The notes below the pieces were generated by a model. The model was not told the origin of the DNA and made no database searches. It saw only the letters and a program-made list of their open reading frames with translations. Source: a virus (Duplodnaviria > Heunggongvirae > Uroviricota > Caudoviricetes). Taken from it: a DNA stretch of 64,000 bases. Position numbers and translations under genes: made by a program. How positions within the stretch are numbered: the first letter of the stretch is position 1; the number at the start of each line of letters is the position of its first letter. Below are positions 1 to 64,000 of this stretch, piece after piece. The stretch is from the IMG/VR virus record IMGVR_UViG_3300013121_000002, positions 43,976-107,975 of that record; one strand, 5' to 3'.

Positions 1-3000
1 ATCAGCGTGCCCCGAGGCGTTGAACACCTCGCCACCAAGCCGCACCTCATACGGATCGTAGGTGACGCGAATTGTGTTGGGAGGGAAGTTCAGGTTCTCG
101 GCAGTGTCGTAGGCCACTGCCCAGACGATTGCTGCCCACTCAGCATCCCGCTTGGACGGGAACGGTCCAGCGTAGTCGTTACGATAATGAAGAAAGACCG
201 ATTCAGTGCTGTACGCGTCGATAGTGCCGCCGTTCGCCCGGAAGAACTCCAAGGAGTGCCGGTTGTCGAACACCGGCTTGGTTTCGCCGCCCGCGGGGCC
301 GAACGTGAACCGGCCGTTGGACGGGTCGTGGTTCGGGTTGAACTTGAACGCGTTGGTACTGGTCGGATCGAACCCACCATCATTGCGATCCGCCGACTTA
401 ATGTTGCGCGGATCGAATACGACGTAGGTCGGATGCTGTCCTGACGAAAAATCGTTAGCGACCACGCCGTCATAGCCCGAGCGACGCGCAGCATCCATGA
501 GCCGATTCCAGCGATTGCGCTCGGGATGCCTGAAATCAACATCCAGATTGTAGAGCGCCCCCGCATCCAGAAACTCAAAAATCGTCATCGGCTCGCCCGA
601 CTGCGGGTCGATCCAATCATCGTAGTTGGAAGCGAAGTCGTTCAAGAACTCGCGGTTCTCCTGCGCGTAAGGATCAGTCAGGTCGAGGAGCTTTTCGCTC
701 TTGAGGTAGAATGCCCTCGGTTCGGTGCCTGCCGCCGCGTAATAGGCCGCGTCCTCGCGGCTCGGCGTAAACCAATTGGAGCCCTCAGCAAAATCAGTGA
801 AATCTCCACCCTGCGCTTCACCCCGGTAGACGACAAGCGGATTGCCATTTGCATCCACCACCTTGCTGTTGCCGAACCACGCCTTGAAAGCAGCGCTGCT
901 GGTCACACCACCATCGCCAGCGGCGCTGCGTCCGTCCGCTGTCGCGAAGCGCCCGCGCTCGTCGTGATAGGGGTTGAACTTCGTGACCTCCTCGCCGTCC
1001 ACGAACAAGATAATGAAAACGGTCTGGTAGTCGGCCTTGCGCGCCCCGGCAGCGATGAGGTTGGACATATCCGGGCGCTGGTCGAGCGGGAACACCTCGG
1101 TGATCCACTCCGGGCGGATCGTGCCCTTGAAGCGGAACGCGTGCTGGCCCCCGGAAAGCTCATCCGCGCGAGCGCTCACACGCCACGCGTCCAGCGGAAT
1201 GCGCGCCTCGACGATGACCGGCTCGCTGTTCGACATCTCAGCCACGGCGGTCGCAAAGCGCGCGGCGTTGTTCCACGAGGTCGAGAGGAACACCGACGCC
1301 CGGCGCTCCTCGATCAGCGCCTCGCCCTCCTCCTCGTTCCCGATAACCTGCTGCCTGATCCACTCCTCGGGATCGGGGAAGCCGTTCTTGATCGCCCACT
1401 CGTCAGCGCCGGGTCCGCCCTTCGGCTTGATGCCGTTCGCCTTGATGCTGGCGACCGCCTTGGCGGCAGTGCCGTGCCAGAGCGTGAATGCCTGCGCGGC
1501 GTCGCCCTCGTGGCGCTCACCGTCAGCAACACCCGACCGGCCGTCCGCCGTGGCGAAGCGTCCGCGCTCATCGTGGTACGGGTTGAATTTGGTTATGACC
1601 CAATCACCAGCGCTCTTGTCGAACGTCATTTCCATGCTGGCGGTCTGATCTCCCCTACGCGGGAAGGCGATGGTGTCCACCTCGTGCCCCGGCACAAAAT
1701 CAAAGCCGAACCGCTGGTACACCGGGTAGGAACCGCCAATCGCAAACAGCTTCACACGCTCGACCCCGCGCGCCCGCAATCTGCCGAGAGCCCTACGCAT
1801 CAGCGCCTGCCCGGCACCCGGCGACACAGACCCCAGATAATCAATTGATGCAGTGCGCCCATCAATCGATGCAGATAGGGCAGCAGTCACACTCGCCGGA
1901 TCATCACTGTCGTAGAACGCAAACAACTCCCCGTTGGAGTGAGACAGCGATCCACGATCTTGAGCGACGACGTTTTCCAGCATCGCCAAGCTGGCACGGT
2001 GGCGATCCAGCCGCTCCCACTCCGCGTTAACAATATCCTGCTTGCGGTCGGTCCCGACCCACTCAAACCGACGACGCTCCTTGAACGCCTCGAACTCCTT
2101 TTCCGCTTGACGGTATTCGTTACTGAAACGCTCGTAGAGATCGTCAAGCTGCTCCTCGGTGAAGGGCGATCTGAAAATGCCACCACCATCCGCAGCCGCA
2201 CTACGCCCGCCCGGAGCTTCGGAGAACCGTCCGCGCTCGTCATGGTAGGGATTGAACTTGGTGAGGTCGGGGTCATTCGGATCGAACGTGCCCCGGTTGC
2301 CGATAGCCGATTTGATTTGCGTCGGCTCCAGCGCGACCCACACCGTCTGGTTGGCAAGCTCACGCGACGAGTCACGCCCCTGCCGGAACACGATGCCGTC
2401 GTAGCCCTCCGAGGCCAGCCACGCCCGAAGCTCTCCGGTCGAGCCCCTGCCGATTGGGCGCAGCCAAGTACCGGCCGTACCCTCGGGATCACGGCCAGCC
2501 GTCGAGTGCATCATGCTAATAAATTCGTCGAAATCGGCAGGCTCCCACGGGTTCTGGATCGACAGGAAGGCCGGGTACATTGTCCCGGTGCTGGCGTACA
2601 TGCCCGCGCCTTCCTTATCCGGCCGGTCGCTGAACCACGAGCCCACCGTATCCATGCCCTCGGGCCGACCGACCTGCGTGACCGAAGCCATGCGGTCGAA
2701 CACGGTGAAGTCGCCGAGCGCGCGGTCGCCCTCCTGCCAAACGTGCGTGTTGTGGTAGACGACGAGCGGGTTGCCCTCGGCGTCCACGACCTTGCTGTCC
2801 TTGAACCACGCCTTGAACTCGGGCGTCTGCACCTGTTCCCCACCACCGGCCGGGCTCCAGCGCCCGCGCTCGTCACGCGGCTGGTTGGGATCGTATTTGG
2901 TTACGCTGTCGTCCCAACCCCACTCTTGGAAGCTGTCGCCGGACGTAAACAATTCACGGGCAGGCACCTTGCGCACCGCAATGGCAAAGTTGCCTCCGAG

Positions 3001-4083
3001 GGTAGCGTTGCCGTGCTCAATCGCGTACTGCCGGGTGATCGCAACCCAATCGCCCGAATTGATGTGCTTCGCACTCACGTCGTGGTAGCTGCGCTTCTCC
3101 CACGGGATCGCCCGGTACACCCACACGCCGCGATCCGGCTTGCCCTGCAAGCTCCTGATCTTGTCGTAGGCTTCCCAATCGGACGTATCGCCCGTGCCGT
3201 AGTAGCGCATTCCCTCCGGGCTGTAGAAATCGGCCGGGTAGGTGCCGTTGAGCGTCACATCGTAGATCGGCGAACCGCTCTCGTGATCCGGCGCGGTGTG
3301 TGCGCCACGATAATCATTCTCACCGTCCGCCGCAGCGCTGGCACCGTCTGCGGTAGCGAAACGACCGCGCTCGTCATGGTAGGGATTGAACTTCTCGACC
3401 GACCCGTCGCACAGGAGCACGACGTAGAACACGCCGTCCTCGGCCTTGCGCAGCGGCACCTCAGTGAAGTTGCGCACATCCTGCAACGTCGCGCCGTTCG
3501 GCAGTCGTTCCGGCGCAGGAAACACCAGACGGCTCTCGATCCACTCGGGTGGGATCGAACGATTGAGCGTGCGCAGCGCACCCCAGCCCAGCATCTCATC
3601 ACGAGTGAACGATTCACGTTCGGACAGCGGCACCCTGATCTTGAGGACTAGTGGCTCAACCGAATCGAAGTCGCCTTCCTCACGGAACCTGCGGCTCGTA
3701 GCCTCGCGCGCCGCCGTCTGTGCCCAATGAAGTGCGTCGGCGGGCTCTGATGCAACGAACACCGAGTTAACGCGCCCGTTGTCACGGAAGAAGCTGTCAT
3801 CCCAATTCCGCTGTGGCGGCGTAGTCAGCAGACCTTCCTTGGTGATCCGGTCGAGCACCGACGCCGCCGTCCCGTGGTACACGAGAAAGCTCTTTCCGGC
3901 GACGAGCACCGGCACATCGGAAATGAACTGTCGAGGAAGGAACTCGTTGTTGCTTGTCCAGCGCCCATTGAGGTCGCGTGGCTGGTTCGGATCGTACTTG
4001 GTGAGATCGACGTAAATGAAATGCCGCTGGCGACCATCCGCCAGCGGCGTCGAGCCGAGGAGCTTCGCGACCGGGCTATTCAT
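1..4083 (-). CDS. Giant modular polyvalent virion protein (MuF-position minor head/injected protein). C-terminus is truncated by the window start, so the protein is >1360 aa. Contains several ADP-ribosyltransferase-like modules (H-G-T motifs of PARP/diphtheria-toxin type) and a GNAT acetyltransferase module, separated by a repeated KFNPYHDERGRF linker.
   Basis: Minus-strand frame is open from an ATG at ~4083 to position 1. The ATG overlaps the portal stop (ATGAATAG). The ORF track lists no minus-strand ORF/stop in this frame. The long plus-strand ORFs 526..1848 and 1939..3651 are Arg/Leu-rich antisense artefacts. Hand translation of 1681-2265 gives a GNAT motif (SPGAGQALMRRALGRLRARGVERVKL...YQRFGF). 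1381-1530 gives FTLWHGTAAKAVASIKANGIKP, which is PARP-like (LLWHGS...GILSQGLRIAP). 3871-3960 gives FLVYHGTAASVLDRITKEGLL. Seven in-frame copies of (T/E)K(F/Y)(N/D)P(Y/N)(H/Q)(D/P)xxGR(F/W) sit at ~4000, 3390, 2900, 2255, 1590, 980 and 330. Confidence 0.7.
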   Translation of the reverse strand, partial: MNSPVAKLLGSTPLADGRQRHFIYVDLTKYDPNQPRDLNGRWTSNNEFLPRQFISDVPVLVAGKSFLVYHGTAASVLDRITKEGLLTTPPQRNWDDSFFRDNGRVNSVFVASEPADALHWAQTAAREATSRRFREEGDFDSVEPLVLKIRVPLSERESFTRDEMLGWGALRTLNRSIPPEWIESRLVFPAPERLPNGATLQDVRNFTEVPLRKAEDGVFYVVLLCDGSVEKFNPYHDERGRFATADGASAAADGENDYRGAHTAPDHESGSPIYDVTLNGTYPADFYSPEGMRYYGTGDTSDWEAYDKIRSLQGKPDRGVWVYRAIPWEKRSYHDVSAKHINSGDWVAITRQYAIEHGNATLGGNFAIAVRKVPARELFTSGDSFQEWGWDDSVTKYDPNQPRDERGRWSPAGGGEQVQTPEFKAWFKDSKVVDAEGNPLVVYHNTHVWQEGDRALGDFTVFDRMASVTQVGRPEGMDTVGSWFSDRPDKEGAGMYASTGTMYPAFLSIQNPWEPADFDEFISMMHSTAGRDPEGTAGTWLRPIGRGSTGELRAWLASEGYDGIVFRQGRDSSRELANQTVWVALEPTQIKSAIGNRGTFDPNDPDLTKFNPYHDERGRFSEAPGGRSAAADGGGIFRSPFTEEQLDDLYERFSNEYRQAEKEFEAFKERRRFEWVGTDRKQDIVNAEWERLDRHRASLAMLENVVAQDRGSLSHSNGELFAFYDSDDPASVTAALSASIDGRTASIDYLGSVSPGAGQALMRRALGRLRARGVERVKLFAIGGSYPVYQRFGFDFVPGHEVDTIAFPRRGDQTASMEMTFDKSAGDWVITKFNPYHDERGRFATADGRSGVADGERHEGDAAQAFTLWHGTAAKAVASIKANGIKPKGGPGADEWAIKNGFPDPEEWIRQQVIGNEEEGEALIEERRASVFLSTSWNNAARFATAVAEMSNSEPVIVEARIPLDAWRVSARADELSGGQHAFRFKGTIRPEWITEVFPLDQRPDMSNLIAAGARKADYQTVFIILFVDGEEVTKFNPYHDERGRFATADGRSAAGDGGVTSSAAFKAWFGNSKVVDANGNPLVVYRGEAQGGDFTDFAEGSNWFTPSREDAAYYAAAGTEPRAFYLKSEKLLDLTDPYAQENREFLNDFASNYDDWIDPQSGEPMTIFEFLDAGALYNLDVDFRHPERNRWNRLMDAARRSGYDGVVANDFSSGQHPTYVVFDPRNIKSADRNDGGFDPTSTNAFKFNPNHDPSNGRFTFGPAGGETKPVFDNRHSLEFFRANGGTIDAYSTESVFLHYRNDYAGPFPSKRDAEWAAIVWAVAYDTAENLNFPPNTIRVTYDPYEVRLGGEVFNASGHAD

Positions 4084-5704
4084 CAACGGCCACCACGAAC
4101 TGCGTGCGGCCACCTTCCTGCATCTGCTCCTGCGCCAGCCTGATCGCCTTGGCGAGGAGAGCCGCCTTCTCAGCAGCGGGCTCCTTCTCCGCCTTGCCGG
4201 GTGCCTTGTTGTCCCCGGTGCCGTTCATCATCGCCGTGATCTTCGCCTCGCGCTCGGCGACCGTAGCAGCATCGACCGAGCCGGGCGGCGGGATGCCCAT
4301 CGACTGGTTGCGCAGCAGAGCCAGTTCCTCCTCGCTGCGCTCGGGCTGGCGCGACACGCCGAGGAGATCGCGCACGTCGTCGATCACCGGATCGTCCGGG
4401 CTCAGCACCGCACCCGCCGTCGCCATGTCGCGTAGCGCCGCCGTCACCTCGGCCACGTCCTTGAACGTCACGTCCTCGGGAACGAACGTCGGCTTGAGCG
4501 CATCGTCGAAGCCATTGAGCTTCCACAGCGGGATGAGAATGTCCCGGTCGAACGCAGCGGCGATGTTGTCGAGCACGGCGTTCGCGATCAGGTACAGGTT
4601 CCGGCTCTTGTCCACCGCGAGCGCACGGTTGCCGCCCTGATCGCCCATCATCAACGATTCGGTGCCGAGGATGCGCGCCATTTCACGCTGAAGCCGGTCG
4701 ATGGCGACGTTCAGTTCGGCGAGGCCAGCGCCGTTGCCCTGCAACAGGTCGATGCCCCACTGCATCGCCCCGGCGATCTTGAGCCCGTCCGCCGCCTGCG
4801 ACTGGTAGGGCACGCTGTCGAGCACGAGCGACGTGTCGCTCTGCTTCATTTCGAGTTGGACAAAATTCTTGAGGTCGTCGATCAGGCCCTGCGCCTGATC
4901 CTTGGTCAGCTTGCCGTCCTTGACCATCTGCTGGAGCAGGCTGATCGGAGCCCGGCCAATCGGCGTGCCGCGCAGGTCGCGCTCGAACGCACGCGCCTCC
5001 AGTTCGAGGTAGGTCTTGAAACGCTCGTAGGGCTCGGCGAGGTGACGGAACATCCCCAGCCCCTCCGGGCTGTCAGTCAGCGTGTCCTCGACGAGGTAGA
5101 CGAGCTTGCCACGCGGCAGGCCGAGCACGACGCCGGTCATCGGGTGCCGCTGCCACACGCCGGTCACGACACCGTTCTCATCGACCTCCCAGCGATCCAC
5201 CGTGTGCTGCGGGCGACCCTCGATGTCGGCGAAACCAATCTGGCCGTCGTCCCGCTTCTTGGCGGTCCACTCCTGCAAACCAAATCCATGGAAACGATAC
5301 ATGCCCGCGCGGCGCACAATGCGCGGCCACGTCGTCGCCATGTCATGCATCACGTCCTCAACGAACTGCGCCGCCTTCTCCGCTTCAGGCGACACCTTGC
5401 CATCGACCTCGGCAGGCTTCACCGTCCACTGCGGGTGACCGAGCAGGTTGAGAAAATGATGAACCGAGGCGGCGACGATACTGACGTTCGTCGCGATCTC
5501 GGATGCCGTGCGGTACTTCTCGGTGCCGGTCCATTTGGACGACCGCTCGAATGTGCGAACCAGTCCGCCATAGATGGCGGTGCCGCCCGTACCCATTTCC
5601 TTGAACGGTGCGATCCGCGGCACCGTCTGGCCGGTAACGGCAGTCAGCACGCGCTTGAGCAAGCTCGGCGGACGAACGATGGAATCGCTCACCTTGGCGT
5701 CCAT
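4076..5704 (-). CDS. Portal protein (putative)
   Basis: 542-aa ORF sits between the terminase large subunit and the MuF-position polyvalent protein. Size and acidic C-terminus are typical of portals. The call rests on synteny and size only. Confidence 0.55.
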   Translation of the reverse strand: MDAKVSDSIVRPPSLLKRVLTAVTGQTVPRIAPFKEMGTGGTAIYGGLVRTFERSSKWTGTEKYRTASEIATNVSIVAASVHHFLNLLGHPQWTVKPAEVDGKVSPEAEKAAQFVEDVMHDMATTWPRIVRRAGMYRFHGFGLQEWTAKKRDDGQIGFADIEGRPQHTVDRWEVDENGVVTGVWQRHPMTGVVLGLPRGKLVYLVEDTLTDSPEGLGMFRHLAEPYERFKTYLELEARAFERDLRGTPIGRAPISLLQQMVKDGKLTKDQAQGLIDDLKNFVQLEMKQSDTSLVLDSVPYQSQAADGLKIAGAMQWGIDLLQGNGAGLAELNVAIDRLQREMARILGTESLMMGDQGGNRALAVDKSRNLYLIANAVLDNIAAAFDRDILIPLWKLNGFDDALKPTFVPEDVTFKDVAEVTAALRDMATAGAVLSPDDPVIDDVRDLLGVSRQPERSEEELALLRNQSMGIPPPGSVDAATVAEREAKITAMMNGTGDNKAPGKAEKEPAAEKAALLAKAIRLAQEQMQEGGRTQFVVAVDE

Positions 5705-5778
5705 AACGGCGTAGCTCCCAAAGACGATGGCGGTGCTGCGGTCTAGCCTGAAAGCACGCCAACACTCAAACCGGGGTG

Positions 5779-6243
5779 TCAGCCGTCGTCGAGGACTGCC
5801 CCCAGCAGATTGTCCTGCATCACGACGGCGATAATCTGCGCCGCCAGCCTGCCAATCGTCACGTCACGGTGGGCTGCCTCGTCGGCGAGGCTCGTCCAGA
5901 CGCTCTGCTGCACCTTCAGCACCACCTTGCGCTCGGTGTGCTTCGACACCTTGGCTCGCGGATCGCCGCGGTGCCGCGCCTCGAACACGATAGTCCGAAC
6001 GCCCGCACGCGTGATCCCTGAAACGAGGTTGGTGATCTCGCGACTGGTCAGTCCTTTCGCCCACAGATCGAGGATGCGTTCGTCACGCTCGCGCCGACTG
6101 AACGGTGCGCGTCGCCGAACCACCGCTCCATTGATTGCTTCCACCCCCGCCACTCCAATCATCGGTTCGGGCGCAGAACAATTGGGCCGTAAATGCCAAC
6201 CAGCGGTTCGTCGATGTCGTGCCACGGGAAGAACGACATGCAC
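5779..6243 (-). CDS. Small HTH-domain protein (start possibly internal, ~6160)
   Basis: Helix-turn-helix-like segment RILDLWAKGLTSREITNLVSGITRAGVRTIV. The ORF overlaps the 3' end of the terminase gene, so the true start is likely downstream. Confidence 0.3.
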   Translation of the reverse strand: MHVVLPVARHRRTAGWHLRPNCSAPEPMIGVAGVEAINGAVVRRRAPFSRRERDERILDLWAKGLTSREITNLVSGITRAGVRTIVFEARHRGDPRAKVSKHTERKVVLKVQQSVWTSLADEAAHRDVTIGRLAAQIIAVVMQDNLLGAVLDDG

Positions 6244-7940
6244 ACGGCATCGCCGAGGTTGGGCGACTTCGTTCCTTCAGGCGTCTTGTCCACCACCAGC
6301 TTCATCGTGCGCGTGTCACGCGTGATGATCGGCTGGCTGAGTTCAGTCTGGAGCTTGCGGATCAGCGGCAGAGTTGACGGTAACGAAATCAGATTGTCGG
6401 ACGGCGCGGTGAAACCGGGCTCGGTGATACAGCGATGCGTCAACTCGAAACGACGGCGCAACGACCACCACGCCTGCGCCTTGAGATTGTAATAAAAGTT
6501 CTTGTTGATCGGGCTCTGCGGATCACCGTCCACCACACGGTCGAACGGATCGAGCGGCTGGGCACTGGCGAACCACGGCGTCAGGATCAGTCCCTTCGGC
6601 AGCAGACCCTCATCGCGCAGCCGATTCGCTTCCGCCTTGACGCCAGCGCCGACACCAATGGCGTCGTACTGGAGGTTCAGCGGCAGCGTGTCCTCACACG
6701 CTGCTACAGCGCGACGCGTCGTCCGGCCGGTGTCCCGCTCACCCCACTCATCCACAAGCCGCAGGATCGAGCCCTGCCGCTTGGCAAGCGCATTCGTGTC
6801 CAGTCCCTGATCGGCCACGTCGAGGCCAGCGAACCATGCGCCAGTCTGGTCGAAGCCGGGAATGCGCAGGTGGGCATCGAGCGCCGACTGAACCCACGCT
6901 GCCGGGATGATGACACCCTCGGCAGCACCGGCATAGTCACGTTCCGTCTCGCGGGCGAACACATGCGCCATGCCAGCGTTCTCGAAAAACTCCTTGCGCT
7001 GCTGATGCCACGTCCCCGTCTTGAGCGGGTGATCGCTCCAGTCGAGAACAAACACGTTCGTCTTGAATTTGATTACTGGCTTGTCCGGCACCCAATCGAC
7101 GCCAGCCTGACGCTTGCGCCAGAACACCGTACCGAGGCCGGACACCGACGAAATGTCGATGCGCACACGCGTGTTCTCAGACAGCGCCGCTTCAACCGCC
7201 TCGGGCCGTTCGAGGTGAGCCGCCTCGTCAACGAAATAGACGAGCGTGCGACCGCCGCGGCCGATGTTGTCGCCAAGCTCGCCAGAGATCGTCGAGCCGT
7301 TCGGCAGGTTGAGGCAGCGCATGTAGAACAGGTGCTTCGACTCATCGAACCCATCGGGCTTGAGGAAGTCGGGCAGCCCGCGAATCAGCATCCGTATTTT
7401 CTCAAAGATGCTGTTGGGGTCGCCGAGCTTGTCCACCTGCTCCTGTTTGTTCGAGCCCCACCCGATAGCCGCGCCGGGCCAGAACAGCCACAGCCATACG
7501 GTAATCGCCGCGCAGACCCACGTCGCGCCCATGTCGCGCGACTTCTCGATCAGCCCACCCGCCTCGCCAAAGATGCACGCCAGCACGAAGCGAACCAGTT
7601 CCTCCTGACGAGGGAACAGGATCAGCGGAAAGCGCGCTGGCTTTCCTAACGAAATGTTGCGCGGGTCGTAGGTATCGCACCAGTGATTGATGAACCGGAT
7701 GCACCCATCGACACCGTTGGCGTAGTAGGCTCGGGCAGACGGGATCGACGCCGGATTGAGTTCGAGCCGGGCCAGCGTGCGCTCACGCCACGCGGCGACA
7801 CCGACATAGTCGGGCGGCCATTGATCCTTCGGGCAGGTAGCCGGGGCAGTGACGTTGACCTGACCGCGCTCCTCCAGCTTCTTGAGCCGTAGCTGCCCAA
7901 GCGCCGGGGTGAAATCGACCTGTGAGCGCGGGTCGTTCAT
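6159..7940 (-). CDS. terL: Terminase large subunit (TerL)
   Basis: 593 aa. P-loop-like GEAGGLIEKSRDMGATW. Walker B/coupling motif LVYFVDEAAH. The C-terminal half is acidic and nuclease-like. Position is upstream of the portal gene. Confidence 0.85.
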   Translation of the reverse strand: MNDPRSQVDFTPALGQLRLKKLEERGQVNVTAPATCPKDQWPPDYVGVAAWRERTLARLELNPASIPSARAYYANGVDGCIRFINHWCDTYDPRNISLGKPARFPLILFPRQEELVRFVLACIFGEAGGLIEKSRDMGATWVCAAITVWLWLFWPGAAIGWGSNKQEQVDKLGDPNSIFEKIRMLIRGLPDFLKPDGFDESKHLFYMRCLNLPNGSTISGELGDNIGRGGRTLVYFVDEAAHLERPEAVEAALSENTRVRIDISSVSGLGTVFWRKRQAGVDWVPDKPVIKFKTNVFVLDWSDHPLKTGTWHQQRKEFFENAGMAHVFARETERDYAGAAEGVIIPAAWVQSALDAHLRIPGFDQTGAWFAGLDVADQGLDTNALAKRQGSILRLVDEWGERDTGRTTRRAVAACEDTLPLNLQYDAIGVGAGVKAEANRLRDEGLLPKGLILTPWFASAQPLDPFDRVVDGDPQSPINKNFYYNLKAQAWWSLRRRFELTHRCITEPGFTAPSDNLISLPSTLPLIRKLQTELSQPIITRDTRTMKLVVDKTPEGTKSPNLGDAVCMSFFPWHDIDEPLVGIYGPIVLRPNR

Positions 7941-7941
7941 T

Positions 7942-8124
7942 TCACAGCAGGCCCTTCTCCTGCGCCAGCCATTTGGGCAGCGTCACGATAGTGCGCCGCC
8001 CCTCGTTGCTGATCTCGATCTGCGACTTCGGTAGCCAGACCTCACGCGTGCCGTCGCTCACCCGGACGGCGGCGTCCGTCTCGACCGTCACATGCACGTC
8101 AATGTCCGTGAGGTCACTGCGCAT
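7942..8124 (-). CDS. Hypothetical small protein
   Basis: 60-aa ORF immediately upstream of terL, packed with its neighbours. Confidence 0.3.
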   Translation of the reverse strand: MRSDLTDIDVHVTVETDAAVRVSDGTREVWLPKSQIEISNEGRRTIVTLPKWLAQEKGLL

Positions 8125-8389
8125 CCGGTAGCTCCGCTTCCATCATCGTCAGGGCAGCTTCAGGCAGCGCGGCGATCTCGGCGGCGTCCAGTGCTGCCAG
8201 TTCGTCGAGCGCGCGGCGCTGCGCTTCGGTACGCGTGCTCTGCTGCTCACGCTCAATCGCCCCGACGCGGAGCTTCATGTAGTCCGTGGCGAGACGAACA
8301 AGGTCGCCGTCAGGATCATGACCGGCGTAGCGACTGAGGATCAGGTGGCAGATTTGCGTTGCGATCCGCGTCTCGTCGTTGCTGCTCAT
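8114..8389 (-). CDS. Hypothetical protein
   Basis: 91-aa ORF with an acidic C-terminus, packed between small genes. Confidence 0.4.
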   Translation of the reverse strand: MSSNDETRIATQICHLILSRYAGHDPDGDLVRLATDYMKLRVGAIEREQQSTRTEAQRRALDELAALDAAEIAALPEAALTMMEAELPDAQ

Positions 8390-8401
8390 TTTGTTAGCCC
8401 C

Positions 8402-8560
8402 CTACATCAACAGGTCAACGAGCACGAGGCTGACGCCGACCGCAGAAACCAGCCCGGCGATGAACACGTCGGCAATCCCGTCATACGACCACGCGATGCG
8501 CCACCAGCCGATCAGGCTGAAAATTATCAAGACGATGCCAATACCACCGAGCACGCTCAT
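8402..8560 (-). CDS. Small hydrophobic membrane peptide (~52 aa, holin/spanin-like candidate)
   Basis: Hand translation: MSVLGGIGIVLIIFSLIGWWRIAWSYDGIADVFIAGLVSAVGVSLVLVDLLM. Shorter than the ORF-track cutoff. Coordinates are approximate. Confidence 0.35.
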   Translation of the reverse strand: MSVLGGIGIVLIIFSLIGWWRIAWSYDGIADVFIAGLVSAVGVSLVLVDLLM

Positions 8561-8934
8561 GCCTTCACCTCCTCCGGGCTCAGACGCTTGCGTTGCACCG
8601 GCCGCGCCTCAACCATCCTGCGGAACTTCACTGGAGCCGCGTCGAGGCCCCAGTATTTCACCGTCGCCCAGATCGCAAACTCCCTAGCGATCATCTGGCC
8701 GTAGCCGGTCGCCGCGTCGATCAGGCGCTCGATCCCGGTCGTGGGCGGTGCGAACTTCATCCCGGTGTCGGCGGTGAACTCGGCGAGCATGTTAGGCTCA
8801 CCTCCCGCCCAGCGCAGGAACGCCGCCCATGCCATCGACATCAGCGGATCGTCAGCATCTTCCAGATCGACCATAGGTCCATGTCTGCGTGTTGGTGTTG
8901 TAAACGTAACCGAGCGGCGGTCGGTCGAGGCCAA
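8557..8934 (-). CDS. Hypothetical protein
   Basis: 125-aa ORF. The N-terminus may start at the internal Met MVDLEDADDPLMSMAWAAF. Confidence 0.3.
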   Translation of the reverse strand: MASTDRRSVTFTTPTRRHGPMVDLEDADDPLMSMAWAAFLRWAGGEPNMLAEFTADTGMKFAPPTTGIERLIDAATGYGQMIAREFAIWATVKYWGLDAAPVKFRRMVEARPVQRKRLSPEEVKA

Positions 8935-9199
8935 TCAGCATCAGCAGCATGTTGGTGATCGGCAGATGCCCGCTGACCAGCCGCTCGTACTCGATCTGCG
9001 CGATTGCGCTGCTGTAGATGTTCATCCCCCAGACCCGAACGTCATCGACAGCAGCGAGCCGACCGTGATCCCGGCCAGCAGCATCGCAGCGCGCCGCGAG
9101 CGCGTGCCGGGCACCGTGACGAGCACCAGCAGGAACGCCATGAACAGGGCGACGATTGCGAGGCTGCCATTCGTGACCTGCATCAGTGGCTGACCCCAT
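8852..9199 (-). CDS. Hypothetical protein with a hydrophobic C-terminal segment
   Basis: Track ORF. The C-terminal half NIYSSAIAQIEYERLVSGHLPITNMLLMLIGL looks protein-like. The N-terminal Arg/Ala-rich part is doubtful. Confidence 0.25.
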   Translation of the reverse strand: MGSATDAGHEWQPRNRRPVHGVPAGARHGARHALAARCDAAGRDHGRLAAVDDVRVWGMNIYSSAIAQIEYERLVSGHLPITNMLLMLIGLDRPPLGYVYNTNTQTWTYGRSGRC

Positions 9200-9740
9200 T
9201 CCCGTTCATCGTCGGCGGCGTCACACCAATGATGCGCTCGAACTCGCTGGGATCGGCGTTGTACGTCATCGGCGACGGTGGCGCATTCCCCGACACGCCG
9301 CCCAGCAACCGCTCAAGCTGCTCGCGCTGCTCAGGCGTGAAGCGGGTCAGCATTTCGTCGGTGAACTGGAACACCTTCACGGGCGGTGGCTGAGCCTGCA
9401 CACGGACTTCCAGCGGCAGCAGCTTGCCCATCAGGCTAAGGAACTGCTTCGGATACCGCTTGCACATTTCCCGCAGCCATCCCTCCAGACCGTCCTTGCC
9501 CTTCCCATCGCTGCCGTTGAGTTCCGCCGCAGCCTTGATGAGTTCGGACAGTACCCGCACATCCTTGCCGCGGGCACCGACCGGGCGTCCGCTACCGAGC
9601 GGTCCCTTGCGTGGTAGCGGAGCCATTGCATTGGCAGCCCGATGCAGCGCCGAGGACAGTTTGGGTGATACGCGCTTGCCGCCTTTTCTTTTAGGGGCCG
9701 CATCGGTGGATTCGGGTGACAGACGCTTACGCTCGACCAT
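9183..9740 (-). CDS. Hypothetical basic protein (N-terminus MVERKRLSPE). Terminase small subunit is a candidate by position only.
   Basis: 185 aa. Lys/Arg-rich N-terminus. Shares the N-terminal heptapeptide MVERKRL with two other genes in the window. Confidence 0.35.
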   Translation of the reverse strand: MVERKRLSPESTDAAPKRKGGKRVSPKLSSALHRAANAMAPLPRKGPLGSGRPVGARGKDVRVLSELIKAAAELNGSDGKGKDGLEGWLREMCKRYPKQFLSLMGKLLPLEVRVQAQPPPVKVFQFTDEMLTRFTPEQREQLERLLGGVSGNAPPSPMTYNADPSEFERIIGVTPPTMNGNGVSH

Positions 9741-9761
9741 TTGCTTAGCATTCCGATTTCG

Positions 9762-10328
9762 TTAGTTCAGTTGCGTCGTCGCGGGCTCTGGCGGCGGCTC
9801 GATGTCGGCTCCGGGAATATCGTCATAATCCTCCAGCCAGACGACGCGATCAGCCTCGGCGATGAACGAGATCATGGTGTCAAGGGTCTGGCGGGCTGCA
9901 TGACCGCGAACCGGCTGGGTGGCCCTGTCCGCATCCTCGTCCTCCAGCCACTCGAACTGGGATTCGGGATCGACCGGCTTGATGTCCTCGGGCGCGCTGA
10001 CCTCCTCGTAGTCCGGGTCGCCATAGACCACGGCGAGGCTGACGAGCAGTTTGATGAGTTCGTCGGTGTTGTTGCGGACGTTCCACAGGCCGACCGCGGC
10101 TTCCTCGCTCAGCATGATCGGGCCGGTGACGCCACAGGCTTCACAGGCCACGGCGTAATTCTGGCTGACCAACTTCACCTTGGCGGCGCTGTGATCGCAA
10201 AACGGACAGGGACGCAGTTCGCTGTCAACCATCGTCATCCTCGCTCCGCACGCGCGTGAGGGTTCGGTTGCTGTGAATGAGGAGAAGCCCGCGGTCGTCC
10301 TCGACGACGTAGCGAGCCTGTCCGTCAC
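9762..10328 (-). CDS. Lar-family restriction alleviation-like protein (likely true start ~10238) fused to an acidic C-terminal tail
   Basis: MTMVDSELRPCPFCDHSAAKVKLVSQNYAVACEACGVTGPIMLSEEAAVGLWN matches the Lar zinc-ribbon pattern CPFCG...C..C..GP....EA...WN. Confidence 0.6.
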   Translation of the reverse strand: MTDRLATSSRTTAGFSSFTATEPSRACGARMTMVDSELRPCPFCDHSAAKVKLVSQNYAVACEACGVTGPIMLSEEAAVGLWNVRNNTDELIKLLVSLAVVYGDPDYEEVSAPEDIKPVDPESQFEWLEDEDADRATQPVRGHAARQTLDTMISFIAEADRVVWLEDYDDIPGADIEPPPEPATTQLN

Positions 10329-10653
10329 GCTTGTTGAAGGCGGCGACCACTACGCCCCGGAAGGTGTAGTCGCCCCCGGTCTTTTCAACAACGTCACCGG
10401 GAGAGAAAACCACCTCGGGGAGATCAGGCAGCTTCTTCTTCGGCCACGCCAGCATGTCGGCAGCGTGCTGGCGGGACAGGGCTACGATATTCGGATCGCC
10501 CCCGGCGCGCTCGACGAGGTCGGCATAGTTGAGCACCGCCGCAGCGGCGAACTGGTCCTGCCCGCGGAGCAGGAACACCGGCTCATCGTCCGGGATCAGG
10601 CGGGCATTATCCTCGATTCGGCCGTTGTAGTCAGCGCGGGCGTGACGCATCAC
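10225..10653 (-). CDS. Hypothetical protein
   Basis: 142-aa ORF with diverse composition. Confidence 0.4.
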   Translation of the reverse strand: MMRHARADYNGRIEDNARLIPDDEPVFLLRGQDQFAAAAVLNYADLVERAGGDPNIVALSRQHAADMLAWPKKKLPDLPEVVFSPGDVVEKTGGDYTFRGVVVAAFNKRDGQARYVVEDDRGLLLIHSNRTLTRVRSEDDDG

Positions 10654-10754
10654 CTTCCTCCGTAACCGTTGGATTTGCTCATTTTTCCACTGAGCCGATG
10701 GTTCGCTACCGGCAAAGAATTGGCCGCATTCGCCCTGAAAAACAAGGGCTTTGC

Positions 10755-11396
10755 TTAAACGAACAGGCCCTTGGGCGGTCGCCGGATCGGCGCGGACGGG
10801 ATGCGCCGGGTAATCGGATTGCCCTCGGCGTCGAACAGTTCCGCCTGATCGCCGAGGCTGATCCAGCCCGGAGCACCGCTGCGGGCGAACAGTTCGAGGT
10901 AGGGTCCGGGGACCAGTTCGACGATCCTGTCGCGCACCTCATCCGGCTTGCGGGAGTGCTCGCGCAGCGGCGAGACGATGAGGCGGCGGACGCTGGCGCT
11001 CTGACGCTCCGGGGAACCGCGCGTGGCGAGCAGGCAGAGTTCCGGGTTGGCTCTGGTCCAGTAGCCCATGCCGACGAAAAAGTCCGCGAGGTCGCGCGGC
11101 TTCTTGTTCAGCTTCACCCAATGGAACGCAATCGTCTTGTAAACGAAACCCCACGATGCGATCAGGTCGAACGCCTGCGGCAGGTGGGTATCCGGCACCC
11201 ACAGGAACAACACGCTGTCATCGAGCGCCATGTCGCCGACCGGGAGCGCCTTGATGTCGGCAAAGCTCATCGTGTCGTAGTGCGCCTGCGGGGCGCGGCC
11301 TTCACCGTCCTCGCTGTACGTCTCGAAATGCCACGGAGGATCGACCAACAGCGCCCCGGCTTTGACGCGGCGGCGTGCTAACGAAATGACGTTCAC
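10755..11396 (-). CDS. MT-A70-family N6-adenine DNA methyltransferase
   Basis: DPPW catalytic motif (LLVDPPWHF). LFLWV motif. REHSRKPDE motif, typical of phage Dam/MT-A70 methylases. Confidence 0.8.
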   Translation of the reverse strand: MNVISLARRRVKAGALLVDPPWHFETYSEDGEGRAPQAHYDTMSFADIKALPVGDMALDDSVLFLWVPDTHLPQAFDLIASWGFVYKTIAFHWVKLNKKPRDLADFFVGMGYWTRANPELCLLATRGSPERQSASVRRLIVSPLREHSRKPDEVRDRIVELVPGPYLELFARSGAPGWISLGDQAELFDAEGNPITRRIPSAPIRRPPKGLFV

Positions 11397-11608
11397 GGAA
11401 AGGCCGACACCAGCACCGGGACAACCCGATAGAACTGGGGATCGTCGCCGGTCGTGCCGACGAAGATGTCGATTGCGGCCTGCGCCATTTCGATGGTCGG
11501 GAACAGGCGGGGCACGCCTTCCATGCTCATCAGCAGACCGGGCTGAATACGCGGCTTGTCTGGTCGCGGGCGACTATCCCACACACCGAATAGCTTACCG
11601 CGACCCAT
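11393..11608 (-). CDS. Hypothetical small protein
   Basis: 71-aa ORF overlapping the start of the methylase gene by 4 nt. Confidence 0.3.
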   Translation of the reverse strand: MGRGKLFGVWDSRPRPDKPRIQPGLLMSMEGVPRLFPTIEMAQAAIDIFVGTTGDDPQFYRVVPVLVSAFP

Positions 11609-11670
11609 GCTGCTGTTACCTTATGTAAGTAAAACGCTGTACACACATGCAAAAGGTGACAAACCGGGTG

Positions 11671-11713
11671 CTAAATCAAATGAGGCCGGGGCATCTTCCC
11701 AAATGCCCCGGCC
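11671..11713 (-). terminator. Rho-independent terminator candidate (minus strand)
   Basis: Perfect 11-bp stem GGCCGGGGCAT/ATGCCCCGGCC with an 8-nt loop. On the minus strand it is followed by CUCAUUUGAUUUAG. Confidence 0.4.
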
Positions 11714-11788
11714 CCATTCTCCTCACCCTACCACCTAACTACCCCCCGCAGAAGAAAAGGGGCAGCACGCGAACCAAACCACAAACCC

Positions 11789-11816
11789 TTGACGAATGCA
11801 ACAGGCCGGGTAAGTT
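11789..11816 (+). promoter_or_regulatory. Sigma70-like promoter candidate
   Basis: TTGACG-N16-TAAGTT in an ORF-poor, lower-GC stretch. Confidence 0.25.
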
Positions 11817-11819
11817 GAC

Positions 11820-12031
11820 CTTCTTGTATCCACCCGACTGTCGAGCCGAGCGCGTTCGGTGACTGCACGCCCTTCGGGGCAGGCTTGAAGCGACAGCTAA
11901 GGATGACCGGACAACCTCGGGATAGGCCGGTTGCAGAGTTGATCCCTAAGACGCCGCCCATCAGCCCGTGGGACAGATCAGCAGGGCTAGGAAGGGGACC
12001 GCAGGACGCTGCGGTCCCCTTTCCGTTTTCA
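11820..12031 (+). ncRNA. Candidate small structured RNA (about 200 nt), promoter to terminator
   Basis: No credible ORF. Contains a GCCC-UUCG-GGGC tetraloop hairpin. Ends in the hairpin GGGGACCGCAGGACGCUGCGGUCCCC followed by UUUCCGUUUUC. Confidence 0.25.
11995..12031 (+). terminator. Rho-independent terminator (plus strand)
   Basis: 10-bp GC-rich stem, GACG loop, then TTTCCGTTTTC. Confidence 0.45.
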
Positions 12032-12232
12032 GGCCGCCGCCACGTTGTGGTGTTCGAGGCAGTCGATGGTGACACACCGCCCCTCGTGATCCACCTGAAT
12101 GAAACCACAGCCCTCGCAGATCACGGTCGCAAACAGCCCAGCCTTGGTGTCGGCCTCGGTGCTGATACCGGCCAGATCGTGGTAGTCCTCCCCGAAGGAA
12201 TCCACCGAGCACTGCTTGCAGAAGTCGGCCAC
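12029..12232 (-). CDS. Small Cys-rich zinc-ribbon protein
   Basis: 67 aa with CKQC...CEGCG...C..C. Confidence 0.45.
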   Translation of the reverse strand: MADFCKQCSVDSFGEDYHDLAGISTEADTKAGLFATVICEGCGFIQVDHEGRCVTIDCLEHHNVAAA

Positions 12233-12235
12233 GGC

Positions 12236-12514
12236 TCAGGCCCCCCGGTCGAACACATGCCAAACGAATGGCTGTGCAATCACCGAACCGACGTACACCC
12301 CATCCCCCGGCACTGGGTGTCCCGTACCCCTGATCGCGAAGCGATGAAGCACGCGGGGTGATTCGCTGTCCACCAACGCCCACAAAAGGATTTCAAGGTG
12401 GCCAGAAGGAGCCACAAAAAGCGGCGCAGCCCCTTCCGGCATTTCGATCTGCTGCTCATCAGTGACGATGAGCTTAAACTTCCAGATCGTTTTCATTTCG
12501 ACCCTCCTTCGCAA
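12236..12514 (-). CDS. Hypothetical protein
   Basis: 92-aa ORF. Plausible start at MKTIWKFKLIVTDEQQIEMPEG. Confidence 0.45.
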   Translation of the reverse strand: MRRRVEMKTIWKFKLIVTDEQQIEMPEGAAPLFVAPSGHLEILLWALVDSESPRVLHRFAIRGTGHPVPGDGVYVGSVIAQPFVWHVFDRGA

Positions 12515-12613
12515 ATGTAGTGGTTCCGGTGGAGTAGCGCCAATGTGTGAGTAGAACGATCAGTACGCGCTGCACAACGGGGTAGTGCTACCCCGTTGTG
12601 TCAGCCACGAGAC

Positions 12614-13333
12614 TCACTCCTGCGCGAGCCGGGCCTTGTCGTCGTCGCTGTATTCCATCGCCGACCCAACGAGCCCGTAGGCACCGCGCAGACCCGCCGT
12701 AACCTCCATCGTCGCCCTCATGTTGCGTACCGAGGAGCGCACCGTCTGCCTCGCGTCGTTGCCAAGCGAAGCTGCCTGCTCGGCGTTGTCGAAGCTCGCG
12801 CCGAGGAAGATCACCTGCCAGCCCTTGGCCCGGCACGCATCGAGCAGCGCCTTCGCACCATCGCGCGTGAGTTCGGTGCTGGCGTTCTCCTGACCGTCCG
12901 TGACGATGATGATCGCCACCTTGTCGTACTGGACGCCGCCGATGCCCTCATTGGCGAGGTTGACGATCCTGCCGACCGCATCGTTGAGCGGGGTCCAGCC
13001 GCGCGGGATCGCGTCCTCGTTCGACACCGGCCGCCACGTCGGCGGCGTGATCCGGTCGCGGATCACCTCGAACTTGAACTCGCCCGCTGGCTTGTCGAAC
13101 GTCGCGAGCGTCACCCCGGTGTCCACCTTGTCGGCCGCGAGCTTCGCGACGTAGGCGTTGATCGCCGCCAGCGATTCGGTCCACTTGCCCTGCTCGCTCA
13201 TCGACTGCGAGCGGTCGAGAAGAATGAAATCATGTTGCATCTGGTTTCTCCGTTGGTGCGGCCAGCCGAACCGGCCAGCCCAGCTTTTCCGATGTGGCAT
13301 TGAACTTGGCAGCCACCGCAGCGTCGAGATCAA
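12614..13333 (-). CDS. von Willebrand factor A (vWA) domain protein (likely start ~13240)
   Basis: MIDAS-like motif DRSQSMS, TPLNDAV, IIIVTDGQEN. Confidence 0.7.
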   Translation of the reverse strand: MISTLRWLPSSMPHRKSWAGRFGWPHQRRNQMQHDFILLDRSQSMSEQGKWTESLAAINAYVAKLAADKVDTGVTLATFDKPAGEFKFEVIRDRITPPTWRPVSNEDAIPRGWTPLNDAVGRIVNLANEGIGGVQYDKVAIIIVTDGQENASTELTRDGAKALLDACRAKGWQVIFLGASFDNAEQAASLGNDARQTVRSSVRNMRATMEVTAGLRGAYGLVGSAMEYSDDDKARLAQE

Positions 13334-13673
13334 TGCCCTCCGACAGTGCGATCAGGTCAGCGCATATCACCACGTCGGCCAGTTCCTCGGCAAGCTGCTC
13401 CTTGGTAGCGCGGGAGCCGCGCAGGCCAAGCCGTTCGCGGTCGAGCTTCTTGATGATGTTGCACGCCTCGCCGGTTTCGCCAGCGAGTTCGTTGCCACGA
13501 TAGGACAGCGAGATCACGTTGCCCGCGTCCCACAAGCGCTGCCGATGCTCATTCGCCGAACGCAGCGACGAATGATAGGTGACGCCGGGTTCCGGCCACA
13601 TATTCGCGGGCATCGTCCGCCCGCTGGGGTCTGACTTGTCCATCGTCACCCCCGCCTGCCGAGCAGGTTCCAC
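13230..13673 (-). CDS. MazG-like nucleoside triphosphate pyrophosphohydrolase
   Basis: LSYRGNELAGETGEACNIIKKLDR...LAEELADVVICADLIAL is characteristic of the MazG/NTP-PPase all-alpha fold. Confidence 0.65.
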   Translation of the reverse strand: MEPARQAGVTMDKSDPSGRTMPANMWPEPGVTYHSSLRSANEHRQRLWDAGNVISLSYRGNELAGETGEACNIIKKLDRERLGLRGSRATKEQLAEELADVVICADLIALSEGIDLDAAVAAKFNATSEKLGWPVRLAAPTEKPDAT

Positions 13674-14035
13674 TCCGCTGCCTGCGCGAGCCGGTTGAGG
13701 TCCACAAGCGCCTGTTCGAGGAGGCCGAAGATTGCATCGGCTGGGGGTATCGCATCCTTGTTGAACGCATCGCGAAGCGCATCAATATGCTTGGCGATTG
13801 TCACCTGCTCATCGGCGTGGCGCGCAGCCAGCACTTCTTCGGGGCTATTGCTCATTTCGTTTCCTTGGTTTCGAGATACACCGGCTGAATGCCAGCCGCC
13901 GCACAGGCTTCGGTATAGCCCTCTCGCGTATTCGGGTAGGTCTGCCCTGCCACAACGAAAACGGAACCAGTCCCATCGCACCGCGAGCAGGTGTCCATGC
14001 CGCGATAACCGGAACCGAAATCGCAATGCCAGCAC
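13646..14035 (-). CDS. Hypothetical protein (probable start ~13855, MSNSPEEVLAARH...)
   Basis: The N-terminal part of the track ORF is Arg/Trp-rich and looks spurious. The C-terminal 69 aa are protein-like, with a GAAACGAAATGA junction to the upstream gene. Confidence 0.4.
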   Translation of the reverse strand: MLALRFRFRLSRHGHLLAVRWDWFRFRCGRADLPEYARGLYRSLCGGWHSAGVSRNQGNEMSNSPEEVLAARHADEQVTIAKHIDALRDAFNKDAIPPADAIFGLLEQALVDLNRLAQAAEWNLLGRRG

Positions 14036-14067
14036 TTGACGGCAGTCAGGTCAGGCGCAGCACTCAT
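13852..14067 (-). CDS. Small zinc-finger protein (CxxCxGxG, DnaJ-type)
   Basis: CWHCDFGSGY...CSRCDGTGS. Ends KETK with a TGA/ATG overlap to the next gene. Confidence 0.5.
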   Translation of the reverse strand: MSAAPDLTAVKCWHCDFGSGYRGMDTCSRCDGTGSVFVVAGQTYPNTREGYTEACAAAGIQPVYLETKETK

Positions 14068-14230
14068 TTCGTTTCCTTCGGTGGGATCGGCTGCGACAGC
14101 AGGACTTTCAGATGATGCGGGACGTAAACGATAACACCCTCAGGCTTCTCCCACGCCACCCAATCATCCCAATCGAGGTCCGGGCGGCGCAGCCAGCCAA
14201 ATGACTCAGGCGAGCCGCTTCGGTACTCCA

Positions 14231-14470
14231 TCACATCTCGTAGATGGCGATCATCGTGTTGTGCGGATTGGCCTCCTTGAGCGCCTGCACCAGCATGAGA
14301 TGGAACTTCGCCATCGGGATCGACAGGTCCGCAAACGCATTCACCGGCAGCTTGCAGCCGGTGTGCCCGAGGAGTTGACCCGCGTATGGATATGCCAGCG
14401 CGAGCGGCACCCCAAAGTGCTTCGCAATCGACATCACCGGATAGCTCTTGCTCGGTACGAACCCATCCAT
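14231..14470 (-). CDS. Hypothetical protein
   Basis: 79-aa ORF with unbiased composition. The overlapping 168-aa ORF 14064..14570 in another frame is Arg/Gly-rich. Its C-terminal 55 aa (14064..~14228) may be a separate small gene. Confidence 0.35.
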   Translation of the reverse strand: MDGFVPSKSYPVMSIAKHFGVPLALAYPYAGQLLGHTGCKLPVNAFADLSIPMAKFHLMLVQALKEANPHNTMIAIYEM

Positions 14471-14475
14471 TTCGT

Positions 14476-14733
14476 TTACTTCCCCCTCGGTTCAGCAGAA
14501 ACCACCCACACCGGGATAAGCTCGAATGTGCCTGCCTCGTCAGGCTTACCCATGAAGCGTTCCCGATCACGAAGATAACGTGCCAGCGTTAGCTCGGCGA
14601 TGGTGCGATCAGAAAACAGCCGAGGGATCGCTTCCATCGTCTGGAGCAATCCCGGAACGGAAGCACCATTGGGACCAACCGGATGCTGGCGCGTATCGAG
14701 CACGCCGAGGAGCTTGATGGGTTTGATTATCAT
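14476..14733 (-). CDS. Hypothetical protein
   Basis: 85-aa ORF. Confidence 0.4.
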   Translation of the reverse strand: MIIKPIKLLGVLDTRQHPVGPNGASVPGLLQTMEAIPRLFSDRTIAELTLARYLRDRERFMGKPDEAGTFELIPVWVVSAEPRGK

Positions 14734-14969
14734 CCCTCGACTGGCGTCCCATCCGGGTTGAAGAACAGGCCCACTTCCTCGCCGGGCACCGGCTTCTCAA
14801 GCGGCAGCAGGCGCTCGGGCTCGTCGAGGTGTTTGCCTGCCTCGATCTCGTCGGCGATCTCGTGCGCCGTGGCGCTCTCGCGCGTGCGGCGGCGCATGTA
14901 GTTGGCCGCCTGCTTCCAGTCCGCCCGCAGGGACTTCGCGACCTCGCGGAACACCGGCTTGCTCATCAA
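14730..14969 (-). CDS. Hypothetical protein
   Basis: 79-aa ORF, acidic. Confidence 0.4.
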   Translation of the reverse strand: MMSKPVFREVAKSLRADWKQAANYMRRRTRESATAHEIADEIEAGKHLDEPERLLPLEKPVPGEEVGLFFNPDGTPVEG

Positions 14970-15535
14970 TCAGCATCCTCGATCAGCACGGGCAGCTTCG
15001 CCAGCAGCAGATCGTCGAACGTGACGAGGTTCATCCCCAACTGCGGCTGCGATAAGCATACCTTGGAGCGCAGATTGAGTAAGTTCGTGCCCGCTGCGTT
15101 CAGTACCACCAACGTCGGCAGCCGGTTCTGGCGCGCGATCAGCATGGGCAGCTTCTTGTAATCGTTAGCTTCGCTGCGCGCCACACCCCACACCCGCGCC
15201 AACATCCCGGTATCCCGAAACAACCCGGCGAGATCGAGCGTCTTGAGGTGCTTGCACTCGACATAGAAGCGATCCGTAAGGCGGTGGCCCTCGGGCGCGA
15301 CCGCCGAGATGTCACCCGCCTGCCGACTGAGGTTGACGCCCTTGCGCTTCGCCAGCGTAGCCCGGCCGCCGCTCATCGCCGACCGCCACAGACAATCCTC
15401 CTTCTCGCCTCCAGTGATCCACAGGGACAGGCGCTTGCACACCTCGCGCTCGAACGCGGAGCCCTTCTGCTTCCCACCACCGGACTTCACTAACCATCCT
15501 CGCGAATGAATGCTGCGAATATGATAATAGGCCAA
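14966..15535 (-). CDS. Holliday-junction resolvase, Hjc-like PD-(D/E)xK nuclease
   Basis: KGSAFEREVCKRLSLW resembles archaeal Hjc KGSAVERNIVSRL. A downstream ...ECKHLK segment is the counterpart of the Hjc E-x-K catalytic motif. Confidence 0.55.
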   Translation of the reverse strand: MAYYHIRSIHSRGWLVKSGGGKQKGSAFEREVCKRLSLWITGGEKEDCLWRSAMSGGRATLAKRKGVNLSRQAGDISAVAPEGHRLTDRFYVECKHLKTLDLAGLFRDTGMLARVWGVARSEANDYKKLPMLIARQNRLPTLVVLNAAGTNLLNLRSKVCLSQPQLGMNLVTFDDLLLAKLPVLIEDAD

Positions 15536-15762
15536 ATCAACGTCACGAGCACCAATCCAAACAGGAAGTCCCCAACTCCCAAAAATGGCGGACGCTTCAG
15601 ATCGCGCCTGCTAACAGGCAGGATGTTCTGCCCCCACGGGCGCAACATCGCGGCCCAAAAGCCTATGAAGGTGCCCAAGCCTGCCGCGACATACGCCTTG
15701 ATGAGGTCACCCACATCAGCCCCGTCTGTCGAACTTATGGTAGATGCGGTCGAGCGTCGCAA
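15490..15762 (-). CDS. Small membrane protein
   Basis: Two hydrophobic segments (FLFGLVLVTLIWPIIIFAAFI). Confidence 0.4.
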   Translation of the reverse strand: MRRSTASTISSTDGADVGDLIKAYVAAGLGTFIGFWAAMLRPWGQNILPVSRRDLKRPPFLGVGDFLFGLVLVTLIWPIIIFAAFIREDG

Positions 15763-15804
15763 GAAACGATTTGATCCAAGCGATTTCCTGCTTCTCTACG
15801 TCGG

Positions 15805-16395
15805 TCACGATGCCTTACTCCGCGCCATGAAGCTCTCCTGCATCTTGTTCAGCAATTGCTTCATAACACTACGCAACAGATTTTGAATATCCAAACTGCT
15901 CGGACCAACGGCGGCGAGCGCCTGATCGCTAATGAGGTAGGCCAACTCGGGCAGCTTATCCCGGCCGCCACCGGACGTGACCTCCCACATGCGAATCATC
16001 TTGGCGACATTGTCCGGGCGATCCTCGACTGCCGCCACCAACACGTTCAGTTCGACCGCAAGCGCATCGAAGCTGACCGTATGATCCACAACCGCGTCAG
16101 GCTCTGCCCAACGCAACGGGCGCTGGATCGGCCAGCGCAAGGGCTTGCCCCTCTGACCACTGATCGCCCTGACCGCCCGCTGTGCTGCCGTCACCGTCAG
16201 TGCCGTCTCGTTACCGAGCGCGCGGCGCAGTCGCTCCTCAAGCTCGAATAGCAGCCCCTCGGCCTCCTGAGCCCGCCGACTGGCATCATTCGCCAGCGCG
16301 GTCATCTCCGCCAACTGCCGCTCCTTCTCCGCCAACTGGCTCTCAGCCTGCCGCAGCTTGCGACGCGCGGTAAACAGCATCAGGCGGAGGTTCAT
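15805..16395 (-). CDS. Hypothetical coiled-coil protein
   Basis: 196 aa. The N-terminal QAESQLAEKERQLAEM segment is heptad-like. Confidence 0.45.
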   Translation of the reverse strand: MNLRLMLFTARRKLRQAESQLAEKERQLAEMTALANDASRRAQEAEGLLFELEERLRRALGNETALTVTAAQRAVRAISGQRGKPLRWPIQRPLRWAEPDAVVDHTVSFDALAVELNVLVAAVEDRPDNVAKMIRMWEVTSGGGRDKLPELAYLISDQALAAVGPSSLDIQNLLRSVMKQLLNKMQESFMARSKAS

Positions 16396-16401
16396 GGCTA
16401 G

Positions 16402-16911
16402 TTAGCTCCCGACCGGCCGCGCCCAATTCTGGCCTAGCTGTATTTTAGAGATCATAGCCTGCGTCACACCAAACCGCTCTGCCAACTCGCGCTGGAAAAC
16501 CTTACCACGCAGCAAACGAATTTGACAAACATCAGTCTCGGTTAGCTTAGCGTTACCGTTTAGCTCACCTCGCCCAAGAGTTCCATGCAGGCCCCGATCA
16601 GCATGGTTTTCTTTTGAGGTTGCCCAACGCAGATGCCACGGATTCACACAACCAGCAGCACCACGTCCACAGCTATGAGCCGCCTGATGCTTCGGCATCG
16701 GTGGTTCGCCATGAACCGAAATGCAAACGAGACGATGAACGTACTTCATCATCCCAGCGACCTTCAATACCCCGTAACCCTTCACACGCGCAAACGGCCA
16801 GATCAGGCAGTCATCCCCCTGATAAGGAAGCACCACCGTTTGGAAGTAATGATTACGCGCCGACTTCCTAGCCACCTTCAACCTATTCGTATTTAGGACG
16901 CGGTGGAGCAA
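16402..16911 (-). CDS. HNH homing-type endonuclease with a C-terminal HTH
   Basis: CLIW...GYG...HRLVC...AAHSCGRGAAGCVNPWHLRWATSKENHADR. HTH GNAKLTETDVCQIRLLRG...FGVTQAMISKI. Confidence 0.85.
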   Translation of the reverse strand: MLHRVLNTNRLKVARKSARNHYFQTVVLPYQGDDCLIWPFARVKGYGVLKVAGMMKYVHRLVCISVHGEPPMPKHQAAHSCGRGAAGCVNPWHLRWATSKENHADRGLHGTLGRGELNGNAKLTETDVCQIRLLRGKVFQRELAERFGVTQAMISKIQLGQNWARPVGS

Positions 16912-17944
16912 ACGCTAACGAAATGCTATCCCACACCGCTGTCGTCACAACGTGTACCCGCTCCAATTCCGCATTACGTTCAGGGCCGGATGGCATCTCG
17001 TCGAGCTTCTTGATGAACGCATCAACCTTGGCTTCGGTCAGCCCCAAATCCTTGAGCCTACCCACGTCAGTCAGCCAATCAAGGCTGGCAACGTAGTCGT
17101 CTATGCCGTAAGCAAAACGAATGTTGAAGTCGCATTCAAGGAACGGCGTGTTGACCTTGTTCTTCTTCGCCTTGGCCTTGACCTGAATGCCGGTGACCCG
17201 CTTCACCTTGTTGATCGTCCGCGTCAACTGCTTGAGATGAGCCAGCCAGACAATATGCGTGGCGTAGAAATCAAGCGCCTTGCCGCCCGTCCGGGTGTGC
17301 TTCTCGCCCATCGTGAAGCCGATCTTGTCACGGACCTGCGAGATCACCATGACGTGAATTTTGGTCGCACCCAACTCGCGTATCAGCTTGCGAAACAATT
17401 CGCCCATCATCTTCGGCTTCTCACCGCCGAAGGTCGCCTCGCCAACCTTGCGCGCCATTTCCGCATCCGACGAAATGGCATCCAGCGAATCAATGATGTA
17501 GAGGCCGGGCTGACCCGATTCCTTGGCCTGTTCAATACAAGCCATCATGTCGTTGAACACATCCTCGACGGTATCCCACCGCGAGCCCACGCCCTCCGGG
17601 CCGAAGTCCACTCGATCCACTGGCAGACCGAGCGTAACGGCGTAGCCCTCATCGAACGCCGCTTCAGCTTCGCGATACCAGATATGCCCATCAGGAAACT
17701 GCCGGGCGAAGTTTGCCGTCGCTTCGATGGCGAGGAGTGTCTTGCCGCTCGAACGGTCACCGACGATGTTCGAGACGCGACCAAGCGGCCAACCACCGCC
17801 GAGGACACAATCGAGCAGGGTGCATCCGGTGCGAATGAATTGCAGCGGCTCCTGCTTGAAATAGATCGGAACCAGCTTCTCCTCTGGCTCCTCGACCGCC
17901 ACCTTCTTGCGCGCCACCATCAATGTCCCCTGACTGCAAACCAA
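16883..17944 (-). CDS. RecA-superfamily recombination ATPase (Sak4/RadA/KaiC-like)
   Basis: Walker A VGDRSSGKTLLA. Walker B LYIIDSLDAI. RecA-fold L2-like region. Confidence 0.75.
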   Translation of the reverse strand: MVCSQGTLMVARKKVAVEEPEEKLVPIYFKQEPLQFIRTGCTLLDCVLGGGWPLGRVSNIVGDRSSGKTLLAIEATANFARQFPDGHIWYREAEAAFDEGYAVTLGLPVDRVDFGPEGVGSRWDTVEDVFNDMMACIEQAKESGQPGLYIIDSLDAISSDAEMARKVGEATFGGEKPKMMGELFRKLIRELGATKIHVMVISQVRDKIGFTMGEKHTRTGGKALDFYATHIVWLAHLKQLTRTINKVKRVTGIQVKAKAKKNKVNTPFLECDFNIRFAYGIDDYVASLDWLTDVGRLKDLGLTEAKVDAFIKKLDEMPSGPERNAELERVHVVTTAVWDSISLAFAPPRPKYE

Positions 17945-18306
17945 ACCAATTGCCCGCGCGCCGAAACACCGGGCCGCTTGATCGCCTCTACCTGCCGTAT
18001 GTCCGACTCCTCAATTCGGATCGGCACGCCGTGCTTATCGCGAAGTTCAATCAGCCGCTTATCCCATAGCGGCCGGAACCGCGGCGATACCGACGCCTTG
18101 GCGATCTTCGGATCGCGCTCATGCAAATCAGCAAATACATCATCCCACGTCCCGCCGCGCTGGCCCCGTGCCATCAGCACATCGAGCACCAGCTTTTCCA
18201 TGTGAGGCAACGCATCATCCACCGACTGAGCAGCGTTGTGACTGGTGCGCGGGTCGCTATTGCGTGCCAGCGCCCGAGAACGGGTCGGTCGGTCGAAGAG
18301 TCCCAT
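17920..18306 (-). CDS. Hypothetical protein
   Basis: 128-aa ORF. Confidence 0.4.
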   Translation of the reverse strand: MGLFDRPTRSRALARNSDPRTSHNAAQSVDDALPHMEKLVLDVLMARGQRGGTWDDVFADLHERDPKIAKASVSPRFRPLWDKRLIELRDKHGVPIRIEESDIRQVEAIKRPGVSARGQLVWFAVRGH

Positions 18307-18339
18307 CGCTCGTTCCCCTTCGACCGACCTCCCCGGTAG

Positions 18340-19692
18340 TCAGCCGCCGCGACGGCCCCTCAGACTATCAAGCTGATCCTTGGCCGACTGCGAAGCATCG
18401 CCGACAGCGTCATCAGCTACGCGACGCCGGGGCGGTGCATCATCATCGTCAGCAGCCCGACGACGAGGCGGGGCATCGTCAGCGTCATCAGCCGGACGGC
18501 GACGTGGGGCGTCGTCATCGTCAGCCGGACGCCGCCGCGGCGGGGCGTCATCGTCATCAGCCGGACGACGCCGCGGTGGAGCGTCATCATCGTCAACAGC
18601 CCGACGACGGGGCGGCGCGTCGTCATCGTCGTAGCCACGCGGGCGACGGCGGTCATCGTCGTCGTCAGCCGGACGACGCCGCGGCGGTGCGTCGTCATCA
18701 TCAGCCGGACGGCGGCGAGGCGGGGCATCATCCTCATCGGCCGGACGGCGGCGCGAAGAACGCTCATCGACCTCATCGTCAACCGGACGACGGCGAGGAG
18801 GTGCGTCATCCTCGTCAACCCGGCGACGCGAGCGTGCGGCGCGTTCGTCGATCTCATCGTCATCGCGGCGGCTACCGCGGCGGTCATCATCGTCGTCACG
18901 GCGGCGATTACCGCGGCGGTCATCATCGTCGTCATCCCGGCGCGAAGAAACGAGCGGACGACGGTCATCATAATCGTCATCGCCGCCACGGCGCTCGACC
19001 TTGCCGTACAGAACCGCCTCCAAATAGTCGGCGGGGTAGTAGTGCAGGATGCTCGGTAGCGGATGGGCCATGATGTATTCCATCCACTGATCGTACCGCT
19101 CAGGCTTCGTCGAGAGCGGCGACGGGTCACGGTCGAACTCGACTGCCGTGTATTTCGTTCGCAGCTTCGTGCCAGCGCGGTTCATGTTCAGGTCGTACCC
19201 CTTGTCAGGGTGATCGAACGGCAGCAATGCATTGCTGCGCTTATCGATGGCGCGGTCGTTGACCTCCTTGAACAGCGTGCGAGGCAGCGACCAGACCTGC
19301 GGACCATCGCGCTGCGCATCGCGGTCGATGATCCAAGCGAGCGCCCGATACTGGGGCTTCAGCTTCTTGCGCTCGTCGGCGTCGGTCGAGCGTAGGGAAG
19401 CATTGCAGATCGGGCACTCCTCGTTGCGCATCTGGAGACAGAGATACGTCGCCGCTTCCGGCCCGATGTCGTAGTGCAGGTTGACGCCGATCTCCCAGTT
19501 GTTGCCGTACTTTTCAACGTCATCCCACGTTCCCGGCAGCACACGCAGACGATTCTCACCTTCCTTCGGTTTCCAAATCAGGACGGCGGGATCGACGTAG
19601 CTGTCGAAATTCCCGCCGCGCGCTTCATTCACTCGACGACGAACGTCATCGACCGTGCGGTTTTCACCGCGATAGACAAAACCCTTCACCAT
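18340..19692 (-). CDS. Zn-binding N-domain protein (possible gp32-like ssDNA-binding protein) with a long C-terminal tail of DDDDAPPRRRPA tandem repeats
   Basis: The N-terminal ~250 aa are globular with CLQMRNEECPICNASL. The C-terminal ~200 aa are roughly 12 copies of a 12-aa acidic/basic repeat. Location within the replication module. Confidence 0.5.
   Translation of the reverse strand: MVKGFVYRGENRTVDDVRRRVNEARGGNFDSYVDPAVLIWKPKEGENRLRVLPGTWDDVEKYGNNWEIGVNLHYDIGPEAATYLCLQMRNEECPICNASLRSTDADERKKLKPQYRALAWIIDRDAQRDGPQVWSLPRTLFKEVNDRAIDKRSNALLPFDHPDKGYDLNMNRAGTKLRTKYTAVEFDRDPSPLSTKPERYDQWMEYIMAHPLPSILHYYPADYLEAVLYGKVERRGGDDDYDDRRPLVSSRRDDDDDDRRGNRRRDDDDDRRGSRRDDDEIDERAARSRRRVDEDDAPPRRRPVDDEVDERSSRRRPADEDDAPPRRRPADDDDAPPRRRPADDDDDRRRPRGYDDDDAPPRRRAVDDDDAPPRRRPADDDDAPPRRRPADDDDAPRRRPADDADDAPPRRRAADDDDAPPRRRVADDAVGDASQSAKDQLDSLRGRRGG
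18420..18900. repeat. Tandem 36-bp coding repeats (about 12 copies)
   Basis: Repeated gccggacgacgccgcggcggggcgtcatcgtcatca-like units. On the minus strand they encode ADDDDAPPRRRP. Confidence 0.7.
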
Positions 19693-19741
19693 AGGTTCCC
19701 AGTTCCCTGTTGGAATTATAACGAATACTATACGAACGGAT

Positions 19742-20257
19742 TTACGAGCGGGGTGCCGCTACACTTCCTGCATGGCGCGATCCCCGTTCGATGGTGAGGT
19801 TGCCGTATTCGGCCAACCGTATCGCCACCAACTCCCGCAGCATGAAGGAACGTTGATGATACGCCTCTTTCAGGGCTAACCACAAGTCCGCCGTGCGACG
19901 CCTATCTAACAGTTTTCGCTGTGCTTTTTGAATAGCAGGATCGTTCTGCATCAACTGCGCGATCCGCCCCTCGGTCGGGCGGCCACCCTCATCCTTGAGG
20001 CTGTCACGAATCTCCAGACTGACCGCCGCCTCCTTCTCGTCGAGGTACAGCTTGGCAGCATCCCGGTCGGCGAGCGCGGAGACGTGCGCCTCGGCGACTT
20101 TGCGGTAAAGCTCAGGCTGCTCGATCAGGGCTTGGTCCAGCCGGTTCTCATTGATCGCCAGCCGGTTCCGCAACCAGACCATGAGCGGGTCATCCTCCGG
20201 GTCCGCGGCAACTGGTGGCGTGACGGGCTCCTCAGTCAGGCGCTTGCGATCAACCAT
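19742..20257 (-). CDS. Hypothetical protein (N-terminus MVDRKRLTEEP)
   Basis: 171-aa ORF. Confidence 0.45.
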   Translation of the reverse strand: MVDRKRLTEEPVTPPVAADPEDDPLMVWLRNRLAINENRLDQALIEQPELYRKVAEAHVSALADRDAAKLYLDEKEAAVSLEIRDSLKDEGGRPTEGRIAQLMQNDPAIQKAQRKLLDRRRTADLWLALKEAYHQRSFMLRELVAIRLAEYGNLTIERGSRHAGSVAAPRS

Positions 20258-20260
20258 GAC

Positions 20261-21304
20261 CTACCTCCCCAACAGCAGCTTGCCGCACGCCAGCACCAGT
20301 GGCGACGCGCCGTCGAAATGATTGAACGGCTGCGAGAACGCATCGAGGATTTCGAGCGCCCGGCCGACCTGCGCTTCCGCCGTCGCGGTCAGCGCAATCT
20401 TGGTCATATACGCCCGCACGACGTGACGCACCGATTCCGGGTCCACCGCAGCCTCACTTAGCTCGGCGAGCATCCGCTGAACGTCCGACCAGCGCCCGCG
20501 GCTGTTGAGCAGGCGGGCAAGCTCGAATGCCTGCGGCGCGGTCGCTGCCGAATGCAGCAGTTCACCTGCCTCCTCCTTATTCGTTACGTCAGCGCAAAGC
20601 GTGAGGTTGGACAGCGCCTGCCGCGGCGAACCATGCGCCTCCCTGACACACAAGCCCACCACGTCGTCGGTCGCCGCCAGCTTCTCGGCGTCCACAATGC
20701 CGTACAACAGGTCCGCCAAATCCTGCTTGCCGACCGGCTTGAGATCGAGGCGCATACACCGCGTGCGGATCGTCTCGGGCACCTTGGTCGGCTCCGTGGT
20801 GCAGAGCATCCAGTAGACGTGCTCTGGGGGCTCCTCGGTAGCCTTCAGGATCGACTTCCATGCCTGCGCCGACAGAGCGTGGCATTCGTCAATCAACACC
20901 ACCTTGATGCGGCCCTCGCCGAGCGGGAGATAGCGCAGCCCATCCATCACATCGCGCATGTTCTCGATGCCGGTGTGCGTCGCCGCGTCGATCTCGATGA
21001 GACTGCCCGGCAGGCAACCCAACTCGGCTGCCGCGATCCGGGCCAACGTCGTCTTGCCGGTGCCGGACGGGCCGGTGAATAGAAGCGTCTTGGCTAACCC
21101 CTTCGCTATCGCGCGCTCCAGCGCCTTCACCACCGCATCCTGACCAACCACCTGCGAGAACTTCGTCGGCCGGTACTTCGTTATCAAACCATCAGACATT
21201 GCCGCGCTTCCATGTTGAGGTGAATGTTCCGGCTGCTTCCATCTTATCCCACGCCCGACCCCATGACGCCTCGACCGTAATGGGCACCACGCGCGCCCAC
21301 TCAA
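20261..21304 (-). CDS. AAA+ clamp-loader ATPase (DnaX/RFC-like)
   Basis: Walker A FTGPSGTGKTTLARIAA. Walker B VVLIDECHALS. Sensor and SRC-like regions. Confidence 0.8.
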   Translation of the reverse strand: MSGRAWCPLRSRRHGVGRGIRWKQPEHSPQHGSAAMSDGLITKYRPTKFSQVVGQDAVVKALERAIAKGLAKTLLFTGPSGTGKTTLARIAAAELGCLPGSLIEIDAATHTGIENMRDVMDGLRYLPLGEGRIKVVLIDECHALSAQAWKSILKATEEPPEHVYWMLCTTEPTKVPETIRTRCMRLDLKPVGKQDLADLLYGIVDAEKLAATDDVVGLCVREAHGSPRQALSNLTLCADVTNKEEAGELLHSAATAPQAFELARLLNSRGRWSDVQRMLAELSEAAVDPESVRHVVRAYMTKIALTATAEAQVGRALEILDAFSQPFNHFDGASPLVLACGKLLLGR

Positions 21305-23777
21305 ACGGAACGTCGAGCATGATGTCGATTACCTTCTCGGCGACGATGCCGACGCGATCCTCACGGACACGGAAGAATGTGAGGTCATCGTGAATCTGGA
21401 CCTCGGGCTGTAGCTCGGGGTCGCCGGTTTCGGAGAGCCGACACATTGCGTCCATGACGATCTCGGCCGCAAGAGACTGGACCGGAGAATTGCACACCTT
21501 GTTGACACTCATCGGCCCGCGGCGACGGCGACCAACCAGTGTCTCGACGTAACCATTAGCCCGGTAGAAGCGCATGAGACGATCCTGCCAATCCTTGACG
21601 CCGCTGAACTGTTCCCAAAACGCATCGAAGTGCGGAGCCAGCACCTTCTCGGGGATGCTAAGAAAACCAGCCGCCGATTTGAGCGACGCACCAAAAAACA
21701 GCGGGAACGTCCACTGGTTCTTGATGTCGGTGCGGAACGCCTTGAGCGCCGCCTTGTCGCCAAGGAACGCCTCGCCGCCGATCCGTTCAGGGTAAGCCTG
21801 CGCCAGTCGCTGCGCCCACTCACCATGCACATCGTAATTATTCCACAGCGCGTCGCAGAACCGCTTGTCATGCGTATACATCGCGATCACGCGCGCCTCG
21901 ATCTGCCCGTAGTCCACCGAGAAGATCAGGTGCTTCGGCGGCGACTTGAGCGGACGCCGGACCTCCTTGGCCTCGTCGTCACGCTTCGGGAAGTTCTGGA
22001 GGTTGGGCGACTCACACGATATGCGCCCAGTCTCGGCGAACGTGGTGTTGAAGATCGCGTGCAGGCAGCCATCGGGCCACAGGTCCGGGCTGCCCTCTGC
22101 CATGATGTCGATGTAGGTGGACTTGCGCTTGGTCGCCTTGCGCAGCGCCAGCAAATGATTAGCAAGTGGGTGCTTGTGCTTCTCCCAAATCTGCTTGAGC
22201 GCGCCTTCCTCGACGGTTAGCTTTTCCTCCTTGGTGAACTTGTCAATCGTGTTGACCTCGGCGTACCGCCGCATCTTCTGGAAGATGTAGATCACGTCGC
22301 CAGTCGAGAGGGGATTGAACCGGCGACCCTGCTCACGCTCGAACGTCTTAACGTCATCAAGCTCAGCAATCGCCGCGGCAGCCTCGTCGATCCGGGCTTG
22401 GTACTTCGCCTGCAAGGCACCGATCTCGGACTGATCCACCGGCACGCCAAGCAACTGCGCCAGCACCATCGTCGGCACGCGCCGCAGGGCGAGCTTGTAG
22501 GCGTAGCCCAGCCCCTCATCGTAAATGACCTGCCACTGCTCCTCGTAGAGCCCGGCGTGGTACTTGGCATCGAGGCCGTTGTAGCGAAGCACCACGTCAA
22601 GCGGTGTGAACTCCAGCCGCAGCCGGTCCACATTTGATATTTTCTTGAGGTTGAAGCCGAAGTAGTTCTGGACCAAGAACTCCAACGAGAACGCGCCGGG
22701 GCGCATCTTGCCGCGCCGCTCGTCAATGATCGCCGCCTGCGACTGGCTATCGCCCCATCGCCCGGCGCGGATCAAATCCTTACCGAAAAAGAACCCGGTC
22801 CACTCCAACTCGAACGCGAGGTTGTGGACCGCCTTGACCGCCGTAGCGGTGCGCAGGAAGTTGCGCCAGATGTCGGTCAGCCGGGCACGCTGCTCAGCCG
22901 TCCACATCGAGCCCGGATGGTCGAACGGAAACGCAATGGCGCTATTGCGATCACCTACCGACGCCGACAGCAGCTTCGCTTGGCTGTCATACGGACGAAG
23001 CCGGTTGGTTTCATAATCAATTCCGATCACATCCAAACCACCATAAGCCGCCAGCGAACGCTCGATCCGCTCCAAATCGGCTTCACCGTTCTCCCCGGTG
23101 ATGATGGTAATGTCCCTAAGCGCGCGGGCTCGGTTATGCGGCTCTGGCACTGGCAGCCCGCGATCCACAGCCTCGAACGCCCGCTTCATGTCGAAGCCGA
23201 GCATTCGTTCATCCTCGCTGCCGGTACGACGATAATCGGTGTCGTCGTCACGACGCCGCTGGATGAGGTAGTTCGCGTCGAACATTGGATAGAACCAGCA
23301 TTTGTGGCTGCCGATCTGGACCGGCATACGCCGACCGCGCCACAAATGAATGCCGCTGAAACCACTAACCCATTTCAGCGGCACCTCACCAAAGCCGAAG
23401 ATCGCCTCGGGCTTGGTCGCCTCGATGTCCCGGATGATCGACGGACGACATGCCTCCAACGCAGCCCAATCAGGCGACTTGCCGCGACCGGGCCATGAGC
23501 GCGCGACGTAGTTCCACCGCAGGTACTCGTCAGCCCACGACGGAATATGCTGACGAATTAACCAACTCGACGGCGAGGTGAAGTGCCCGTCTGCCTGCAC
23601 GTCCATCTTCTTGGGCGCTTCGCCCAGCATGTAGATGAGCGGCTTGCTGGTCCCGGTCGGCTCTAGTCGTCCGGGCTGCTGGTTCAGCGGGCATATCTTG
23701 CATTCGAGGCTGTGCAGCAGCGCAAGCTCGCCAGTCTCGTTGTCCGTGGGCTCACCCCGCGCAAACAATAAGCCCAT
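21192..23777 (-). CDS. polA: Family A DNA polymerase (PolI-like) with an N-terminal 3'-5' exonuclease region
   Basis: 861 aa. Motif A VDYGQIEARVIAMYTHD. Motif C QIHDDLTFF. O-helix-like region. Confidence 0.9.
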   Translation of the reverse strand: MGLLFARGEPTDNETGELALLHSLECKICPLNQQPGRLEPTGTSKPLIYMLGEAPKKMDVQADGHFTSPSSWLIRQHIPSWADEYLRWNYVARSWPGRGKSPDWAALEACRPSIIRDIEATKPEAIFGFGEVPLKWVSGFSGIHLWRGRRMPVQIGSHKCWFYPMFDANYLIQRRRDDDTDYRRTGSEDERMLGFDMKRAFEAVDRGLPVPEPHNRARALRDITIITGENGEADLERIERSLAAYGGLDVIGIDYETNRLRPYDSQAKLLSASVGDRNSAIAFPFDHPGSMWTAEQRARLTDIWRNFLRTATAVKAVHNLAFELEWTGFFFGKDLIRAGRWGDSQSQAAIIDERRGKMRPGAFSLEFLVQNYFGFNLKKISNVDRLRLEFTPLDVVLRYNGLDAKYHAGLYEEQWQVIYDEGLGYAYKLALRRVPTMVLAQLLGVPVDQSEIGALQAKYQARIDEAAAAIAELDDVKTFEREQGRRFNPLSTGDVIYIFQKMRRYAEVNTIDKFTKEEKLTVEEGALKQIWEKHKHPLANHLLALRKATKRKSTYIDIMAEGSPDLWPDGCLHAIFNTTFAETGRISCESPNLQNFPKRDDEAKEVRRPLKSPPKHLIFSVDYGQIEARVIAMYTHDKRFCDALWNNYDVHGEWAQRLAQAYPERIGGEAFLGDKAALKAFRTDIKNQWTFPLFFGASLKSAAGFLSIPEKVLAPHFDAFWEQFSGVKDWQDRLMRFYRANGYVETLVGRRRRGPMSVNKVCNSPVQSLAAEIVMDAMCRLSETGDPELQPEVQIHDDLTFFRVREDRVGIVAEKVIDIMLDVPFEWARVVPITVEASWGRAWDKMEAAGTFTSTWKRGNV

Positions 23778-23805
23778 GGCAGCGACCTCCTCGTAACCGA
23801 ACCCC

Positions 23806-24936
23806 CTACGACGACACCGCTACGAGGAACAACCAATCGTCACCGCCACGCATCACGGCGGCCGATGATCCAAACGCAAACGAATCAGCCTCGCTCAGTG
23901 CGCCCAGCACCTCGGCAGCATTCAGCTTGATCGTCAACGGCGGCCATTCACCAGCCAGCTTGAACTGCTCGGCAAGATCGCCGGTCGAGTAGTTACCGAC
24001 CATCCGCAAGAGTGTGGGATCATCCGCCGCCACCGCAAACGAAACAAAAGGATCAGCGCCGTTGGCAACGATCACCGCCCGCGACAGGGCTTCGTCCAGT
24101 CCATCAGGCAGCGCCAGAAACGACGATAATTTGTTTGCCTCGGCCACCTTGTTGCGGACCAGCTTGGGAAGCTCGTGCATGGTCGAGACATCAAGCCGAT
24201 TGTGGAAGAACTCAACGCCCGCCGTCGTCGCCACCAAGCACTTTGACGGAAAGTACAGCCGGTCGCCGGGCTCGCACTCCTCGGCGACGCTCTCAGCGAA
24301 CAGCCGTGACAGCACGGTTGGGGCAATCTCGGGCACCACATCCATCGCCACCCGGATTTCCATGAGCGTTTTGGAGTCCGTCGTATAGAGCGCGACGCCG
24401 CCCTTGATCGGGAACAGCGACACGCCACGGTGCTCGACCTGATCCGTCGTGCCACGCTGCCTGAGCTTGAGCACGCGCTTGAGCGCAGACAAGAACTCCT
24501 CGGTCAATTCGAGGCTGGTCGAGGTGTCGTACTGCTTGGGGAACTGCCAGTAGAAGCGCGATAGCGGTCGCGTCGCAAGCGAGGACCGTGAGCGGGCGAA
24601 GCGAACGATCAGATCATCATTCGCTTGGTTCAAACGAACGTCGCCAGCCTTGCTCGATTGCACCAACCCGGCGAACACCAAACCATCGACACCGCAGTTC
24701 AAGCCGGTGTCGAACACGACCCGGACGCCGAAATCGCCATTGTAGGCTGACAGGTGCGTCCCGGTAAACCAAAACTGACCCAATTCCCGAGCGAGTGGAC
24801 CTTTGGTGCCTAGTGCAGGCATAGCCAACTCGACGACGCGTGTGAGAATTTCACGAGGGAACTTACCGCCCGGCTCGACCGACGATTTCGTTTCCTCGAC
24901 GCGCCTGCGCACCGCAGCTTCGACCATCACAACCAC
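23806..24936 (-). CDS. DNA polymerase sliding clamp (beta-like), putative
   Basis: 376 aa, three-domain size class. Sits between the polA and clamp-loader neighbourhood. No strong motif, so this is a synteny/size call. Confidence 0.4.
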   Translation of the reverse strand: MVVMVEAAVRRRVEETKSSVEPGGKFPREILTRVVELAMPALGTKGPLARELGQFWFTGTHLSAYNGDFGVRVVFDTGLNCGVDGLVFAGLVQSSKAGDVRLNQANDDLIVRFARSRSSLATRPLSRFYWQFPKQYDTSTSLELTEEFLSALKRVLKLRQRGTTDQVEHRGVSLFPIKGGVALYTTDSKTLMEIRVAMDVVPEIAPTVLSRLFAESVAEECEPGDRLYFPSKCLVATTAGVEFFHNRLDVSTMHELPKLVRNKVAEANKLSSFLALPDGLDEALSRAVIVANGADPFVSFAVAADDPTLLRMVGNYSTGDLAEQFKLAGEWPPLTIKLNAAEVLGALSEADSFAFGSSAAVMRGGDDWLFLVAVSS

Positions 24937-25030
24937 TCCCCAATCAAAAACGAAAGGTCACCCTAGCAGACACAAAAACGGCGGGAAACAGTGTTCCCGC
25001 CGTTCTGTAACAGCCAGTTAGTTCAGTGAG

Positions 25031-26113
25031 TTAGCGACCGCTGGTAGCGACCTCGATGTGGCCGTTGTGACGGAACCACCAGAGAAACTGCCGCGAAACA
25101 CCACTCGCGAGCGCGTCGCTCACCTTCATGCCCTTGCGGAGCTTCGCGAACTCGTTGAAGCGATCCGAGCCGTCGCGATACGGATTTCCCTTCACGACGA
25201 TCTTGAGCTTCGCGTTGTCCGGGAAGTCGGTCGCCTTCCGTCCGCGCTTGCCGCCAGTCGGCAACGCCGTTGCAGCCTTGCGGGCCGGGGCCTTCGCAAC
25301 AGCAGCCGCCTTGCCGCGGGCCGGGGCCTTCGCAGCGGCCTTCGCAGGGGCCTTCGCCGCAGCCTTGCCGCGGGCCGGGGCCTTCGCAGCAGCAGCAGCC
25401 TTGCCGCGGGCCGGGGCCTTCGCGGCGGCCTTCGCAGGAACCTTCGCAGCAGCCTTCGCCGGGGCCTTCGCAGCGGCCTTCGCAGGAGCCTTCGCAGCGG
25501 CGGCCTTGCCACGGGCCGGGGCCTTCGCGGCGGCAGCAGCCTTGCCGCGGGCCGGGGCCTTCGCGGCGGCAGCAGCCTTGCCACGGGCCGGGGCCTTCGC
25601 AGCGGCCTTCGCGGCGGCCTTCGCAGGGGCCTTCGGTGCAGCAGGGGCCTTCGGTGCAGCAGCCTTCGCAGCCCGCGGAGCACGCTTCGGGGCCGTCGTC
25701 TCGACCTCCGTAGTCACAGTCGCATCCATAGTTCCAACTCCTTCTGCGGACGATCCAGCATCAGCATCGACCGCGGTTACATCATCAGCACCACCTCCCG
25801 TCTCCTCGACTTCAGCAGCACCAGTTTCCTGCCCGGCATCGCCGGGCTCGTCAGCAACGATCCGCCCGGAACCAACAGGCACCTCGTCGGGGAAAGCCGG
25901 AAGCGGCGTATTCCCGGACGACTTCTTGTTGTCCTCGACCACGTCTGTCGCCGCATTCAACCACTCCTGCGCCTCGCGGCTCAGTGTTTTCCATGCGTCG
26001 TCGTCGATGATCTGACCTGCGCTGAAAATGCGGAGCTTCAACGCCTGATCCGTCTCCCCGTCCTTGCGCTCAATCTTGAGCTTCGACAGGAACTCACCAA
26101 GCAAAGCACTCAT
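25031..26113 (-). CDS. Histone H1-like / AlgP-like Ala-Lys repeat DNA-binding protein with globular N- and C-terminal domains
   Basis: The central ~140 aa are made of KAAAKAPARGKAAAAA-type repeats. The C-terminal part KLKIVVKGNPYRDGSDRFNEFAKLRKGMKVSDALASG is globular. Confidence 0.6.
   Translation of the reverse strand: MSALLGEFLSKLKIERKDGETDQALKLRIFSAGQIIDDDAWKTLSREAQEWLNAATDVVEDNKKSSGNTPLPAFPDEVPVGSGRIVADEPGDAGQETGAAEVEETGGGADDVTAVDADAGSSAEGVGTMDATVTTEVETTAPKRAPRAAKAAAPKAPAAPKAPAKAAAKAAAKAPARGKAAAAAKAPARGKAAAAAKAPARGKAAAAKAPAKAAAKAPAKAAAKVPAKAAAKAPARGKAAAAAKAPARGKAAAKAPAKAAAKAPARGKAAAVAKAPARKAATALPTGGKRGRKATDFPDNAKLKIVVKGNPYRDGSDRFNEFAKLRKGMKVSDALASGVSRQFLWWFRHNGHIEVATSGR
25260..25690. repeat. 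Coding tandem repeats (Ala/Lys-rich, about 36-48-bp units)
   Basis: Repeated gccttcgcagcggccttcgcaggggccttcgc-like units. Confidence 0.65.
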
Positions 26114-26216
26114 TCTGATTCCCCTTACTCCCGGCGCGAGATTGAGACACGCGAACTGAACGCCGTTATATTTTCTTCCCGAGGCCCAACGTCAAGGCCC
26201 AACGCAAACAAATCGC

Positions 26217-27242
26217 CTACAAGCCGACCAAATTGCGAACGAACGCAGCACCGTCATCCGCCTGCAAATCACCGGGGTCTTTGACCCCATCAGGCAGCGT
26301 AACCAACCGAACACGCACCGGCAAAAAACGATCCGCCAGCCGCAACGCCCGCATCTGCGCATCGGCGTCGAGACACATGACCACCCGCGGAAAATGCTCA
26401 AGCCGCATCAGCGCCGCCGCCTGATCGTCCGACACGTTGAGGCCAAACAAACAGGTGCCGTACACACCGAGGTCGTGCCCCAGCGCCGACACCCGCAGCG
26501 CGTCGAACGGTCCTTCGCAAATCACCAACACCCGCGGCTTCTCGACAGCCGTCAGCACCTGCATCCCGAGCAGGGTCGAGCCCGGCGCAGCCAATGCCAC
26601 CGTCTCATCCTCGAACCGGGATTCCACCGGCAGCGTCTTGTAGCGCAACTCCTCATCGCGGAGGATCGTCCGCCCAGTCCATGACACCAGCCGACCCCAC
26701 GGATCGTACACCGGGATAATCACCCGGTAGCGATAGGGTCCGCGCAGGGCGTAACGCAGGTCATAGGCCCGCGCCATCCAGTTGATTTGCTTTACGGTAT
26801 AGCCACGCTGCCGCAGGTAATCCCAAAACGGATCGGCGAAACGCGAATCAGTATCGAGCGATTTGAACTCAGAGGGTAGCTCCAGCCGGGCCGGTCGCAG
26901 CCGCGACGCCGGGGCCGCGCCGAGCGCGACGCGCATCTGCATCGCGAAATCATCGTCGGTCGGCATACTGGCGGTGCCCTCGCCAGCCAACTCGGCCGCA
27001 CGCTCGAAAGAGCAGTGCAGCAAGGCTTGGATGAGCCGGGTCGCCTTGCGACCCCGGTGCGCCGCGTTGCGCCAGCAGTGCCACCCGGCACCACTCAGCG
27101 CGATGCTCATGTGCTCGGACTCGTCAGCGGGTCCGCAGAAGGGACAATGCACCGAGATATGCCCGCGGCCGGTGTTGGGGCCACGCGTAACGAATGGCAC
27201 ACCATGGCGCTCTAAGAACTTGGGCCAGTCGAGCGTAGCCAT
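26217..27242 (-). CDS. DnaG-like DNA primase (CHC2 zinc finger + Toprim)
   Basis: Zinc finger VHCPFCGPADESEHMSIALSGAGWHCWRNAAH. Toprim-like VLVICEGPFDALRV. Confidence 0.7.
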   Translation of the reverse strand: MATLDWPKFLERHGVPFVTRGPNTGRGHISVHCPFCGPADESEHMSIALSGAGWHCWRNAAHRGRKATRLIQALLHCSFERAAELAGEGTASMPTDDDFAMQMRVALGAAPASRLRPARLELPSEFKSLDTDSRFADPFWDYLRQRGYTVKQINWMARAYDLRYALRGPYRYRVIIPVYDPWGRLVSWTGRTILRDEELRYKTLPVESRFEDETVALAAPGSTLLGMQVLTAVEKPRVLVICEGPFDALRVSALGHDLGVYGTCLFGLNVSDDQAAALMRLEHFPRVVMCLDADAQMRALRLADRFLPVRVRLVTLPDGVKDPGDLQADDGAAFVRNLVGL

Positions 27243-27243
27243 T

Positions 27244-28818
27244 TCATTTCAGCATGGTCGAGGGGTCGTGCAGCAGCGCCTTAATGAGGTCGCGCCCCTC
27301 CTTGTGGTAATCGCGAATTTTCTGATCCACCGTGCCGAGGGTGATGAGATCGTACTGGAACACCCGACGCTCCTGACCCTGCCGCCACAGCCGACGTTCC
27401 GCCTGCTCGCGGTCGATGGCTGATACCGGGCTCTCATAGAACACCCCGTAGTTGGCGATCTGGAGCCCGTCGATGGAATAGGCACCAACCTTGTTGTTGA
27501 CCACGCACACCTGACACCGCGGATCGTCGGCGAACCGGGCCAACGATCCCCGCACATCCTTCGTGCCGGACCATAACCAAACCGAATCAAATCCCTCCTT
27601 GCGCAACCGCTCGACGATCAGACGACCACTGAACGTGAACTCATAAAAGATCACCATCTTGCGGTCGAACGGTAATTCGCTGACGAGATCGAGCAACAGT
27701 TCGAGCTTCGGATTATCCTTGAACGCGACCTCGACGCGCTCACCGGCCACCTCATCGGCATCGCGATCCGCCTCGGCAATACGAAAACTCAGGAAGCCCG
27801 ACGACAACTGCCGCATCCGCAGGAACGCGTTCTCCATCGCCTTCAGGTTCCCGCGCGCCGCCATGATCTCATCGACGACCTTGCGGTAGTAGCTCTGCGC
27901 TTCCTGCGGCAGACGCACCGTCTCGGCAATCTCCGACCGACGAGGCAGGTCGAGCAGTTCATCCATTTCGTAGGTGATCGAACGGTGCTGTAGAAGCCGG
28001 GCCAGTTTCTTTTTCTTGCGCTTGTCAAACGATTTGACCGCAAAGCCAAGGTCGTTTTTCGATTCGGTGAAGAACGCCTGCTGGAACAGCGACAACGAGC
28101 CGCCGAGCGATGCGCCCTCGTCGATCAGGTACTGCTGCGACCACAGCAGTGACGGGTCACGCCCGAACGGACGCCCAGCCAGCGCGTAACGAATGTCGAT
28201 GTCGTAGGTCAGCATCAACAGCATCTTGTTCGTTAGCGACTTAATGCCAACCCGCGTTGACTCATCAAACACCACCGCCCCGACGCCAGCACCAAGCTCC
28301 TCGACCAGCACCGGGTTGAGCCGCATCTTGACCTTACCCTTGCGCCGAACCCGCTCACTGACCATCGCCACCGCACCGGGATAGGTAACAAAAACGATGC
28401 CATCACCGAAGGCGCGCAGCTTGGCCCACTTCTGCTTCGACGAAGCACCATCGAGCGTGACGTAGGGAATGCCAATATTGTACTGGGCGTGCTGACGCTC
28501 CCACGTCGGGAACGCCTTGTCCGAGATAACGAATACAATGGCGCGCTTGATGCGCCCGATCTGGAACCAGTAGCGCAGCAACTCCAGCGACAGGAGGCTC
28601 TTGCCACCGCCCATGTCGATCCAGAACGAAAATTGGGGGTAGGCCACGCCGAGCAGAAAGCCCACCTTCTGGTGCAAGCGCAAGCCGGGCCACAGGTGCG
28701 GAGCCGGACGCATCCGGGCGAGCGCAGCGTCAATCTCGCGCCGCGGCAAATCCTTCATCCAGCGATGGTCGTCCCGCTCCTGCCGCAGGAACTGCTCAAT
28801 CGCAATAGCCGGGATCAC
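27244..28818 (-). CDS. SNF2/DEAD-like superfamily 2 helicase
   Basis: Motif I DMGGGKS. Motif II VVFDESTRV. C-terminal helicase domain with motif VI QAERRLWRQGQ. Confidence 0.75.
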   Translation of the reverse strand: MIPAIAIEQFLRQERDDHRWMKDLPRREIDAALARMRPAPHLWPGLRLHQKVGFLLGVAYPQFSFWIDMGGGKSLLSLELLRYWFQIGRIKRAIVFVISDKAFPTWERQHAQYNIGIPYVTLDGASSKQKWAKLRAFGDGIVFVTYPGAVAMVSERVRRKGKVKMRLNPVLVEELGAGVGAVVFDESTRVGIKSLTNKMLLMLTYDIDIRYALAGRPFGRDPSLLWSQQYLIDEGASLGGSLSLFQQAFFTESKNDLGFAVKSFDKRKKKKLARLLQHRSITYEMDELLDLPRRSEIAETVRLPQEAQSYYRKVVDEIMAARGNLKAMENAFLRMRQLSSGFLSFRIAEADRDADEVAGERVEVAFKDNPKLELLLDLVSELPFDRKMVIFYEFTFSGRLIVERLRKEGFDSVWLWSGTKDVRGSLARFADDPRCQVCVVNNKVGAYSIDGLQIANYGVFYESPVSAIDREQAERRLWRQGQERRVFQYDLITLGTVDQKIRDYHKEGRDLIKALLHDPSTMLK

Positions 28819-28825
28819 AGAGCTA

Positions 28826-30313
28826 TCATTCCTCGTCGGCAGCGCCGCCGCCCGGCTGTCCGGTGCGAGCCTGCATCAGCGACCAGTAGGTATCCGACAC
28901 CGGGGCCGACTGGACAACATACTGCCCTAGCCCATACGCCTGCGAAATCAAAATCGACTCATGGAACGGCGGCGCATTACGCGCGAACTCGACGTTGATG
29001 CGCGCCAGCCCCAGCATCTTCTCCTCGGCGGTCTGGCTGTAGGTGAGCACGTTGTCGGCGATATTCAGCTTGCGCACGTCCTCGGCCACCATGTCGCCAC
29101 GCGTCCGCTTGGCATTCAGGCTCGACCGATTTGATTGCGTCGGGAACACCCCGGCCATGTTGCGCTCGGCGCAAACGCCGCGCAGCCCTTCATAGATGGT
29201 GCCGAGGCTCATGCGATAGTTGGCGGCATCGACCTTCATCAGGTCGGGGTAATCGACGATCAGGATCGTCGGCACGAACCGCGCCGTGACCTCAAGGTGA
29301 TCGAGATAAGAGCGTAGCAGGTCGAGGGTGAGCGTGCCAGTCGGGAACTGCTTGATGAGGAGACGGCCAAGGTTGAACTCCTCGACGCGCTGGCGCAGCG
29401 CATCCTCGGCGGCCGGGTCGGCGAAATTGATTTCGGGATGACGTGTCTCGATCCGCCAATCGCGGAGCTTGAACTGCTCCTTGTCGTCAAAGAGGAGCAC
29501 CGTCTGGACCACATCCTCCTGCCAGCCGGATGCAAACAAACTCTGATAGTAGCGCCCGGCGATGCGCATTTCGTCGAACTCAAGGCTAATGTGCAGGATG
29601 CGCTCGCGCTGCATCAGGCCGCGGCGGCCGACGTGAACGCAGAACCACGACTTACCCGAGCCCTTCGGTGCGAGGTAGAGCAGCATTTCCTTCGGCGTCG
29701 GGCCGATGCCGAAGCGGTCGAGTTCCTTGATGCCGAGCGACAGCGACGCGTGCGCCGTGCTTTCGAGAAAGGTAAGCGTCCGCGCCGTATCGTTTAGCTG
29801 GACGCCTGTGCTGAACGTGTTGGTGCCCAGCCCCTCGAACCGCAACCCCTTGCTAACGATATTGATGATGTCGTCAGTGCGGTTTTCATCCCCTTGCGAC
29901 CAACGCTCCATCACGTCGGTCAGCATCGTCTTGACGTACTGGTCCTTGAGGAAATGCTGGGTCCGGTTGGCTATGTACTCGGCGTTCAGGCCGCGGGTCA
30001 GGCTGACGAGATCACCGAGAAACTTGCGCAGGCGCGGCCCCTGTTTGTCGTTTGGCGACAGCGACGAACCAAACAGGTCATCAACGTGAACGAGGCCCGG
30101 CGCACGCCGGTACATTTTTCGATAGTTGAGGAGCTTCGCCGCGACCTCGCGGTACAGGCCATCATCGAAGTCGCGTTCGCGAACCTGCCCGGCGATGATG
30201 CCTCCCCACTGCTCATCGACGAGCAGCGCCGCCAAGATCGACTCCTGTAGGGACGCCGCCAGATTGGTCGGCTCATCCGAATCGCCGCCAGAAAGCCGTC
30301 GCCGCTCGACCAC
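28826..30313 (-). CDS. DnaB-like replicative helicase (N-terminus MVERRRLSGG)
   Basis: Walker A LAPKGSGKSWF and a RecA-fold C-terminal domain. Size 495 aa. Lies next to the primase. Confidence 0.7.
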   Translation of the reverse strand: MVERRRLSGGDSDEPTNLAASLQESILAALLVDEQWGGIIAGQVRERDFDDGLYREVAAKLLNYRKMYRRAPGLVHVDDLFGSSLSPNDKQGPRLRKFLGDLVSLTRGLNAEYIANRTQHFLKDQYVKTMLTDVMERWSQGDENRTDDIINIVSKGLRFEGLGTNTFSTGVQLNDTARTLTFLESTAHASLSLGIKELDRFGIGPTPKEMLLYLAPKGSGKSWFCVHVGRRGLMQRERILHISLEFDEMRIAGRYYQSLFASGWQEDVVQTVLLFDDKEQFKLRDWRIETRHPEINFADPAAEDALRQRVEEFNLGRLLIKQFPTGTLTLDLLRSYLDHLEVTARFVPTILIVDYPDLMKVDAANYRMSLGTIYEGLRGVCAERNMAGVFPTQSNRSSLNAKRTRGDMVAEDVRKLNIADNVLTYSQTAEEKMLGLARINVEFARNAPPFHESILISQAYGLGQYVVQSAPVSDTYWSLMQARTGQPGGGAADEE

Positions 30314-30517
30314 CGCCTGCTCCCCTGATCCATGAAGGACGACAGTGGTAGCACAACGCCGAATGAAAAAAGAAGGCCCCCCGGATGCCCTCGCGGGGAG
30401 CCTTCACTTTTGCCCACCTATCACATACCCCAGCCGGTGGCCTCCGGGGCAGAGCGTGCCACACTAGTGAGTGGCACACCCTATGTGGTGATGACGCTAA
30501 CGAATGCAAGAGGGAGA

Positions 30518-30548
30518 CATAACGAAACGGGGAGGCTTTCGCCTCCCC
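30518..30548 (-). terminator. Terminator-like conserved hairpin module (type 1, copy 0)
   Basis: GGGGAGGC-GAAA-GCCUCCCC followed by GUUUCGUUAUGU on the minus strand. Lies in the leader of the DnaB gene. Confidence 0.45.
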
Positions 30549-30632
30549 GCTCGACCATGCCCCACCTTGGCTCACCGCACCGGACCCGGCCGCGCCACAC
30601 CTCGGCTTGCCTTGCCACACCTCGAAAATTGA

Positions 30633-31322
30633 TTAGGCTTTCGCGACCTTGAACGAGGTCACGCCGAACCGACCGTAAGTCGGACGGAAATCGGCGACGC
30701 CGACGAGACGACCGGCCTGTTCGATCACCTCGCGCAACGTAGAAGGCTCGATGTATTCCGGCAGAAGAACCATGATCTGGAACGTCGCCTTCCACCCGGA
30801 GCGCAGCGCCGGGCGAACACGAGTGACGCCGTTCCGCTGGATCATCACACGACGCCTGTCGAGGTAGTCCCAAGTCTTGAGCCCGGTCGGAGCGAGTTCA
30901 GTCAGCGAGACGACACCCGCCTTGAACAGGTCCATCGCCGACTTGCGCGGCGACCGCGGGTCTTGCCGGAACTTCGCGGCGGCGATAATCGCCTGCCGCA
31001 GATACTCGCCGGGAACGCTAATGAGCCCCCTGTCATTGCGGTACAGGTAGCTCTCCACATCGTCGGTTTTCTTCGCCTTGGAGTTCTTGGCGGCGACGCT
31101 CTTGGCCTCGACCGCCTCGTTGTTCCAGCGATGGAACAGGAGATCGCTGGTGCCGGTGATCTCGACCGTGGCGGTGTACGGAATCCCCGCCTCAATGGTA
31201 TTTGCCCCACCATTGGTGGGTTCGCTGACATGATCGACGCGCTTGCGCCGTGAACCACTTGCTTCCACGTTAAAACCTCCATTTGCCATCGCGATCACAC
31301 TCGGGATTGAGCACTGTCGCAT
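30633..31322 (-). CDS. Hypothetical protein
   Basis: 229-aa ORF. Possible start at MANGGFNVEASG. Confidence 0.45.
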   Translation of the reverse strand: MRQCSIPSVIAMANGGFNVEASGSRRKRVDHVSEPTNGGANTIEAGIPYTATVEITGTSDLLFHRWNNEAVEAKSVAAKNSKAKKTDDVESYLYRNDRGLISVPGEYLRQAIIAAAKFRQDPRSPRKSAMDLFKAGVVSLTELAPTGLKTWDYLDRRRVMIQRNGVTRVRPALRSGWKATFQIMVLLPEYIEPSTLREVIEQAGRLVGVADFRPTYGRFGVTSFKVAKA

Positions 31323-31332
31323 CTAGGCGAAT

Positions 31333-31364
31333 AATCAAATGGAGTGTTCGTTAGCGTTTGTCAA
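31333..31364 (-). promoter_or_regulatory. Promoter-like TTGACA-N17-CATTTG element directly downstream of the terminator
   Basis: Minus-strand reading: TTGACAaacgctaacgaacactcCATTTG. Confidence 0.3.
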
Positions 31365-31366
31365 CT

Positions 31367-31397
31367 ACAAACGAAACGGGGAGGCTTTCGCCTCCCC
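31367..31397 (-). terminator. Intrinsic terminator, type 1, copy 1
   Basis: GGGGAGGCGAAAGCCUCCCC + GUUUCGUUUGU on the minus strand. Confidence 0.5.
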
Positions 31398-31517
31398 GCT
31401 CGACCATACCCTGCCCGGCCGCGCCATACCTCACCGAACCGCGCCCCACCTTAGCCCTCCGCACCGTGCCCGACCGTGCCTTGCCATGCCAAACCTCACC
31501 CGACCTCACCATGCCTC

Positions 31518-31553
31518 TAATAAAAAGGGCGGCTGCCTTTCGACAACCGCCCA
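31518..31553 (-). terminator. Intrinsic terminator, type 2
   Basis: Minus strand: GGGCGGUUGUCGAAAGGCAGCCGCCC followed by UUUUUAUUA. Confidence 0.6.
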
Positions 31554-31646
31554 CCATGCCTTACCCGACCGAACCCTCACCTTCGCCCGGCCGTACCGGA
31601 CCCAACCTAGCCTCACCAGACGCAAATCGTCACAAGCCGGTGCCAA

Positions 31647-31678
31647 ACCAAATGGATGCTTCGTTAGCGTTTGTCAAC
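31647..31678 (-). promoter_or_regulatory. Promoter-like TTGACA-N17-CATTTG element
   Basis: Minus strand: TTGACAaacgctaacgaagcatcCATTTG. Confidence 0.3.
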
Positions 31679-31699
31679 CACAAACGAAACGACCTCACG

Positions 31700-31744
31700 T
31701 CCATTACAAAAAGAGCGAGGAGGCTTTCGCCAACTCGCTCTTTC
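31700..31744 (-). terminator. Intrinsic terminator, degenerate type 1 copy
   Basis: Minus strand: GAGCGAGUUGGCGAAAGCCUCCUCGCUC + UUUUU. Confidence 0.5.
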
Positions 31745-31784
31745 CGTTCAAAATGAGGTAACACTATGAGGTACCGCCTCACCG

Positions 31785-31817
31785 CTCAAATGGATGGTTC
31801 GTTAGCGGTTTGTCAAC
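31785..31817 (-). promoter_or_regulatory. Promoter-like TTGACA-N17-CATTTG element
   Basis: Minus strand: TTGACAaaccgctaacgaaccatcCATTTG. Confidence 0.3.
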
Positions 31818-31818
31818 C

Positions 31819-31849
31819 ACAAACGAAACGGGGAGGCTTTCGCCTCCCC
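31819..31849 (-). terminator. Intrinsic terminator, type 1, copy 3
   Basis: Same hairpin + GUUUCGUUUGU. Confidence 0.5.
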
Positions 31850-31995
31850 GCTCGACCATAGCTCACCGCGCCTGACCTAGCCTAGCCAGACCCCACCCGA
31901 CCACACCGTACCAAACCAAACCTGACCACACCCTACCGGACCCGACCGGACCATGCCGGACCTCACACTACCTAGCCCGACCTCACCCAGCCTAT

Positions 31996-32030
31996 AATAA
32001 AAAGGGCGGCTGCCTTTCGACAACCGCCCA
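31996..32030 (-). terminator. Intrinsic terminator, type 2, second copy
   Basis: GGGCGG...CCGCCC hairpin + UUUUUAUUAUAGG. Confidence 0.6.
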
Positions 32031-32103
32031 CCATGCCTTACCCGACCGAACCGGACCACACCACGCCTAAGCGTGCCGCTCCTGACCTTACCGGGGTGCA
32101 AAC

Positions 32104-32135
32104 CAAAATAAATACATCGTTAAGTGTTTGTCAAC
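32104..32135 (-). promoter_or_regulatory. Promoter-like TTGACA-N17-TTATTT element
   Basis: Minus strand: TTGACAaacacttaacgatgtatTTATTT. Confidence 0.3.
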
Positions 32136-32147
32136 AGCACAAACGAA

Positions 32148-32179
32148 ACGAGGAGGCTTTCGCCTCCCCGCTCGACCAT
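32148..32179 (-). terminator. Intrinsic terminator, type 1, copy 4 (variant)
   Basis: GGGGAGGCGAAAGCCUCCUC + GUUUCGUUUGUGCUG. Confidence 0.45.
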
Positions 32180-32273
32180 GCCCTGCCCGGCCGCGCCATA
32201 CCTCACCGAACCGCGCCCCACCTTGCCGTAGCCAACCTTACCGCAGCGTCCACTTAAACCAAAATCAAACTAC

Positions 32274-32831
32274 CTAGTCAACTCGGTCGCCAATCGTTTG
32301 GTCCCGAACTTGCGCTAACCAACCGAGAAGGAACGAACCAACATAGCCGGGAAAGGCACGATCCAGAGCCTCGGGAACAAAAGGCACGGCACGCAGCATT
32401 GATTTCAAACCAACCGGCTCATTTCTTATATCCTGCCAATTCGCCAGCGCCCCGGCGACCGCGCGACCAAGCAGGAGCCGCTGACCCTGATTGAGCGGAC
32501 GCCCGGCATGTTCAAGGAGGTGCTTCCTGACACTACGCGAGTGCTCCGGGTATTCCGGCGAGATCGACTTCACCGGAACGAACCGGCCGCTATCGGTGAG
32601 CAGGCCGCGCCGTTTCAGTTCATGGTAGATGCCCTCCAGCAGCCAGTCGATGGTGTTGCTGGTGCCGTCAGCCGCGTCGGTCGGCAGCGCCGTCCCGGCG
32701 TCGGCGATCACAGTGCCGCCAAGGCTCGCCCCGGAGATCAGCGCCCGGACCCGGTTCCTGACCTCGCGCAGTTGGGTCTGGCTCATGGTCGGCAGCGCCA
32801 CAAGCAGGGTCTGAAACTCGGCGTCTTTCAC
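32274..32831 (-). CDS. Hypothetical protein
   Basis: 185-aa ORF divergent from the 32983 gene. Confidence 0.45.
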   Translation of the reverse strand: MKDAEFQTLLVALPTMSQTQLREVRNRVRALISGASLGGTVIADAGTALPTDAADGTSNTIDWLLEGIYHELKRRGLLTDSGRFVPVKSISPEYPEHSRSVRKHLLEHAGRPLNQGQRLLLGRAVAGALANWQDIRNEPVGLKSMLRAVPFVPEALDRAFPGYVGSFLLGWLAQVRDQTIGDRVD

Positions 32832-32877
32832 CTATTGATTTCCCTATACAGGTTACGCCATATGACGAACTGCTAAC

Positions 32878-32962
32878 CAAACGCCATAGGCATAGTGCCG
32901 TAGGTAGGTTAGCAACTTGCTAACCAAACGCCATAGGCATGGTGCCGTAGGCAGGTTAGCAA
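32878..32962. promoter_or_regulatory. Two tandem ~44-bp palindromic operator-like repeats in a divergent promoter region
   Basis: ttgctaaccaaacgccataggcat(a/g)gtgccgtagg(t/c)aggttagcaa twice. Each has a 9-bp inverted repeat TTGCTAACC/GGTTAGCAA. Confidence 0.55.
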
Positions 32963-32982
32963 AACAAGAAAGGAGCCACTAG

Positions 32983-33453
32983 GTGGCTACTGCAAGAAAG
33001 CCGAAGGCTGCGCCTCAAAACGCAACGCCGGAACCGAAGCCCACCGCCAAGCCGCATCGGCAGCAGGTGGACAAATCGCGGATCATTCCGCTCCCGACCA
33101 TCCTCGAACGCAAGATCAAGTTCGGGCCAACGCTCAACGATCATGTCGAGCGTGTTCACGTCGCTCTGTACGCCAAGAGCGACGAATACCGCAAGTTCCT
33201 GTCGGCCGTCTATGACGACGACGCGGTGGAAGGCTCCCTGCGCGCCGACAACCTCGAACTCGCCCGGCTCATCCGCGACTACGCTGCGGAGAACGGCATG
33301 ACCGAAGTCGTCAAAAAGCCGGACGGCGGACAGCGCACCAAGGAATCCATCGTGAAGGCGCTCAACGTGGTGCTTCGGCGCTACGGCATCGCGCGGGAAA
33401 TCCGGCGCAACACCCTCGGCGGCGAGTACGTCGGCACCGGCAACGGCGACTAA
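32983..33453 (+). CDS. Hypothetical basic protein
   Basis: 156-aa ORF with a Lys/Pro-rich N-terminus. A GGAG RBS sits at 32970. Confidence 0.5.
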   Translation: MATARKPKAAPQNATPEPKPTAKPHRQQVDKSRIIPLPTILERKIKFGPTLNDHVERVHVALYAKSDEYRKFLSAVYDDDAVEGSLRADNLELARLIRDYAAENGMTEVVKKPDGGQRTKESIVKALNVVLRRYGIAREIRRNTLGGEYVGTGNGD

Positions 33454-33462
33454 CGGAAACTG

Positions 33463-34740
33463 GTGAGGGGTGCTAGGCTCCCCTCACCTTTCCCCCAAGC
33501 GGATTTGAACGAAATGACGCAGCAAGTCGCGCGAATCGAGAACCTTCCGAAGCTCATCGAACAGGCCGCCAACACGCTGGCGCAAGCCACGAACTACGCG
33601 CAGGTACTCGATGCCCACAAGAAGGCGACTGTGGCCTACGACGCCGCCAAGCTGGCTGCCCGGCTGGCCGACAAGAAAGACGCTTACGACAAGATCATCG
33701 CTGCCTGCCGCAAGGTGCAGGCTGATGCGCTGGTGATCGCGGCGCAGGCTGAAATCCGCCTCGCTGACGAATACGACGCCGCCAAGGCGCGAGGTGAAGT
33801 TGCCGGTCATGGTGGTGGTCGAAATTTCAAGAGGGATAACGCCCCGCTTGAAAAAACAAAGCTCGCAGACATTGGCCTGACCCCGAAGCAGATGAGCGAT
33901 GCCCGCGCCGTCCGTGACGCCGAGAAGGCCGATCCGGGTGTTGTCGAGCGCACCGTGCGCAAGCGCATATCCGAAGGACATGAGCCCACCAAGGCTGCCG
34001 TCAAGCAGGCGGTGAAGGCCACCAACACCCACAAGCCGGTGGAACGCAAGCGCGCCTCCGTAGAGCGCAAGCGCAGCACCCCCGAGCCCGACAAAAAGCA
34101 GGAGCCAAACGTGGCGACCACCTCCGTCAACAACAGAATGAATATCGACCTCACGGTGTGGGCGCGCTTCGTTGAACTTGCAAAGAAACTGAACACGAAC
34201 GCAGCCGATCTGAGCGGTAGGATCGTTACAGAGTTCACCGACAAGGGTGAGCCCGAGATCGACGCGACCACGTTGTCCATGTCGGCACAACAGAAGCTCG
34301 AAACTGCCATCCGCCAGCACAAGCGCAAGCTCGACGAGAGCTTCGCCGAGGCTGTCCGGCTTGCCCTCGTGGCCGAGCGCGACCAATTCCTCGGCGACAC
34401 CATCAAGCGTTTGCAGGAGCGCGAGCGCCACGCCAACGCCGTCCTCCACAACAACGCCGGGATCATGCCGCGTTCCGAGTTCCGGCTGATCCTCGCTGCG
34501 CTGAGCCCGGATTCGCGCCGCAATTTCTCTGACGAAAGGATCGCTGCGGCGTTCAACGCGTTCAAGCAGTACGAACCAATTCTGGTAGCCCGAGCCAAGG
34601 ACGATCCGCTGCCGACAATCACGCCTGCTGATCTGACAGCCATGCGCGCTGCCGCCGAAGCTGCCCGCAAGGCCAAGCGGAAGTCGTCGGCGGAAGCGAA
34701 GGCCAACAAAGCTAACGGCAGCAGCGTTAGTGTGTCCTGA
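33463..34740 (+). CDS. Hypothetical Ala/Lys-rich coiled-coil protein (start possibly at Met 33514)
   Basis: 425-aa ORF. The antisense ORFs in this region are Arg-rich artefacts. Confidence 0.5.
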   Translation: MRGARLPSPFPQADLNEMTQQVARIENLPKLIEQAANTLAQATNYAQVLDAHKKATVAYDAAKLAARLADKKDAYDKIIAACRKVQADALVIAAQAEIRLADEYDAAKARGEVAGHGGGRNFKRDNAPLEKTKLADIGLTPKQMSDARAVRDAEKADPGVVERTVRKRISEGHEPTKAAVKQAVKATNTHKPVERKRASVERKRSTPEPDKKQEPNVATTSVNNRMNIDLTVWARFVELAKKLNTNAADLSGRIVTEFTDKGEPEIDATTLSMSAQQKLETAIRQHKRKLDESFAEAVRLALVAERDQFLGDTIKRLQERERHANAVLHNNAGIMPRSEFRLILAALSPDSRRNFSDERIAAAFNAFKQYEPILVARAKDDPLPTITPADLTAMRAAAEAARKAKRKSSAEAKANKANGSSVSVS

Positions 34741-35051
34741 TGATCTCTATGCGAAACAAAATCCTGACAGTCAAGGTTCGTTACTATTTCTATGAGCTAC
34801 TCAGTGACGCAGCCTTCCTGCGCTTGATGGCCTCAAATTACAACGAAGATTCCGTCACCGGCAATCGCATGTTCGACCGGGCTCGCGCCGTCGATATGAT
34901 AAAAGCACGAGCCAGTGTTGTGGACGACCATTTCACGATGGACACCCGCGAGTGGGACATCTATCGCTGTTTGATTAGGATCGCGCGGTATGAAGGTTTC
35001 ATTACAAAAGTCAAGCACACCGCAGGCCCCAATCCCGGAGTATTTGTTTGA
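34740..35051 (+). CDS. Hypothetical protein in a lower-GC moron-like segment
   Basis: 103 aa. Local GC is clearly lower than its surroundings and it has unusual Tyr/Phe-rich composition. Confidence 0.45.
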   Translation: MISMRNKILTVKVRYYFYELLSDAAFLRLMASNYNEDSVTGNRMFDRARAVDMIKARASVVDDHFTMDTREWDIYRCLIRIARYEGFITKVKHTAGPNPGVFV

Positions 35052-35084
35052 ACCCGAAGTCGGAGTTATCCCGGATAACTCCAT

Positions 35085-35275
35085 CTAGCCACACATCCCG
35101 TTCGAGCCGCGCTGGCCCCATGCGATGTCGGTGAGGTCGCCGACCGGCACCAACGGCACGAGGTCGGCGCACTCGACGGCAATCATTTCCGGCACGCCTA
35201 GCTCAAGATCGGGCTCCGGGGCAAAGTACCAATCGTCGTCAGCACCCCAATGGTTCCAGTGATCCAGATCGGTCA
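35085..35275 (-). CDS. Small acidic Trp-rich protein (start MTDLDHWNHW)
   Basis: RBS GGAGCTAACGAAATG. The track ORF 35085..35387 extends upstream, but the N-terminal part is unlikely. Confidence 0.4.
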
Positions 35276-35280
35276 TTTCG

Positions 35281-35520
35281 TTAGCTCCTTGAGTGCTGCC
35301 TGATCCATTCCTTGGCGGCCACCGGGTCAGCAACCACCGCGACAACTCGTTGGGGCGGAATCTTGGCACGGATGGCGATCCTACCATCAGGCTGCTTCTC
35401 CGTCAGGAACCAGCGGTGCTCCTTCGCCATCCGCTGCATTTCGTTATCTTCCCGCTGCCGGTGTTTCTGTTCCAGCGGCTGCATCTTCCGTGCTCGACGC
35501 TTGCTAATGATCTGCGACAA
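35281..35520 (-). CDS. Hypothetical basic protein
   Basis: 79-aa ORF, Arg/Gln-rich. Confidence 0.4.
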   Translation of the reverse strand: MSQIISKRRARKMQPLEQKHRQREDNEMQRMAKEHRWFLTEKQPDGRIAIRAKIPPQRVVAVVADPVAAKEWIRQHSRS

Positions 35521-36267
35521 CTCCCCACCTCAACTGCTGGTAGCAACCCTAGCGTGTGATAGCTAGGAACCTTTGGTTTTGCACGCCCTCGCGCCCCTCC
35601 GGGTCGCTCGTTCTCTGGCAGCATCACTCACTCGACGCCCTGCGGGCGCTCGTTCGCTGGATCAAGGGGTAGGATGAAGTAGAGCACACTGACGGCCCGT
35701 TAGGGGCCGTCAGGTGTTGCGTAGGGTATAGGAAGTTAGCGTCCCACGATTGGATTGTCGGACTGTTCCCGGTGCGAAATGAATGCTCTGTGGGAACACG
35801 AGGGCGGTTAGGCTGAATACCCCCTACCGATGCTGATCTTCTAGCGCCACCCCAAGCCTGCGAATCCAACCACAGGATCAGGGCTCTCGGGCTCATTTAA
35901 GCCGAGGTCATTTGGTGTGCTGCCATGCTCTTGGCGGTATTCCGGGAGTTCCCCACCCGCCTTGAAGCGGTGACGACCGGAGCGCAACAGGGCGCGAGCT
36001 ATGTTGCCGCGCCGGACTTGCAAGGTGGGGGTGCTTTGCCCTATTTTCAGGGCTCTACACCGCGCTCCTCGGCAAAGGACTTCGCGGTCTTTCGGCCCAC
36101 GGTTTCGCGACCGTGGGCCGAGTCATTTCTGGCACAGCCCGATCCCGGTTGGCAAGAAGGCTCCGCGCAGGCCGCCAGAAGGCCCGTAGGACGCCAGAGC
36201 GCGGATTGAGCCCTACAGCCCAGTGCTGCTACTCTCCCGGCCCTGTAGGAGGCCGTAGGGACCAACG
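35521..36267. promoter_or_regulatory. About 740-bp ORF-free, hairpin-rich divergent intergenic region (leader of the NusG-like operon, possible ncRNA)
   Basis: No credible ORF on either strand. Hairpins include GACGGCCC-GUUA-GGGCCGUC and CACGGU-UUCGCG-ACCGUG. Confidence 0.35.
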
Positions 36268-36795
36268 ATGATCGAGCGGCGGCGACCCAGCCGATGGATC
36301 GTGTGCAGCACGCAGCCGCAGCGTGAGCGTTGGGCTGCCGACAACGCCCAGCGCCAAGGCTACGACACCTACCTGCCCATGATCCGCACCGAGGTCGTCG
36401 AGCGCGGCGTCGCCTCGCTCCGGGTCCGGCCGCTGTTCCCGCGCTACCTGTTCGTCCACATCACCAATGAGCAATGGCGCTCGCTGACCGGCACGTTCGG
36501 CGTGGCGTCGATCATCATGGGCGACAACGGTCGCCCTGCCACGCTGCCCGAGATCGCCATCGACCAGCTAAGGGCGCGCGAGCGCGACGGATACGTCGTG
36601 CTGCCCCGCGCCGAGGAGATCGCCCTGACGCCCGGACAGGCCGTCCGGGTGCTCGCCGGGCCGTTCGAGGGTACGGTCGGCGTGTACGTCGGCATGGGGC
36701 CTGCGGAGCGCGAGCGCGTGCTGCTGGACCTGCTCGGCCGCAAAACGACCGTGCTCGTCAGCCCGGACAACATCGCAGGGGAGAATGACACATGA
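36268..36795 (+). CDS. NusG/RfaH-family transcription antiterminator-like protein (NGN + KOW)
   Basis: NGN-like N-domain: WIVCSTQPQRERWAADNAQRQGYDTYLPMI...PLFPRYLFV. KOW-like C-domain: LTPGQAVRVLAGPFEGTVGVYVGM. Confidence 0.55.
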   Translation: MIERRRPSRWIVCSTQPQRERWAADNAQRQGYDTYLPMIRTEVVERGVASLRVRPLFPRYLFVHITNEQWRSLTGTFGVASIIMGDNGRPATLPEIAIDQLRARERDGYVVLPRAEEIALTPGQAVRVLAGPFEGTVGVYVGMGPAERERVLLDLLGRKTTVLVSPDNIAGENDT

Positions 36796-37160
36796 CGCTG
36801 TTCGTCGCCGGGGATTTCAAATCCCACTCGGGATTGATCCTGCACGAGAAGATCGAATGCGACGCGCTGACCCCGGCCGACCTCGATTGCCTTGCGCAAA
36901 TCATTCACCGCCATGCGTGGCCGTGGTCCCGTGCAATCGGCATTCCGTTTGGTGGGGTGCCGCTGGCGACGGTCCTGAACCTACGCTACAAGCGGTCGGA
37001 CGATGCTCCGGTGCTCGTCGTCGATGACGTACTGACCACCGGGAAATCGCTGATCGAGGCCATGGGGCAATATGCAAATGCCACCGGGTTTGTTATCTTC
37101 GACCGCTCGGGCAAACCATTGCCGCCCGGCGTGAAGGCGATCTTCACCATGATCGCCTAA
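36792..37160 (+). CDS. Small type-I phosphoribosyltransferase (PRTase) domain protein
   Basis: PRPP-binding motif VLVVDDVLTTGKSL. Confidence 0.6.
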   Translation: MTLFVAGDFKSHSGLILHEKIECDALTPADLDCLAQIIHRHAWPWSRAIGIPFGGVPLATVLNLRYKRSDDAPVLVVDDVLTTGKSLIEAMGQYANATGFVIFDRSGKPLPPGVKAIFTMIA

Positions 37161-37181
37161 ACCAAATGAGATCGTTTCGCC

Positions 37182-38000
37182 TTGAAGTTCGACAACTCCC
37201 TGTTCCTGACCCGCGAGGTCGAACGTGACCTCCTCGTGCGCGCCAAGGCAGGAGATCGGGCGGCGCGCGACCGGCTGGTTCTCGCCCATCGGCCGCAGGT
37301 GATTGGCGCGGCGCGCAAGTTTGCCCGCGTCTACCCCACCATCGACATCGACGATCTCATATCCGAGGGGAACATCGGGTTGATGGCGGCGATCCGGTCA
37401 TTCGACATGGAACAGACCGTGCGCTTCGCGACCTACGCCGTGTACCACATCGGCAACCGGGTCCGGGATTTCATCCTCCGCAACGCAGCGCACGGCGTCA
37501 GCTTCGCGGGCACCACGGCGACGCGGGCGCTGTTTTTCAAATCGCGGATGCTGCTGATGAATGAGTCGGCATCGGGTCGGCCGCTCGCTGAGCAATATCA
37601 GCGGGTCGCTAACAAGCTCGGCGTCACGGTGCGACAGCTAACCGACTTCCTGAACTTCGGCACGTCGTCGCTCGACGCCCCACCACCGGGTGGCACCGGG
37701 GAAGCTGCTCTTTCCTCGGTCGGTGAACTGCTCGTCGATGCAACGGCACCCGACCCGGAGGAGCACACTGACGAGAGCCAGCGGGCGAAGCTGTTGCACG
37801 ACGCTCTGAACCGGCTGGAGCCGCGCGACCGGCTGGTGCTGATCTCGCGCTTCATGAACAACGAGACGCTGGAAGGTGCCGCCGCCACCCTGAAGGTGAC
37901 GCGCGAACGCGTGCGCCAGATCGAGAGTCGGGCACTGCGGCGACTGAAGGATTTGCTGATTGATTTGCAGCCGGAACCGGAACGCACCGCGGCCGAATAA
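37182..38000 (+). CDS. Sigma-70 family RNA polymerase sigma factor
   Basis: Region 2: DDLISEGNIGLMAAIRSFD. Region 4 HTH: TLEGAAATLKVTRERVRQIESRALRRLK. Confidence 0.8.
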   Translation: MKFDNSLFLTREVERDLLVRAKAGDRAARDRLVLAHRPQVIGAARKFARVYPTIDIDDLISEGNIGLMAAIRSFDMEQTVRFATYAVYHIGNRVRDFILRNAAHGVSFAGTTATRALFFKSRMLLMNESASGRPLAEQYQRVANKLGVTVRQLTDFLNFGTSSLDAPPPGGTGEAALSSVGELLVDATAPDPEEHTDESQRAKLLHDALNRLEPRDRLVLISRFMNNETLEGAAATLKVTRERVRQIESRALRRLKDLLIDLQPEPERTAAE

Positions 38001-38239
38001 AGGTTGTGCCGGGTTACTCGGGACGGGACACCGGCGCTCCGTGTAGGAGAAGTTCCCATAGCTAACAAAGGGAAGCCGGTCTGGCTGTAGCAGAAGCGCA
38101 CCGGCCCCGTATGCGCCGGAAATTGCTTCTCCAATTCAAAAAGTCAATAGGTTAGGTGTTGACGATCAGCAACACCCGGTACTAGATGTGGCTGTCGGAT
38201 CATACGCAGGGTCCGACTGGGCACGGCGACCACAGGGGA

Positions 38240-38272
38240 GGGGCGGGAACCAGTTTCCCGCCCCTTTCGTTT
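38240..38272 (+). terminator. Rho-independent terminator
   Basis: GGGGCGGGAA-CCAG-UUUCCCGCCCC followed by UUUCGUUU. Confidence 0.55.
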
Positions 38273-40208
38273 AGAGGTCGATGATCGACCCGGACGGCGT
38301 CTTGCGGATGGTCGTGACCGACTTGAACCGTTGCGTTTCCGGCGTCTGGTGGTCGATGAGGAAAACCTGCCGAGCCAGCCGCTCGGCTCGATCCGCCAGC
38401 AGTTCAATAAGATCGGCAATCCCCTCCTCGGACAGCCCGCGCGTCGGCTCGTCGAAGATTTCGAGGTTGACCGTCACCCCGGCGTAATTGAGCAGCACTT
38501 CGCTCAACGCCATCGCGCCGACGAGACGCAGCCGCTGACCCTCGCCGCCGCTGAATGCGTCAAGGGGCACAGAGCGTCGGCCCTGTGCCCCTACCACACC
38601 ACGCCGTGCCATGCCGTACCCCGCCGTACCTTGGCGTGTCTCGCCCGGCCTCACCACGTCGATCTCATATGGGGTAATGCTTACGTTAATACCACGTTGG
38701 ATCGAACCAGAGGCCGTCTCGCGCTCGACCGCATACTCGATCTGCCAACCAAGCAGGCCGACACTCTCCAGCACCGAGTTCGTCGTCATCGTCAACTGAG
38801 CCAACACATCCTCCATGATGAACAGGCGCACGTCCTTGAAGCCTTTGACCCAAAACCGGGTCCGGGCGATCCGCTGCTCCAGTTTCGCCAGTTCGTCGTT
38901 CGCCGCATCGATCTTGTCGTCGAGCCCGGCGAGCTTCTGCTTGAGCGTGACGATCTGCGTCTGGTGAGGATTGGTTTCCTTCTCGGCCGCTTCGATCTGC
39001 CGGGTCAAAGCCGCGACTTCGCCTTGCAGATTGACATGGTGCGGCCGGGCGACGTTGAGTTGCGTCAGCGCCGCCGCCTCGGCGTCGAGGTACTGGCGAT
39101 TGGCCTCCTCGATCCGGTCGAGCACCTTATGCGCCGCACGGTGGTCGGCGTCGAGCGAATCGAGCGACGCCGTCAGCTTAACGATCTCCTCCTCCACCTC
39201 CGCGCGCTGCCGATGCAGTTCGTCCCGGTGCTTGGACAAGTCCGCCTTCTTGGTCGGCTGGCCGCAGGTTGGACACGTCCCGCCCGCCTTGAGCCCGGCG
39301 ATCTCGCGGTCGAGGCGTTTCATGTCGGACTTCATTCCGGCGAGCTTCACGTCGGCGCGGTCGTGCTCCGAACGCGCATCGCTGAGCAAGCCGCGGTATT
39401 TGGTGATGTCATCCCGCGTCGTCTTGAGTTGCAGCCCGGCGCTTTCCAGCGCGAGTTCGGCGTCGGCGACGCGGCGGTCGAGCTTGGCCAGTTCCTCCCG
39501 TGCCGCCACGAGCCGCGTGTTGAAGCCGTCGAGCCGGGCGGCGTGTTTCTCCTGCCACGCGGTGCTGTCCTCGCGCGCCGTGTCCAGCAGCGATTGTAGC
39601 TGACGCTGCGTGCCCTTCAGTCCGGTAAGCTCACCCTCAACCGTTGCCCGGTCATGGTCGAGGTTGGTGGCGACCCGGCTGGCCGTTGCCGACAGCGCAT
39701 CCCAGCGGTCGAGTTGCAGCACCTCGCTGAACAGTTCCATCTTCTCGCGCGGCTGGAGATCGAAGAACAGCGGGCGACCCTGACCAAACAGGATTGCGTG
39801 CGAGAACAGGTCGAAGCTCAGGCCGATGGTGGCTGCCGCATCGACCGCCGAATCCTTACCGTTGATAGTGAATGAATTGGGGTTCGAGCACCGTTCGAAC
39901 GTGACGTGCTCGCCGTCGATCTCGACCAGCACCATGACACGCGAGGATTTGCCCTGCGCGCTGTCCCGCGGCTTCACGTCAGGGTTCTTGAGCCCGGAGA
40001 TCGTCTTGCCGTACAGGCACCACGTCAGCGCGTTCCAGATGGTTGATTTGCCGGAACCGTTCGCGCCGAGTCGCGGCTCGACCTCGTTGATGCCGCGGAT
40101 GAAGTGAAGGCCGCCGCGCTCGTCGTCCGGCTCGATCTGAAAGGTATGCGGCCCGACACCAAACGATCCGAAGCTGGCAAGCTCGATCTTAATGAAATGA
40201 ATCTCCAC
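38271..40208 (-). CDS. SbcC/Rad50-like ATPase
   Basis: Walker A GANGSGKST. Long coiled coils with a CPTCGQP zinc hook. ABC signature/D-loop FSGGEGQRLRLVGAMAL...IFDEP. Confidence 0.75.
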   Translation of the reverse strand: MEIHFIKIELASFGSFGVGPHTFQIEPDDERGGLHFIRGINEVEPRLGANGSGKSTIWNALTWCLYGKTISGLKNPDVKPRDSAQGKSSRVMVLVEIDGEHVTFERCSNPNSFTINGKDSAVDAAATIGLSFDLFSHAILFGQGRPLFFDLQPREKMELFSEVLQLDRWDALSATASRVATNLDHDRATVEGELTGLKGTQRQLQSLLDTAREDSTAWQEKHAARLDGFNTRLVAAREELAKLDRRVADAELALESAGLQLKTTRDDITKYRGLLSDARSEHDRADVKLAGMKSDMKRLDREIAGLKAGGTCPTCGQPTKKADLSKHRDELHRQRAEVEEEIVKLTASLDSLDADHRAAHKVLDRIEEANRQYLDAEAAALTQLNVARPHHVNLQGEVAALTRQIEAAEKETNPHQTQIVTLKQKLAGLDDKIDAANDELAKLEQRIARTRFWVKGFKDVRLFIMEDVLAQLTMTTNSVLESVGLLGWQIEYAVERETASGSIQRGINVSITPYEIDVVRPGETRQGTAGYGMARRGVVGAQGRRSVPLDAFSGGEGQRLRLVGAMALSEVLLNYAGVTVNLEIFDEPTRGLSEEGIADLIELLADRAERLARQVFLIDHQTPETQRFKSVTTIRKTPSGSIIDL

Positions 40209-40209
40209 C

Positions 40210-41208
40210 TTACCGCTCCTCAGACATCAGCCAGCGACCAGTCTTGACCGTGCGCTCATCAACGCCGCGCGCCGTCGCGTAAGCCGCCATGAGTTCGTCG
40301 TCGGTCTGGCGTTCTTTCAGCTTGGGAGCGATGGCAGCCGCGGGCTGCTGGATGACCGGCTTGACGATGTTGAGGTTGACCCCGACCCCGACGCCCCACT
40401 CGCGCACGGCGGTCGAGAGCTTGACCCAGTCGTCGTACTGGTGAGCTTCAAGCTCGACCTCGACCTTGACGATGTCGCCCTTGGCAACCTCGACACGCGA
40501 CAGGTCTTTGAGGCTGGTGATCCTGACGAGGCGCTTCTGCGGCCCGGCGACCCGGATCGAGTGCGCCTGATTGCCGACGAGCTTGAGCACGCGCGGTCGA
40601 TAACGATCTCCAAAATCGACGAGGTAGGGTGCGCCGACATAGGTGACGTGCCCGATGGTGTGCGGGACGTGAATGTCGCCGCTGATGATCTCGACACTCG
40701 GCGGAAACCATTCCTCCGGGTCGATGCCGCCGAGCCGGATGCCGGGCGCGGCCTGCGCCGCCTTGAACGTGTTGTGGGTCAGCACCCAATCGAACGGTTT
40801 GAAGTTGATGCCCTGCCAGTCCCGCTCCGGGTCAGTGGTGTTGGGCAGGAGCATGGTCGGGCCGATGACCGAGCGCAGGGTAGTCGCGTCGGTCGGCTCA
40901 TTGATCCATGACACATAGGGCATGTAGCGCAGGAAGCGAAAGAAAGGCTCGTCCGGGTCGGTGTAGTCGTGATTGCCGCGAATAATGATTACGGGGCACA
41001 GTTTGGTCAGCGTGTGGATGTGCTCGGCAATCTGATTGACCAGCCGAGCTTCGTGGTTGTTCTTGACTTCGGTCAGGTCACCGAGGATGACAACCGCATC
41101 GGCACGCTCATTGCGAACGATCTCGCGGAACTGATTCTGGAAATCATGGCGGTACTGGTCGCGCGAATTGTCCGAGAAATGCCAGTCAGCCGAAATGATA
41201 ACACTCAC
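40210..41208 (-). CDS. SbcD/Mre11-like calcineurin-type phosphoesterase nuclease
   Basis: Motifs ADWHF, ILGDLTE and GNHDY. Confidence 0.8.
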   Translation of the reverse strand: MSVIISADWHFSDNSRDQYRHDFQNQFREIVRNERADAVVILGDLTEVKNNHEARLVNQIAEHIHTLTKLCPVIIIRGNHDYTDPDEPFFRFLRYMPYVSWINEPTDATTLRSVIGPTMLLPNTTDPERDWQGINFKPFDWVLTHNTFKAAQAAPGIRLGGIDPEEWFPPSVEIISGDIHVPHTIGHVTYVGAPYLVDFGDRYRPRVLKLVGNQAHSIRVAGPQKRLVRITSLKDLSRVEVAKGDIVKVEVELEAHQYDDWVKLSTAVREWGVGVGVNLNIVKPVIQQPAAAIAPKLKERQTDDELMAAYATARGVDERTVKTGRWLMSEER

Positions 41209-41498
41209 CTCGATCTCCTCCTCTTGGTGGTTGGCTCCGGGACGAGCCGCTTGCGCACGATTGGTTTAGCCAAGTCCTTGATGCGCTGCCAGTCAGCATC
41301 ACGCATCCGCCGCCCGCGCTGTTCCCACGCCTTTTTCAGCGCCTCCTCTGGGCTCGCCCCCTCGCCGTAGGTCGTTGAGAAATCATCGAAAGGCCGCAGC
41401 GCAGCGTGCCAGCGCGTCGTAGTGGATTGAAACAATGAGGAAACCAGCCACTTCCCAGCGTTGATTTCGCGAATGAGTTCAATCATGGTGCTCGCCAC
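41205..41498 (-). CDS. Hypothetical protein
   Basis: 97-aa ORF overlapping the start of the SbcD-like gene. Confidence 0.4.
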
Positions 41499-41525
41499 CG
41501 CTCAAAACCGTCCAAGAGGGATCGA

Positions 41526-42131
41526 ATGCTCGCCGACCACCAGATCGCCGCCCGCTGCCAGCCGGACCACCCGAATGGGCCAATGATCCAGCCTTTCAAC
41601 CCTGAACAGGTTCGCGAGGTTAGGGATCACAACGCGATCCTAGCCAGTCCGCCGAGTAAGGTCATCAGCTATGGCCTCAGTTCCTACGGCTACGACATCC
41701 GGGTCGGCCACAAGTTCCGAATCTTCACCGACCTGTTCTCTGCCATCGTCGATCCGAAGGCTTTCGACACGAAAGCCTACATCGAAACCGAGGTGGATAA
41801 AGCAATCCTGATCCCGCCAAATTCGTTTGCTCTGGCAGAGAGCATCGAAACATTCAACATCCACCGTGACTTGATAACGATTTGCCTCGGCAAATCCACC
41901 TACGCCCGTTGCGGGGTGATCGTCAACGTCACGCCATTTGAACCCGAATGGCGCGGCACTGCCACCATCGAGATCAGCAACATGACCCCGGTGCCAGTGA
42001 TGATCTATGCGGGCGAAGGGATAGCGCAGGTGCTGTTCGACCGGGGCGACGCGGTTTGCGCCACGTCTTACGCCGACCGGAACGGGCGCTATCAGGATCA
42101 GCGCGGCATCACCAACCCAACCGTGGGATAA
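41526..42131 (+). CDS. dcd: dCTP deaminase / dUTPase-superfamily protein
   Basis: SYGYDIRVG motif, and [42 protein letters not shown]. Confidence 0.7.
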
Positions 42132-42138
42132 CACCATC

Positions 42139-42645
42139 ATGTGGTTCATTATTGGCTTCGTCCTGAGCTTCGCCGTCAGCTACTACGTTCTGACCGTTAT
42201 GGCGAAACGTCGTAAGCAGGCATGGCCGACCGCGCCGAGGCCGCGGACCCGACCCACACCTGTCCCGGACAACACGGCGCGAATGCCCCGCCCCAATCGG
42301 CCGCGCGCCGAATCAGTGCGGCGGCGCGACGACGACGATACGACCGCCGTAACCATCGCTGACGAATTTGATGCTGGTCCAGTTTCCGCCCGTCGCTCAC
42401 CCGATCCGTTCCATACGGGAAGGATGCGTGACGACAGTGAAAACCCGGCTCGGGGTTTTGCCACAGGCGGTCGGATGACCGACGACGAACCACGCGGTTT
42501 CGTTACAGGCGGTCGAATGCGCGACGCCGATCCCACACCCTCGCATCATCATAGTCACCACCACAGCCATGACAGCGGCGGTGACAGCGGTGGCAGTAGC
42601 GGTAGCGACAGTGGTAGTGGTGGCGGCGGGGGTGGTGGCGATTGA
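42139..42645 (+). CDS. Membrane-anchored low-complexity protein with His-rich and Gly/Ser-rich tail
   Basis: N-terminal TM segment MWFIIGFVLSFAVSYYVLTV. Repeats GFATGGRMTDDEPRGFVTGGRMRD. HHHSHHHSH. Confidence 0.45.
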   Translation: MWFIIGFVLSFAVSYYVLTVMAKRRKQAWPTAPRPRTRPTPVPDNTARMPRPNRPRAESVRRRDDDDTTAVTIADEFDAGPVSARRSPDPFHTGRMRDDSENPARGFATGGRMTDDEPRGFVTGGRMRDADPTPSHHHSHHHSHDSGGDSGGSSGSDSGSGGGGGGGD

Positions 42646-42851
42646 CGTATGACGTTGAACACCGCGTATGGGCGCTCAACGAGATCGCTCTTGGTCAGGT
42701 GCAACTGCTCGCGTCGGCGCTGATCGCTGAACTGCTCACCGAGGGGTTGATTATTCGGCGACCCGGTATCAACTACAACGTCGCCTCGGCATTCACCCTC
42801 ACACCACACGGAACTGAGTGGCTTGCCAAGCACCAGACCAATCCGATATAG
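42642..42851 (+). CDS. Hypothetical protein
   Basis: 69-aa ORF. Confidence 0.35.
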   Translation: MTYDVEHRVWALNEIALGQVQLLASALIAELLTEGLIIRRPGINYNVASAFTLTPHGTEWLAKHQTNPI

Positions 42852-42888
42852 GGTCTGAAACTTAAATCAAAGCCGCAGGGGAGCTACC

Positions 42889-43626
42889 GTGGCGAAACTG
42901 AACCAAATCATTGCCATCGAGAAGGGGATCAAATCCCGGACGTATGGCGAGTTGACCGAAGTCAACAAGGCGATCCAGAAGCCTGACCTGTTCAACGGCT
43001 TCTACAAATCATACCAGTCGCGTGACGACGAAGGCGACGTACTGCCTGCCGAGCGCAAACGCGTCCAGTACAACACCCGCGAGGTGTTACAGCACGTCGA
43101 GCGCCTGTCCACTGAACTCATCGACGTGACGGCGCGCAAGGATTTCACCAACTGCATCGCCAAGGCCGACGTGGTCGTCGATGGGGTTACCATCGTCACC
43201 GGAGCGCCGGTCAGCTTCCTCCTGTTTCTGGAGAAGCAGTTGACCGATCTGCATACGCTCGTCGGCAACCTGCCCGTCCTCGACGAGGCCGAGGCTTGGG
43301 CGCTCGATCCCAATTCCGGGCTCTACAAGACCGAGGGTACGCAGACCCATCGGACCAAGAAGGTCCAGAAGCCCATCGTTCTCTATCCGGCGACGCCGGA
43401 ACACCCGGCGCAGACGCAGATGGTCACGGAGGACGTGATCGCCGGTTTCTGGTCGCAGGTGAAGCACTCCGGGGCGCTGCCGAAACCGAACAAGCTGGAG
43501 CTACTGGAGCGGGTCGAGGAGCTACTGCGCGCCGTCAAGCAGGCGCGCGAGGAGGCCAACATTCAGGAGGAGGTGCCGACGCCTTCGGTCGGCGGTGCCG
43601 TTTTCCAGTACCTGCTCGGGAGCTAA
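42889..43626 (+). CDS. Hypothetical protein
   Basis: 245-aa ORF with an RBS AGGGGAGCTACCGTG upstream and unbiased composition. Confidence 0.5.
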   Translation: MAKLNQIIAIEKGIKSRTYGELTEVNKAIQKPDLFNGFYKSYQSRDDEGDVLPAERKRVQYNTREVLQHVERLSTELIDVTARKDFTNCIAKADVVVDGVTIVTGAPVSFLLFLEKQLTDLHTLVGNLPVLDEAEAWALDPNSGLYKTEGTQTHRTKKVQKPIVLYPATPEHPAQTQMVTEDVIAGFWSQVKHSGALPKPNKLELLERVEELLRAVKQAREEANIQEEVPTPSVGGAVFQYLLGS

Positions 43627-43739
43627 ACGATTACGGTGGTCCTCGATTAGGCAGAGGGGCAACGTCCACTTCACGTCCAGCGGGTAGCTCCAGCGATGGG
43701 GCGGACCCGGTAGCCAATGCGAAAGGACGCCACTAACGA

Positions 43740-44330
43740 AATAAGCTCAGCCTTGTCGTGAATTTGAGTTGCGAACGTGGGGGTTCAAATCCTCCCTCCC
43801 CGACCATGACGGGGAGTGCCGGAACGGTAGACGGGAGTCCCTTCGGGACTTGTTCGCTTCAAACTAAATCTATTCACGCAAGTTGAGCATTGCCGCGCCG
43901 ATCCTATCGAGGTGCGTCGGGTTCCAATTGAGAGGCGCTGGTTCAAATCCAGCCGCGCCCGCCATGTGGGGCGCGTGGTCCAGCGGAAGGGCGCTCAACA
44001 TGAAACTGATCCGACGTATTAAACGCCGAGGGTTGGGAGAAGTCGCGGTACAAGCCCCGGCAGTCTAGGCTAGTGCTGCCGGGGCACCTATCCCAGAGGT
44101 TCCAGCTTGGGGAACGGATCAGCGGCCAAGAGGTTCAAAGGCCACGGACCTGCGGGTAGCTCGACGGAGCAAAACCTGCCAACGCTGATCCAGCAATTCG
44201 TGCTCGGAGAATAGATCACCGGGGACCGAGAGGGGGTCCGCCACCTCCTGTAGAACAGCCCGGTGCAGCTTACGCCTGTCTGCACCGAGCCAAAGCCTAC
44301 CTCCCGGTGATCCCTATCAAGGGATAATCA
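43740..44330 (+). ncRNA. ORF-free region with tRNA-like fragments: two T-arm + 3' acceptor + CCA elements, each immediately followed by its complementary 5' acceptor strand (permuted tRNA-like/Y-RNA-like modules), plus a strong 10-bp hairpin
   Basis: GGGGGUUCAAAUCCUCC-CUCCCCG-A-CCA-uga-CGGGGAG at ~43768-43806. GCUGGUUCAAAUCCAGC-CGCGCCC-G-CCA-ugu-GGGCGCG at ~43925-43967. D-loop-like AACGGUAGA/AGCGG follows each. Hairpin GCCCCGGCAG/CUGCCGGGGC at ~44043-44073. Confidence 0.35.
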
Positions 44331-44331
44331 A

Positions 44332-44556
44332 ATGGACGAGATCATTGCGGCCTTGAAGCCGCTGGCCGCCATCGCTGACGCCTACGATGACGACGGGCTC
44401 GACGAGGAGCGGCCAGACTGGATCAGGCGTGGCGTGTCCAAGCCGCTAGAAGGGCGCGAGGTCGAGCTTCTATCCGGGCGCGGCGGTCGCCGCCTGCTGA
44501 CCCTGAACGACGCGTTCGAGGCGCGGCGCGTCCTGCGCAAGCTCCAGCAGGGCTAA
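44332..44556 (+). CDS. Hypothetical protein
   Basis: 74-aa ORF. Confidence 0.4.
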   Translation: MDEIIAALKPLAAIADAYDDDGLDEERPDWIRRGVSKPLEGREVELLSGRGGRRLLTLNDAFEARRVLRKLQQG

Positions 44557-44834
44557 CCGTTCGGCTCGGGATCGAACGTCTCGATGGTGAAGGCGGTGAG
44601 CGGCCGGTTCGGTTTCCCATCAGGGCGGCGCGGCCGAACGGTACTGGTCTGCTGCCAGCACGCCATCGCCGACGCCACATCCGGGAAGCGCATCGCCTCG
44701 GACAGATTGTCGGTGGCGTGAACGTCGCCGAGCCCGCCGTGGCCGTCCGGGTCGTAGCTCTTGAGGTAGAGCCCGTCGAACTCCGGCATCCGGTGGCCGC
44801 TGGCAAGCTCGATCAGTTTGATTACGCGGGTCAT
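44553..44834 (-). CDS. Hypothetical protein (start MTRVIKLIELASGH)
   Basis: RBS GGAAACGAAAACAAAATG. ATGA overlap with the upstream gene. The track ORF 44553..44942 has a doubtful Arg-rich N-terminal extension. Confidence 0.4.
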   Translation of the reverse strand: MTRVIKLIELASGHRMPEFDGLYLKSYDPDGHGGLGDVHATDNLSEAMRFPDVASAMACWQQTSTVRPRRPDGKPNRPLTAFTIETFDPEPNG

Positions 44835-45202
44835 TTTGTTTTCGTTTCCTTTCCCATGAGGATCGCCTGCGCCCGCTCGATGTCGGCGGCCGTCAGGCCG
44901 GGCGGCGGGGTGCCGGTGAGGTGGAACCGCAGGTCGCGCCACATCTTGGCGACGGCGGTTTCCTCGGCAAGGGCTTCACGCGAGAGGTAGTAGCGGATTG
45001 GCGGCGTGAAGTCGTTCACCGGCCGGGGCCGTAAAGTTTCGATGTCCACACCGCCGTAGACGCGCCTATTCTCGACCAGCGCAACCTCTGCCCAACGCCG
45101 ACCGATCTTGGTGACGACCACATCCACAGGAAGCCGGGCAGCGCCGTAATGATTGTTGATGGCGACGAGGGTCTGCCCGATGTGTGTGATTACCTTGGTC
45201 AT
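44831..45202 (-). CDS. Hypothetical protein
   Basis: 123-aa ORF. RBS GGAGTAAACGAAAATG. Confidence 0.45.
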   Translation of the reverse strand: MTKVITHIGQTLVAINNHYGAARLPVDVVVTKIGRRWAEVALVENRRVYGGVDIETLRPRPVNDFTPPIRYYLSREALAEETAVAKMWRDLRFHLTGTPPPGLTAADIERAQAILMGKETKTK

Positions 45203-45208
45203 TTTCGT

Positions 45209-45475
45209 TTACTCCAGACAGAAGATGTCGTCGCCTTCGGCGAAGGTGCCACAGGCGAGCCAGAGAACCTTCTGCGCCAGTTCGTCGTCCGACAGCGCAT
45301 TCAGTTCGTCAAGTTCCCACGCACCGTAGCCGTAGAGGCACTTGATCGCTTCGGCGCGCGGCACCTTGAAGTCGAGGTAGCTCTGCCAGTAGTCCACCTC
45401 GGCATCGACCCGGCCGGGCGCGCTGCACTCAGCGATGCAGTCAGGCGGGAAGTCCTCGATTCCGTAGATCGTCAT
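45209..45475 (-). CDS. Hypothetical acidic protein (start MTIYGIEDF)
   Basis: The in-frame upstream part of the track ORF 45209..45736 is Arg/His-rich and looks spurious. Confidence 0.35.
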   Translation of the reverse strand: MTIYGIEDFPPDCIAECSAPGRVDAEVDYWQSYLDFKVPRAEAIKCLYGYGAWELDELNALSDDELAQKVLWLACGTFAEGDDIFCLE

Positions 45476-45477
45476 AG

Positions 45478-45699
45478 CTAGACCCTCTTGATGAGCGGTA
45501 CGTCGCTCGGCTCGACCGTGAAGCCCTGATTGTCGGTGAGGTCGGCGATGATGTCGTCGGCGTAGCGGTGCTCGACGACGTAGGCCGTTCCGAAGGTCAT
45601 GGCGTTGGCGAACGCCTCGGTGGCGAACTCCTGCGCCGCCTCGGACACCGGGGTGAACAGGACGATGGAGCCCTGATCGTTGATGCGGAAATCGGTCAT
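45478..45699 (-). CDS. Hypothetical protein
   Basis: 73-aa ORF with protein-like composition. RBS GGAGGGAAACCAAATG. Confidence 0.4.
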   Translation of the reverse strand: MTDFRINDQGSIVLFTPVSEAAQEFATEAFANAMTFGTAYVVEHRYADDIIADLTDNQGFTVEPSDVPLIKRV

Positions 45700-45784
45700 T
45701 TGGTTTCCCTCCTACAGGAACCGCGTTGCGATGCAAATGAAATGGGGAGCCCGGCTCCCCATTTCAAGTCCTAATCGTTACGTT

Positions 45785-46291
45785 TTAGGCTCCGGCTCGG
45801 TGTGTGCCGACCGTCATCCCAAACACCTTGATTGGCGCATTGACGGCGACCTTGCCGGTCAAAGCTACGTCGAGAGGGATCATGGTTTGTGTCCCCTCGC
45901 TGGCACTGACAACAAACCAACCCACCCGATTAGGAACGGCTCCCTCGGGTAGGAATATGTAAACGAACTCCACCCACGACTCTGGTGCTGGGAGAGCCGC
46001 AGCCAGCGTATCGAACACTTTAGCCTCGGCCTTCGTTTCGCCTCGGTCGCGACCGTAGGCCACAGTGTAGCCCTTCTTCGGTGTACTGAAGCTGTGTCCC
46101 TTCGGCTTGGTTATTTTTGGCGCGAGGGATGATAGGTCACCGAGCGCAACCAGCTTCTCGACCTTGGCAGGATTCTGGAAGTGTTCGCGCAGAATCCTGC
46201 CAACGCCTTGGAGGTAGCCGTCAAAGTGGACGTAAATGCGCGCAAATTTGCCATCCTTGCGTTGGACGATACTGTTGGAACGAGTGCTCAT
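45785..46291 (-). CDS. Hypothetical protein (start MSTRSNSIVQRKDGKF)
   Basis: RBS GGAGATCACGATG. The track ORF extends further upstream, but that part is unlikely. Confidence 0.45.
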   Translation of the reverse strand: MSTRSNSIVQRKDGKFARIYVHFDGYLQGVGRILREHFQNPAKVEKLVALGDLSSLAPKITKPKGHSFSTPKKGYTVAYGRDRGETKAEAKVFDTLAAALPAPESWVEFVYIFLPEGAVPNRVGWFVVSASEGTQTMIPLDVALTGKVAVNAPIKVFGMTVGTHRAGA

Positions 46292-46325
46292 CGTGATCTC
46301 CTTATTAGGCGGTGGTTTAGGATCG

Positions 46326-46601
46326 TTATATTTCGTTACGCGTTTTGTCGAGGTCGTACAGCGCCTGCCGGATAACCAAATCCTTGGCGTCAAAACCGTA
46401 GTGCTTTTCCAACAGCAGCGCCATCGTCGGCGATACGGCCGAGTGCTTGTTGAGAACCCGTGACAGTGCCGGGCGCGTGACGCCCAGCTTGTCGGCGACT
46501 GCTGCAATCGACGCTGTGCGGTTGCGGTTCGGGCCGACGACGAAAATTATACCGCTTGCCACGAGGATACCGCGCACATAGTTGCCGGGGTGCTGCGTCA
46601 T
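46326..46601 (-). CDS. higA: HigA-like antitoxin (XRE-family HTH)
   Basis: MTQHPGNYVRGILV...IAAVADKLGVTRPALSRVLNKHSAVSPTMALLLEKHYGFDAKDLVIRQALYDL matches the HigA pattern HPGE.L....L...GLS...LA..LGV....IS.I.NG.R. Confidence 0.55.
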   Translation of the reverse strand: MTQHPGNYVRGILVASGIIFVVGPNRNRTASIAAVADKLGVTRPALSRVLNKHSAVSPTMALLLEKHYGFDAKDLVIRQALYDLDKTRNEI

Positions 46602-46840
46602 GACTGCTCCTGTAGGTTCGCCAGCGACTTCCCATCGCGGCGGACGTGAAAGCATTCGGCGTACCCTGAGCCGACCCGGTGGATGATGCCGCGCTCGTCC
46701 TGATAGCGCCGGGGCGACAACTTGGTGCAGCGCAGGAAGAACGAATTGTGCCCCGGCTTGTCGTCGTCGATCCAATCGAACGTGTCGCCCGGCTGGAGGT
46801 TGCGGAACGCGGTGCGGAAGTCCGTCTTGTCGCTGACCAT
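46598..46840 (-). CDS. higB: HigB/RelE-superfamily toxin-like protein
   Basis: 80 aa, located immediately upstream of and overlapping the HigA-like gene (toxin-first HigBA order). Similarity is only pattern-level. Confidence 0.4.
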   Translation of the reverse strand: MVSDKTDFRTAFRNLQPGDTFDWIDDDKPGHNSFFLRCTKLSPRRYQDERGIIHRVGSGYAECFHVRRDGKSLANLQEQS

Positions 46841-47017
46841 TTAAGTCCCCTGCCCTTCGATGCCGCAGAGCGAGCATCCGTAACGGTTGGCGATGTGCTG
46901 CCCGTAGGGCTCGCCGCACTGACCACAGGTCTGCCCATCCGCGTCGGACTGCTCCTGCAAGGTCAGCGGGCGCGGTGGCTGCGGCGCGGGCACCGGCTTG
47001 ATCGTTGAGTTGGTCAT
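46841..47017 (-). CDS. Small zinc-ribbon protein (58 aa)
   Basis: Hand translation: ...CGQCGEPYGQHIANRYGCSLCG. Shorter than the ORF-track cutoff. Confidence 0.35.
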   Translation of the reverse strand: MTNSTIKPVPAPQPPRPLTLQEQSDADGQTCGQCGEPYGQHIANRYGCSLCGIEGQGT

Positions 47018-47028
47018 AGTCGTCCTCC

Positions 47029-47253
47029 CTAGCTGGCGTCGCGCCGCTCGACCGCAATCGGCTGGCCGGGAAAGCGGGCGACGAGTTGGTCGTAGGTCTG
47101 CCTGACCTTCGGGTGCGTCAGCAGGACGGCATCGGACTCCTGTAGCTCGATGCCGAACTCGCTGGTGTACTGGATGAAGCCAAGGCGGTGGAACACCTTG
47201 ATGACAACGCGGGTGTGCGGTTCCATTTCGTTAGTCCCCCCTGTAGTCGTCAA
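47029..47253 (-). CDS. Hypothetical protein
   Basis: 74-aa ORF. Confidence 0.35.
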   Translation of the reverse strand: MTTTGGTNEMEPHTRVVIKVFHRLGFIQYTSEFGIELQESDAVLLTHPKVRQTYDQLVARFPGQPIAVERRDAS

Positions 47254-47635
47254 CGATCTCGACGCTCAGCGCGTGCGCGTAGGTGTCGGCGAGGTAGTCC
47301 TTGATGTCGTTCCGGTTCCGGCCAGTGATCCGAAGGTCGAAGCCGTTCGCGAGCGATGGTGTGGCGATCACCGCGTGGTCGGTCCAGCCATCATAGCCGC
47401 CGTGCTGATCCATGTGGTGGAACGACAGGTCGAACCGTAGCCGGTCGGCATCGAGCCGGTCGTCATTGAACTTGGTGCCGGTGTCGATCCCGGACCCGCT
47501 CGGCAGGTACTCCCTGACGTAGTGCTCGACCGCTGCGAGGTGGCGATCCTCCCACGCCTTGTTGCCGTTGGTCTGGCAGTTGATGGCTGCCTGCACCCGG
47601 CTGGCGATGATCTGGTAAAGCGGCTTGCGCTGCAT
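47231..47635 (-). CDS. Hypothetical protein
   Basis: 134-aa ORF with diverse composition. Confidence 0.45.
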   Translation of the reverse strand: MQRKPLYQIIASRVQAAINCQTNGNKAWEDRHLAAVEHYVREYLPSGSGIDTGTKFNDDRLDADRLRFDLSFHHMDQHGGYDGWTDHAVIATPSLANGFDLRITGRNRNDIKDYLADTYAHALSVEIVDDYRGD

Positions 47636-47644
47636 GTTAGCCTC

Positions 47645-47833
47645 CTAGACCCTAACCCATGTGAAATCGGTACGGTTGCGGAAGCGCCGCTTAGCCGCCC
47701 CTTTGGCTATTCCTTCGGTGCGGTACGGTCCCCACCAACCGCCCGCTTGCGCGGCGGGCCGGGCAGGGTCTGACCCGACCCGATGCATCCACTGACCATC
47801 CTCGCGCTGCTTCAATTCGATCTTCAACGGCAT
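47645..47833 (-). CDS. Hypothetical small protein
   Basis: 62 aa. Confidence 0.3.
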   Translation of the reverse strand: MPLKIELKQREDGQWMHRVGSDPARPAAQAGGWWGPYRTEGIAKGAAKRRFRNRTDFTWVRV

Positions 47834-47836
47834 GGG

Positions 47837-48181
47837 TTAATCTCCATAACGATTAGCAAGCAGGGCGCTCTGGGCCATGCTGCGATCCTGTCCGGTGACA
47901 CCCTCGTCACGCATGACCGACAGGTAATTCTGTGCGTCGTCGAGCGCCGCCTTGGCAGCCTCGACCGCCTCCTCGGCGAGCGCGATGACCTGCTCGTCGG
48001 TTAGCGATATGCCGTGGTGCTGGTAGCAGTAGGGATCGCCCTGCGTTCCGCAGACCGGGCACTCCGGGCAGATGCAGGATGCGGCATCCCGACCGCAGAT
48101 TTCACAGGCGCGCTCCTCCTCCTCCTCGGGGATCGAGGTGACGCCGGGAGGGAGCGACCATCCGAAGATGTTGCGGGTCAT
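47837..48181 (-). CDS. Cys-rich acidic protein (multiple CxxC)
   Basis: CEICGRDAASCICPECPVCGTQGDPYCYQHH. Confidence 0.45.
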   Translation of the reverse strand: MTRNIFGWSLPPGVTSIPEEEEERACEICGRDAASCICPECPVCGTQGDPYCYQHHGISLTDEQVIALAEEAVEAAKAALDDAQNYLSVMRDEGVTGQDRSMAQSALLANRYGD

Positions 48182-48184
48182 TGG

Positions 48185-48370
48185 TTAGCCTCCCACCTTG
48201 CGATGAAGCGCCGTCACGGTCCCGCACGCAGCGAGGAACCGCTTGGCGTCGAACCGGACATTGGCCTGCTCGAACTCGCGGACGAAGGCCCATGCCGTCA
48301 GGGCGCGCTGTTCGGTGTCAGCGATCTGGCTCACGACGCGAGCCACCATTTCAAAATGCTGCTTGGTCAT
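48185..48370 (-). CDS. Hypothetical small protein
   Basis: 61 aa. RBS GGAGGGAAACGAAATG. Confidence 0.4.
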   Translation of the reverse strand: MTKQHFEMVARVVSQIADTEQRALTAWAFVREFEQANVRFDAKRFLAACGTVTALHRKVGG

Positions 48371-48643
48371 TTCGTTTCCCTCCTACAGGAACCGTATTGT
48401 GATGCGTTACAGATAACGACCCTTCAGCAGCGGTGCAAGGGGTGCCAAACGAAAATATTCAAGAAGGGTGGCCGGTCGCCAAAAATCGACACCTGTTCCA
48501 GCGTCCCGTTCTACCGCGATTTCGTTAGCTGCACAAGCCGAAACGTAACGATTACGAAAAAATTGGTGCAGCCCCTTGCGCGCGAGCGTTAGCGGGACCA
48601 TCTTTCAATTGTTAGCAACACACCCTGTAGGAGGGGTACGCAG

Positions 48644-49027
48644 ATGAGACTTTTCGGCAACCTGATGAACCGGATCGACGAGAGCGCCCGGCAGCCCGCC
48701 CCCGAGGTTGGGCAGGGCGCGACGATCCTCCACTACTCCGACCGCTCGGCTGGCACCGTCATCAAGGTCGAGCACAAGGCTCGCCAGACCATCGTCACGG
48801 TGCAGGAGGACAAGGCAACCCGCACCGACAAGAACGGGATGAGCGAGACGCAGGACTACAGCTACGAGCCCAACCCGAACGGGCCGATCTCTACCTTCCG
48901 CCTTAACGACCGGGGCACCTACGATCAGGTGCGGTTCAACACCAAGACGAGCCGGTTCAACAAGGTCGAGGAAGGGCACGGCCTCCTCCTCGGCGCTCGT
49001 GACGCCTACTACGACTACAGCTTCTAG
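48644..49027 (+). CDS. Hypothetical protein
   Basis: 127 aa. Conserved initiation motif CCTGTAGGAGGGGTACGCAGATG. Confidence 0.5.
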   Translation: MRLFGNLMNRIDESARQPAPEVGQGATILHYSDRSAGTVIKVEHKARQTIVTVQEDKATRTDKNGMSETQDYSYEPNPNGPISTFRLNDRGTYDQVRFNTKTSRFNKVEEGHGLLLGARDAYYDYSF

Positions 49028-49169
49028 GAGCCTCCGGGGCGGTCCTCACGGGCCGCCCCAAATTCGTTAGCAACACCACTTGCGCTCGCTAACGAATTGC
49101 GCTACCTAGACGGACAATGGAACAGGCGTGAATTTTTTAGCGATTTGTCCCTGTAGGAGGGGAACGACC

Positions 49170-49607
49170 ATGAAGCTCGACGTGTCCGAAGCTGGTCCGC
49201 TCAGGGACAAGCTCAAGGCGGCTTTCCAACCGCTCGTCTCGATGCTCCGCATCCCGCGCAACGACAAGCTGGTCAAGGTCAGCTACCGCAAGGGGCGCTT
49301 CCCGCTCGATCACCCAGCCATCGGCGGCACGACCTGCGCGCCGAACCCCCGGCTGGTCAAGGTCGAACTGATCGACTGGAACCGCGAGGAGACGAACCCG
49401 ATCCTCAAGGTGTTCTGCCACGAGTTCGTTCATGTCGCTCAGGTCTGCCGCGGCGCGCTCGGGCATGGGCCGAACGGCACCTCGATCTGGTATGGCTCGA
49501 CCGTGCAAATGGTCGAGGGCGGCAGCCGGGGTTACCGCGAACTGCCGTGGGAGCAGGAGGCGTTCGCGCTTCAGGACATGCTCTACGACACCATCAAGCA
49601 CCTGTAG
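49170..49607 (+). CDS. Putative zinc metallopeptidase-like protein (HExxH)
   Basis: VFCHEFVHVAQ motif. Initiation motif GTAGGAGGGGAACGACCATG. The track ORF 49128..49607 starts earlier. Confidence 0.45.
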   Translation: MKLDVSEAGPLRDKLKAAFQPLVSMLRIPRNDKLVKVSYRKGRFPLDHPAIGGTTCAPNPRLVKVELIDWNREETNPILKVFCHEFVHVAQVCRGALGHGPNGTSIWYGSTVQMVEGGSRGYRELPWEQEAFALQDMLYDTIKHL

Positions 49608-49616
49608 GAGGACGCA

Positions 49617-49835
49617 ATGAGCCGACCGATCACTAACAAACTCGACATCCGCACCTACGTTCACTGCGCGAAGTGTATCGCAGAGAAACCGAACACCATT
49701 TCGCCCCGCGACTTCGCGCAGCTAGAAGTTGGCTTCACCGCAATTGGTTTGCAGGTCTGGTGCAAGCGCCACGAGGTCAATGTCTGTCACATCGACTTTG
49801 AAGGCCAGCAGCACCCGGCCAACATGAGAGCGTAG
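49617..49835 (+). CDS. Small zinc-finger protein
   Basis: C..C....C..H..C.H pattern. Confidence 0.45.
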   Translation: MSRPITNKLDIRTYVHCAKCIAEKPNTISPRDFAQLEVGFTAIGLQVWCKRHEVNVCHIDFEGQQHPANMRA

Positions 49836-49846
49836 GAGATAACGAA

Positions 49847-50230
49847 ATGCGTATCATCAACGATCAGCAGTACGCCATCAGGCGTCTGCGCTCGATCCTC
49901 AAGCCCGGCGACAAGCTGTTCACCATCCTGCGGCACGTTTCGGCCAGCGGCATGTTGCGACGAATCAGCGTCGTCAAGGCGACGACCGATCACCTCGGCC
50001 AGCCGACCATCATCACGCTCGACCACCTTGTTGGCGACGCCGCTGGCTACAAGCAGCATAGGAACAAGCCCGGCCTCATCGCCCACGGTGCCGGAATGGA
50101 TATGGGCTACGACATCGTCTACAACCTCGGCAAGGCGCTGTGGCCGGACGGCACACCGGAGCCGCACGGCACCCGCAACGGTTCGCCGGACAGCGACGGC
50201 GGCTACGCGCTCAAGCACGAATGGCTCTAG
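49847..50230 (+). CDS. Hypothetical protein
   Basis: 127 aa. Initiation motif GTAGGAGATAACGAAATG. Confidence 0.5.
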   Translation: MRIINDQQYAIRRLRSILKPGDKLFTILRHVSASGMLRRISVVKATTDHLGQPTIITLDHLVGDAAGYKQHRNKPGLIAHGAGMDMGYDIVYNLGKALWPDGTPEPHGTRNGSPDSDGGYALKHEWL

Positions 50231-50315
50231 CGACGCTGAAAATCGAAATCAAACCACTTGAAACGGATCGTGGCTGACCCCATTTCATTATCGTTCCTGT
50301 AGGAGGGAAACGAAA

Positions 50316-50525
50316 ATGGCAGTTAGCAAGGCACAGGTCATCCCCGGCTCGATCTTCGCCAAGGGTGGCAACTTCGCGGTCACGTCGCGCTGCGGCAGCA
50401 TCCTCGACACTACGGTGTTCGACACGCGCGACGAGGCTTGGGCTGAGTTCCAGCGGCGCGGTAGCGACCCAGCGCACAACGGGGTTAGCTTCACGGTCCA
50501 CCCCGGTTTGGTCGAGGAGGAGTAG
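50316..50525 (+). CDS. Hypothetical protein
   Basis: 69 aa. Initiation motif CCTGTAGGAGGGAAACGAAAATG. Confidence 0.45.
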   Translation: MAVSKAQVIPGSIFAKGGNFAVTSRCGSILDTTVFDTRDEAWAEFQRRGSDPAHNGVSFTVHPGLVEEE

Positions 50526-50528
50526 ACC

Positions 50529-51077
50529 ATGCGCGTTGAGAAGAAGGTTGCTCGCAAGGCGTTCCCGAACTTCGGGATTGCGCCCGGCGACACCTACTAC
50601 GAATGGACCTTCTTCCGGGGTCCGACCATGAAGTCGAAAACGATGCCTACGCGGGCACAGCTAACGCAGGTCGGCTGGAAGCAGTCACTGTTCACGGCGC
50701 TCGACGGAGCACTCGCTAACGCAAGCACGCGCGAAGAACTCGATAACGCCAAGTCGGACATCGAGAACGCACGCGACGAGGCGCAGGAAGCGTTCGATGC
50801 CATCCCGGAGAATTTCCAGCAGAGCGAACGGGCGCAGGCCATCGAGAACGTAATCAGCGAGATCGAGTCTCTGATTGACGCCATCGACAGCGCCCTGAGC
50901 GATCTCCCGGAGACGGCTAACGAGATCGACGATGATGACATCAATGTTGATGACGCTATCCCGCTCGACGGCGAAACGGCCGAGGAGTTTGTGCTTCGCC
51001 TCAAGACCGAGCTTTATGAGGAGCGCGTGCAGGCGGCGATCACCGCGGCGCAGGAAAACGAACCAAGCATCGACTAG
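50529..51077 (+). CDS. Hypothetical acidic protein
   Basis: 182 aa. Confidence 0.5.
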   Translation: MRVEKKVARKAFPNFGIAPGDTYYEWTFFRGPTMKSKTMPTRAQLTQVGWKQSLFTALDGALANASTREELDNAKSDIENARDEAQEAFDAIPENFQQSERAQAIENVISEIESLIDAIDSALSDLPETANEIDDDDINVDDAIPLDGETAEEFVLRLKTELYEERVQAAITAAQENEPSID

Positions 51078-51088
51078 GAGGAAACGAA

Positions 51089-51421
51089 ATGACCGAGATC
51101 ACACTGGAGCAGGCGGTCGCATACGTCCTGCGCTTCACAAGCACGAAGGAAATTGAAACCGAACCACTGGTCAGGTTCGAGAAGGGCGCGATCTTGCGCT
51201 ACCGCCTCATCTTCCCGACCAATGAACTCGTCCGCGCTCACCGTCAGTCGCGCATAGCATACCTCACGGACGCGCTGGAGTGCCGGTTCGACATGATCGT
51301 CGGCAACGAATGGCTGGGAGAGGCAGTCGAAGCGGCCGAACCCGCCCCGGCCAAGCCGCGCGGACCATCGGCAGTCGAGCGGGCGCAGAAGCGGATCGAC
51401 AGCCTCAAGACGAATGGCTAA
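51089..51421 (+). CDS. Hypothetical protein
   Basis: 110 aa. Initiation motif CTAGGAGGAAACGAAATG. Confidence 0.5.
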   Translation: MTEITLEQAVAYVLRFTSTKEIETEPLVRFEKGAILRYRLIFPTNELVRAHRQSRIAYLTDALECRFDMIVGNEWLGEAVEAAEPAPAKPRGPSAVERAQKRIDSLKTNG

Positions 51422-51486
51422 ACGCACCCCTTGACGAACGATAACGAAATACCCATTTATTAGTCGTCCGGTAGGAGGGACACAAA

Positions 51487-51660
51487 ATGGACCAGCTAGA
51501 CCAGATCATCGCATACGAGCAGGGCGACCTCGACGAGGAGGACACCATCGCCCTCTTTCAGGAACTCCTCAACAGCGGCCTCGTGTGGCAGCTACAGGGT
51601 CACTACGGTCGCACCGCACAGGCCCTGCTGAACGCCGGGCTGATCGAGCAGCAGGAGTAA
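51487..51660 (+). CDS. Small acidic protein (57 aa)
   Basis: MDQLDQIIAYEQGDLDEEDTIALFQELLNSGLVWQLQGHYGRTAQALLNAGLIEQQE. Initiation motif GGTAGGAGGGACACAAAATG. Confidence 0.4.
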   Translation: MDQLDQIIAYEQGDLDEEDTIALFQELLNSGLVWQLQGHYGRTAQALLNAGLIEQQE

Positions 51661-51666
51661 CGAAAC

Positions 51667-52014
51667 ATGACCTACTCCAAGCCACGCTACTACGACAACT
51701 ACACCATCGTGTTCCTGCCGTACCGGCTCGACGCCAACCACGTCGGCCAGCCGGACGCCAGCCGGGACGCCATCGTGTGGCGGGCCAACACCCCCAAGGG
51801 TGCCCTGCGCCGCCTCGGCAACGTCTTGGCGAATGTACGGACTGTCGGTCCCGGCTGGTTCGGGGTGATCCGCCCGGACGGCCTGTTCGTTAGCTACACT
51901 CAGCTACGGGACCAGATCGTCCATGACGCGGAGATCGCCCGGCGCATGGAGGCACGGGTCGTCGCCGAGTACGACGAGGACAACGACGACGCTCACCGGG
52001 GAGTTTCACTGTGA
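51667..52014 (+). CDS. Hypothetical protein
   Basis: 115 aa. Confidence 0.5.
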   Translation: MTYSKPRYYDNYTIVFLPYRLDANHVGQPDASRDAIVWRANTPKGALRRLGNVLANVRTVGPGWFGVIRPDGLFVSYTQLRDQIVHDAEIARRMEARVVAEYDEDNDDAHRGVSL

Positions 52015-52292
52015 CCACCACCGCCGACATCCAACTGCCGCTCATCAATCTGAACGGCACCAGCGCCGAGGAGCTAAAGCGCCTCAACGCCAATGCCTAC
52101 TACGCCCTCAAAACTGCCATTGAAGCGGTACACGCGGCGGCTCCGCATGGACGCGATTACCAGACGGTGCCCGGTGCCTATCAGGCGGCGCGAGCCGAGC
52201 ACATTGCGCGCGTCAACCGTCTGAGCGATATTCAAGACGAGTACATTGCGATCCTCACCGAGATCGGCAAGTCAATCCGGTCTGATCCTTAG
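52011..52292 (+). CDS. Hypothetical protein
   Basis: 93 aa. Confidence 0.45.
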   Translation: MTTTADIQLPLINLNGTSAEELKRLNANAYYALKTAIEAVHAAAPHGRDYQTVPGAYQAARAEHIARVNRLSDIQDEYIAILTEIGKSIRSDP

Positions 52293-52452
52293 CCCCCCTC
52301 CTACACTAGGGGTCAGATCGGTAAGCGCCGGGGTAGTAGGGGCAACCCTCCCCCGGCGCACTCATTTTCGTTAGCGTTCCACCTTGCAAACGAAATCAAA
52401 CGACATTATCTCATGGTCATCGAAACACGGTTCCTGTAGGAGGGAAACGACC

Positions 52453-52653
52453 ATGGGAAAGAACGGACCTAACAAGACGGTCGCGGAGTTCCGGCGCAAG
52501 GCTGGCCCGTCGCCACAGGCGGTCGAGGCGCGCAACCGCCGCCTCGGGGTCGGCCCGGCAGCCGAGGTGATGGAGCGCGTCTCCAAGGGCGAACTGACGC
52601 CCGCCGAGGGTGCCATGCTGGTCGCCGCGCTGGTTGCGAACAGGGAGGTCTAA
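52453..52653 (+). CDS. Hypothetical protein
   Basis: Initiation motif CCTGTAGGAGGGAAACGACCATG. The track ORF starts earlier, at 52384. Confidence 0.45.
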   Translation: MGKNGPNKTVAEFRRKAGPSPQAVEARNRRLGVGPAAEVMERVSKGELTPAEGAMLVAALVANREV

Positions 52654-52657
52654 GCCA

Positions 52658-53164
52658 ATGACGACCGCCCACGATCCGCACCAGTTCCAGAGCGCCACGG
52701 ACGCGCTCGACTTCATTCTCGCCGGGAATGCGTATTTCACGCTGCGGTCGCTCAAGACCGGCAAGCGGTACACCTACCGTGTCGCGGTCGCCAAGGACTC
52801 GCGCGATACCCCAACCCCGCTCCATTTCGTTAGCGTCCTGACCGGCCCTGACAACAGCAGCGACTACACCTACATCGGCACCATCCGGGACAGGACGTTC
52901 CGGTGGGGCAAGCGGGGTGGCCTCGATGCCAAGGCTCCCTCGGTGCAGGCCATCGAGTGGGCGCTGGCGCAGCTTGTCGCCGGGCGGCTGCCGACCTCCC
53001 TTGAAGTCTGGCATCAGGGCCGCTGCGGGCGCTGCGGGCGGCTCCTGACGGTGCCAGAGAGCATCGACCGGGGCCTCGGGCCGGAGTGCGCCGGAAAGAG
53101 CACCTTCGCCGCTACAGCGGTGTTTGCCCCGGCCAGCAGCGACGCCGAGGCTGGCACACCATGA
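52658..53164 (+). CDS. DUF6011-like zinc-binding protein
   Basis: C-terminal HQGRCGRCGRLLTVPESIDRGLGPECAGK matches the CxxCGRxLTxPxSxxxGxGPxC motif. Confidence 0.5.
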   Translation: MTTAHDPHQFQSATDALDFILAGNAYFTLRSLKTGKRYTYRVAVAKDSRDTPTPLHFVSVLTGPDNSSDYTYIGTIRDRTFRWGKRGGLDAKAPSVQAIEWALAQLVAGRLPTSLEVWHQGRCGRCGRLLTVPESIDRGLGPECAGKSTFAATAVFAPASSDAEAGTP

Positions 53165-53409
53165 CCGTGTTCGCGCCAGTCCTGCGCTACCTCGTCGAGA
53201 TCGAGCCGAAGTCAGGCATGTACGTCTCGCCAAAGCGCATCGGTATCACGTCCGGGCACGAGGCTTGGGCGGACGACGACTTGCAATTCCAGAACCTCCA
53301 TGACGCTCGCGAGTTCATTCGTATGGTCAAGACGAAGTACCCGCGCGCATCGGCTGTGAAGCTGCGGCTCCGGGCGACCCGTGAGTCAATCATCCAGAGC
53401 ATCAAATGA
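53161..53409 (+). CDS. Hypothetical protein
   Basis: 82 aa starting MTVFAPVLRYLVEIE. Confidence 0.45.
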   Translation: MTVFAPVLRYLVEIEPKSGMYVSPKRIGITSGHEAWADDDLQFQNLHDAREFIRMVKTKYPRASAVKLRLRATRESIIQSIK

Positions 53410-53606
53410 CCGCCGCCCGCACCGACCGCAAGGCAGTCCTCGTGGCGCTGCGGATCGCCATCGACGCCGAGGAGAGCCTGATCGACGCCTATCGCAACCA
53501 CTTCACTGGCGCAGTAGACGAGACGGAGCCGGGCGTGAAAATCGCCCGGCGCAACATCGCCGACTTCAAGCGCGTCCTGCGCAATCGTTACAAACTGGAG
53601 GAATGA
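53406..53606 (+). CDS. Hypothetical protein
   Basis: 66 aa. Confidence 0.4.
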   Translation: MTAARTDRKAVLVALRIAIDAEESLIDAYRNHFTGAVDETEPGVKIARRNIADFKRVLRNRYKLEE

Positions 53607-53607
53607 A

Positions 53608-53886
53608 ATGGGTGTCGTCGCTAACGTAAGTGCCACACAGTATCCGAAGCAGAGCGACCGGATCGGCACAACAGCCTCGATCTGCTTCAACTACGACACG
53701 TCGGTGCAGTTCGACGGCATCATCATCCGCGACGACATGGAGTCGCCGGGCGAGCTTCTGTTCCTGCTCAGCGACGGGCGCGTCATCCGGTCGGTCGAGT
53801 GCATGTATCAGTTACCGGCCACCAACGCCGTGACCAACCCGGTCACATTCGTTCCGTTTGGGCTTGACGCCAAGCCAAATCATTAG
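53608..53886 (+). CDS. Hypothetical protein
   Basis: 92 aa. RBS GGAGGAATGAAATG. Confidence 0.45.
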   Translation: MGVVANVSATQYPKQSDRIGTTASICFNYDTSVQFDGIIIRDDMESPGELLFLLSDGRVIRSVECMYQLPATNAVTNPVTFVPFGLDAKPNH

Positions 53887-53930
53887 CATATTCCGGTCAT
53901 CGGCAATTCATTAGCGTAGGAGCTAAAGCC

Positions 53931-54185
53931 ATGCACGACCTTAGGCACATCATCTACCTCAACGACCGCCGCGCCGACACCATGCGGCCCCGGCCGGACA
54001 TCCGGGCGCAGCGCGCCGCCGCCCGCCCCCTCGACGAAATCCTCGGGCCGACCGAGATCGTCGGCGGCTTGGTCAACCAGTCCCGACTCGCCCGCCCCCT
54101 CAACGAAATCCTCGGGCCGACCGAGGTGGTGGGCTCGATCCCACCCGAGGGTGTCCCCGGCAAGGGCTACCGCCAGCTTCGCTAA
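53931..54185 (+). CDS. Hypothetical protein with an internal duplication
   Basis: PLDEILGPTEIVGGLVNQSRLARPLNEILGPTEVVG. Confidence 0.4.
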   Translation: MHDLRHIIYLNDRRADTMRPRPDIRAQRAAARPLDEILGPTEIVGGLVNQSRLARPLNEILGPTEVVGSIPPEGVPGKGYRQLR

Positions 54186-54240
54186 CCAAATGGTGGCCGT
54201 CCCTTCGGGGACGGCCCCGGCCTTGTAGGAGGGGCCGACC

Positions 54241-54966
54241 ATGGAAACCAATCGCATCATCGACAAGATCAGAAAGCTCCTCGCACTGGCGACCTCGCCG
54301 AACGAGGAGGAGGCCGCGGCAGCCGCCATGAAGGCGCAGGAACTGCTCGCCCGGCACAACATCCTGCGCGAGCAGGTCGAGACTGTTGTCACAGCGACCG
54401 AACCCCTTATCGAGGTGGTGGTCAGTACGCCCCGCGACGCGTGGCGACAGGCCCTCGGTCAGGCGACCGGACGCCTGTACTTCTCGGTCCACTACGTTGA
54501 CATGCTCGGGGAGGTCACCATCGACGACCACACGTTCGTCGGCGAGGTTCACAACGCTTCGGTCGCCGCGCTCATGTTTGGTTATCTCAGCGATACGGTC
54601 GAGCGTTTAGCGCAGGTGGCGGCTGAAACCAATCCTGATCCGAAGTACGCCGCCGCGTTCCGCAACGGCTGTGCAGCCCGCCTGTTCGTCCGTCTCAACG
54701 AACGGTTCATCGCCTCCACCAAGGGCAAGCTCGACGCCACCGGCACCACCCTACCGGCGCTCACGAACCTCTACCAGCGGGCGCTCACGAAGATCATGCC
54801 CATGCTGGCGAACAAGGGGCTGGTCAGCGACAGCGTCGCTCTGCGTGGCGAACACAAGCAAGGCTGGGATGATGGCAGGGCCGCCGCCGACAGGGTCGGC
54901 CTCGACACACAGATCGCCGAGGAAGGGGTCGAGCGGATTGGCGCTCCGCTCCAGCAGATAACGTAA
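54241..54966 (+). CDS. DUF2786-like protein
   Basis: N-terminus IDKIRKLLALATSPNEEEAAAAAMKAQELLARHNI matches the DUF2786 pattern. Confidence 0.55.
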   Translation: METNRIIDKIRKLLALATSPNEEEAAAAAMKAQELLARHNILREQVETVVTATEPLIEVVVSTPRDAWRQALGQATGRLYFSVHYVDMLGEVTIDDHTFVGEVHNASVAALMFGYLSDTVERLAQVAAETNPDPKYAAAFRNGCAARLFVRLNERFIASTKGKLDATGTTLPALTNLYQRALTKIMPMLANKGLVSDSVALRGEHKQGWDDGRAAADRVGLDTQIAEEGVERIGAPLQQIT

Positions 54967-55018
54967 TGTCAGACGCCGGGTTGACACCATCAGCCCGGCA
55001 TCATAGCGTCCGTAACGA

Positions 55019-55094
55019 TCCCCGGTAGCTCAACTGGTAGAGCACCCGCCTGTTAAGCGGACGGTTGCTGGTTCGAGCCCGGCTCGGGGAGCCA
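55019..55094 (+). tRNA. tRNA-Asn (GTT) with encoded CCA
   Basis: D-arm GCTCAACTGGTAGAGC. Anticodon loop CTGTTAA. T-arm GCTGG-TTCGAGC-CCGGC. 3' end TCGGGGA-G-CCA. There is one acceptor mismatch, so tRNAscan confirmation is needed. Confidence 0.55.
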
Positions 55095-55110
55095 ACGATT
55101 TGAGGCCGTC

Positions 55111-55542
55111 ATGCCTGTGATCTTCCAGCAGCGAATCTATCGCGCTGACCTTCAAGCCAACCGCAAGACACTCTACCTGTTCGGCGACAACACAGCCCGC
55201 TCGGGCTACGGCGGTCAGGCCGAAGCCTGCCGCGGTGAGCCTAACGCAGTCGGCATCGTAACCAAACACAACCCATCGACCCGCCCCGGTGCGTTCTTCG
55301 ACGACCGGGATTTCGAGCGCAACACCGCGCAAATCGACCGCGATCTCACGCGCGCTTTCGATCACCTTCACGCTAATCCTCTAAACATCGTGGTGATCCC
55401 GCTCGACGGTATCGGCACCGGCCTGTCCGATCTGGCGCAGCGCGCTCCGCGGACATTTGCCCACCTCCAGTTCCGGCTCCAACAACTGGTCGCCCTCGGC
55501 GATCCCACCGCGCCTCTGCCGCGCAAGAGAGTGAAACCATGA
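55111..55542 (+). CDS. Hypothetical protein
   Basis: 143 aa. Conserved-looking LYLFGDNTARSGYGGQAEACRGEPNAVGIVTK segment. Confidence 0.5.
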   Translation: MPVIFQQRIYRADLQANRKTLYLFGDNTARSGYGGQAEACRGEPNAVGIVTKHNPSTRPGAFFDDRDFERNTAQIDRDLTRAFDHLHANPLNIVVIPLDGIGTGLSDLAQRAPRTFAHLQFRLQQLVALGDPTAPLPRKRVKP

Positions 55543-56003
55543 CGTATCCAGCCAGTGTCCTGCTCATCGCCAAGGCAATCTGCAAGAGCGGAAAATTCGA
55601 GACTGGTGAGGGAACCTGCTCGATGCTCTGCATGGATCAACTCGGCGATGCCCGGAGCAACTGCGCCCATGTGATCGCCGTTCACGGCGACTTGGCGACA
55701 CAAATCAATAGCGCCATCGACCCGATGACGATGCTGCGCTCCTCCTACTTCGGGCCGACCGGGCCGACTGGTTCGTTAAGTAGGCGCTATCCGCCCGACT
55801 ACGAGGATGCGGCAACCGGGTCCACCTATGAACCGCCAGAACTCGTCGGCATGGATGAGTACGCCCGGCGCGCAGAGGTCGAAGCCAGCATTCGCTACGA
55901 CCTAGATTCTCGGCCAATCATTCCTTTTTGGGCAATAGCACTTCTGGTATTTATTGCCCTGACTGCTATCTACATCATCGGCCGCACAATAACGGGAGGC
56001 TAA
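55539..56003 (+). CDS. Hypothetical protein with a C-terminal TM anchor
   Basis: IPFWAIALLVFIALTAIYIIG. Confidence 0.45.
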   Translation: MTYPASVLLIAKAICKSGKFETGEGTCSMLCMDQLGDARSNCAHVIAVHGDLATQINSAIDPMTMLRSSYFGPTGPTGSLSRRYPPDYEDAATGSTYEPPELVGMDEYARRAEVEASIRYDLDSRPIIPFWAIALLVFIALTAIYIIGRTITGG

Positions 56004-56007
56004 TAAA

Positions 56008-56466
56008 TTGGCGCAAGACGCAATCATTTGCGACATCGACGGCGTGCTCGCTGACGTGCGGCACCGGCTGCCACTGATTCACACTCAGCCTGCCCAGTGG
56101 AACAGTTTCTTCGACCTGATCCCGCGCGATCCGCTGATCGAGCCTATGCAGCGGCTCCTCATCGCCCTGAGCACGTCACTGACCATCATCCTCGTCACCG
56201 GGCGACCGAAGAAAACCGAACAGGCCACGCTCGACTGGCTGCGCGATAAGCGCGTACCGTTCGACCTCCTCTACATGCGCAACGATGGCGATAGCCGCCA
56301 TGAGCGGATCATCAAGGAGGAGGCGGTCGCTGCCATCCGCTCGCGCAACATCACCCCAATCATTGCGTTCGAGGATTCGCCTGCCGTGGTCAAGGCGTAT
56401 CAGGAACTGGGCATCCTCTCATTCGAGACGTGGCGCACCAAGCCGCCACGGCGCGTCCCGGTGTAG
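56008..56466 (+). CDS. HAD-superfamily phosphatase (nucleotidase/PNK-phosphatase-like)
   Basis: DxDGV motif CDIDGVLAD. TGRP motif. Confidence 0.6.
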   Translation: MAQDAIICDIDGVLADVRHRLPLIHTQPAQWNSFFDLIPRDPLIEPMQRLLIALSTSLTIILVTGRPKKTEQATLDWLRDKRVPFDLLYMRNDGDSRHERIIKEEAVAAIRSRNITPIIAFEDSPAVVKAYQELGILSFETWRTKPPRRVPV

Positions 56467-56472
56467 GTCAGA

Positions 56473-56669
56473 TGTGGCAGCCTATCGAAACCGCCCCGTT
56501 CGACGTGCGCATCCTCGTCGGCGCTTGGATCAACGGTCACTGGTACTGTCAAATCACCATCGGCCGCCTTGGGCGACCCGGCCCACTCTGGCCGTACCTC
56601 GGCAAGAAACTGCCCCACATCAGCAAACCAACCCACTGGCATAATCTCCCGGAGCCGCCCAATGGTTGA
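56473..56669 (+). CDS. DUF551-like protein
   Basis: MWQPIETAPFDVRILVGAWINGHWY pattern. Confidence 0.45.
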
Positions 56670-56898
56670 TATGACCATCACTGGCTACGCCGTCGTTGAC
56701 GGTGAAGGTTCGATCCTCATCAACACGATTGCGCAGACCCGCAAAACGGCAATGATTAGCTGGCTGCGGGTCTATGGTCGGATGCGCGTCATGGACGACG
56801 ATCCCGAGGAGACGGTCGAGCACTGGTTCGATCATCGCCGCCACGGCTGCACCGTTCAACACGTCCGGGTCGAAATCACACATCCTAAAGCGAATTAA
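56662..56898 (+). CDS. Hypothetical protein
   Basis: Start MVDMTITGYAVVDGEG. The track ORF starts earlier, at 56569. Confidence 0.4.
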   Translation: MVDMTITGYAVVDGEGSILINTIAQTRKTAMISWLRVYGRMRVMDDDPEETVEHWFDHRRHGCTVQHVRVEITHPKAN

Positions 56899-57189
56899 AT
56901 GGCTAGAGAGTTCACCATCCCAGCGAGCCTGCTCAAGCAGGTTTTCGCCGACAAGAGTTCAACCGATCTCCACAACGAGCAGGTTGAAAAAATCCTACAC
57001 GCCCTGTTTGAGCCGATGATTGCTGGCGGCACATTCGGCGACGTGCTGGTCACGCTCGAAAGCCTCGTCGTCGGCACAATGCTCGTCGGCGAGGCTCGCG
57101 GTTTCGTTACACCGACCCTACGAAAGGGGTTGCTCGACCTGTTACGGGAACGGGTCGATGAGCGGCTTGCCACGCTATCCGAAGGGTGA
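56899..57189 (+). CDS. Hypothetical protein
   Basis: 96 aa. Confidence 0.45.
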   Translation: MAREFTIPASLLKQVFADKSSTDLHNEQVEKILHALFEPMIAGGTFGDVLVTLESLVVGTMLVGEARGFVTPTLRKGLLDLLRERVDERLATLSEG

Positions 57190-57192
57190 TCC

Positions 57193-57525
57193 ATGGGAAA
57201 CGCTAACAATATTGTCGCCAAGCTCAACAAGGCGACCGGCCCGAACGACGAGCTAGACCTTGAGGTGTTCGAGACGCTGTTCCCGAACGTCGATCCCTAC
57301 AGCTACAACAGCGATCCGCGTTATCCCAATTACACCGGCAACATGCGCGCCACACTTGACCTGATCCAGCGCCATGACGCAGCCGCTACCGTGTCGCTCA
57401 GCATCCGCCTCAACGCCACCACCGCTGTCGTGACCGTCAATCAGCGTCCCGGCTCGACGGTTCACCCCTACCCTGAAATTGCCCTGCTGATCGCTGCCGT
57501 GATCGCCCTGTCGGCGCGGGTATGA
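57193..57525 (+). CDS. Hypothetical protein
   Basis: 110 aa. Confidence 0.45.
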   Translation: MGNANNIVAKLNKATGPNDELDLEVFETLFPNVDPYSYNSDPRYPNYTGNMRATLDLIQRHDAAATVSLSIRLNATTAVVTVNQRPGSTVHPYPEIALLIAAVIALSARV

Positions 57526-57630
57526 ATTTTTCCGTTATCGTTGTCAGATTTCGTTTGCAAACGATAATGAACCGACCTATGTAGGTGTTACCGGGATGAC
57601 CCGGCAACGATTTGTAGGAGAATCAATCCC

Positions 57631-58611
57631 ATGGCTCACAAGATCGACACGATGGCTTGGACCGGCGAAAAGCCGTGGCACAAGCTCGGCGTGGAAGTTC
57701 CCGCCAACCTCACCCCCGCCGAGATTGGCGTGGCTGCTGGCTTAAACTGGACGGTCAGCAAGACCCCGATTTATTACGACCAGAACGGCGTGATGGTTCC
57801 GGTCCCGGATCGCGTTGCTCTGATCCGCGACGACCGCAAGACGGTCCTCTCCGTCACCTCGCCCCGCTACAACGAGGTGCAGAACGAAATCGCCCTCGGC
57901 TTCTTTGACCAGTTCGTCAAGGCCGGGCAGATCACCATGGAGACGGCAGGATCGCTCGCTGGCGGTCGCTACATCTGGGCGCTCGCTCGCCTCAACAAGG
58001 ATTTCAAGCTGGCCGGTCACGATCAGGTCAACGGCTACGTCCTGCTGATGCAGCCCCATGCGGTCGGCCGGTCGATGATCGGGCAGTTTACGCCGGTTCG
58101 GGTCGTCTGCTGGAACACCTTGACCTACGCTATCGGCAACAACCTCAAGGGCTCGGCGTCGGCCTTCCGTATGCCGCACTCGCAGAAGTTCGACGAGAAG
58201 ATGAAGGAACGGGCGGCACTCACCATCGGCCTCGCGACGGCGCAGATGACCACATTCGAGGAAGCGGCCAGCTTCCTCGCCAGCAAGACCGTCCCGGCCG
58301 CCGAGGTCGAGGAGTTCTTCACCACGATCCTTAAGTTCGATCCGACCAAGGCCGAGAAGAATGCGGATGGTTTGATCCGCGAGCCTCGCGCCCTCCCGAA
58401 GCTCCGGGCGGCACTGATCTCCTCCCCCGGCGCTAACCTCGCTTCGGCCGAGGGGACGATCTGGGGAGCCTTCAACGCGGTGTCCGCTTACACCGACCAC
58501 ATCGCCGGTCGGTCGGACGACACCCGGCTCCAGTCGGCGTGGCTGGGCCAGTCGGCAGCCCTCAAGCGCCGGGCTTTCGACCTCGCGGTTGATTGGGCCA
58601 AGCGGTCGTAA
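57631..58611 (+). CDS. DUF932 / phage-plasmid-like protein (TIGR03299-like)
   Basis: N-terminus MAHKIDTMAWTGEKPWHKLGVEV...LNWTV matches the family pattern. 326 aa. Confidence 0.6.
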   Translation: MAHKIDTMAWTGEKPWHKLGVEVPANLTPAEIGVAAGLNWTVSKTPIYYDQNGVMVPVPDRVALIRDDRKTVLSVTSPRYNEVQNEIALGFFDQFVKAGQITMETAGSLAGGRYIWALARLNKDFKLAGHDQVNGYVLLMQPHAVGRSMIGQFTPVRVVCWNTLTYAIGNNLKGSASAFRMPHSQKFDEKMKERAALTIGLATAQMTTFEEAASFLASKTVPAAEVEEFFTTILKFDPTKAEKNADGLIREPRALPKLRAALISSPGANLASAEGTIWGAFNAVSAYTDHIAGRSDDTRLQSAWLGQSAALKRRAFDLAVDWAKRS

Positions 58612-58665
58612 CACAATCGAGGAGCCGGGGCAGTCCCGGCTCCTCACCACCCCGGAGTAACGACC

Positions 58666-58890
58666 ATGGCCGCCACCCTCTGCACCTACTGCAACCACCT
58701 CTACCTCTACCCGTGCAACGGCGGCGACCGGACGTGCCCGAATTTCGTTTACCTGAACCGGCATAACCCCGGCGCACCGGCTGTTGTGCAGCCGAAGCCG
58801 GTGCCTGCTCCAGCCCCGGCTCCGGTCGCGCGCAAACGATTGACTGAAGCTCCTGAACCCCCGCCCGTTGTACGGCGGCGCATAACGTGA
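58666..58890 (+). CDS. Small Cys/Pro-rich protein
   Basis: 74 aa with CTYCNHLYLYPCNGGDRTCPNF. Confidence 0.4.
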   Translation: MAATLCTYCNHLYLYPCNGGDRTCPNFVYLNRHNPGAPAVVQPKPVPAPAPAPVARKRLTEAPEPPPVVRRRIT

Positions 58891-58914
58891 TCCCCATAAA
58901 AGGAACCAAATCGA

Positions 58915-59235
58915 ATGTCGGCCTCCATCACCAAATTGACCACCGTGCCCTCGGCGACGGAAACCTACGTCCCCCTCGACCGGCCACAGCGTCCAGTGAT
59001 CGTCGATCTCGCCCGGCTCGACGGTATCGAGGGAGTGCGGATCGTCAGCGACCAGATCGGGCACTGGATCAAGAAAGACCCGAAGCACAATCGTCTCGGC
59101 ACGCTCGCGCGCCGCGCCAACCTCGGCAATTCGACCGTGTCGAAAATCTACAGCCGCGAGACGTTCTCGCCGCGGATGACGACCCTCATGTATATCCTCC
59201 GGGCGCTCGGCTTCTCGGCCGTCCGGTTCGAGTAG
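58915..59235 (+). CDS. XRE-like HTH protein
   Basis: LGTLARRANLGNSTVSKIYSRE...TLMYILRALG. Confidence 0.5.
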   Translation: MSASITKLTTVPSATETYVPLDRPQRPVIVDLARLDGIEGVRIVSDQIGHWIKKDPKHNRLGTLARRANLGNSTVSKIYSRETFSPRMTTLMYILRALGFSAVRFE

Positions 59236-59236
59236 G

Positions 59237-59581
59237 ATGGTGAGCAGCAAGAGCCCGCACGGCTGGGGCCGCCGCGCATTTCGCAGGGGCGAACCTCGGG
59301 AATCCGGGGATCGCCTCTCCGACTATAATCGTGACGAGTTTCGTCGCGGTTGGGATAACGAAGCTGAGCACGCGGCGGCTAATCCAAAGCCGATGGTCAC
59401 GTTCGTTGACGAGGCTAATCAGATCGACCAGTCGGTCGTGCAGAACATTGCTGATCTACGCGAAGCACTGGAATGGGCGCTTCCTCAACTCCTGTTCATG
59501 GGCGTGGCTGTACCAGCGAAGTATGCTCGCCTCATCGACATGCCCGCACTCGACGACGCGGACGAGGATGAAAAGGACTAA
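59237..59581 (+). CDS. Hypothetical protein
   Basis: 114 aa. Confidence 0.45.
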   Translation: MVSSKSPHGWGRRAFRRGEPRESGDRLSDYNRDEFRRGWDNEAEHAAANPKPMVTFVDEANQIDQSVVQNIADLREALEWALPQLLFMGVAVPAKYARLIDMPALDDADEDEKD

Positions 59582-59584
59582 CGA

Positions 59585-59869
59585 TTGCGTAGGCCAGTCC
59601 CGCCGTTCCGCATCGAGACACGCTCGCTGTCGCCTGCCGTCTGGTACGTCATCCTCGACGCCGAAGGCTACCCGTTGGCGCGACTGGCAGACCTCGACCA
59701 TCTCAAGCGCGAACTTGTCGAGTGCGAGCGCCGATGGGGACAGGGCGAGGCACCGTCTCCAGTGCCCCGCAGGCGGCTTGTAGTCGAGGAACCACCATCA
59801 CCACCTATCGAGCGGCGGCGCACGCCGCCTGACCCCGCCCCTGCGCGCAAGAGGAGCTTGTTTGACTAA
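59585..59869 (+). CDS. Hypothetical protein
   Basis: 94 aa. Confidence 0.4.
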   Translation: MRRPVPPFRIETRSLSPAVWYVILDAEGYPLARLADLDHLKRELVECERRWGQGEAPSPVPRRRLVVEEPPSPPIERRRTPPDPAPARKRSLFD

Positions 59870-60108
59870 TGCAAATGTATCGCTTCAAGAAAGGCGCGCG
59901 GCGGCCCGGTAAGGAACAGCGGATCGAGATCGACCCGAACCTCGACGCCAACCCGCTGCCGCGCATCTACCTCAAGGACGCCACCGGGTGGACCGTGCTG
60001 GTGTTCGAGAAGGAAGCCGACCTCAAATCATTGATGAGCGAGGTCCACCGCCTGTATAATCGCATCGAACGCTGGCCCGAGGAGGAAACGAATGCGTCTG
60101 GTAATTGA
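59869..60108 (+). CDS. Hypothetical protein
   Basis: 79 aa. Confidence 0.4.
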   Translation: MQMYRFKKGARRPGKEQRIEIDPNLDANPLPRIYLKDATGWTVLVFEKEADLKSLMSEVHRLYNRIERWPEEETNASGN

Positions 60109-60226
60109 AATCGTTGGCAGCTTAGTTGTCATCGGCCTACTTGTTCTCGGCGTTGATTATCTTCGCCGGATCATCCAGCGGCTCCTCGATAAGCGAGAGC
60201 CGCCCAACACAGGGGAAAACACATGA
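60092..60226 (+). CDS. Small membrane peptide (44 aa) preceding the SPFH gene
   Basis: MRLVIEIVGSLVVIGLLVLGVDYLRRIIQRLLDKREPPNTGENT. RBS GGAGGAAACGAATG. Overlaps the next start (ATGA). Confidence 0.35.
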   Translation: MRLVIEIVGSLVVIGLLVLGVDYLRRIIQRLLDKREPPNTGENT

Positions 60227-61206
60227 GCCGTCGAGAGTTCAACAGCCGCGAAGAAATGCTCGCAGCACAACAGGCAGCCGCCGACAAGCTCAGGCGACAA
60301 ATCATTCGCTGGGGCATCATGGCTGCCACTGCCGTGGTTGGCCTCGTCCTGTTCACATCGGCGACCTACGTCGTCAACGCTGGCTACCGCGGCGTGGTTC
60401 TGACGCAGGGTGCTATCACTGGCGTCAGCGAGCGAGGATTCCACTGGCAGGTGCCATGGTTCCAGAACGTCGTATTCATCGATGTGCGCGAGCAGACGAC
60501 CCTGTTCGAAAATATCGAGGTCTATTCGCGCGACCAGCAGACCGCCACCGTTCGATTATCGGTGTCGTGGCGCGTGAATGAAGCTACGGTGGACCGGCTC
60601 TATGAGAGCTACACGACCGTCGCCAATGCGCGCTACCAACTGATCGACCGCGTGATCGAGGACGCCTTCAAGCCGGTGTTCAGTCAGTACACGGCGCAGA
60701 CCTCGATCCAAGAGCGCGCTCGCCTCAACTCCGAAGTCAGCGCCGCCATCATCAGCCGCATCCGAGCGACGGACCTGCTGATCCCGGTCAGCGTACAGGT
60801 CGAGGATGTCGCGTTCGATGACGTGTACGAAGCTGCGATCAACCGGCAGGTTCAGGCCGAGGTCGCCGTGCGCGAGACGGAGCAGACCACGGCCCGCCAG
60901 ATCGTGCAGGCCGAGGCTGATGCCCGCATCCGGGTTATCGACGCCCAAGCAACGGCCGACGCACAGGTGGCCGCTGCTACCGCCAACGCCGAGGCTACCC
61001 GGCTCAATGCCGTCGCCAACGCCGAAGCGATCCGCCTGCGGGGTGAAGCCGAGGCTACGGCGATCACCGCCAAGGGCGAAGCTCTGGCTGCCACGCCGGG
61101 CCTAACCGCCTACATCATCGCCGAGCAATGGAACGGCGTGCTTCCGACCACCATGATCCCCGGCGCGGCGGTGCCAATGCTCCAGTTGCCGGTGACGACG
61201 CCGTGA
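60223..61206 (+). CDS. SPFH/band-7 (prohibitin/HflK-like) domain protein
   Basis: N-terminal TM, then an SPFH core: VVNAGYRGVVLTQGAITGV...VQVEDVAFDDVYEAAINRQV. Ala-rich coiled-coil C-terminus. Confidence 0.8.
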   Translation: MSRREFNSREEMLAAQQAAADKLRRQIIRWGIMAATAVVGLVLFTSATYVVNAGYRGVVLTQGAITGVSERGFHWQVPWFQNVVFIDVREQTTLFENIEVYSRDQQTATVRLSVSWRVNEATVDRLYESYTTVANARYQLIDRVIEDAFKPVFSQYTAQTSIQERARLNSEVSAAIISRIRATDLLIPVSVQVEDVAFDDVYEAAINRQVQAEVAVRETEQTTARQIVQAEADARIRVIDAQATADAQVAAATANAEATRLNAVANAEAIRLRGEAEATAITAKGEALAATPGLTAYIIAEQWNGVLPTTMIPGAAVPMLQLPVTTP

Positions 61207-61409
61207 TCGCCGAGTACCCCACCGACGAGATCGCCAAGACGGTGTGCAAAATGGGGCAGGGCCACAAGTGCTGCCGCTACCTGACCATCGGTGGCGACGG
61301 CTGGAGTTGCGAGAAATGGGGTGACCTACGAGCCACCCTCGATGCTCGGGCCGCGGCCGGGACAATGGTGGCGCGCGGGGACAACTGCGAAGGTCGCATG
61401 TCGCGATAA
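61203..61409 (+). CDS. Small Cys-rich protein (start uncertain)
   Basis: ...CKMGQGHKCCRYLTIGGDGWSCEKWGDL. Confidence 0.3.
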   Translation: MIAEYPTDEIAKTVCKMGQGHKCCRYLTIGGDGWSCEKWGDLRATLDARAAAGTMVARGDNCEGRMSR

Positions 61410-61504
61410 CAAAAAGGGGAGGGTTTCGACCCTCCCCACTTGCTAATGAATTGACCCCGCCTATATGGTGGTGATGACAACCCGGTAGGAGGGGTTTCAT
61501 TACC

Positions 61505-62545
61505 ATGACTGTCCGTACCAAGTGGCACCGCCTGCGCGAACTGCTCGCCTCGGGTGAGGTTTACACCCCGGCCCCGATTGGCGGAAAGGCTGAGCATTTC
61601 AGCGAAAACGAAATCGCTGTCGATCAGGTGCGCGCGTTCTATGAGAACTGTTCGTCTCTGCCGAAGTTCGTCATTGACAACGACGCGCTCGACCTTGTCC
61701 TGAGCAGCGAGGGTCAACTGTCCATCCTCGACATGCAGCGCGCTGGCGTGCTGCGGCTGCCCTTTCCAGCCATGATCGTCGAGATACCAGTACCGCAGGC
61801 CAAGCAACATTTGATTTGCGTGCTTCGCGACGTGCGCGCCACCTCGGCCGACATTCCTTGGATTGAGGAAGGCGATCCGCCCGAGTTCGAGTTCTATGGC
61901 ATCCCGGCGCTCATCCACAACGATGACGATGGTGACTACGTCGTCATATCGCCATCAGTGCTGTACGCGTCGATCAGCAAGGTGACGGTTGAGGAGGCAA
62001 TAAATGAAATGCGAAAGCCCGACGCCAACATCGCTGGTGTGCGCTACCTGAACGACAGCGAACGCGCTGAAGCTCTGCACGAGATCACTGGTCCGCAGGC
62101 GTGGCTACGCTTTCTCGCGTCACCGCTAGTCTGGCTACCGCATAACGCGGCTGGTGATCGCCTGATCGGACAGACCTACGAGAAGTCGGCGCATAGCGTC
62201 GGCAGGGCACTGTTCGCCGCGCTGCTGCTGATGATGACCCGCGGCATGGAACGCGAGGTGATCGAGGTCGAGCGCCTGAACAAGCAACGGATCAAGCACA
62301 ACAAAATGCCGATCCCGAGCCACACCTACATTCGGATCGGGCACGTCTACCAGTCGGACGGATCGTCCCGGCAGTACGACGAGCGCAAGAGCCCTCGGCC
62401 GCACTGGCGGCGCGGTCACATCCGCAACTACCGCACCAAGGGCGGCGGCACGCGCCCGCGCTACATCCCGCCGATGCTGGTCGCCTACCATGGCGACGAC
62501 ATCGCTAACGAATTGATCGTCCCGGACTACGTTGTCAAAAAGTAG
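61505..62545 (+). CDS. Hypothetical protein
   Basis: 346 aa. Initiation motif CCGGTAGGAGGGGTTTCATTACCATG. Confidence 0.5.
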   Translation: MTVRTKWHRLRELLASGEVYTPAPIGGKAEHFSENEIAVDQVRAFYENCSSLPKFVIDNDALDLVLSSEGQLSILDMQRAGVLRLPFPAMIVEIPVPQAKQHLICVLRDVRATSADIPWIEEGDPPEFEFYGIPALIHNDDDGDYVVISPSVLYASISKVTVEEAINEMRKPDANIAGVRYLNDSERAEALHEITGPQAWLRFLASPLVWLPHNAAGDRLIGQTYEKSAHSVGRALFAALLLMMTRGMEREVIEVERLNKQRIKHNKMPIPSHTYIRIGHVYQSDGSSRQYDERKSPRPHWRRGHIRNYRTKGGGTRPRYIPPMLVAYHGDDIANELIVPDYVVKK

Positions 62546-62554
62546 GAGGCTACC

Positions 62555-63049
62555 ATGACGGATAACAGGCTGGTTTCACTGGAGGATTGGACTGAAGCGG
62601 AATGCCGGATCGCTCAGAAGATGTTCGAGAAGTTTGGTTACGTCCATCCGACATTCTTCACGGAGAACGCAGATGGTCGCCGCGCTGGCGTGGTTCTTCC
62701 CAACTGGGGAGGAAACAAGGAACTGGCTATCGCAGTGCTCCGCGCGAAGTTCAAGGCTGAAGGCATCCTGCGCTACGTCTCGTTCAGCGAGGCTTGGATG
62801 GTCACGCGCAAGCCGGACGAGCCGCTACCATCTGACCTCAGTAACCAACCAGATCGGATGGAAATCATTATGGTACACAGCGAGGAGCTTGGAGCGCCGC
62901 CACTACTCGGCTACGCCGAGGTCAAGCGCCCCACTGACGGCAAGCCGACCTTCGACCTGCCGACGTTTAGGCGCGATCCCCATTCGACAGGGCGCATGAC
63001 GCGGCTACTGGGCGAGGAAGCGCCAATTCCACAAGCGCAGCAAAACTGA
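62555..63049 (+). CDS. Hypothetical protein
   Basis: 164 aa. Initiation motif GTAGGAGGCTACCATG. Confidence 0.5.
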   Translation: MTDNRLVSLEDWTEAECRIAQKMFEKFGYVHPTFFTENADGRRAGVVLPNWGGNKELAIAVLRAKFKAEGILRYVSFSEAWMVTRKPDEPLPSDLSNQPDRMEIIMVHSEELGAPPLLGYAEVKRPTDGKPTFDLPTFRRDPHSTGRMTRLLGEEAPIPQAQQN

Positions 63050-63074
63050 TACCTGACCCTCTTGACCGCACTAA

Positions 63075-63680
63075 CGAACGCGTCTATCTAGCCGCCAGCC
63101 TCTGGTGTAGAGCACGGTTACTTCACACTTCCAATGTGACCAACGACCGGGTTCGTTATTTCCGAGGCGACCATCATTCCCGCAGGTCGCGGGGAGCGTC
63201 TGGTGTTCGAGCACGGCTACTTCGATTGATAATCGAGAGGTTGTTGGTTCGATCCCAATCAGGCCCCGCAAGGGACTTGTAGCTCAACTGGTAGAGCACT
63301 AAGCCGGGTTCAGCTTTCTTCCGGCGCTCCACCCCGACCTGCGGGAGTGTGTGGTGTGAGGGAGTTGGTGTTAGGTTACGGTTACTTCGGATGAAAGCTA
63401 CGGGCTCTTAACCCGTTCGCTCCATGGTGGTTCAAATCCACCAAACCGGAACCGCCTTTTCCACTCCCTCGCTCCACACACGCAGATCAATTCGAGTGGC
63501 GCGTACCCTCTGGTGCAGATCACGGGTACTTCGCCTCTGGAGCGGGAGGTCGTTGGTTCGAATCCAACCGGGTCCACCATTCTACGGGCCTGTAGCTCAG
63601 CGGTTAGAGCGCCTAACGTAACCGGGATCGTCCTTTCCGAGGATACGCCCCACTCGAATTGATTTGCATTGGCCGCCCCT
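63075..63680 (+). ncRNA. Cluster of tRNA-like / Y-RNA-like (YrlA-type) structured RNAs upstream of a Ro60-like gene
   Basis: Canonical D-arms: GTAGCTCAACTGGTAGAGC at ~63280, GTAGCTCAGCGGTTAGAGC at ~63598. T-arms with encoded CCA: GTTGGTTCGAATCCAACCGGGTCCACCA at ~63560; GGTGGTTCAAATCCACC at ~63427; GTTGGTTCGATCCCAAT at ~63244. None assembles into a colinear canonical tRNA. A tCTGGTGyAGAgCACGGyTACTTCG module repeats four times. Confidence 0.45.
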
Positions 63681-63683
63681 GCT

Positions 63684-63709
63684 CCTACATCCAGAGGTGT
63701 AGGTTTTTT
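63684..63709 (+). terminator. Rho-independent terminator
   Basis: CCUACA-UCCAGAGG-UGUAGG followed by UUUUUU. Confidence 0.55.
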
Positions 63710-63726
63710 CTAACAGGGGAATGACC

Positions 63727-64000
63727 ATGCGTACCAACCGCTCAAGCACTGCTCCTGCGCCGCGCACCCACGAGGGTGCGGTCGCTTCGCGAATCAACGC
63801 CGAGGCTCAGCTTCGACGCTCCGTGATGTCGTGCCTCCTGTGGGAGGACGAGTTCTATGAGTCTGGCGAGGAGATCGCCAAGCGCATTGCCCGCCTCGTC
63901 GGCGAGGTGAAGCCCGAGATCGTTAGCGCCATCGCTATCGAGGCGCGGTCGGACGGCAACCTCCGTCACGTCCCGCTCCTGCTCGCGCGCACGCTGGCGC
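63727..64000 (+). CDS. rsr: Ro60/TROVE-domain (Rsr-like) protein, N-terminal part; continues beyond the window
   Basis: MRTNRSSTAPAPRTHEGAVASRINAEAQLRRSVMSCLLWEDEFYESGEEIAKRIARLVGEVKPEIVSAIAIEARSDGNLRHVPLLLARTLA matches the TROVE N-terminal pattern (LRRFL.LGSEGGTYY...E..A...ALFALA). Confidence 0.55.
   Translation, partial: MRTNRSSTAPAPRTHEGAVASRINAEAQLRRSVMSCLLWEDEFYESGEEIAKRIARLVGEVKPEIVSAIAIEARSDGNLRHVPLLLARTLA

Follow-up and report, generated by a model that had tools for sequence, protein, structure and literature searches.

The minus strand at the start of the window, the 64,000-nucleotide stretch of DNA analysed here, carries a giant gene (1..4083) whose product is a phage polyvalent protein, a class that is already known (Iyer et al. 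2017). In this protein, every module is preceded by a short conserved junction peptide, which appears to be undescribed so far. We consider it likely that the gene, carried by a phage of 108 kb or more, is transcribed together with the portal gene, and that its product is a multi-effector protein that would be packaged through its link to the portal, cut at the junctions and carried out with the DNA to modify the host.

The frame from 4083 to the window edge is free of stops and frameshifts through 1361 codons, as claimed in a preliminary description of this DNA. Its GC3 of 0.77 and GC2 of 0.48 represent a coding signature, and the probability that a frame of this length stays open by chance at 62% GC, estimated from the base composition, is about e^-40. 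The proposed size of more than 1360 aa was borne out and refined, since the JGI/IMG protein P0059, 2764 aa long and encoded on a contig of 107,975 bp, matches all 1361 window residues identically; the window thus carries the N-terminal half only. The remaining 1403 residues, including the C-terminus formerly missing, were taken from P0059. As further phage context, it also encodes a DNA polymerase, a primase, helicases, and a sigma factor.

The order terminase, portal, giant gene, likewise anticipated, was confirmed by Pfam and PHROG matches to the large terminase subunit TerL (593 aa; 6159..7940, minus strand; PHROG 2, E 5e-20) and to the portal protein (542 aa; 4076..5704, minus strand; Portal_Mu, 1.5e-17; PHROG 113, 5.1e-46). 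The ATG of the giant gene at 4083 overlaps the portal stop TAG (4078-4076) within the sequence GATGAATAG, and the two genes are probably translationally coupled. A single-base shift at this overlap would join both frames and a fused form does exist in relatives, which could point to a portal-cargo fusion split by sequencing error, or else to a mis-assembled or decaying gene. We regard such an artefact as highly improbable, given the 2764 open codons, the independent calling of the identical protein by JGI, the strong domain matches, the coding-type GC3, and the recurrence of the split form, a 542-aa portal plus a separate overlapping giant gene, in L036 and L037.

The full-length protein consists of a 29-aa leader (MNSPVAKLLGSTPLADGRQRHFIYVDLTK; 3997..4083), followed by 11 modules, each globular and about 150-460 aa long. 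In the polyvalent proteins described to date, the ADP-ribosyltransferase (ART) domain ART-PolyVal is the commonest enzymatic domain, with 1-12 copies (12 in a Pseudomonas prophage protein), one GNAT family typically lies beside the ART, the genes adjoin virion genes, and zincin peptidases have been proposed to process the polypeptides (PMC5512222); their packaging and injection is itself a prediction of the literature. The giant protein resembles them in being a very large chain of unrelated enzymatic domains with more than one ART-PolyVal copy, a GNAT beside the ART, and zincin-type peptidase modules, encoded among head genes, and its database relatives carry LPD, DdrB-ParB, kinase, and Zeta domains. 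Its overall architecture, however, is matched by no relative: of 5.8 billion proteins, not one covers over 30% of the window part, the best one reaching 30%, so the unusual composition noted earlier was a fair claim. What makes the set unusual is the presence of two minimal ARTs of the Tpt1/DarT-like type, of module B, and of a tandem of three paralogous HExxH modules. The regular layout of one junction peptide per module is not found in PMC5512222 either, where the word 'linker' is absent.

Modules C (aa 410-609; 2257..2856, minus strand) and F (aa 1047-1247; 343..945, minus strand) contain the FKAWF..SKVVDA.GNPLVVY(H/R) stretches, starting at aa 423 and 1066, which the preliminary description had recognised as paralogous but left unnamed. 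By sequence, both are firmly assigned to ART-PolyVal: Pfam PF18760 matches module C with an E of 4.5e-31 and 108.9 bits against a cut-off of 31.2 (best stretch 434-600), and module F, 31% identical to C (BLASTP, E 7.6e-16), is the second PF18760 stretch. They are the only canonical, above-threshold ARTs in the window part. Among the family motifs sampled, the motif position is His in 38 of 46 and Arg in 4 of 46; this His is kept in module C (VVYHNT) and replaced by Arg in module F (VVYRGE), so that some modules may be inactive.

Modules A (aa 43-231; 3391..3957, minus strand) and E (aa 844-1035; 979..1554, minus strand) are paralogues with 25% identity (BLASTP, E 3e-10), and contain the two predicted H-G-T signatures, FLVYHGTAASVLDRITKEGLL (aa 66-86) and FTLWHGTAAKAVASIKANGIKP (aa 865-886). 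When compared with the PDB, the module A family profile recovers Tpt1/KptA (8.5e-4), cholix toxin (0.017), and DarT (0.056), all 13 top matches being ART-fold proteins, and among the stand-alone relatives of the H-G-T module one was named Tpt1/KptA-family by JGI and another matches Pfam PARP. The AF2 core of module E has pLDDT block means of 78-96, and Foldseek relates it to Tpt1 (8tg4_A, E 1.4e-3, probability 1.00), many KptA/Tpt1 entries, and DarT1 (8baq, E 1.7e-2), with probabilities of 0.99-1.00 for Tpt1/KptA and DarT1. The model of modules D and E together retrieves solely Tpt1/KptA/DarT and GNAT structures, none of them at an E of 1e-3 and with target-length-normalised TM-scores of only 0.33-0.47.

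Modules A and E share with the Tpt1 ART lobe the H-G-T strand-helix start, a 'VFLS'-type second strand, and a C-terminal 'IPPEWI' strand. Tpt1 additionally possesses an N-terminal RNA-binding lobe, which carries the Arg-His-Arg part of the catalytic tetrad. In contrast, A and E have no such lobe, their acidic residue varies between family members, and they belong to a virion-gene-linked chain instead of an RNA-repair context. PARP and Tpt1 scores all fall under the curated cut-offs of Pfam and NCBIfam. Modules A and E are not members of the Tpt1 family; the NCBIfam RNA 2'-phosphotransferase model gives module E 21 bits against a cut-off of 239. The predicted fold supports A and E as minimal Tpt1/KptA/DarT-like ARTs; the ART fold proposed for them earlier is retained, but their likeness to the Tpt1/KptA/DarT ART lobe is closer than that to PARP or diphtheria toxin.

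Module D (aa 621-832; 1588..2223, minus strand) is modelled as a long helical hairpin that leads into an acetyltransferase-like core with a GNAT fold, and has the expected motif GAGQALMRRALGRLRARG...YQRFGF at aa 756-793. Its four best Pfam matches belong without exception to GNAT families (E between 6.6e-4 and 0.08, every one below cut-off), and Foldseek returns the GNAT structures 3f0a (1.7e-3), 3fix, 9cr5, and GCN5 with probabilities of 0.98-1.00, which supports a GNAT fold for the model. Across the modules, the comparisons with ART and GNAT folds by profile against the PDB, Pfam, and Foldseek favour the preliminary description. Module B (aa 243-396; 2896..3357, minus strand), a conserved domain of PHROG 2579 (labelled 'ParB C-terminal domain'), has low-scoring ART-fold matches only and is possibly a divergent ART-like fold. 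The first 102 of the 265 residues of module G (1..306, minus strand) close the window part; in P0059, G opens a set of three paralogous HExxH (zincin-like) modules, with its HEIMH 24 residues past the window edge, and a fourth, divergent HExxH module and a DUF7178 module are also found there. No Pfam model matched the HExxH modules, and the profile search against the PDB gave nothing significant for them.

These modules could also be degenerate, non-catalytic scaffolds of a mainly structural protein, located inside the head or in the ejection conduit. This seems unlikely, since module C retains the ART-PolyVal His in its 108.9-bit match, neither the H-G-T, nor the GNAT motif A-like segment, nor HExxH has been lost, and the complete exchange of cargo among related phages fits effectors under diversifying pressure better than a structural part that is conserved.

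The junction unit, of about 25 aa, stands ahead of every module and reads (hydrophobic)-x-K-[FY]-[ND]-P-x-[HQ]-[DP]-x(2-4)-G-R-[FW], followed by a Gly/Ala/Asp-rich tether. The whole protein has 11 copies, 7 of them in the window, where the six-frame translation contains no other. All lie on the minus strand: motif 1, YDPNQPRDLNGRW (aa 30-42; 3958..3996); motif 3, YDPNQPRDERGRW (aa 397-409; 2857..2895); motif 7, FNPNHDPSNGRF (aa 1248-1259; 307..342); and motifs 2 (aa 232-242; 3358..3390), 4 (aa 610-620; 2224..2256), 5 (aa 833-843; 1555..1587), and 6 (aa 1036-1046; 946..978), which have the core FNPYHDERGRF. These four cores differ at 2-6 of 33 nt, every change being a synonymous third position, and the paralogous modules flanking near-identical cores are just 25-31% identical; the junction peptide is under selection. 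Two aromatic positions and the Gly are invariant, neither Asp nor Glu is, and no P1 determinant of a known protease is recognisable among the motif residues. With pLDDT below 50 at model residues 217-242 (aa 837-862), the second half of motif 5 and its tether are predicted by AF2 to be disordered.

In an archaeal provirus, as in other phages, the same peptide lies between the portal domain and its appendage; it also precedes a glutamine-deamidase toxin, and occurs within a protein that ends in an XkdF prohead protease. No mention of it was found in the searchable literature. In related phages, portals with 57-62% identity are fused in frame to 1500 aa of cargo, with motif variants at the junction; this cargo, equally large and unrelated, forms a C-terminal extension of the portal and is completely swapped between related phages. 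The giant protein has no MuF domain, and in this lineage the portal itself serves as the anchor in place of MuF. Thus, from the earlier view of this site as typical of MuF-like polyvalent proteins, the class stands by its PMC5512222 traits and the MuF part does not. Effectors fused to portal, MuF, or prohead protease, and MuF polymorphic toxins (PMC9503650, PMC5576092), similarly have their cargo tied to a head-assembly protein, but here the cargo is a separate gene lacking MuF; neither paper mentions a conserved junction peptide.

MuF-riding effectors have been interpreted as inter-bacterial toxins (PMC5576092), and the related cargo holds toxin-type domains (Zeta toxin, glutamine deamidase, exoenzyme-type ART). 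Both would suit an unpackaged giant protein, acting late in the producing cell or, like the MuF toxins, set free as a toxin-like polyprotein when the cell lyses, with the portal adjacency merely reflecting late co-expression. We find this doubtful, as the portal-fused cargo of close relatives is physically within the capsid, the phage has its own replication machinery, and no immunity-like small gene lies beside the giant gene within the window (the downstream flank being past its edge).

A tentative alternative, with some likelihood, maintains the class and architecture but takes the junction peptide as a head-targeting or docking tag that would bind the portal, the scaffold, the inside of the capsid, or the prohead protease. 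Each unit of tag, tether, and module would then be recruited, and the chain packaged and ejected uncut or cut elsewhere. Small proteins with a single cargo, encoded on many unrelated viral contigs, carry the exact motif 8-125 residues from the N-terminus; its position 8-30 residues from the N-terminus in small proteins suits a targeting tag no less than a cleavage site. Moreover, the giant protein and L036 bear it directly after a short leader, and the invariant aromatics and Gly suit a small binding hairpin. This layout resembles the T4 internal proteins, whose N-terminal capsid-targeting sequences are short tags with processing inside the prohead. However, a tag would be redundant where cargo is already joined to portal or MuF, yet the motif persists at that junction; eleven copies per chain are unnecessary for targeting; and cargo on a virion-retained portal is not injectable unless cut.

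We propose that the junction unit is functionally analogous to the T4 tags and prohead processing, although neither T4 Alt nor the internal proteins show sequence similarity to the motif. Alt is an ADP-ribosyltransferase that is packaged in the head and injected along with the DNA (PMC5512222, PMC9503650), but it consists of one R-S-E ART from another clade, with no multi-module chain. The capsid and scaffold proteins of staphylococcal phage 80alpha share an N-terminal motif that Prp cleaves after Phe and before a small residue (F|A) (PMC5744158), also a short conserved peptide on non-homologous virion proteins; the junction motif ends in G-R-F/W, with A, S, or T as the next residue. The Prp system has another sequence and a host protease and is Firmicutes-specific, which makes the likeness in cleavage an analogy only. 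The junction peptide may be a processing or a head-targeting tag.

According to the favoured reading, the giant protein would enter the procapsid by associating with the portal, to whose C-terminus the cargo of its relatives is covalently attached. Either its own zincin-like modules or the prohead protease would cut it in or close to the junction units, yielding module-sized pieces that exit through the portal and tail along with the DNA, and that may, as soon as infection begins, modify host macromolecules with NAD+ and acetyl-CoA. Injection and an anti-defence role, as suggested previously, would follow by analogy with the class. If true, the modification of the host by these pieces would represent host takeover or anti-defence.

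The minus-strand frame at positions 1-4083 of the window comprises 1361 codons with zero stops upon translation, as the preliminary description had held, and every sequence string quoted there was located in the translated product. The composition of the frame is of the coding type (GC3 0.77, GC2 0.48), and the chance origin of a 1361-codon open frame at 62% GC is negligible, as estimated from base composition. The preceding gene encodes a portal protein (Pfam Portal_Mu, E 1.5e-17; PHROG 113, E 5.1e-46), itself preceded by the large terminase subunit (PHROG 2, E 5e-20), which gives the order TerL - portal - giant gene. The ATG of the giant gene, at 4083, overlaps the portal stop codon (TAG, 4078-4076) in the sequence GATGAATAG, an arrangement that we treat as translational coupling. 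A programmed frameshift joining the portal to its cargo would require a +1 shift at GATGAATAG, and no features supporting such a shift were seen.

Elsewhere, the window encodes a DNA polymerase, a clamp loader, a primase, two helicases, a UvsX-like recombinase and SbcCD, a replication and recombination gene set that indicates a large phage genome rather than a bacterial chromosome. The UvsX-like recombinase (16883-17944, minus strand) and the SbcCD-like nuclease pair (38271-41208, minus strand), together with a sigma factor (37182-38000, plus strand; PHROG 351, E 2e-39), point to a large and largely self-sufficient phage. The same genome has a second, conventional anti-restriction layer, consisting of a Lar-like restriction-alleviation protein and two DNA methyltransferases (9762-10328 and 10755-11396, minus strand, and 33463-34740, plus strand). 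Three long ORFs of 346-376 aa with coding-type GC3 (23806-24936 and 25031-26113, minus strand; 61505-62545, plus strand) have no PHROG match at E 1e-5.

The rest of the chain came from an exhaustive HMMER search that used module G, the truncated last module of the window, and recovered P0059, a JGI/IMG protein of 2764 aa encoded on a single contig of 107,975 bp. Its residues 1-1361 are identical to the window ORF and, on the strength of this sequence match, it is treated here as the full-length form of the window protein. A regular expression for the linker peptide matches 11 times in the full protein; 7 of these copies lie within the window, whose six-frame translation has no other. Ahead of the first linker stands a 29-aa leader, and the linkers set off 11 modules, named A to K: the H-G-T module A (aa 43-231), the conserved module B, with no function assigned (243-396), the ART-PolyVal module C (410-609), the GNAT-like module D (621-832), a second H-G-T module, E (844-1035), a second ART-PolyVal module, F (1047-1247), modules G (1260-1524), H (1536-1756) and I (1768-1994), with HEIMH at 1385, HEITH at 1621 and HEIEH at 1867, respectively, the DUF7178 module J (2006-2467), and module K (2479-2764), with HEMAH at 2615. 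Up to five ART-like modules from three families, a GNAT module and four zincin-like modules would thus share one chain.

Modules C and F are ART-PolyVal domains according to Pfam (PF18760, E 4.5e-31, 108.9 bits against a gathering cut-off of 31.2, in two stretches) and are 31% identical to each other. The strand-1 His of the H-Y-D site is present in C (VVYHNT), and its place is taken by Arg in F (VVYRGE); among 46 family motifs sampled, 38 have His and 4 have Arg. The change seen in module F (window 343-945, minus strand), VVYRGE for VVYHGT, recurs in three database proteins, P0006, P0007 and P0016. With Arg in place of the signature His, module F may be an inactive domain or have an altered chemistry, judging from its sequence.

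Modules A and E, 25% identical (E 3e-10), are paralogues of each other, with relatives both as modules in linker-bearing giant proteins (P0007, P0008, P0009 and P0040) and as stand-alone proteins of 105-267 aa, one of which is named Tpt1/KptA-family by JGI and another of which has a Pfam PARP match. One protein with the Tpt1/KptA-family name, P0050 (133 aa, on 25 contigs), consists of a leader, the peptide FNPNHGPDGRF and an H-G-T module, and thus represents one tag-plus-module unit with a gene of its own. The H-G-T modules score below the cut-offs of the established models, with 12.6 bits against 26 for the Pfam Tpt1 model (PF01885), 21 bits against 239 for the NCBIfam Tpt1 model (NF002014), and 16.5 bits against 26.7 for the Pfam PARP model. 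The N-terminal RNA-binding lobe of Tpt1/KptA carries part of the Arg-His-Arg-Arg tetrad; A and E have no such lobe, with only about 25 residues ahead of the H-G-T, and stand-alone relatives can be as small as 105-148 aa. The family alignment of 15 sequences shows no variation at H and G and almost none at T. With regard to the H-Y-E triad of PARP/diphtheria-toxin-type ARTs, 'SVF/Y' includes an aromatic residue, and A and E have an acidic one (DE) that is not conserved across the family.

A six-sequence H-G-T profile searched against PDB sequences returned ART-fold proteins as all 13 of its 13 best matches, with Tpt1/KptA at E 8.5e-4 and weaker, cholix toxin at 0.017 and DarT at 0.056, the Tpt1 alignments spanning the H-G-T start and the C-terminal IPPEWI/IPSKYI strand. 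The AlphaFold2 model of the segment D+E, for which the input alignment of 15 rows covered E, has a mean pLDDT of 67.5, and the block means of the E core are 78-96. Foldseek searches of the PDB with this model returned essentially two kinds of structure, Tpt1/KptA/DarT1 for E and GNAT for D. Module E matches Tpt1/KptA and DarT1 with a best E of 1.4e-3 and probabilities of 0.99-1.00, no match for the segment reaching E 1e-3 and target-normalised TM-scores being 0.33-0.47. The whole protein has no PDB match by phmmer. An ART-fold identity of A and E on the Tpt1/DarT side is therefore supported at fold level by modelling and profiles, membership in a named family not being established; the H-G-T modules are a Tpt1/DarT-like minimal ART family absent from Pfam.

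The four top Pfam matches of module D are all GNAT families (E 6.6e-4 to 0.08), all of them on the motif A/B segment, where SPGAGQALMRRAL...YQRFGF aligns to the GNAT models, and all below cut-off, the best being Acetyltransf_9 with 20.1 bits against 25. In the AlphaFold2 model, the first 90 residues form a long helical hairpin, and the core is of moderate confidence (pLDDT block means 61-87). Foldseek places 3f0a first (E 1.7e-3), with 3fix, 9cr5, GCN5 5trm, 1vhs and others at probabilities of 0.98-1.00, the GNAT matches overall lying mostly at 0.9-1.0. Module D is thus predicted by the model to be a GNAT fold with the acetyl-CoA-binding motif A segment. A word-indexed search of 5.8 billion proteins found no sequence relative of it, the homologue search with D+E matched the linker alone, and jackhmmer with the D core over the collected proteins returned only the query.

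Module B is widespread: it is present in other polyvalent proteins, and tblastn of phage records lists matches in Mycobacterium and Vibrio phages. It matches PHROG 2579 (E 9.7e-28), whose label, 'ParB C-terminal domain', probably reflects the fusion partners of its members. A six-sequence alignment has 22 invariant columns, and the model is decent (pLDDT 77.4, pTM 0.73); no Pfam match, no PDB match by sequence profile and no significant Foldseek match of the model were obtained. Module B is a possible fifth, divergent ART-like module, for which the R-S-E type (Alt/VIP2/C3-like ARTs, with Arg on strand 1, Ser-Thr-Ser and a catalytic Glu) was considered. A two-domain alignment of A and B (A2) was discarded, MAFFT having drawn the C-terminal halves of H-G-T fragments onto module B.

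In the second half of the chain, G, H and I are paralogues and K is more distant. All four have HExxH, followed some 90-100 residues later by a conserved HETLAE(I/L)A or E-x-FA helix, motifs that would make them zincin-like. No Pfam match was found for them in the full 2764 aa, and their profile retrieved nothing significant from the PDB, anthrax lethal factor appearing at E 0.49. Of these modules, the window covers only the first 102 aa. With that fragment of module G, the highest z in Smith-Waterman comparisons against shuffles was 3.0, for a match to other proteins, and a small HMM of pre-HExxH regions gave -0.7 bits, a score reached by 108 of 1000 shuffles. Both tests were negative but low-powered, since in the full-length protein HEIMH lies 24 residues beyond the end of the window. 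Module J matches DUF7178 (E 2.5e-24).

This composition corresponds to that of the polyvalent proteins, defined as chains of 2-15 disparate domains (Iyer et al. 2017, PMC5512222). In that class, ART-PolyVal, of the H-Y-D type and the Tox-ART-HYD2 clade, is the commonest enzymatic domain, with one to twelve copies, and is predicted to modify proteins; one GNAT family typically adjoins an ART, zincin-like peptidases have been proposed to process the chain, and the phage genes sit among virion genes (PMC5512222). Fusions of ARTs, 2H and Nudix domains with MuF, portal and the capsid-processing protease were noted in a later survey of NAD+/ADPr systems (PMC9503650). The giant protein brings together at least two disparate activities (two ART-PolyVal domains, two Tpt1-like ARTs, a GNAT fold, four HExxH modules and DUF7178), and its gene adjoins the terminase and portal genes in a window with phage replication genes; it is very probably a polyvalent protein of the described class. 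The preliminary description had proposed a giant ART/GNAT protein at a MuF-like position, one that may be injected and act against host defences. The finding is real and this reading essentially right; the terminase-portal-gene order stands, and the MuF domain itself (PF04233) is absent from the window part and from the full 2764 aa. The kind of protein is already known from the published class and from the survey of fused ARTs. The member itself is new, its module set and architecture having no match in the databases searched: coverage of the window part is at most 30% among 5.8 billion proteins and at most 31% among phage records, and there is no near-DNA match to phage records.

What precedes each module is a junction unit of about 25 aa, K-[FY]-[ND]-P-x-[HQ]-...-G-[RQ]-[FW]-[AST], followed by a flexible tether. 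The four FNPYHDERGRF cores in the window differ from each other at 2-6 of 33 nt, always at synonymous third positions, and the paralogous modules between them are only 25-31% identical; the peptide is therefore under strong purifying selection, and its likeness does not stem from a recent duplication of the DNA. Disorder is predicted by the D+E model for the tether and for the motif's second half, with a pLDDT below 50 at aa 837-862. Some of the polyvalent proteins retrieved, though not all, have a motif of this family (P0006-9, P0013, P0018, P0034, P0037, P0038, P0040 and P0048). The modules are therefore delimited by a selected, widely shared peptide and a disordered tether. The motif strings are absent from 8 million searchable papers, nothing relevant on a packaging or processing tag was found in the literature, and the two key papers make no mention of a linker of this type.

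The peptide also occurs well outside this protein. A 28-aa linker query matches the portal end of the archaeal Nitrososphaera provirus Pro-Nvie1 (…EFNPYHDERGRFAS…), where the Portal_Mu protein (L001, FR725450.1, 2792-4204) has the identical peptide EFNPYHDERGRFAS some 50 residues before its stop, so the junction peptide spans viruses of bacteria and archaea. The gene after this portal is annotated RelA/SpoT-like. In another phage, the query matches at the boundary where an appendage of 270 aa follows the portal domain (…KYNPYHGEDGRFTS…). The back-translated exact 11-mer pattern occurs in 19 IMG/VR loci and in three settings: after portal domains, around residue 430; in small proteins, where it precedes the cargo (for example, a zincin or a glutamine-deamidase toxin) and lies 8-125 residues from the N-terminus; and in chains of several modules, among them one with an XkdF-type prohead protease at its end. 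This chain is a 937-aa ORF (L016, IMGVR_UViG_3300024272_000587) with the motif at aa 12 and 298, two repeated modules with an HNHP motif, a 2H phosphoesterase and the C-terminal XkdF-type prohead serine protease, a domain set that ties cargo to the maturation protease itself. A weak tblastn match (E 0.5) is a very basic 236-aa protein of Nocardia phage P3.1 (L022, MW582532.1, 4989-5699), which begins MARRKFNPRQPRDLRGRWKS, has a motif variant at residues 6-18, and whose annotation as 'capsid maturation protease' looks doubtful.

Related phages have variants of the peptide at the portal-cargo boundary too. Among 15 IMG/VR loci with portals 51-63% identical to that of the window, the portal ORF runs on into cargo in 7, reaching 2068 aa in L031 and 2084 aa in L032 and L034, and leaving the contig end after at least 1457 aa in L025, 876 aa in L028, 1646 aa in L030 and 1051 aa in L033; the portal ORF of L035 is likewise extended and measures 782 aa. 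L036 and L037 resemble the window in having a portal of 542 aa and, overlapping its end, a separate gene of 1330 aa; L026 and L027 have no giant gene. This cargo is unrelated to the giant protein, save one H-G-T module in L025: the 2068-2084-aa portals of L031 (461-6664) and L032 (9758-16009), for instance, carry a pyridine-nucleotide-disulfide oxidoreductase and a Zeta-toxin kinase in their C-terminal 1500 aa. L032 also has a second giant ORF (17100-21317, at least 1406 aa), in which the junction motif lies at aa 146 and which includes an ART of the exoenzyme type (R-S-E). Variants of the motif lie at the portal-cargo boundary of the relatives (KYNHYHGEHGYFAS, KYSEDQPRHPKGVAEGGRWS and YNAAQERDMRTGRWS) and, in L036, close to the N-terminus of the product of the separate gene (YDPSEPRDERGRW). 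Among isolates, those nearest to the window are Rhizobium phages (portal 51%) and phages of the Roseobacter RDJL type. A few genes downstream of its portal gene, the Rhizobium phage encodes a MuF head-morphogenesis protein of the ordinary kind, which lacks the motif. In this lineage, then, the position behind the portal serves as a hypervariable slot for cargo, which is either fused to the portal C-terminus or encoded by a coupled downstream gene.

The portal C-terminus faces the capsid interior in portal structures, so portal-fused cargo would lie inside the head; as the portal stays in the virion, such cargo is deliverable only if cut off. No other feature is shared by all four kinds of boundary (portal-cargo, MuF-cargo, cargo-cargo and leader-cargo), which makes the junction unit the likeliest place of recognition and cleavage. 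Head packaging and delivery of the giant protein are, in our view, fairly likely. Inside the head, the chain would be cut at or near the junction unit, with the in-cis HExxH modules or a prohead protease as candidates, and pieces of single-module size would be ejected with the DNA to act on host targets with NAD+ and acetyl-CoA. Given the Tpt1/DarT-like fold predicted for A and E, nucleic-acid ends or bases are plausible substrates of these two modules.

In-cis peptidase processing has been proposed for the class (PMC5512222), and in SPN3US the prohead protease is reported to cut ejection proteins (PMC7411985). In 80alpha, a short conserved tag on non-homologous virion proteins has an F|A site that is cut by the host protease Prp (PMC5744158), a precedent for a short cleavage tag whose likeness to the junction unit is an analogy only. 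Self-cleavage at Asn-Pro or Asp-Pro was rejected, variants such as YSP, WDES, YNEK and YNHY having no such bonds. That the junction unit is the cleavage site is a serious possibility that we put at somewhat under even. The main rival is that it acts as a docking or targeting element rather than as a cleavage site, and both roles may coexist. On the cleavage reading, we more tentatively suggest that the unit could be a general, undescribed signal of bacterial and archaeal tailed viruses, one that marks head-internal cargo, links or tags effector modules to the portal, MuF or prohead protease, and is the site where this cargo is recognised and cut free in the capsid.

The prediction made for polyvalent proteins in 2017 was that they are multi-effector weapons which the phage injects (PMC5512222). 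With 11 regular modules each behind the same peptide, portal-fused cargo in close relatives, and the peptide at portal-cargo junctions of unrelated viruses, this locus is a clean test case for the capsid entry and tail exit of chains of 200-300 kDa. The Tpt1/DarT-like minimal ART family, the widespread module B and the non-Pfam zincin-like family merit biochemistry. A junction peptide common to archaeal and bacterial viruses makes the question of packaging and processing directly testable. Were the peptide to prove a code for processing or targeting, it would account for cargo delivery, make head-packaged effectors recognisable from sequence alone, and provide a handle for loading foreign proteins into phage heads; and, should it be the general signal suggested here, giant polyvalent proteins would be polyproteins with a defined processing code.

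Follow-up and report, generated by a model that had tools for sequence, protein, structure and literature searches.

A recurrent 9-mer in a tailed-phage genome as a candidate operator for a putative phage regulator

The window analysed here, a 64,000-nt stretch of phage DNA, contains a 9-mer, TTCGTTAGC/GCTAACGAA, that recurs far more often than expected, which raises the questions of whether its copies share one function and, if so, what reads them.

Abundance and placement of the 9-mer

There are 15 exact copies of the word in the window. On the plus strand, TTCGTTAGC is found at positions 28229, 31347, 31660, 31798, 35277, 48521, 49063, 51886, 52367 and 52826, and GCTAACGAA at 11377, 16914, 30496, 49088 and 62504. 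The initial annotation, which listed about 14 copies and claimed strong over-representation, gave positions that hold to within a few bases and a total that does not, the copy at 30496 having been overlooked. The claim itself is borne out, with 15 copies against 0.3-0.5 expected from shuffles and Markov models. Dinucleotide-shuffled windows average 0.26 copies and never contain more than 2, and the k-mer statistics against a Markov background, proposed earlier as the check, show significant enrichment under orders 0-3 (0.28-0.52 expected, Poisson p from 1e-17 to 1e-21); models of order 5 or higher incorporate the motif itself and are of no use here. With up to one mismatch allowed, there are 59 copies compared to 10.1 expected. 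Although the window is 61% GC, this AT-rich word is within roughly the top five 9-mers by frequency. The extended consensus is roughly (C)ATTTCGTTAGC(G). Another enriched k-mer, GCGAAGGCCCC, merely reflects a peptide repeat within the gene 25031-26113. A literature search for the 9-mer returned primers only.

Some of the copies are paralogous, namely three copies in a small-RNA-like array and the pair 48521/49088; once these are collapsed, about 12 independent copies remain (p about 5e-13). The flanks of most copy pairs show no relationship, so duplication fails to account for the count.

Part of the signal stems from a shorter core, AACGAA/TTTCGTT, which had previously been missed. AACGAA is the favoured spacer of this phage between the ribosome-binding site and ATG (CCTGTAGGAGGGaAACGAAATG), and AACGAAATG precedes about 15 start codons, whereas the reverse of the core, TTTCGTT, is the usual terminator tail and follows at least six terminator hairpins. 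TAACGAA is enriched ninefold (40 copies against 4.3 expected), and 15 of these 40 copies carry the GC prefix, compared to a background of 11% (p = 2e-5). The GC-prefixed 9-mer is thus an entity distinct from TAACGAA; the core is a separate, overlapping habit of the genome that raises the background against which the 9-mer stands out.

Non-coding DNA, which makes up 13.6% of the window, is touched by nine of the 15 copies (p = 4e-5), or by six of 12 when paralogues are collapsed (p = 0.003), and 12 of the 15 copies are intergenic or no more than about 50 nt from the start of a gene. The two clusters, at 30.5-31.8 kb and 48.5-52.9 kb, coincide with the two stretches densest in promoters. With respect to transcription, seven copies are sense and seven antisense; this lack of strand bias fits a reader of duplex DNA and does not fit an RNA or single-strand signal. 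Three copies are located deep within genes and have no promoter context. At two coding copies the motif is kept at the cost of TTA, the rarest leucine codon (25 of 1550).

Copies at promoter-like sequences and elsewhere

The following copies, exact or with mismatches, lie at promoter-like sequences. The -35/-10 assignments were made by eye from matches to consensus, complemented by two tool hits, so that all of these promoters are predictions from sequence only.

31347..31355, minus strand: array promoter 1 (predicted), GCTAACGAA in the spacer of TTGACA-aac-GCTAACGAA-cac-TCCATTTG (31364-31336)
31660..31668, minus strand: array promoter 2, arranged as at 31347, promoter 31677-31649
31798..31806, minus strand: array promoter 3, arranged as at 31347 with one extra base after the -35, promoter 31816-31787
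32134-32105: degenerate fourth array copy, CTTAACGAT
30496..30504, minus strand: TTCGTTAGC on the transcribed strand, 21 nt past the minus-strand terminator 30552-30525, upstream of a DnaB-like gene; possibly within the spacer of a weak CTTGCA-N17-CACATA
48521..48529, minus strand: GCTAACGAA, 1 nt past the -35 of the leftward promoter-like TTGTGC-N17-TAGAAC (48536-48508)
49063..49096, plus strand: perfect inverted pair TTCGTTAGC-N16-GCTAACGAA bracketing the -35 of the promoter-like TTGCGC-N17-TACCTA (49080-49108)
51440..51448, plus strand: one-mismatch GATAACGAA, 3 nt past the -35 of the sigma-32-like CTTGACG-N14-ACCCATTT (51431-51459)
52367..52394, plus strand: inverted pair TTCGTTAGC-N10-GCAAACGAA around and over the -35 of the predicted TTGCAA-N17-TATCTC (52384-52412)
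57550..57565, no strand assigned: TTCGTTTGCAAACGAT, a palindrome of two one-mismatch half-sites that abut and fill the spacer of TTGTCA-N16-GATAAT; promoter 57541-57568 called by a promoter tool
61442..61450, plus strand: one-mismatch GCTAATGAA overlapping the -35 of CTTGCT-N16-CTATAT (61439-61466), upstream of the gene 61505-62545
63070..63078, plus strand: one-mismatch ACTAACGAA in the spacer of CTTGAC-N17-CTATCT (63061-63089), before a tRNA-like region

Several of these sites have neighbours of their own. Array promoter 31364-31336 is upstream of the gene 30633-31268, with a minus-strand terminator just upstream. The inverted pair 49063..49096 is upstream of the gene 49170-49607; its right arm is in the spacer, 2 nt past the -35, and its left arm starts 3 nt after a terminator hairpin and ends 8 nt before the -35. 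The 48521 site shares about 50 nt of flank with its paralogue at 49088. The pair 52367..52394 is upstream of the gene 52453-52653 and its left arm follows a terminator hairpin, and the 61442 copy is directly downstream of a terminator.

The initial annotation had correctly put the word between the -35 and the -10 of the array promoters, which are on the minus strand; the 11-bp inverted repeat it reported, AATTCGTTAGC-N16-GCTAACGAATT, is exact, at 49061-49098. More generally, GCTAACGAA with at most one mismatch is found 1-4 nt downstream of TTGNNN, pointing downstream, at eight of the 59 sites (3.3 expected), an association that is statistically modest when the three array copies are collapsed. 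Seven of the eight sites lie in intergenic DNA, and in these a -10-like element follows 5-7 nt beyond the motif. Two promoter types are represented, a sigma-32-like TTGAC(A/G)-N14-(C/T)CCATTT and a sigma-70-like TTGNNN-N17-TA(C/T)CT(A/C). At three further promoter-like sites, an inverted or palindromic copy of the motif flanks or fills the -35/-10 region. We infer that the hexamers are real promoters. A general promoter scan of 44-64 kb gave no enrichment, with three promoters found compared to 4.7 in shuffles.

The remaining exact copies are the following.

11377..11385, minus strand: CATTTCGTTAGC, codons 4-7 of the MT-A70 methyltransferase gene (10755-11396), with a rare TTA codon
16914..16922, minus strand: CATTTCGTTAGCG, 3' end of a RecA-like gene (16883-17920), with a rare TTA codon
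28229..28237, plus strand: deep within the minus-strand SNF2-like gene 27244-28818, antisense, without promoter-like context
35277..35285, minus strand: GCTAACGAA abutting the ATG of a small ORF, 35085-35276, with a positive coding score
51886..51894, plus strand: within the gene 51667-52014, sense, read as Phe-Val-Ser
52826..52834, plus strand: CATTTCGTTAGCG within the gene 52658-53164, sense
62504..62512, minus strand: GCTAACGAA on the plus strand, 3' end of the gene 61505-62545, next start codon 50 nt on

The 11377 copy is at the junction of the MT-A70 gene with the gene upstream of it, and the 16914 copy is about 45 nt upstream of an ORF that appears, from reading its translation rather than from a family search, to encode an HNH endonuclease-like protein. 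The TAA of the 35277 copy is the stop codon of the ORF 35281-35520, and this copy belongs to the translation-initiation class. A position between the Shine-Dalgarno sequence and ATG, also claimed previously, holds for this one exact copy and for several one-mismatch copies.

Competing readings of the word

The word does not behave as a component of the promoter itself. Around the 15 copies there is no conserved partner at -35 or -10 distance, and two perfect sigma-32-type promoters (45740-45768 and 50257-50285) have no 9-mer, so the word is no general component of promoters. We accordingly rejected a -10 or -35 core element of the phage sigma factor, for which a partner at 16-18 bp is lacking and the best sigma-32-type promoters are without the word. 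Also rejected were a promoter of leaderless mRNAs, since the word is too near the ATG, and starts of small antisense genes, given their negative coding scores. There is no match to the usual consensus sequences of host LexA, CtrA, DnaA, sigma-54 or IHF sites, and these were likewise rejected.

The 9-mer might have no single function and instead be a composite of unrelated AT-rich signals with the common core AACGAA/TTTCGTT: pre-ATG spacers, stop-to-start junctions (TAA-CGAA-ATG), terminator tails and promoter spacers, together with regulatory cassettes copied between intergenic regions in the manner of the T4-type promoter-stem-loop cassettes. This would account for the core before start codons and after terminator hairpins, for the ninefold enrichment of TAACGAA on its own, for the paralogy of the array copies and the 48521/49088 pair, and for the exact copy at 35277, which is simply a gene junction. 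It accounts poorly for the GC prefix, which is far above what the core alone predicts (p = 2e-5), for the mostly unrelated flanks, and for the persistence of the word within genes despite rare codons. Moreover, four GCTAACGAA(A)ATG copies are followed by no coding ORF and the coding scores there are strongly negative, so that start-codon context is no explanation for these. We consider such a composite rather unlikely as the full account. It is very unlikely that the word acts in RNA, through pairing of CAUUUCGUUAGC segments with GCUAACGAAAUG initiation regions of other transcripts, or, in variants of the same idea, as hairpins in read-through transcripts or through an RNA-binding protein such as the ProQ-C-like protein encoded at 44831-45202. 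The inverted pairs 49058-49101 and 52360-52398 do fold more stably than shuffled sequences (z = -3.9 and -4.5), but such stability comes automatically with any inverted repeat, and the array copies fold no better than shuffles; the four non-start CATTTCGTTAGC copies are all sense-oriented, but no strand bias is seen overall, and several copies fall in the gaps that separate a terminator from the following start site, in which RNA should be scarce. Modification of the word by a phage methyltransferase, or some other base modification, with promoter enrichment reflecting epigenetic control, seems just as improbable. Two methyltransferase-like genes are present, and either the MT-A70 protein (10755-11396) or the second protein (33463-34740) would be a candidate enzyme, but the only link is the copy that occupies codons 4-7 of the MT-A70 gene, right at its start. 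Methyltransferases seldom target fully specified, asymmetric, non-palindromic 9-bp words, one would not ordinarily expect their targets to be over-represented or to cluster in promoter spacers, and the phage MT-A70-type adenine methylases studied so far tend towards low specificity. The initial annotation had offered a regulator binding site or a methylation target; non-coding concentration, lack of strand bias and overlap with promoter cores agree with the former, and nothing positive supports the latter.

The phage also encodes an RfaH-like elongation factor (36268-36795), whose best NCBIfam and PDB match is RfaH, ahead of NusG, and TTCGTTAGCG(T) on the non-template strand might conceivably be an ops-like loading site for this factor, improbable as we judge this to be; the loaded factor would then carry polymerase through terminators, which is no less doubtful. 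Slightly more remote is the notion that the sense-oriented copies (TTCGTTAGCGT at 16914, 30496, 52367, 52826 and others) represent an ops-type signal that has diverged and at which the factor is loaded repeatedly along the genome. Three sense-oriented copies of the TTCGTTAGCGT type directly follow terminator hairpins. Escherichia coli ops is GGCGGTAGCGTG, and RfaH recruitment needs the C3:G8 pair and the flipped-out T6 (PMC5995543). The motif matches GGCGGTAGCGTG at C3, G4, T6, A7, G8 and C9, and thus at all of these bases, six of the 15 copies also have G10 and T11, and seven of the ten transcribed copies are in the ops-like orientation; canonical ops with up to one mismatch is absent from the window. 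A six-of-nine match, however, has a chance probability of roughly 0.1 by our own estimate, and the seven sense and seven antisense copies do not follow a strand rule. Five exact copies are in promoter spacers, upstream of predicted start sites and in the wrong orientation; the pause consensus is absent, and G5, which the protein reads along with T6 and which is essential in E. coli (G5A abolishes recruitment), is replaced by T. The ops-contact residues of the phage factor (Q, N, R, Q, F) are those of Bradyrhizobium-type homologues, which adjoin canonical ops TGCGGTAGCGTG (L115:10580, L116:10608), so that a changed specificity towards T5 is not indicated. A better candidate, GGTGGTAGGGTG at 11724-11735, is in the sense orientation in the 420-nt leader that precedes the packaging and structural genes, and the terminator 11713-11681 comes after it within the same leader. 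If an ops-like reading were right, it would mean that a private code for loading a NusG paralogue can evolve in phages, and, for the diverged signal, that this phage has its own specialised NusG paralogue and a private recruitment code.

A putative regulator and the known phage systems

Our preferred reading, held tentatively although it may well be correct, is that the 9-mer is a double-stranded operator for a putative phage DNA-binding regulator. The word would be a cis-regulatory element read in duplex DNA by a sequence-specific protein, most likely one encoded by the phage. A protein bound there would collide with RNA polymerase, either in the spacer just past the -35 or at an inverted pair bracketing the -35, and because of this position the most likely action would be repression or timing, exerted on early and middle promoters and on the small-RNA-like array at 31.3-32.2 kb. 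Copies within genes and at gene junctions would be secondary sites. The spacings of paired copies vary (overlapping, N10, N11 and N16), which a simple dimer would not tolerate. Helix-turn-helix proteins encoded nearby provide two candidate binders.

46326..46601, minus strand: helix-turn-helix protein of 91 aa (Xre/HigA-like), encoded in the leftward early operon, candidate by inference only
58915-59235: second, weaker candidate (HTH_26)

In this analysis, no evidence links either of these proteins to the 9-mer. A phage-specific operator-like motif is, by itself, a common kind of finding. The word nevertheless provides an experimental handle on the timing of the phage genes, as it marks most early promoters and could serve as bait for the regulator and help to chart its regulon.

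The genome looks lytic and encodes replication machinery and a sigma factor of its own, and its transcription toolkit comprises an RpoH-like sigma factor, the RfaH-like elongation factor and the ProQ-like protein. It belongs to a lineage without close relatives in the collections searched, and none of the related genomes in these collections contains the 9-mer. In particular, megablast of 30-36 kb against phage records gave no match, and PolA relatives, none with the 9-mer, are at most 36% identical among isolates, while those in IMG/VR do not exceed 53% over their full length, with short partial matches reaching 68%. Relatives of the 30633-31268 protein are numerous, only 58-74% identical, and come from unrelated genomes without the word. 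The next-best sigma factor is 37% identical, and an RfaH-like protein with 80% identity is known only from a 1-kb contig. Scans of viral and metagenome contigs for the 9-mer gave only chance single-copy matches, and an Rfam search found only a tRNA.

Among known systems, the ops element of RfaH resembles the word in CG-TAGC(GT), with a C:G pair closing a 4-base loop and T at the flipped-out position, and in the presence of an RfaH-like gene in the genome; it differs in that the phage word follows no strand rule, has G5 replaced, lacks the pause consensus and is found in many copies upstream of start sites. The start-associated sequences of cluster K mycobacteriophages and the T4-type promoter-stem-loop cassettes (PeSLs) are other recurring words and cassettes. 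They parallel the conserved words before many start codons (here CCTGTAGGAGGGaAACGAAATG) and the repeated intergenic terminator-promoter cassettes, and thus cover the AACGAA core and the paralogous copies, in contrast to the GC-prefixed 9-mer at unrelated sites and within genes. The MotA box of T4 middle promoters is a 9-bp asymmetric word that takes the place of the -35, with its centre near -30, is combined with a sigma-70 -10 and is recognised by a phage protein working with the host polymerase. The 9-mer is likewise an asymmetric 9-bp word with a fixed orientation and a near-fixed place upstream of the -10 in many promoters, but here a good -35 is present (TTGNNN, 1-4 nt upstream) and the word is in the spacer, at about -27 to -19 with its centre near -23; no relative of MotA or AsiA was seen among the scanned proteins. 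Stoperators of cluster A mycobacteriophages, read by the L5 gp71 repressor, are 13 bp long, have one orientation with respect to transcription and belong to temperate phages with an immunity repressor. By comparison, the word described here is 9-12 bp and has no orientation bias, and no repressor or integrase was recognised among about 90 of the 102 predicted proteins scanned against family libraries. Like the stoperators, it is a short asymmetric word dispersed in many copies, tens in number, that is enriched in intergenic regions, concentrates at gene boundaries and in some copies overlaps an early promoter.

Enrichment and placement of the 9-mer

The asymmetric 9-base word (hereafter the 9-mer) is represented by 15 exact copies on the two strands of the window, compared with 0.26 expected from dinucleotide shuffles and 0.28-0.52 under Markov models of orders 0-3, which confirms the enrichment claimed in the initial annotation; with at most one mismatch, 59 copies are found versus 10 expected. 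The list of copies in that annotation was correct overall, with one copy (30496) missed and coordinates slightly shifted, and the 11-bp inverted repeat (49061-49098) is indeed exact. In ungapped comparison, shared flanks are confined to the three copies in the minus-strand array of repeated units (31347, 31660 and 31798) and the two palindrome arms, and the copies at 48521 and 49088, read in one direction, have about 50 nt of gapped flank in common. There are therefore about 12 independent copies, for which the enrichment is still significant (p ~5e-13), and the motif is genuine and far from random.

Non-coding DNA, which accounts for 13.6% of the window, is touched by 9 of the 15 exact copies (p = 4e-5), in agreement with the earlier observation that several are intergenic; four further copies coincide with a gene start or precede one by no more than about 50 nt, and three lie deep within genes. 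In two coding copies leucine is encoded by TTA, its rarest codon (25 of 1550), an indication of selection for the DNA word. Relative to transcription, seven copies are sense, seven are antisense and one is in a divergent region, without strand bias; clusters are found at 30.5-31.8 kb and 48.5-52.9 kb.

In an unbiased k-mer survey, the most enriched short words were TAACGAA (40 copies versus 4.3 expected), AACGAAAT (29 versus 2.4) and AACGAAATG (14 copies). This enrichment stems from the preference for AACGAA as the spacer between the RBS and the ATG, a role that it plays in about 15 genes in an alignment of the sequences preceding every predicted gene; the first genes of operons share the long upstream consensus CCTGTAGGAGGGaAACGAAATG, and at three gene junctions TAA-CGAA-ATG combines a stop with the next start. 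Examples of such start regions are:
48371-48392, minus strand
49148-49172
50294-50318
52431-52455

In the opposite strand, the usual terminator tail is TTTCGTT, e.g., GAGCGGGGAGGCGAAAGCCTCCCC-GTTTCGTTTGT. A GC prefix is present in 15 of the 40 TAACGAA copies, compared with 11% expected (p = 2e-5), and the GC-prefixed 9-mer is a separate entity within the core background, with a tendency towards the longer form (C)ATTTCGTTAGC(G). GCTAACGAA is directly followed by ATG in five exact copies and by AATG in a sixth (52367). A gene starts at just one of these ATGs, and coding scores are strongly negative for the four other ORFs that were scored, so the CAT flank belongs to the DNA word and not to a start codon.

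The initiation word of operon-first genes, CCTGTAGGAGGG(a)AACGA(A/C)(A/C)ATG, is conserved, with AACGAA preferred before ATG elsewhere. The enriched k-mers GCGAAGGCCCCGGCC were rejected as a regulatory motif: their source is the Ala/Lys/Pro-rich tandem peptide repeat of a single minus-strand gene (25031-26113), which has a weak TolA-like match.

Genomic context, relatives and repeat elements

The window (61% G+C) looks like a portion of a large lytic phage. Minus-strand genes occupy the region from 31.3 kb to position 1, and two sets of small early-type genes point away from each other, one leftward starting at 48.4 kb and the other rightward starting at 48.6 kb.

Principal genes
31.3 kb to 1, minus strand: DnaB-like helicase, SNF2-like helicase, primase, family A polymerase with UDG domain, clamp loader, SSB-like protein, RecA-like protein, MT-A70 methyltransferase (10755-11396), large terminase, portal
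33463-34740: second methyltransferase-like gene
36268-36795, central block: RfaH-like factor
37182-38000, plus strand, central block: RpoH-like sigma factor

The exact window proteins occur once in a large protein collection, and the polymerase is only 33-36% identical to those of the nearest isolates (Edwardsiella phage ZHS and Vibrio MAR10-like phages). The host is probably an alphaproteobacterium of the Bradyrhizobium/Xanthobacteraceae kind, given that chromosomal proteins of these bacteria share 41-51% identity with the RfaH-like factor. No genome near enough for intergenic alignment was present in the collections searched, and motif-based scans for the 9-mer in other sequences returned chance matches only. 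The sole near relative, a 1-kb contig whose RfaH-like protein is 80% identical, contains a hairpin followed by TTTTCGTTAGG, which fits the use of the core as a terminator tail and says little on the 9-mer.

The array (31269-32273, minus strand) consists of four units, with a partial unit at 30520-30632. In each unit, a sigma-32-like promoter is followed by a G-rich tract with a GGT period of ~10 nt, then by the terminator GGGCGGTTGTCGAAAGGCAGCCGCCC-TTTTTATTA, a second GGT-periodic tract and the terminator GAGCGGGGAGGCGAAAGCCTCCCC-GTTTCGTTTGT. The array has the appearance of a set of small non-coding RNAs containing many Shine-Dalgarno-like words; an Rfam search of it gave no match, and a role as a decoy or R-loop origin is a guess. 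Two 47-bp direct repeats (32870-32965) in the space separating the divergent genes 32274-32831 and 32983-33453 each contain the inverted pair GCTAACC-N27-GGTTAGC; the half-site is one base off the 9-mer (GCTAACCAA), so a related regulator may use these repeats as its operator.

Several other elements were observed. The 747 nt at 35521-36267, upstream of the operon for the RfaH-like and sigma proteins, contain no convincing gene and include a strong hairpin (36091-36122). A minus-strand ORF with atypical codon usage (16402-16911), HNH homing endonuclease-like in a translation read by eye and assigned to no family in an NCBIfam scan, is inserted after the RecA-like gene, with an exact 9-mer copy about 45 nt upstream. 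The tRNA-like stretches GGTTCAAATCC, GGTTCGAATCC and GTAGCTCAACTGGTAGAGCA in 43627-44331 and 63090-63700 are possibly tRNA genes that are unusual or interrupted; ARAGORN and Rfam left them uncalled, calling only Asn (55019) and Gln (63503). Phages L113 (761-1909) and L094 (20342-21711), with polymerases 41-51% identical, carry long tandem arrays whose 36-37-bp units combine two invariant 8-mers with variable spacers, namely TGGTTCAC-N9-GGTTTGAC in L113 (at least 22 units) and AGTGTGCCa-N16-AACCCaa in L094.

The 9-mer in promoter-like sites

Two types of promoters, sigma-32-like and sigma-70-like, are predicted. The former fit the presence of the RpoH-like sigma gene, whose top models are sigma-32 with scores below cut-offs and whose nearest relative has 37% identity. 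The sigma-70-like sites, TTGNNN-N16/17-TA(C/T)CT(A/C) or CTATAT, were assigned by eye; a consensus scanner supports two of them (57541-57568 and 32134-32105).

Predicted sigma-32-like sites and sites with GCTAACGAA after the -35 hexamer
45740-45768, minus strand, intergenic: perfect sigma-32-like site, CTTGAAA-N14-CCCCATTT
50257-50285, plus strand, intergenic: perfect sigma-32-like site, CTTGAAA-N14-CCCCATTT
31.3-31.8 kb, minus strand, intergenic, three times in the array: variant TTGAC(A/G)-N14-(A/C)(C/T)CCATTT, with GCTAACGAA
51431-51459, intergenic: the same variant, with GCTAACGAA
49080-49108: promoter-like site with GCTAACGAA
48536-48508: promoter-like site with GCTAACGAA
63061-63089: promoter-like site with GCTAACGAA

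In the seven listed sites that carry it, GCTAACGAA (with at most one mismatch) points downstream and begins 1-4 nt past the -35 hexamer, including all three predicted array promoters, where the 9-mer had already been placed in the spacer. A -35 hexamer at such spacing accompanies 8 of the 59 copies with up to one mismatch (3.3 expected) and 5 of the 15 exact copies (0.8 expected), three of these five being paralogues. The inverted copies at 49063 and 52367 each end 8 nt before the -35 hexamer; at 57550, the spacer is filled by two abutting half-sites; and one-mismatch copies overlap the -35 hexamer at 61442 and 52386. Both perfect sigma-32-type promoters lack the 9-mer, which is thus an add-on, as operators are, and not a general promoter part. 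Paired copies overlap or are separated by N10, N11 or N16, and this variable spacing argues for recognition of single sites rather than for a rigid dimer.

Promoters of EcfG-like ECF-type sigma factors have the form GGAAC-N16-17-CGTT. Paralogous GGAAC-N16/17-CGA(T/C) elements that resemble them are located downstream of two 9-mer-bearing predicted promoters (49118-49144, plus strand, and 48503-48478, minus strand).

Possible functions of the 9-mer

The 9-mer could be an ops-like signal for the RfaH-like factor, whose match to RfaH is better than that to NusG: the extended word TTCGTTAGCGT agrees with the E. coli RfaH recruitment element ops, GGCGGTAGCGTG, at eight positions, among them the flipped-out T6 and the C3:G8 pair (PMC5995543). 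The equal numbers of sense and antisense copies, however, break the ops strand rule, five exact copies precede their own predicted start sites, the essential G5 is replaced by T, and the pause consensus is absent. Nor is there any indication of altered specificity in the phage factor, since its ops-contact residues (Q, N, R, Q, F) are identical to those of bacterial homologues encoded in polysaccharide loci and directly followed by TGCGGTAGCGTG, ops with one mismatch (L115:10580-10591 and L116:10608-10619). The window contains no ops with one mismatch or fewer; a much better candidate than the 9-mer is GGTGGTAGGGTG (11724-11735, minus strand), with a second GGTAG before it and an intrinsic terminator after it (11713-11681; GGCCGGGGCAT...ATGCCCCGGCC-TCATTTGATTT), all within the 420-nt leader of the packaging and structural genes, which continue to terminase and portal. 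This element is the likely target of the RfaH-like factor, and an ops role for the 9-mer appears improbable.

As a methyltransferase target, a word so long, asymmetric, over-represented and clustered at promoters would be atypical. One copy falls within codons 4-7 of the MT-A70 gene, and apart from it nothing links either enzyme to the word. The main rival, that the 9-mer is a composite of unrelated signals, seems rather unlikely to us. The best-supported mechanism, which we favor tentatively, is a duplex-DNA operator for a putative phage regulator that would act at the core of early and middle promoters. The motif itself is a new instance of a familiar sort of phage feature.

Follow-up and report, generated by a model that had tools for sequence, protein, structure and literature searches.

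Anti-defence gene clusters vary in content, and orphan adenine methyltransferases are a standard means by which phages counter restriction. The function of RalR, the founding member of the Lar family, is disputed: it has been described as a non-specific DNase toxin that cleaves methylated as well as unmethylated DNA, and its role in restriction alleviation has been called unclear (PMC4041452). The MazG-like phage enzyme Atd1 was reported to deplete (p)ppGpp and to protect against TIR-STING toxicity (bioRxiv 10.1101/2022.06.09.495361), whereas the cyanophage MazG, the one further phage MazG with biochemical tests, is unable to hydrolyse (p)ppGpp (PMC6850273).

Here we analysed positions 9762-13673 of a 64,000-nucleotide stretch of viral DNA (the window), which derives from a probably virulent phage that probably infects alphaproteobacteria. 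The preliminary description had proposed a dedicated anti-defence locus. On balance, the region is probably a mixed set of accessory genes, each independently mobile, at the junction of the replication and packaging gene strings, and not a single co-evolving unit.

Overall organization of the region

The region is located where the preliminary description had placed it, between the replication and packaging modules. One flank carries the portal and terminase genes, and the other carries replication genes encoding a resolvase, a UvsX-like recombinase, SSB, a clamp loader and DNA polymerase A. The features are as follows.

4076-5704, portal, packaging-side flank
6159-7940, large terminase, packaging-side flank
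9183..9740, minus strand, basic 185-aa protein (pI 10.1) directly downstream of the region; phrog_11043, 2.8e-9 (no function assigned)
9762..10232, minus strand, Lar-type zinc ribbon (residues 1-55) with a 101-residue acidic tail (PF14354)
10225..10650, minus strand, 141-aa two-domain protein (g142), from homologue search and an AlphaFold model
10755..11396, minus strand, orphan MT-A70 N6-adenine DNA methyltransferase, beta-class, DPPW (PF05063, phrog_359, PADLOC)
11393..11608, minus strand, 71-aa protein (g71), from the open reading frame list; first gene past the gap
11609..11678, minus strand, AT-rich leader (42% GC over 11609-11680 vs 62% GC in the genome)
11679..11718, minus strand, intrinsic-terminator-like hairpin (inverted repeat I10; 16-nt arms, 94% complementary, 8-nt loop)
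11719..11991, minus strand, structured non-coding spacer between the hairpins, lacking codon periodicity
11992..12021, minus strand, GC-rich hairpin with an 11-bp stem, 8 nt past the Zn67 stop codon
12029..12232, minus strand, 67-aa cysteine-rich, zinc-ribbon-like protein (Zn67; phrog_2210, 7.6e-27)
12236..12496, minus strand, 86-aa DUF7352 small protein, starting at an ATG after an AAGGAGG ribosome-binding site
12614..13240, minus strand, stand-alone vWA protein with an intact MIDAS metal site (PF00092, phrog_7371)
13230..13601, minus strand, MazG-like all-alpha NTP pyrophosphatase, 123 aa in the source gene call

The four domain calls made earlier (Lar, MT-A70, vWA and MazG) were reproduced at the family level, and the domain searches recovered both the Lar and the MazG families in Pfam or PHROGs. 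The list also contains two small genes missing from the preliminary description, 11393-11608 and 12029-12232 (phrog_2210). All genes of the region indeed lie on the minus strand; however, they do not form the unbroken run that had been described, since 11609-12028 is non-coding and contains two hairpins. The replication-side gene string ends with MazG-vWA-DUF7352-Zn67, and g71-MT-A70-g142-Lar-like forms the head of the string to which the packaging genes belong. The product of 9183..9740, possibly a small terminase or a DNA-binding protein, bears a weak GRPxGxR-motif resemblance to the gene that lies upstream of the terminase gene in one of the nearest relatives (L016).

The non-coding gap

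Within the 420-bp gap, the spacer at 11719..11991 has GC1/2/3 values of 0.60/0.56/0.60, compared to a GC3 of 0.60-0.90 in the neighbouring genes (0.66-0.89 within the region). The terminator-like hairpin at 11992..12021, which has a weak T tail, is paired in both the minimum-energy and the centroid folds. Past the hairpin at 11679..11718, the minus strand continues with TGATTTAG; the arm's own end is TCATT. Given a gap with two terminator-like hairpins, the region probably comprises two expression units. The MazG-like, vWA, DUF7352 and Zn67 genes would form the tail of the replication-side string, ending at the hairpin right after Zn67; past the spacer and its second terminator, the g71, MT-A70, g142 and Lar-like genes would head the string into the terminase genes. 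This split is put forward by inference, because the T tract of the first hairpin is poor and promoter detection in the gap gave nothing. The leader at 11609..11678, ahead of the next gene string, is a candidate promoter or 5' UTR, and a scan for the sigma-70 consensus gave no match in it.

The gap might instead be the key functional element, either as a phage small RNA with its own terminator or as a site for packaging or regulation that directly precedes the late genes, which we consider improbable. About 270 nt devoid of coding signal are enclosed by two strong hairpins and followed by the AT-rich leader, and the fold of 11609-12035 is stabler than all 100 shuffles (z-score -2.9). The spacer at 11719..11991 is a possible small RNA or regulatory leader. 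However, this z-score is largely explained by the two hairpins themselves. Moreover, the gap matches neither Rfam at E < 0.1 nor, by blastn, the phage collection, and the promoter consensus was not found.

The MT-A70 methyltransferase and the small proteins

The MT-A70 assignment is upheld by matches to PF05063 (2.1e-26), phrog_359 (1.3e-73) and the PADLOC type II methyltransferase model MTase_II (6.6e-54), in addition to the DPPW motif. No nuclease-like gene was found among its neighbours with Pfam and PADLOC. Homologues occur in 514 phage records, all less than 60% identical; the closest relative listed, the best among 80 metagenome loci, shares 61% identity, and the recognisable neighbours in these 80 loci are replication genes. 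As family knowledge suggests, this orphan enzyme would methylate adenines in new phage DNA, and would thereby guard the progeny from restriction at those sites that the sequence cannot dispense with. It is the only well-grounded anti-restriction function of the region.

The stop codon of g71 overlaps the MT-A70 start; g71 has a coding-like GC3 of 0.74 and no match in Pfam, PHROGs, NCBIfam or PADLOC. On the other side, g142 consists of an N-terminal domain of ~80 aa, which is widely found in phages as a protein of its own, followed by a C-terminal SH3/Tudor-like barrel that is also present in another protein (P0045). Most of its 52 homologues are ~80 aa long and match the N-terminal half. Its AlphaFold model (pLDDT 82) yielded neither a significant match in the PDB nor a named viral one. 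The DUF7352 protein matches PF24043 (1.8e-24) and phrog_3848 (7.3e-21), so that 12236-12514 can no longer be called unannotated, and the family occurs in 35 phage records, every one annotated as hypothetical. Pfam gave only weak zinc-ribbon matches for Zn67, a homologue of which is surrounded by hypothetical genes in Stenotrophomonas phage Bhz59. The proposal that 10225..10653 and 12236..12514 encode new anti-defence proteins thus gained no functional lead from the searches and the model.

The Lar-like protein

The Lar-like protein does combine a zinc ribbon with an acidic tail, as first described. It matches PF14354 above the cut-off (E 5.4e-8, 33.4 bits vs 28.6) and phrog_599, ‘Lar-like restriction alleviation protein’ (1.3e-8), and scores under the cut-off of NCBIfam TIGR03655 (35.9 vs 39.6). 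Translation starts at the ATG at 10232, in agreement with the source gene call P0053 (156 aa), rather than at the GTG at 10328. Alignment with its relatives revealed C9, C12, C30, C33, W50 and N51 to be invariant. The tail (residues 56-156) contains 26 D+E vs 6 K+R, with a net charge of -20 and a pI of 4.05. It has no detectable homologue, and the tails of the relatives are not alignable; 298 cluster representatives match the zinc ribbon portion only, and no full-length homologue was found.

The protein is a plausible candidate modulator of type I restriction-modification enzymes. A RalR-type zinc-ribbon protein that cuts or binds DNA and acts against host DNA or as a toxin, with the tail as a built-in inhibitor or partner-binding segment and no anti-restriction role, seems quite unlikely. 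The NCBIfam RalR endodeoxyribonuclease toxin model does match residues 6-57 (E 2.9e-6), and RalR itself cuts DNA regardless of methylation, its alleviation role being unclear (PMC4041452). Nevertheless, the score of 27.8 bits is far under the equivalog cut-off of 113, and neither an antisense small RNA nor another antitoxin was identified for the Lar-like protein. The short ribbon occurs in many architectures, tandem repeats included, and function may therefore not transfer either way.

The vWA and MazG-like proteins

The vWA assignment also stands, with PF00092 above the cut-off (3.9e-7, 30.9 bits vs 23.8), phrog_7371 (2.3e-27) and the MIDAS residues D-x-S-x-S, T and D invariant across nine homologues; the start is likely at 13240. 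Five other phage contigs (L001, L002, L004, L005 and L007) carry homologues of 58-63% identity, flanked by the primase and polymerase genes of homologous DnaB-SNF2-primase-PolA-clamp loader modules that are 23-47% identical to that of this phage. More distant homologues (~30% identical) occur in 201 phage records. From this context, the vWA protein most likely serves this type of replication module as a companion that uses its Mg2+ site to bind a partner protein. As it is conserved well above the surrounding replication proteins, horizontal exchange of a favoured accessory gene fits equally well as a replication role.

There is an 11-nt overlap between the MazG-like gene and the start of the vWA gene, and the open frame of the MazG-like gene continues as far as a GTG at 13673. 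Despite Pfam scores slightly under the threshold (20.5 vs 22; MazG 6e-4, MazG-like 8.5e-4), the MazG assignment is borne out by phrog_229 (3e-7) and 1714 homologues, with 60-79% identity among the 120 matches listed; many of these have a PF03819 or PF12643 domain or bear the name MazG-like or NTP pyrophosphatase. The ExxE...ExxD motif is readable, and the top solved relative is dCTP pyrophosphatase 1 (DCTPP1). Two of the three homologue contigs examined show replication contexts: one homologue adjoins PD-(D/E)XK, RNase H, primase-polymerase, ligase and PolA genes (L046), and another adjoins a beta-clamp gene (L048). The enzyme most likely hydrolyses (d)NTPs, and may clean or reshape the pool of nucleotides from which phage DNA is made.

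The suggested alarmone-based counter-defence has a precedent in Atd1; however, tblastn with this MazG (E <= 1e-3) retrieved only 14 phage records, with none among them from the Pectobacterium phages, where Atd1 comes from, and the cyanophage enzyme is inactive on (p)ppGpp. The one Synechococcus phage retrieved, MinM2 (65 kb), is not established as the biochemically tested cyanophage. Because tblastn links it to neither enzyme, its substrate cannot be read from Atd1 or the cyanophage MazG.

Linkage in related phages and restriction-site avoidance

The nearest relatives, L015 and L016 (terminase 60%, polymerase 51-68% identical), have none of the island genes, and their UvsX-like recombinase and terminase are ~2 kb apart, compared to ~9 kb here. 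The region is accessory, variable and lineage-specific. Among more than 130 related loci, only L048 carries two of its families, with MazG and MT-A70 3.5 kb apart. No other island family was found in the 80 MT-A70 loci, and, L048 excepted, the other island genes were not found in seven vWA loci, 32 terminase loci and the other loci examined, in which tblastn may overlook short zinc-ribbon relatives. As anti-defence clusters vary in content, this absent linkage is compatible with a shared anti-defence role.

The whole window is devoid of 17 palindromic hexamers (~550 expected), of CCWGG (~145 expected) and of GGTCTC (~18 expected). This avoidance, which extends outside 9762-13673, is a stronger anti-restriction signal than the region itself. 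At 8001-16000, none of 67 expected sites is present, which, together with native codon periodicity, indicates that the island genes are long-resident. Avoidance is ineffective against type I and III systems (PMC6286503), against which protein-based countermeasures are thus expected in this phage.

Such countermeasures would be provided by a dedicated counter-defence island in which the methyltransferase and the Lar-like protein block restriction, the MazG-like enzyme depletes (p)ppGpp or signal nucleotides against abortive infection, and the vWA and small proteins inhibit immunity; we regard this as unlikely. All four families are present in an accessory region missing from the nearest relatives, site avoidance is useless against type I/III systems, L048 holds MazG, MT-A70 and a second methylase inside 5.5 kb, and methyltransferases also occur near anti-defence genes in the Atd1 study (bioRxiv 10.1101/2022.06.09.495361). 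By contrast, terminator-like hairpins split the region, its families are unlinked with one exception, the vWA and MazG homologues sit in replication contexts, the MazG shows no tblastn similarity to the Atd1 phage and (p)ppGpp is not hydrolysed by the cyanophage enzyme (PMC6850273). In addition, the g142 model offers no lead, and no paper was found that connects phage vWA proteins with anti-defence. The original interpretation is partly supported, in its domain assignments and in the variable, accessory nature of a region with an orphan methylase; nothing shows a dedicated anti-defence unit, and the region is an ordinary accessory one.

Comparison with known systems

Compared to the anti-defence clusters of phages and mobile elements, the region has one well-grounded component, is interrupted by hairpins and shows no recurrent family linkage; like them, it fills a variable, lineage-specific slot between conserved modules and combines a methyltransferase with a family named for restriction alleviation. 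With Atd1 and the cyanophage MazG, the MazG-like protein shares a single ExxE...ExxD catalytic module, and it is akin to the MazG-like-annotated proteins of Rhizobium, Erythrobacter and Pantoea phages. The closest known systems for the Lar-like protein are Lar/RalR of the E. coli Rac prophage (PF14354, TIGR03655, NF007260) and, in functional terms, lambda Ral. It shares a ~55-residue CxxC...CxxC ribbon ending in W-N-x-R with Lar/RalR; however, it has 156 aa instead of ~64 aa, possesses an extra acidic tail and misses both NCBIfam cut-offs. Similar to the orphan phage MT-A70 enzymes (phrog_359; annotated ‘MunI-like’ or ‘DNA methyltransferase’), the methyltransferase has a full-length domain with DPPW and no partner nuclease; it differs in sitting at the head of the packaging-side string, whereas several of its relatives lie inside a replication module.

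Gene content and position of the region

Gene order was derived from the ORF list and family searches against Pfam, PHROGs, PADLOC and NCBIfam, with starts refined by ribosome-binding sites and the gene calls of the source contig, a JGI metagenome contig of 107,975 bp.

Features of the region at 9762-13673, listed in the order of transcription
13230-13601, minus strand: MazG-like pyrophosphatase, with an open frame up to 13673; first in transcription order
12614-13240, minus strand: vWA protein; second
12236-12496, minus strand: DUF7352 protein; third
12029-12232, minus strand: 67-aa cysteine-rich protein of phrog_2210 (Zn67); fourth
11609-12028, minus strand: 420-bp gap between Zn67 and g71
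11393-11608, minus strand: 71-aa protein without a family (g71); first gene past the gap
10755-11396, minus strand: MT-A70 methyltransferase
10225-10650, minus strand: 141-aa protein without a family (g142)
9762-10232, minus strand: Lar-type zinc-ribbon protein; last in transcription order

The downstream flank encodes the large terminase and the portal, and the upstream flank a resolvase-like protein, a UvsX-like recombinase, SSB, a clamp loader, DNA polymerase A, primase, an SNF2 helicase and a DnaB-like helicase. Family searches on both flanks thus agree with the earlier placement of the region between the packaging and replication modules. All genes of the region share the codon-position GC pattern of the phage core genes.

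Just upstream of the MazG-like gene, three small minus-strand genes possess a near-identical 16-nt translation-start region, AAGGAAACGAAATGAG on the coding strand (13851-13866, 14063-14078 and 14466-14481), which shows that the long ORFs 13646-14035 and 14064-14570 were drawn too long, the true genes encoding ~70-80 aa. A 71-aa protein (13852-14067, minus strand) has CxxCxGxG-type zinc-finger repeats resembling anti-TRAP and the DnaJ central domain, at scores under all cut-offs (NCBIfam RtpA 28.5 against 65; Pfam Anti-TRAP E 0.024). Elsewhere in the window, across 38271-41208, 42889-43626, 57631-58611 and 60223-61206, lie an SbcC/SbcD-like pair (AAA_23/SMC_N plus calcineurin-like phosphoesterase) and DUF7873 (E 6.8e-96), DUF932 and SPFH/Band 7 proteins. 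Two tRNA genes are also present, for Asn at 55019 and Gln at 63503.

The methyltransferase and the MazG-like enzyme

The MT-A70 call is unambiguous, as Pfam (PF05063, 2.1e-26, profile positions 4-172 of 172), PHROGs (phrog_359, 1.3e-73) and PADLOC (6.6e-54) concur, and a motif scan located the DPPW catalytic motif. The methyltransferase was the sole match to the PADLOC defence-system models. For its 71-aa and 141-aa neighbours, searches of Pfam, PHROGs, NCBIfam and PADLOC returned nothing resembling a nuclease or a defence system, and the methyltransferase is predicted to be an orphan, without an adjacent cognate restriction endonuclease recognisable by these family models. By family knowledge, it is the one well-grounded anti-restriction gene of the region; the Lar-like protein would count as a member of an anti-defence family at the level of its zinc ribbon only.

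The MazG-like enzyme falls just below one Pfam threshold (PF03819, 20.5 against 22) and below a second (PF12643, 20 against 27), though the assignment holds on a PHROGs match (phrog_229, 3e-7), its homologues and its metal-binding motif. There are 1714 homologues; the 120 listed are 60-79% identical, many of them carrying PF03819/PF12643 or the name. The ExxE...ExxD motif is readable as AGETGEA ... AEELADV and aligns with the equivalents in dCTP pyrophosphatase 1 (DCTPP1), the best solved relative. Failure of the Lar and MazG assignments, the outcome by which the preliminary description would have been refuted, therefore did not occur. Three genomic contexts of MazG homologues were inspected: one homologue adjoins genes for a PD-(D/E)XK nuclease, RNase H, primase-polymerase, ligase and polymerase A, the second adjoins a beta-clamp gene, and around the third no gene could be recognised.

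The vWA protein and the small genes

The vWA protein passes the Pfam threshold (PF00092, 30.9 against 23.8), and its MIDAS residues D9, S11, S13, T83 and D115 (DxSxS, T, D) are invariant across nine homologues, including actinophage proteins of 27-31% identity. In some deposited actinophage records, such as that of Microbacterium phage CrazyRich (gene 60; L042 5040-5672), the homologue is labelled "DNA ligase", and sister phages have the same gene as hypothetical; since the product consists of a vWA domain in which a MIDAS site is present, the ligase label looks like an annotation error.

Homologues with 58-63% identity occur in seven viral contigs (L001-L007; for example, L001 7756-8379). Five of the seven share the replication module of the window at 23-47% identity (DnaB-like helicase, SNF2 helicase, primase, a 376-aa protein, polymerase A, clamp loader and SSB), and in all five the vWA gene sits within this module, between primase and polymerase. 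More distant homologues, found in 201 phage records, likewise lie among DNA-metabolism genes. The vWA protein is better conserved across contigs than the homologous replication proteins around it (58-63% against 23-47%), which would also fit a horizontally exchanged accessory gene. The family behaves as though tied to one particular replication module, not as a free-standing island gene. From their contexts, both the vWA and the MazG-like genes seem to belong with DNA replication and nucleotide supply more than with a cluster that counters defences. A ~180-aa protein without a family match is conserved beside vWA in six of the seven loci (for example, L001 8701-9243); as a candidate partner in the present phage it was rejected, a profile search having found no homologue in the window.

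The searches gave no functional assignment for vWA, g142, DUF7352 or Zn67. The product of g142 joins a widespread ~80-aa phage domain, which also stands alone, to an SH3/Tudor-like barrel; its structure model (pLDDT 82) has no significant PDB match, and its viral matches are all unnamed. The DUF7352 gene recurs in 35 phage records, always annotated as hypothetical. With the g142 fold uninformative and the DUF7352 relatives all hypothetical, no role could be assigned to the two genes (10225..10653 and 12236..12514) that had been put forward as candidates for new anti-defence proteins.

A ribbon protein with an acidic tail

The Lar-like protein is 156 aa long. It scores above the Pfam threshold (PF14354, 33.4 bits against 28.6; residues 37-86 of the long ORF, profile positions 2-58 of 58) and below the NCBIfam cut-offs (TIGR03655, 35.9 against 39.6; the RalR equivalog model NF007260, a weak match at 27.8 against 113), and on the Pfam result the Lar assignment stands. 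Alignment with its relatives showed that the four cysteines and the W-N motif of the ribbon are invariant. These relatives, 298 cluster representatives, are restricted to the 55-residue ribbon, and in many of them the ribbon is arranged in tandem or joined to unrelated tails.

The remaining 101 residues (56-156) form an acidic extension with 26 acidic and 6 basic residues and a net charge of -20. Searches covering 5.8 billion clustered proteins and a set of 1.8 billion representatives found no homologue of this tail, and no alignment of it could be built. An acidic run also closes at least one relative of the protein (P0280). The single-sequence structure model was unusable (pLDDT 40).

Loss of restriction sites throughout the window

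Motif counts in the 64-kb window, made in search of a possible methyltransferase target, revealed that 35 of the 64 palindromic hexamers have no copy at all. Seventeen of these 35 are each expected at least 13 times, giving a summed expectation of 547 against zero observed; examples (observed/expected) are CGATCG (0/65), GCCGGC (0/57), GTCGAC (0/54), CCCGGG (0/54), CTCGAG (0/47) and GGCGCC (0/46). The window likewise lacks CCWGG (0/145), any RGATCY or SAGCTS hexamer and GGTCTC/GAGACC (0/18). Some 30 type II recognition sequences are wholly missing. Site loss is selective and does not extend to palindromes as a class: every NCGCGN hexamer, CGCGCG, CGGCCG and TGCGCA are found at the expected level (324/365), the tetramers GATC, TCGA and CCGG show no avoidance, and only three of the 1573 non-palindromic hexamers with an expectation above 15 are absent. 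The purge is uniform over all 8-kb bins, the region at 9762-13673 included, and none of 30 comparison phage loci comes near it. A motif scan found no second methyltransferase in the window. The SPPY-containing ORF at 61277-61918 was considered as one that might explain the retained CGCG-type palindromes and was set aside, having no Pfam match.

The clearest anti-restriction adaptation of this phage is the loss of sites from its whole sequence. Site avoidance is a known strategy; it is effective against orthodox type II enzymes, fails with type I or III, and is more pronounced in non-temperate phages (PMC6286503). By inference, this makes it plausible that the adenine methyltransferase, and perhaps also the Lar-like protein, deal with whatever sequence editing leaves exposed. 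The purge adds interest to the methyltransferase, and possibly to the Lar fusion with its acidic tail, as candidates for countering type I and III systems. [quoted passage not shown] We regard this proposal as improbable. The Lar-like protein itself is a plausible, if weakly based, anti-restriction candidate.

A non-coding gap between two putative transcription units

The 420-bp gap at 11609-12028 has no coding signal: its GC1/2/3 values are 0.60/0.56/0.60, whereas GC3 ranges from 0.60-0.90 among neighbouring genes and from 0.66-0.89 among those of the region. Two ORFs across it, of 126 and 140 aa, lack codon periodicity and were rejected as genes. The gap starts with an 11-bp GC-rich hairpin (12021-11992, minus strand) located 8 nt past the stop codon of Zn67 and missing a clear T tract. 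A second hairpin (11718-11679, minus strand) has 16-nt arms, and TGATTTAG comes after the arm ending TCATT. Between these two strong hairpins, ~270 nt of sequence are structured (z -2.9); from the second hairpin, a leader of 42% GC extends to the start codon of g71. A consensus scan of the gap detected neither of the two as a terminator, nor a promoter; Rfam gave no known RNA at E < 0.1, and no similar phage DNA was found.

The simplest reading is that the region comprises two transcription units, split at the gap. The genes for MazG, vWA, DUF7352 and Zn67 would form the end of a replication-side unit, and g71, MT-A70, g142 and the Lar-like gene the start of a unit leading into the packaging genes. 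The gap itself could encode a small RNA or contain a site for regulation or for packaging.

The genes do not travel together

Linkage was compared over more than 130 loci reached through vWA, terminase, MT-A70, g142, DUF7352, Zn67 and MazG. No other gene of the region occurs in the seven vWA contigs, none is shared by 32 contigs with a terminase of 51-60% identity, and none accompanies the nearest MT-A70 homologues (43-61% identical) in 80 metagenome loci totalling 490 kb. The loci reached by g142, DUF7352, Zn67 and MazG contain a single family apiece, except for L048, where MazG and MT-A70 lie 3.5 kb apart; it is the sole locus with two families of the region. At 7863-11436 of this 62-kb JGI contig, a MazG homologue, a beta-clamp gene, an IS605 OrfB/Cas12f-like TnpB, an MT-A70 methylase and an N6_N4 methylase follow in a row.

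The closest relatives, L015 and L016, are 60% identical to the window in terminase, 51-68% in polymerase and 53% in the UvsX-like recombinase. Their recombinase-terminase interval has ~2 kb of unrelated small genes, compared to ~9 kb in the window, and the region is missing from both and from 30 further terminase relatives. A blastn search with 9000-15000 against phage records returned short gene-level matches only. No contig sharing the whole region emerged from the terminase and vWA scans of viral contigs or the MT-A70 scan of metagenome contigs, and no prophage relative from the terminase scan of reference genomes. The missing linkage, together with the comparison to L015 and L016, leads to the conclusion that the stretch is lineage-specific and accessory, built from independently mobile genes.

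Comparison with known anti-defence systems

The preliminary description had proposed a dedicated anti-defence locus. Its domain calls, the variable, accessory location between conserved modules and one anti-restriction gene are borne out, so that the interpretation is partly supported; a single unit is not supported, given the gap and its hairpins, nor is a linkage of the families, two of which co-occur in only one of more than 130 loci. Altogether, the region is an ordinary lineage-specific accessory patch: one gene has a firm anti-restriction footing, one is a plausible but weakly based candidate, and two more closely resemble companions of the replication module. Phage accessory regions commonly contain orphan methyltransferases, MazG-like enzymes and Lar-type zinc ribbons. 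Nothing here shows the genes cooperating, and the locus as first described adds little; what merits follow-up is the Lar ribbon fused to an acidic tail, along with the disappearance of restriction sites across the genome.

Characterised MazG-like enzymes give opposite results on (p)ppGpp, and neither supports an inference for the enzyme of the window. A real precedent is Atd1, encoded by Pectobacterium phage PcCB7V, which depletes (p)ppGpp and gives protection from TIR-STING toxicity (bioRxiv 10.1101/2022.06.09.495361), whereas a cyanophage MazG does not hydrolyse (p)ppGpp and prefers dGTP and dCTP (PMC6850273). A tblastn search with the MazG of the window matched 14 phage records in total, none from a Pectobacterium phage, with no detectable similarity to the Atd1 phage; therefore neither result is transferable. 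The name "Lar" likewise conveys little functional information: the founding member, RalR, is a non-specific DNase toxin whose role in restriction alleviation is described as unclear (PMC4041452). Compared to the Lar/RalR family, whose members are typically single-domain proteins of ~55-65 aa, the Lar-like protein of the window is larger and carries an acidic extension.
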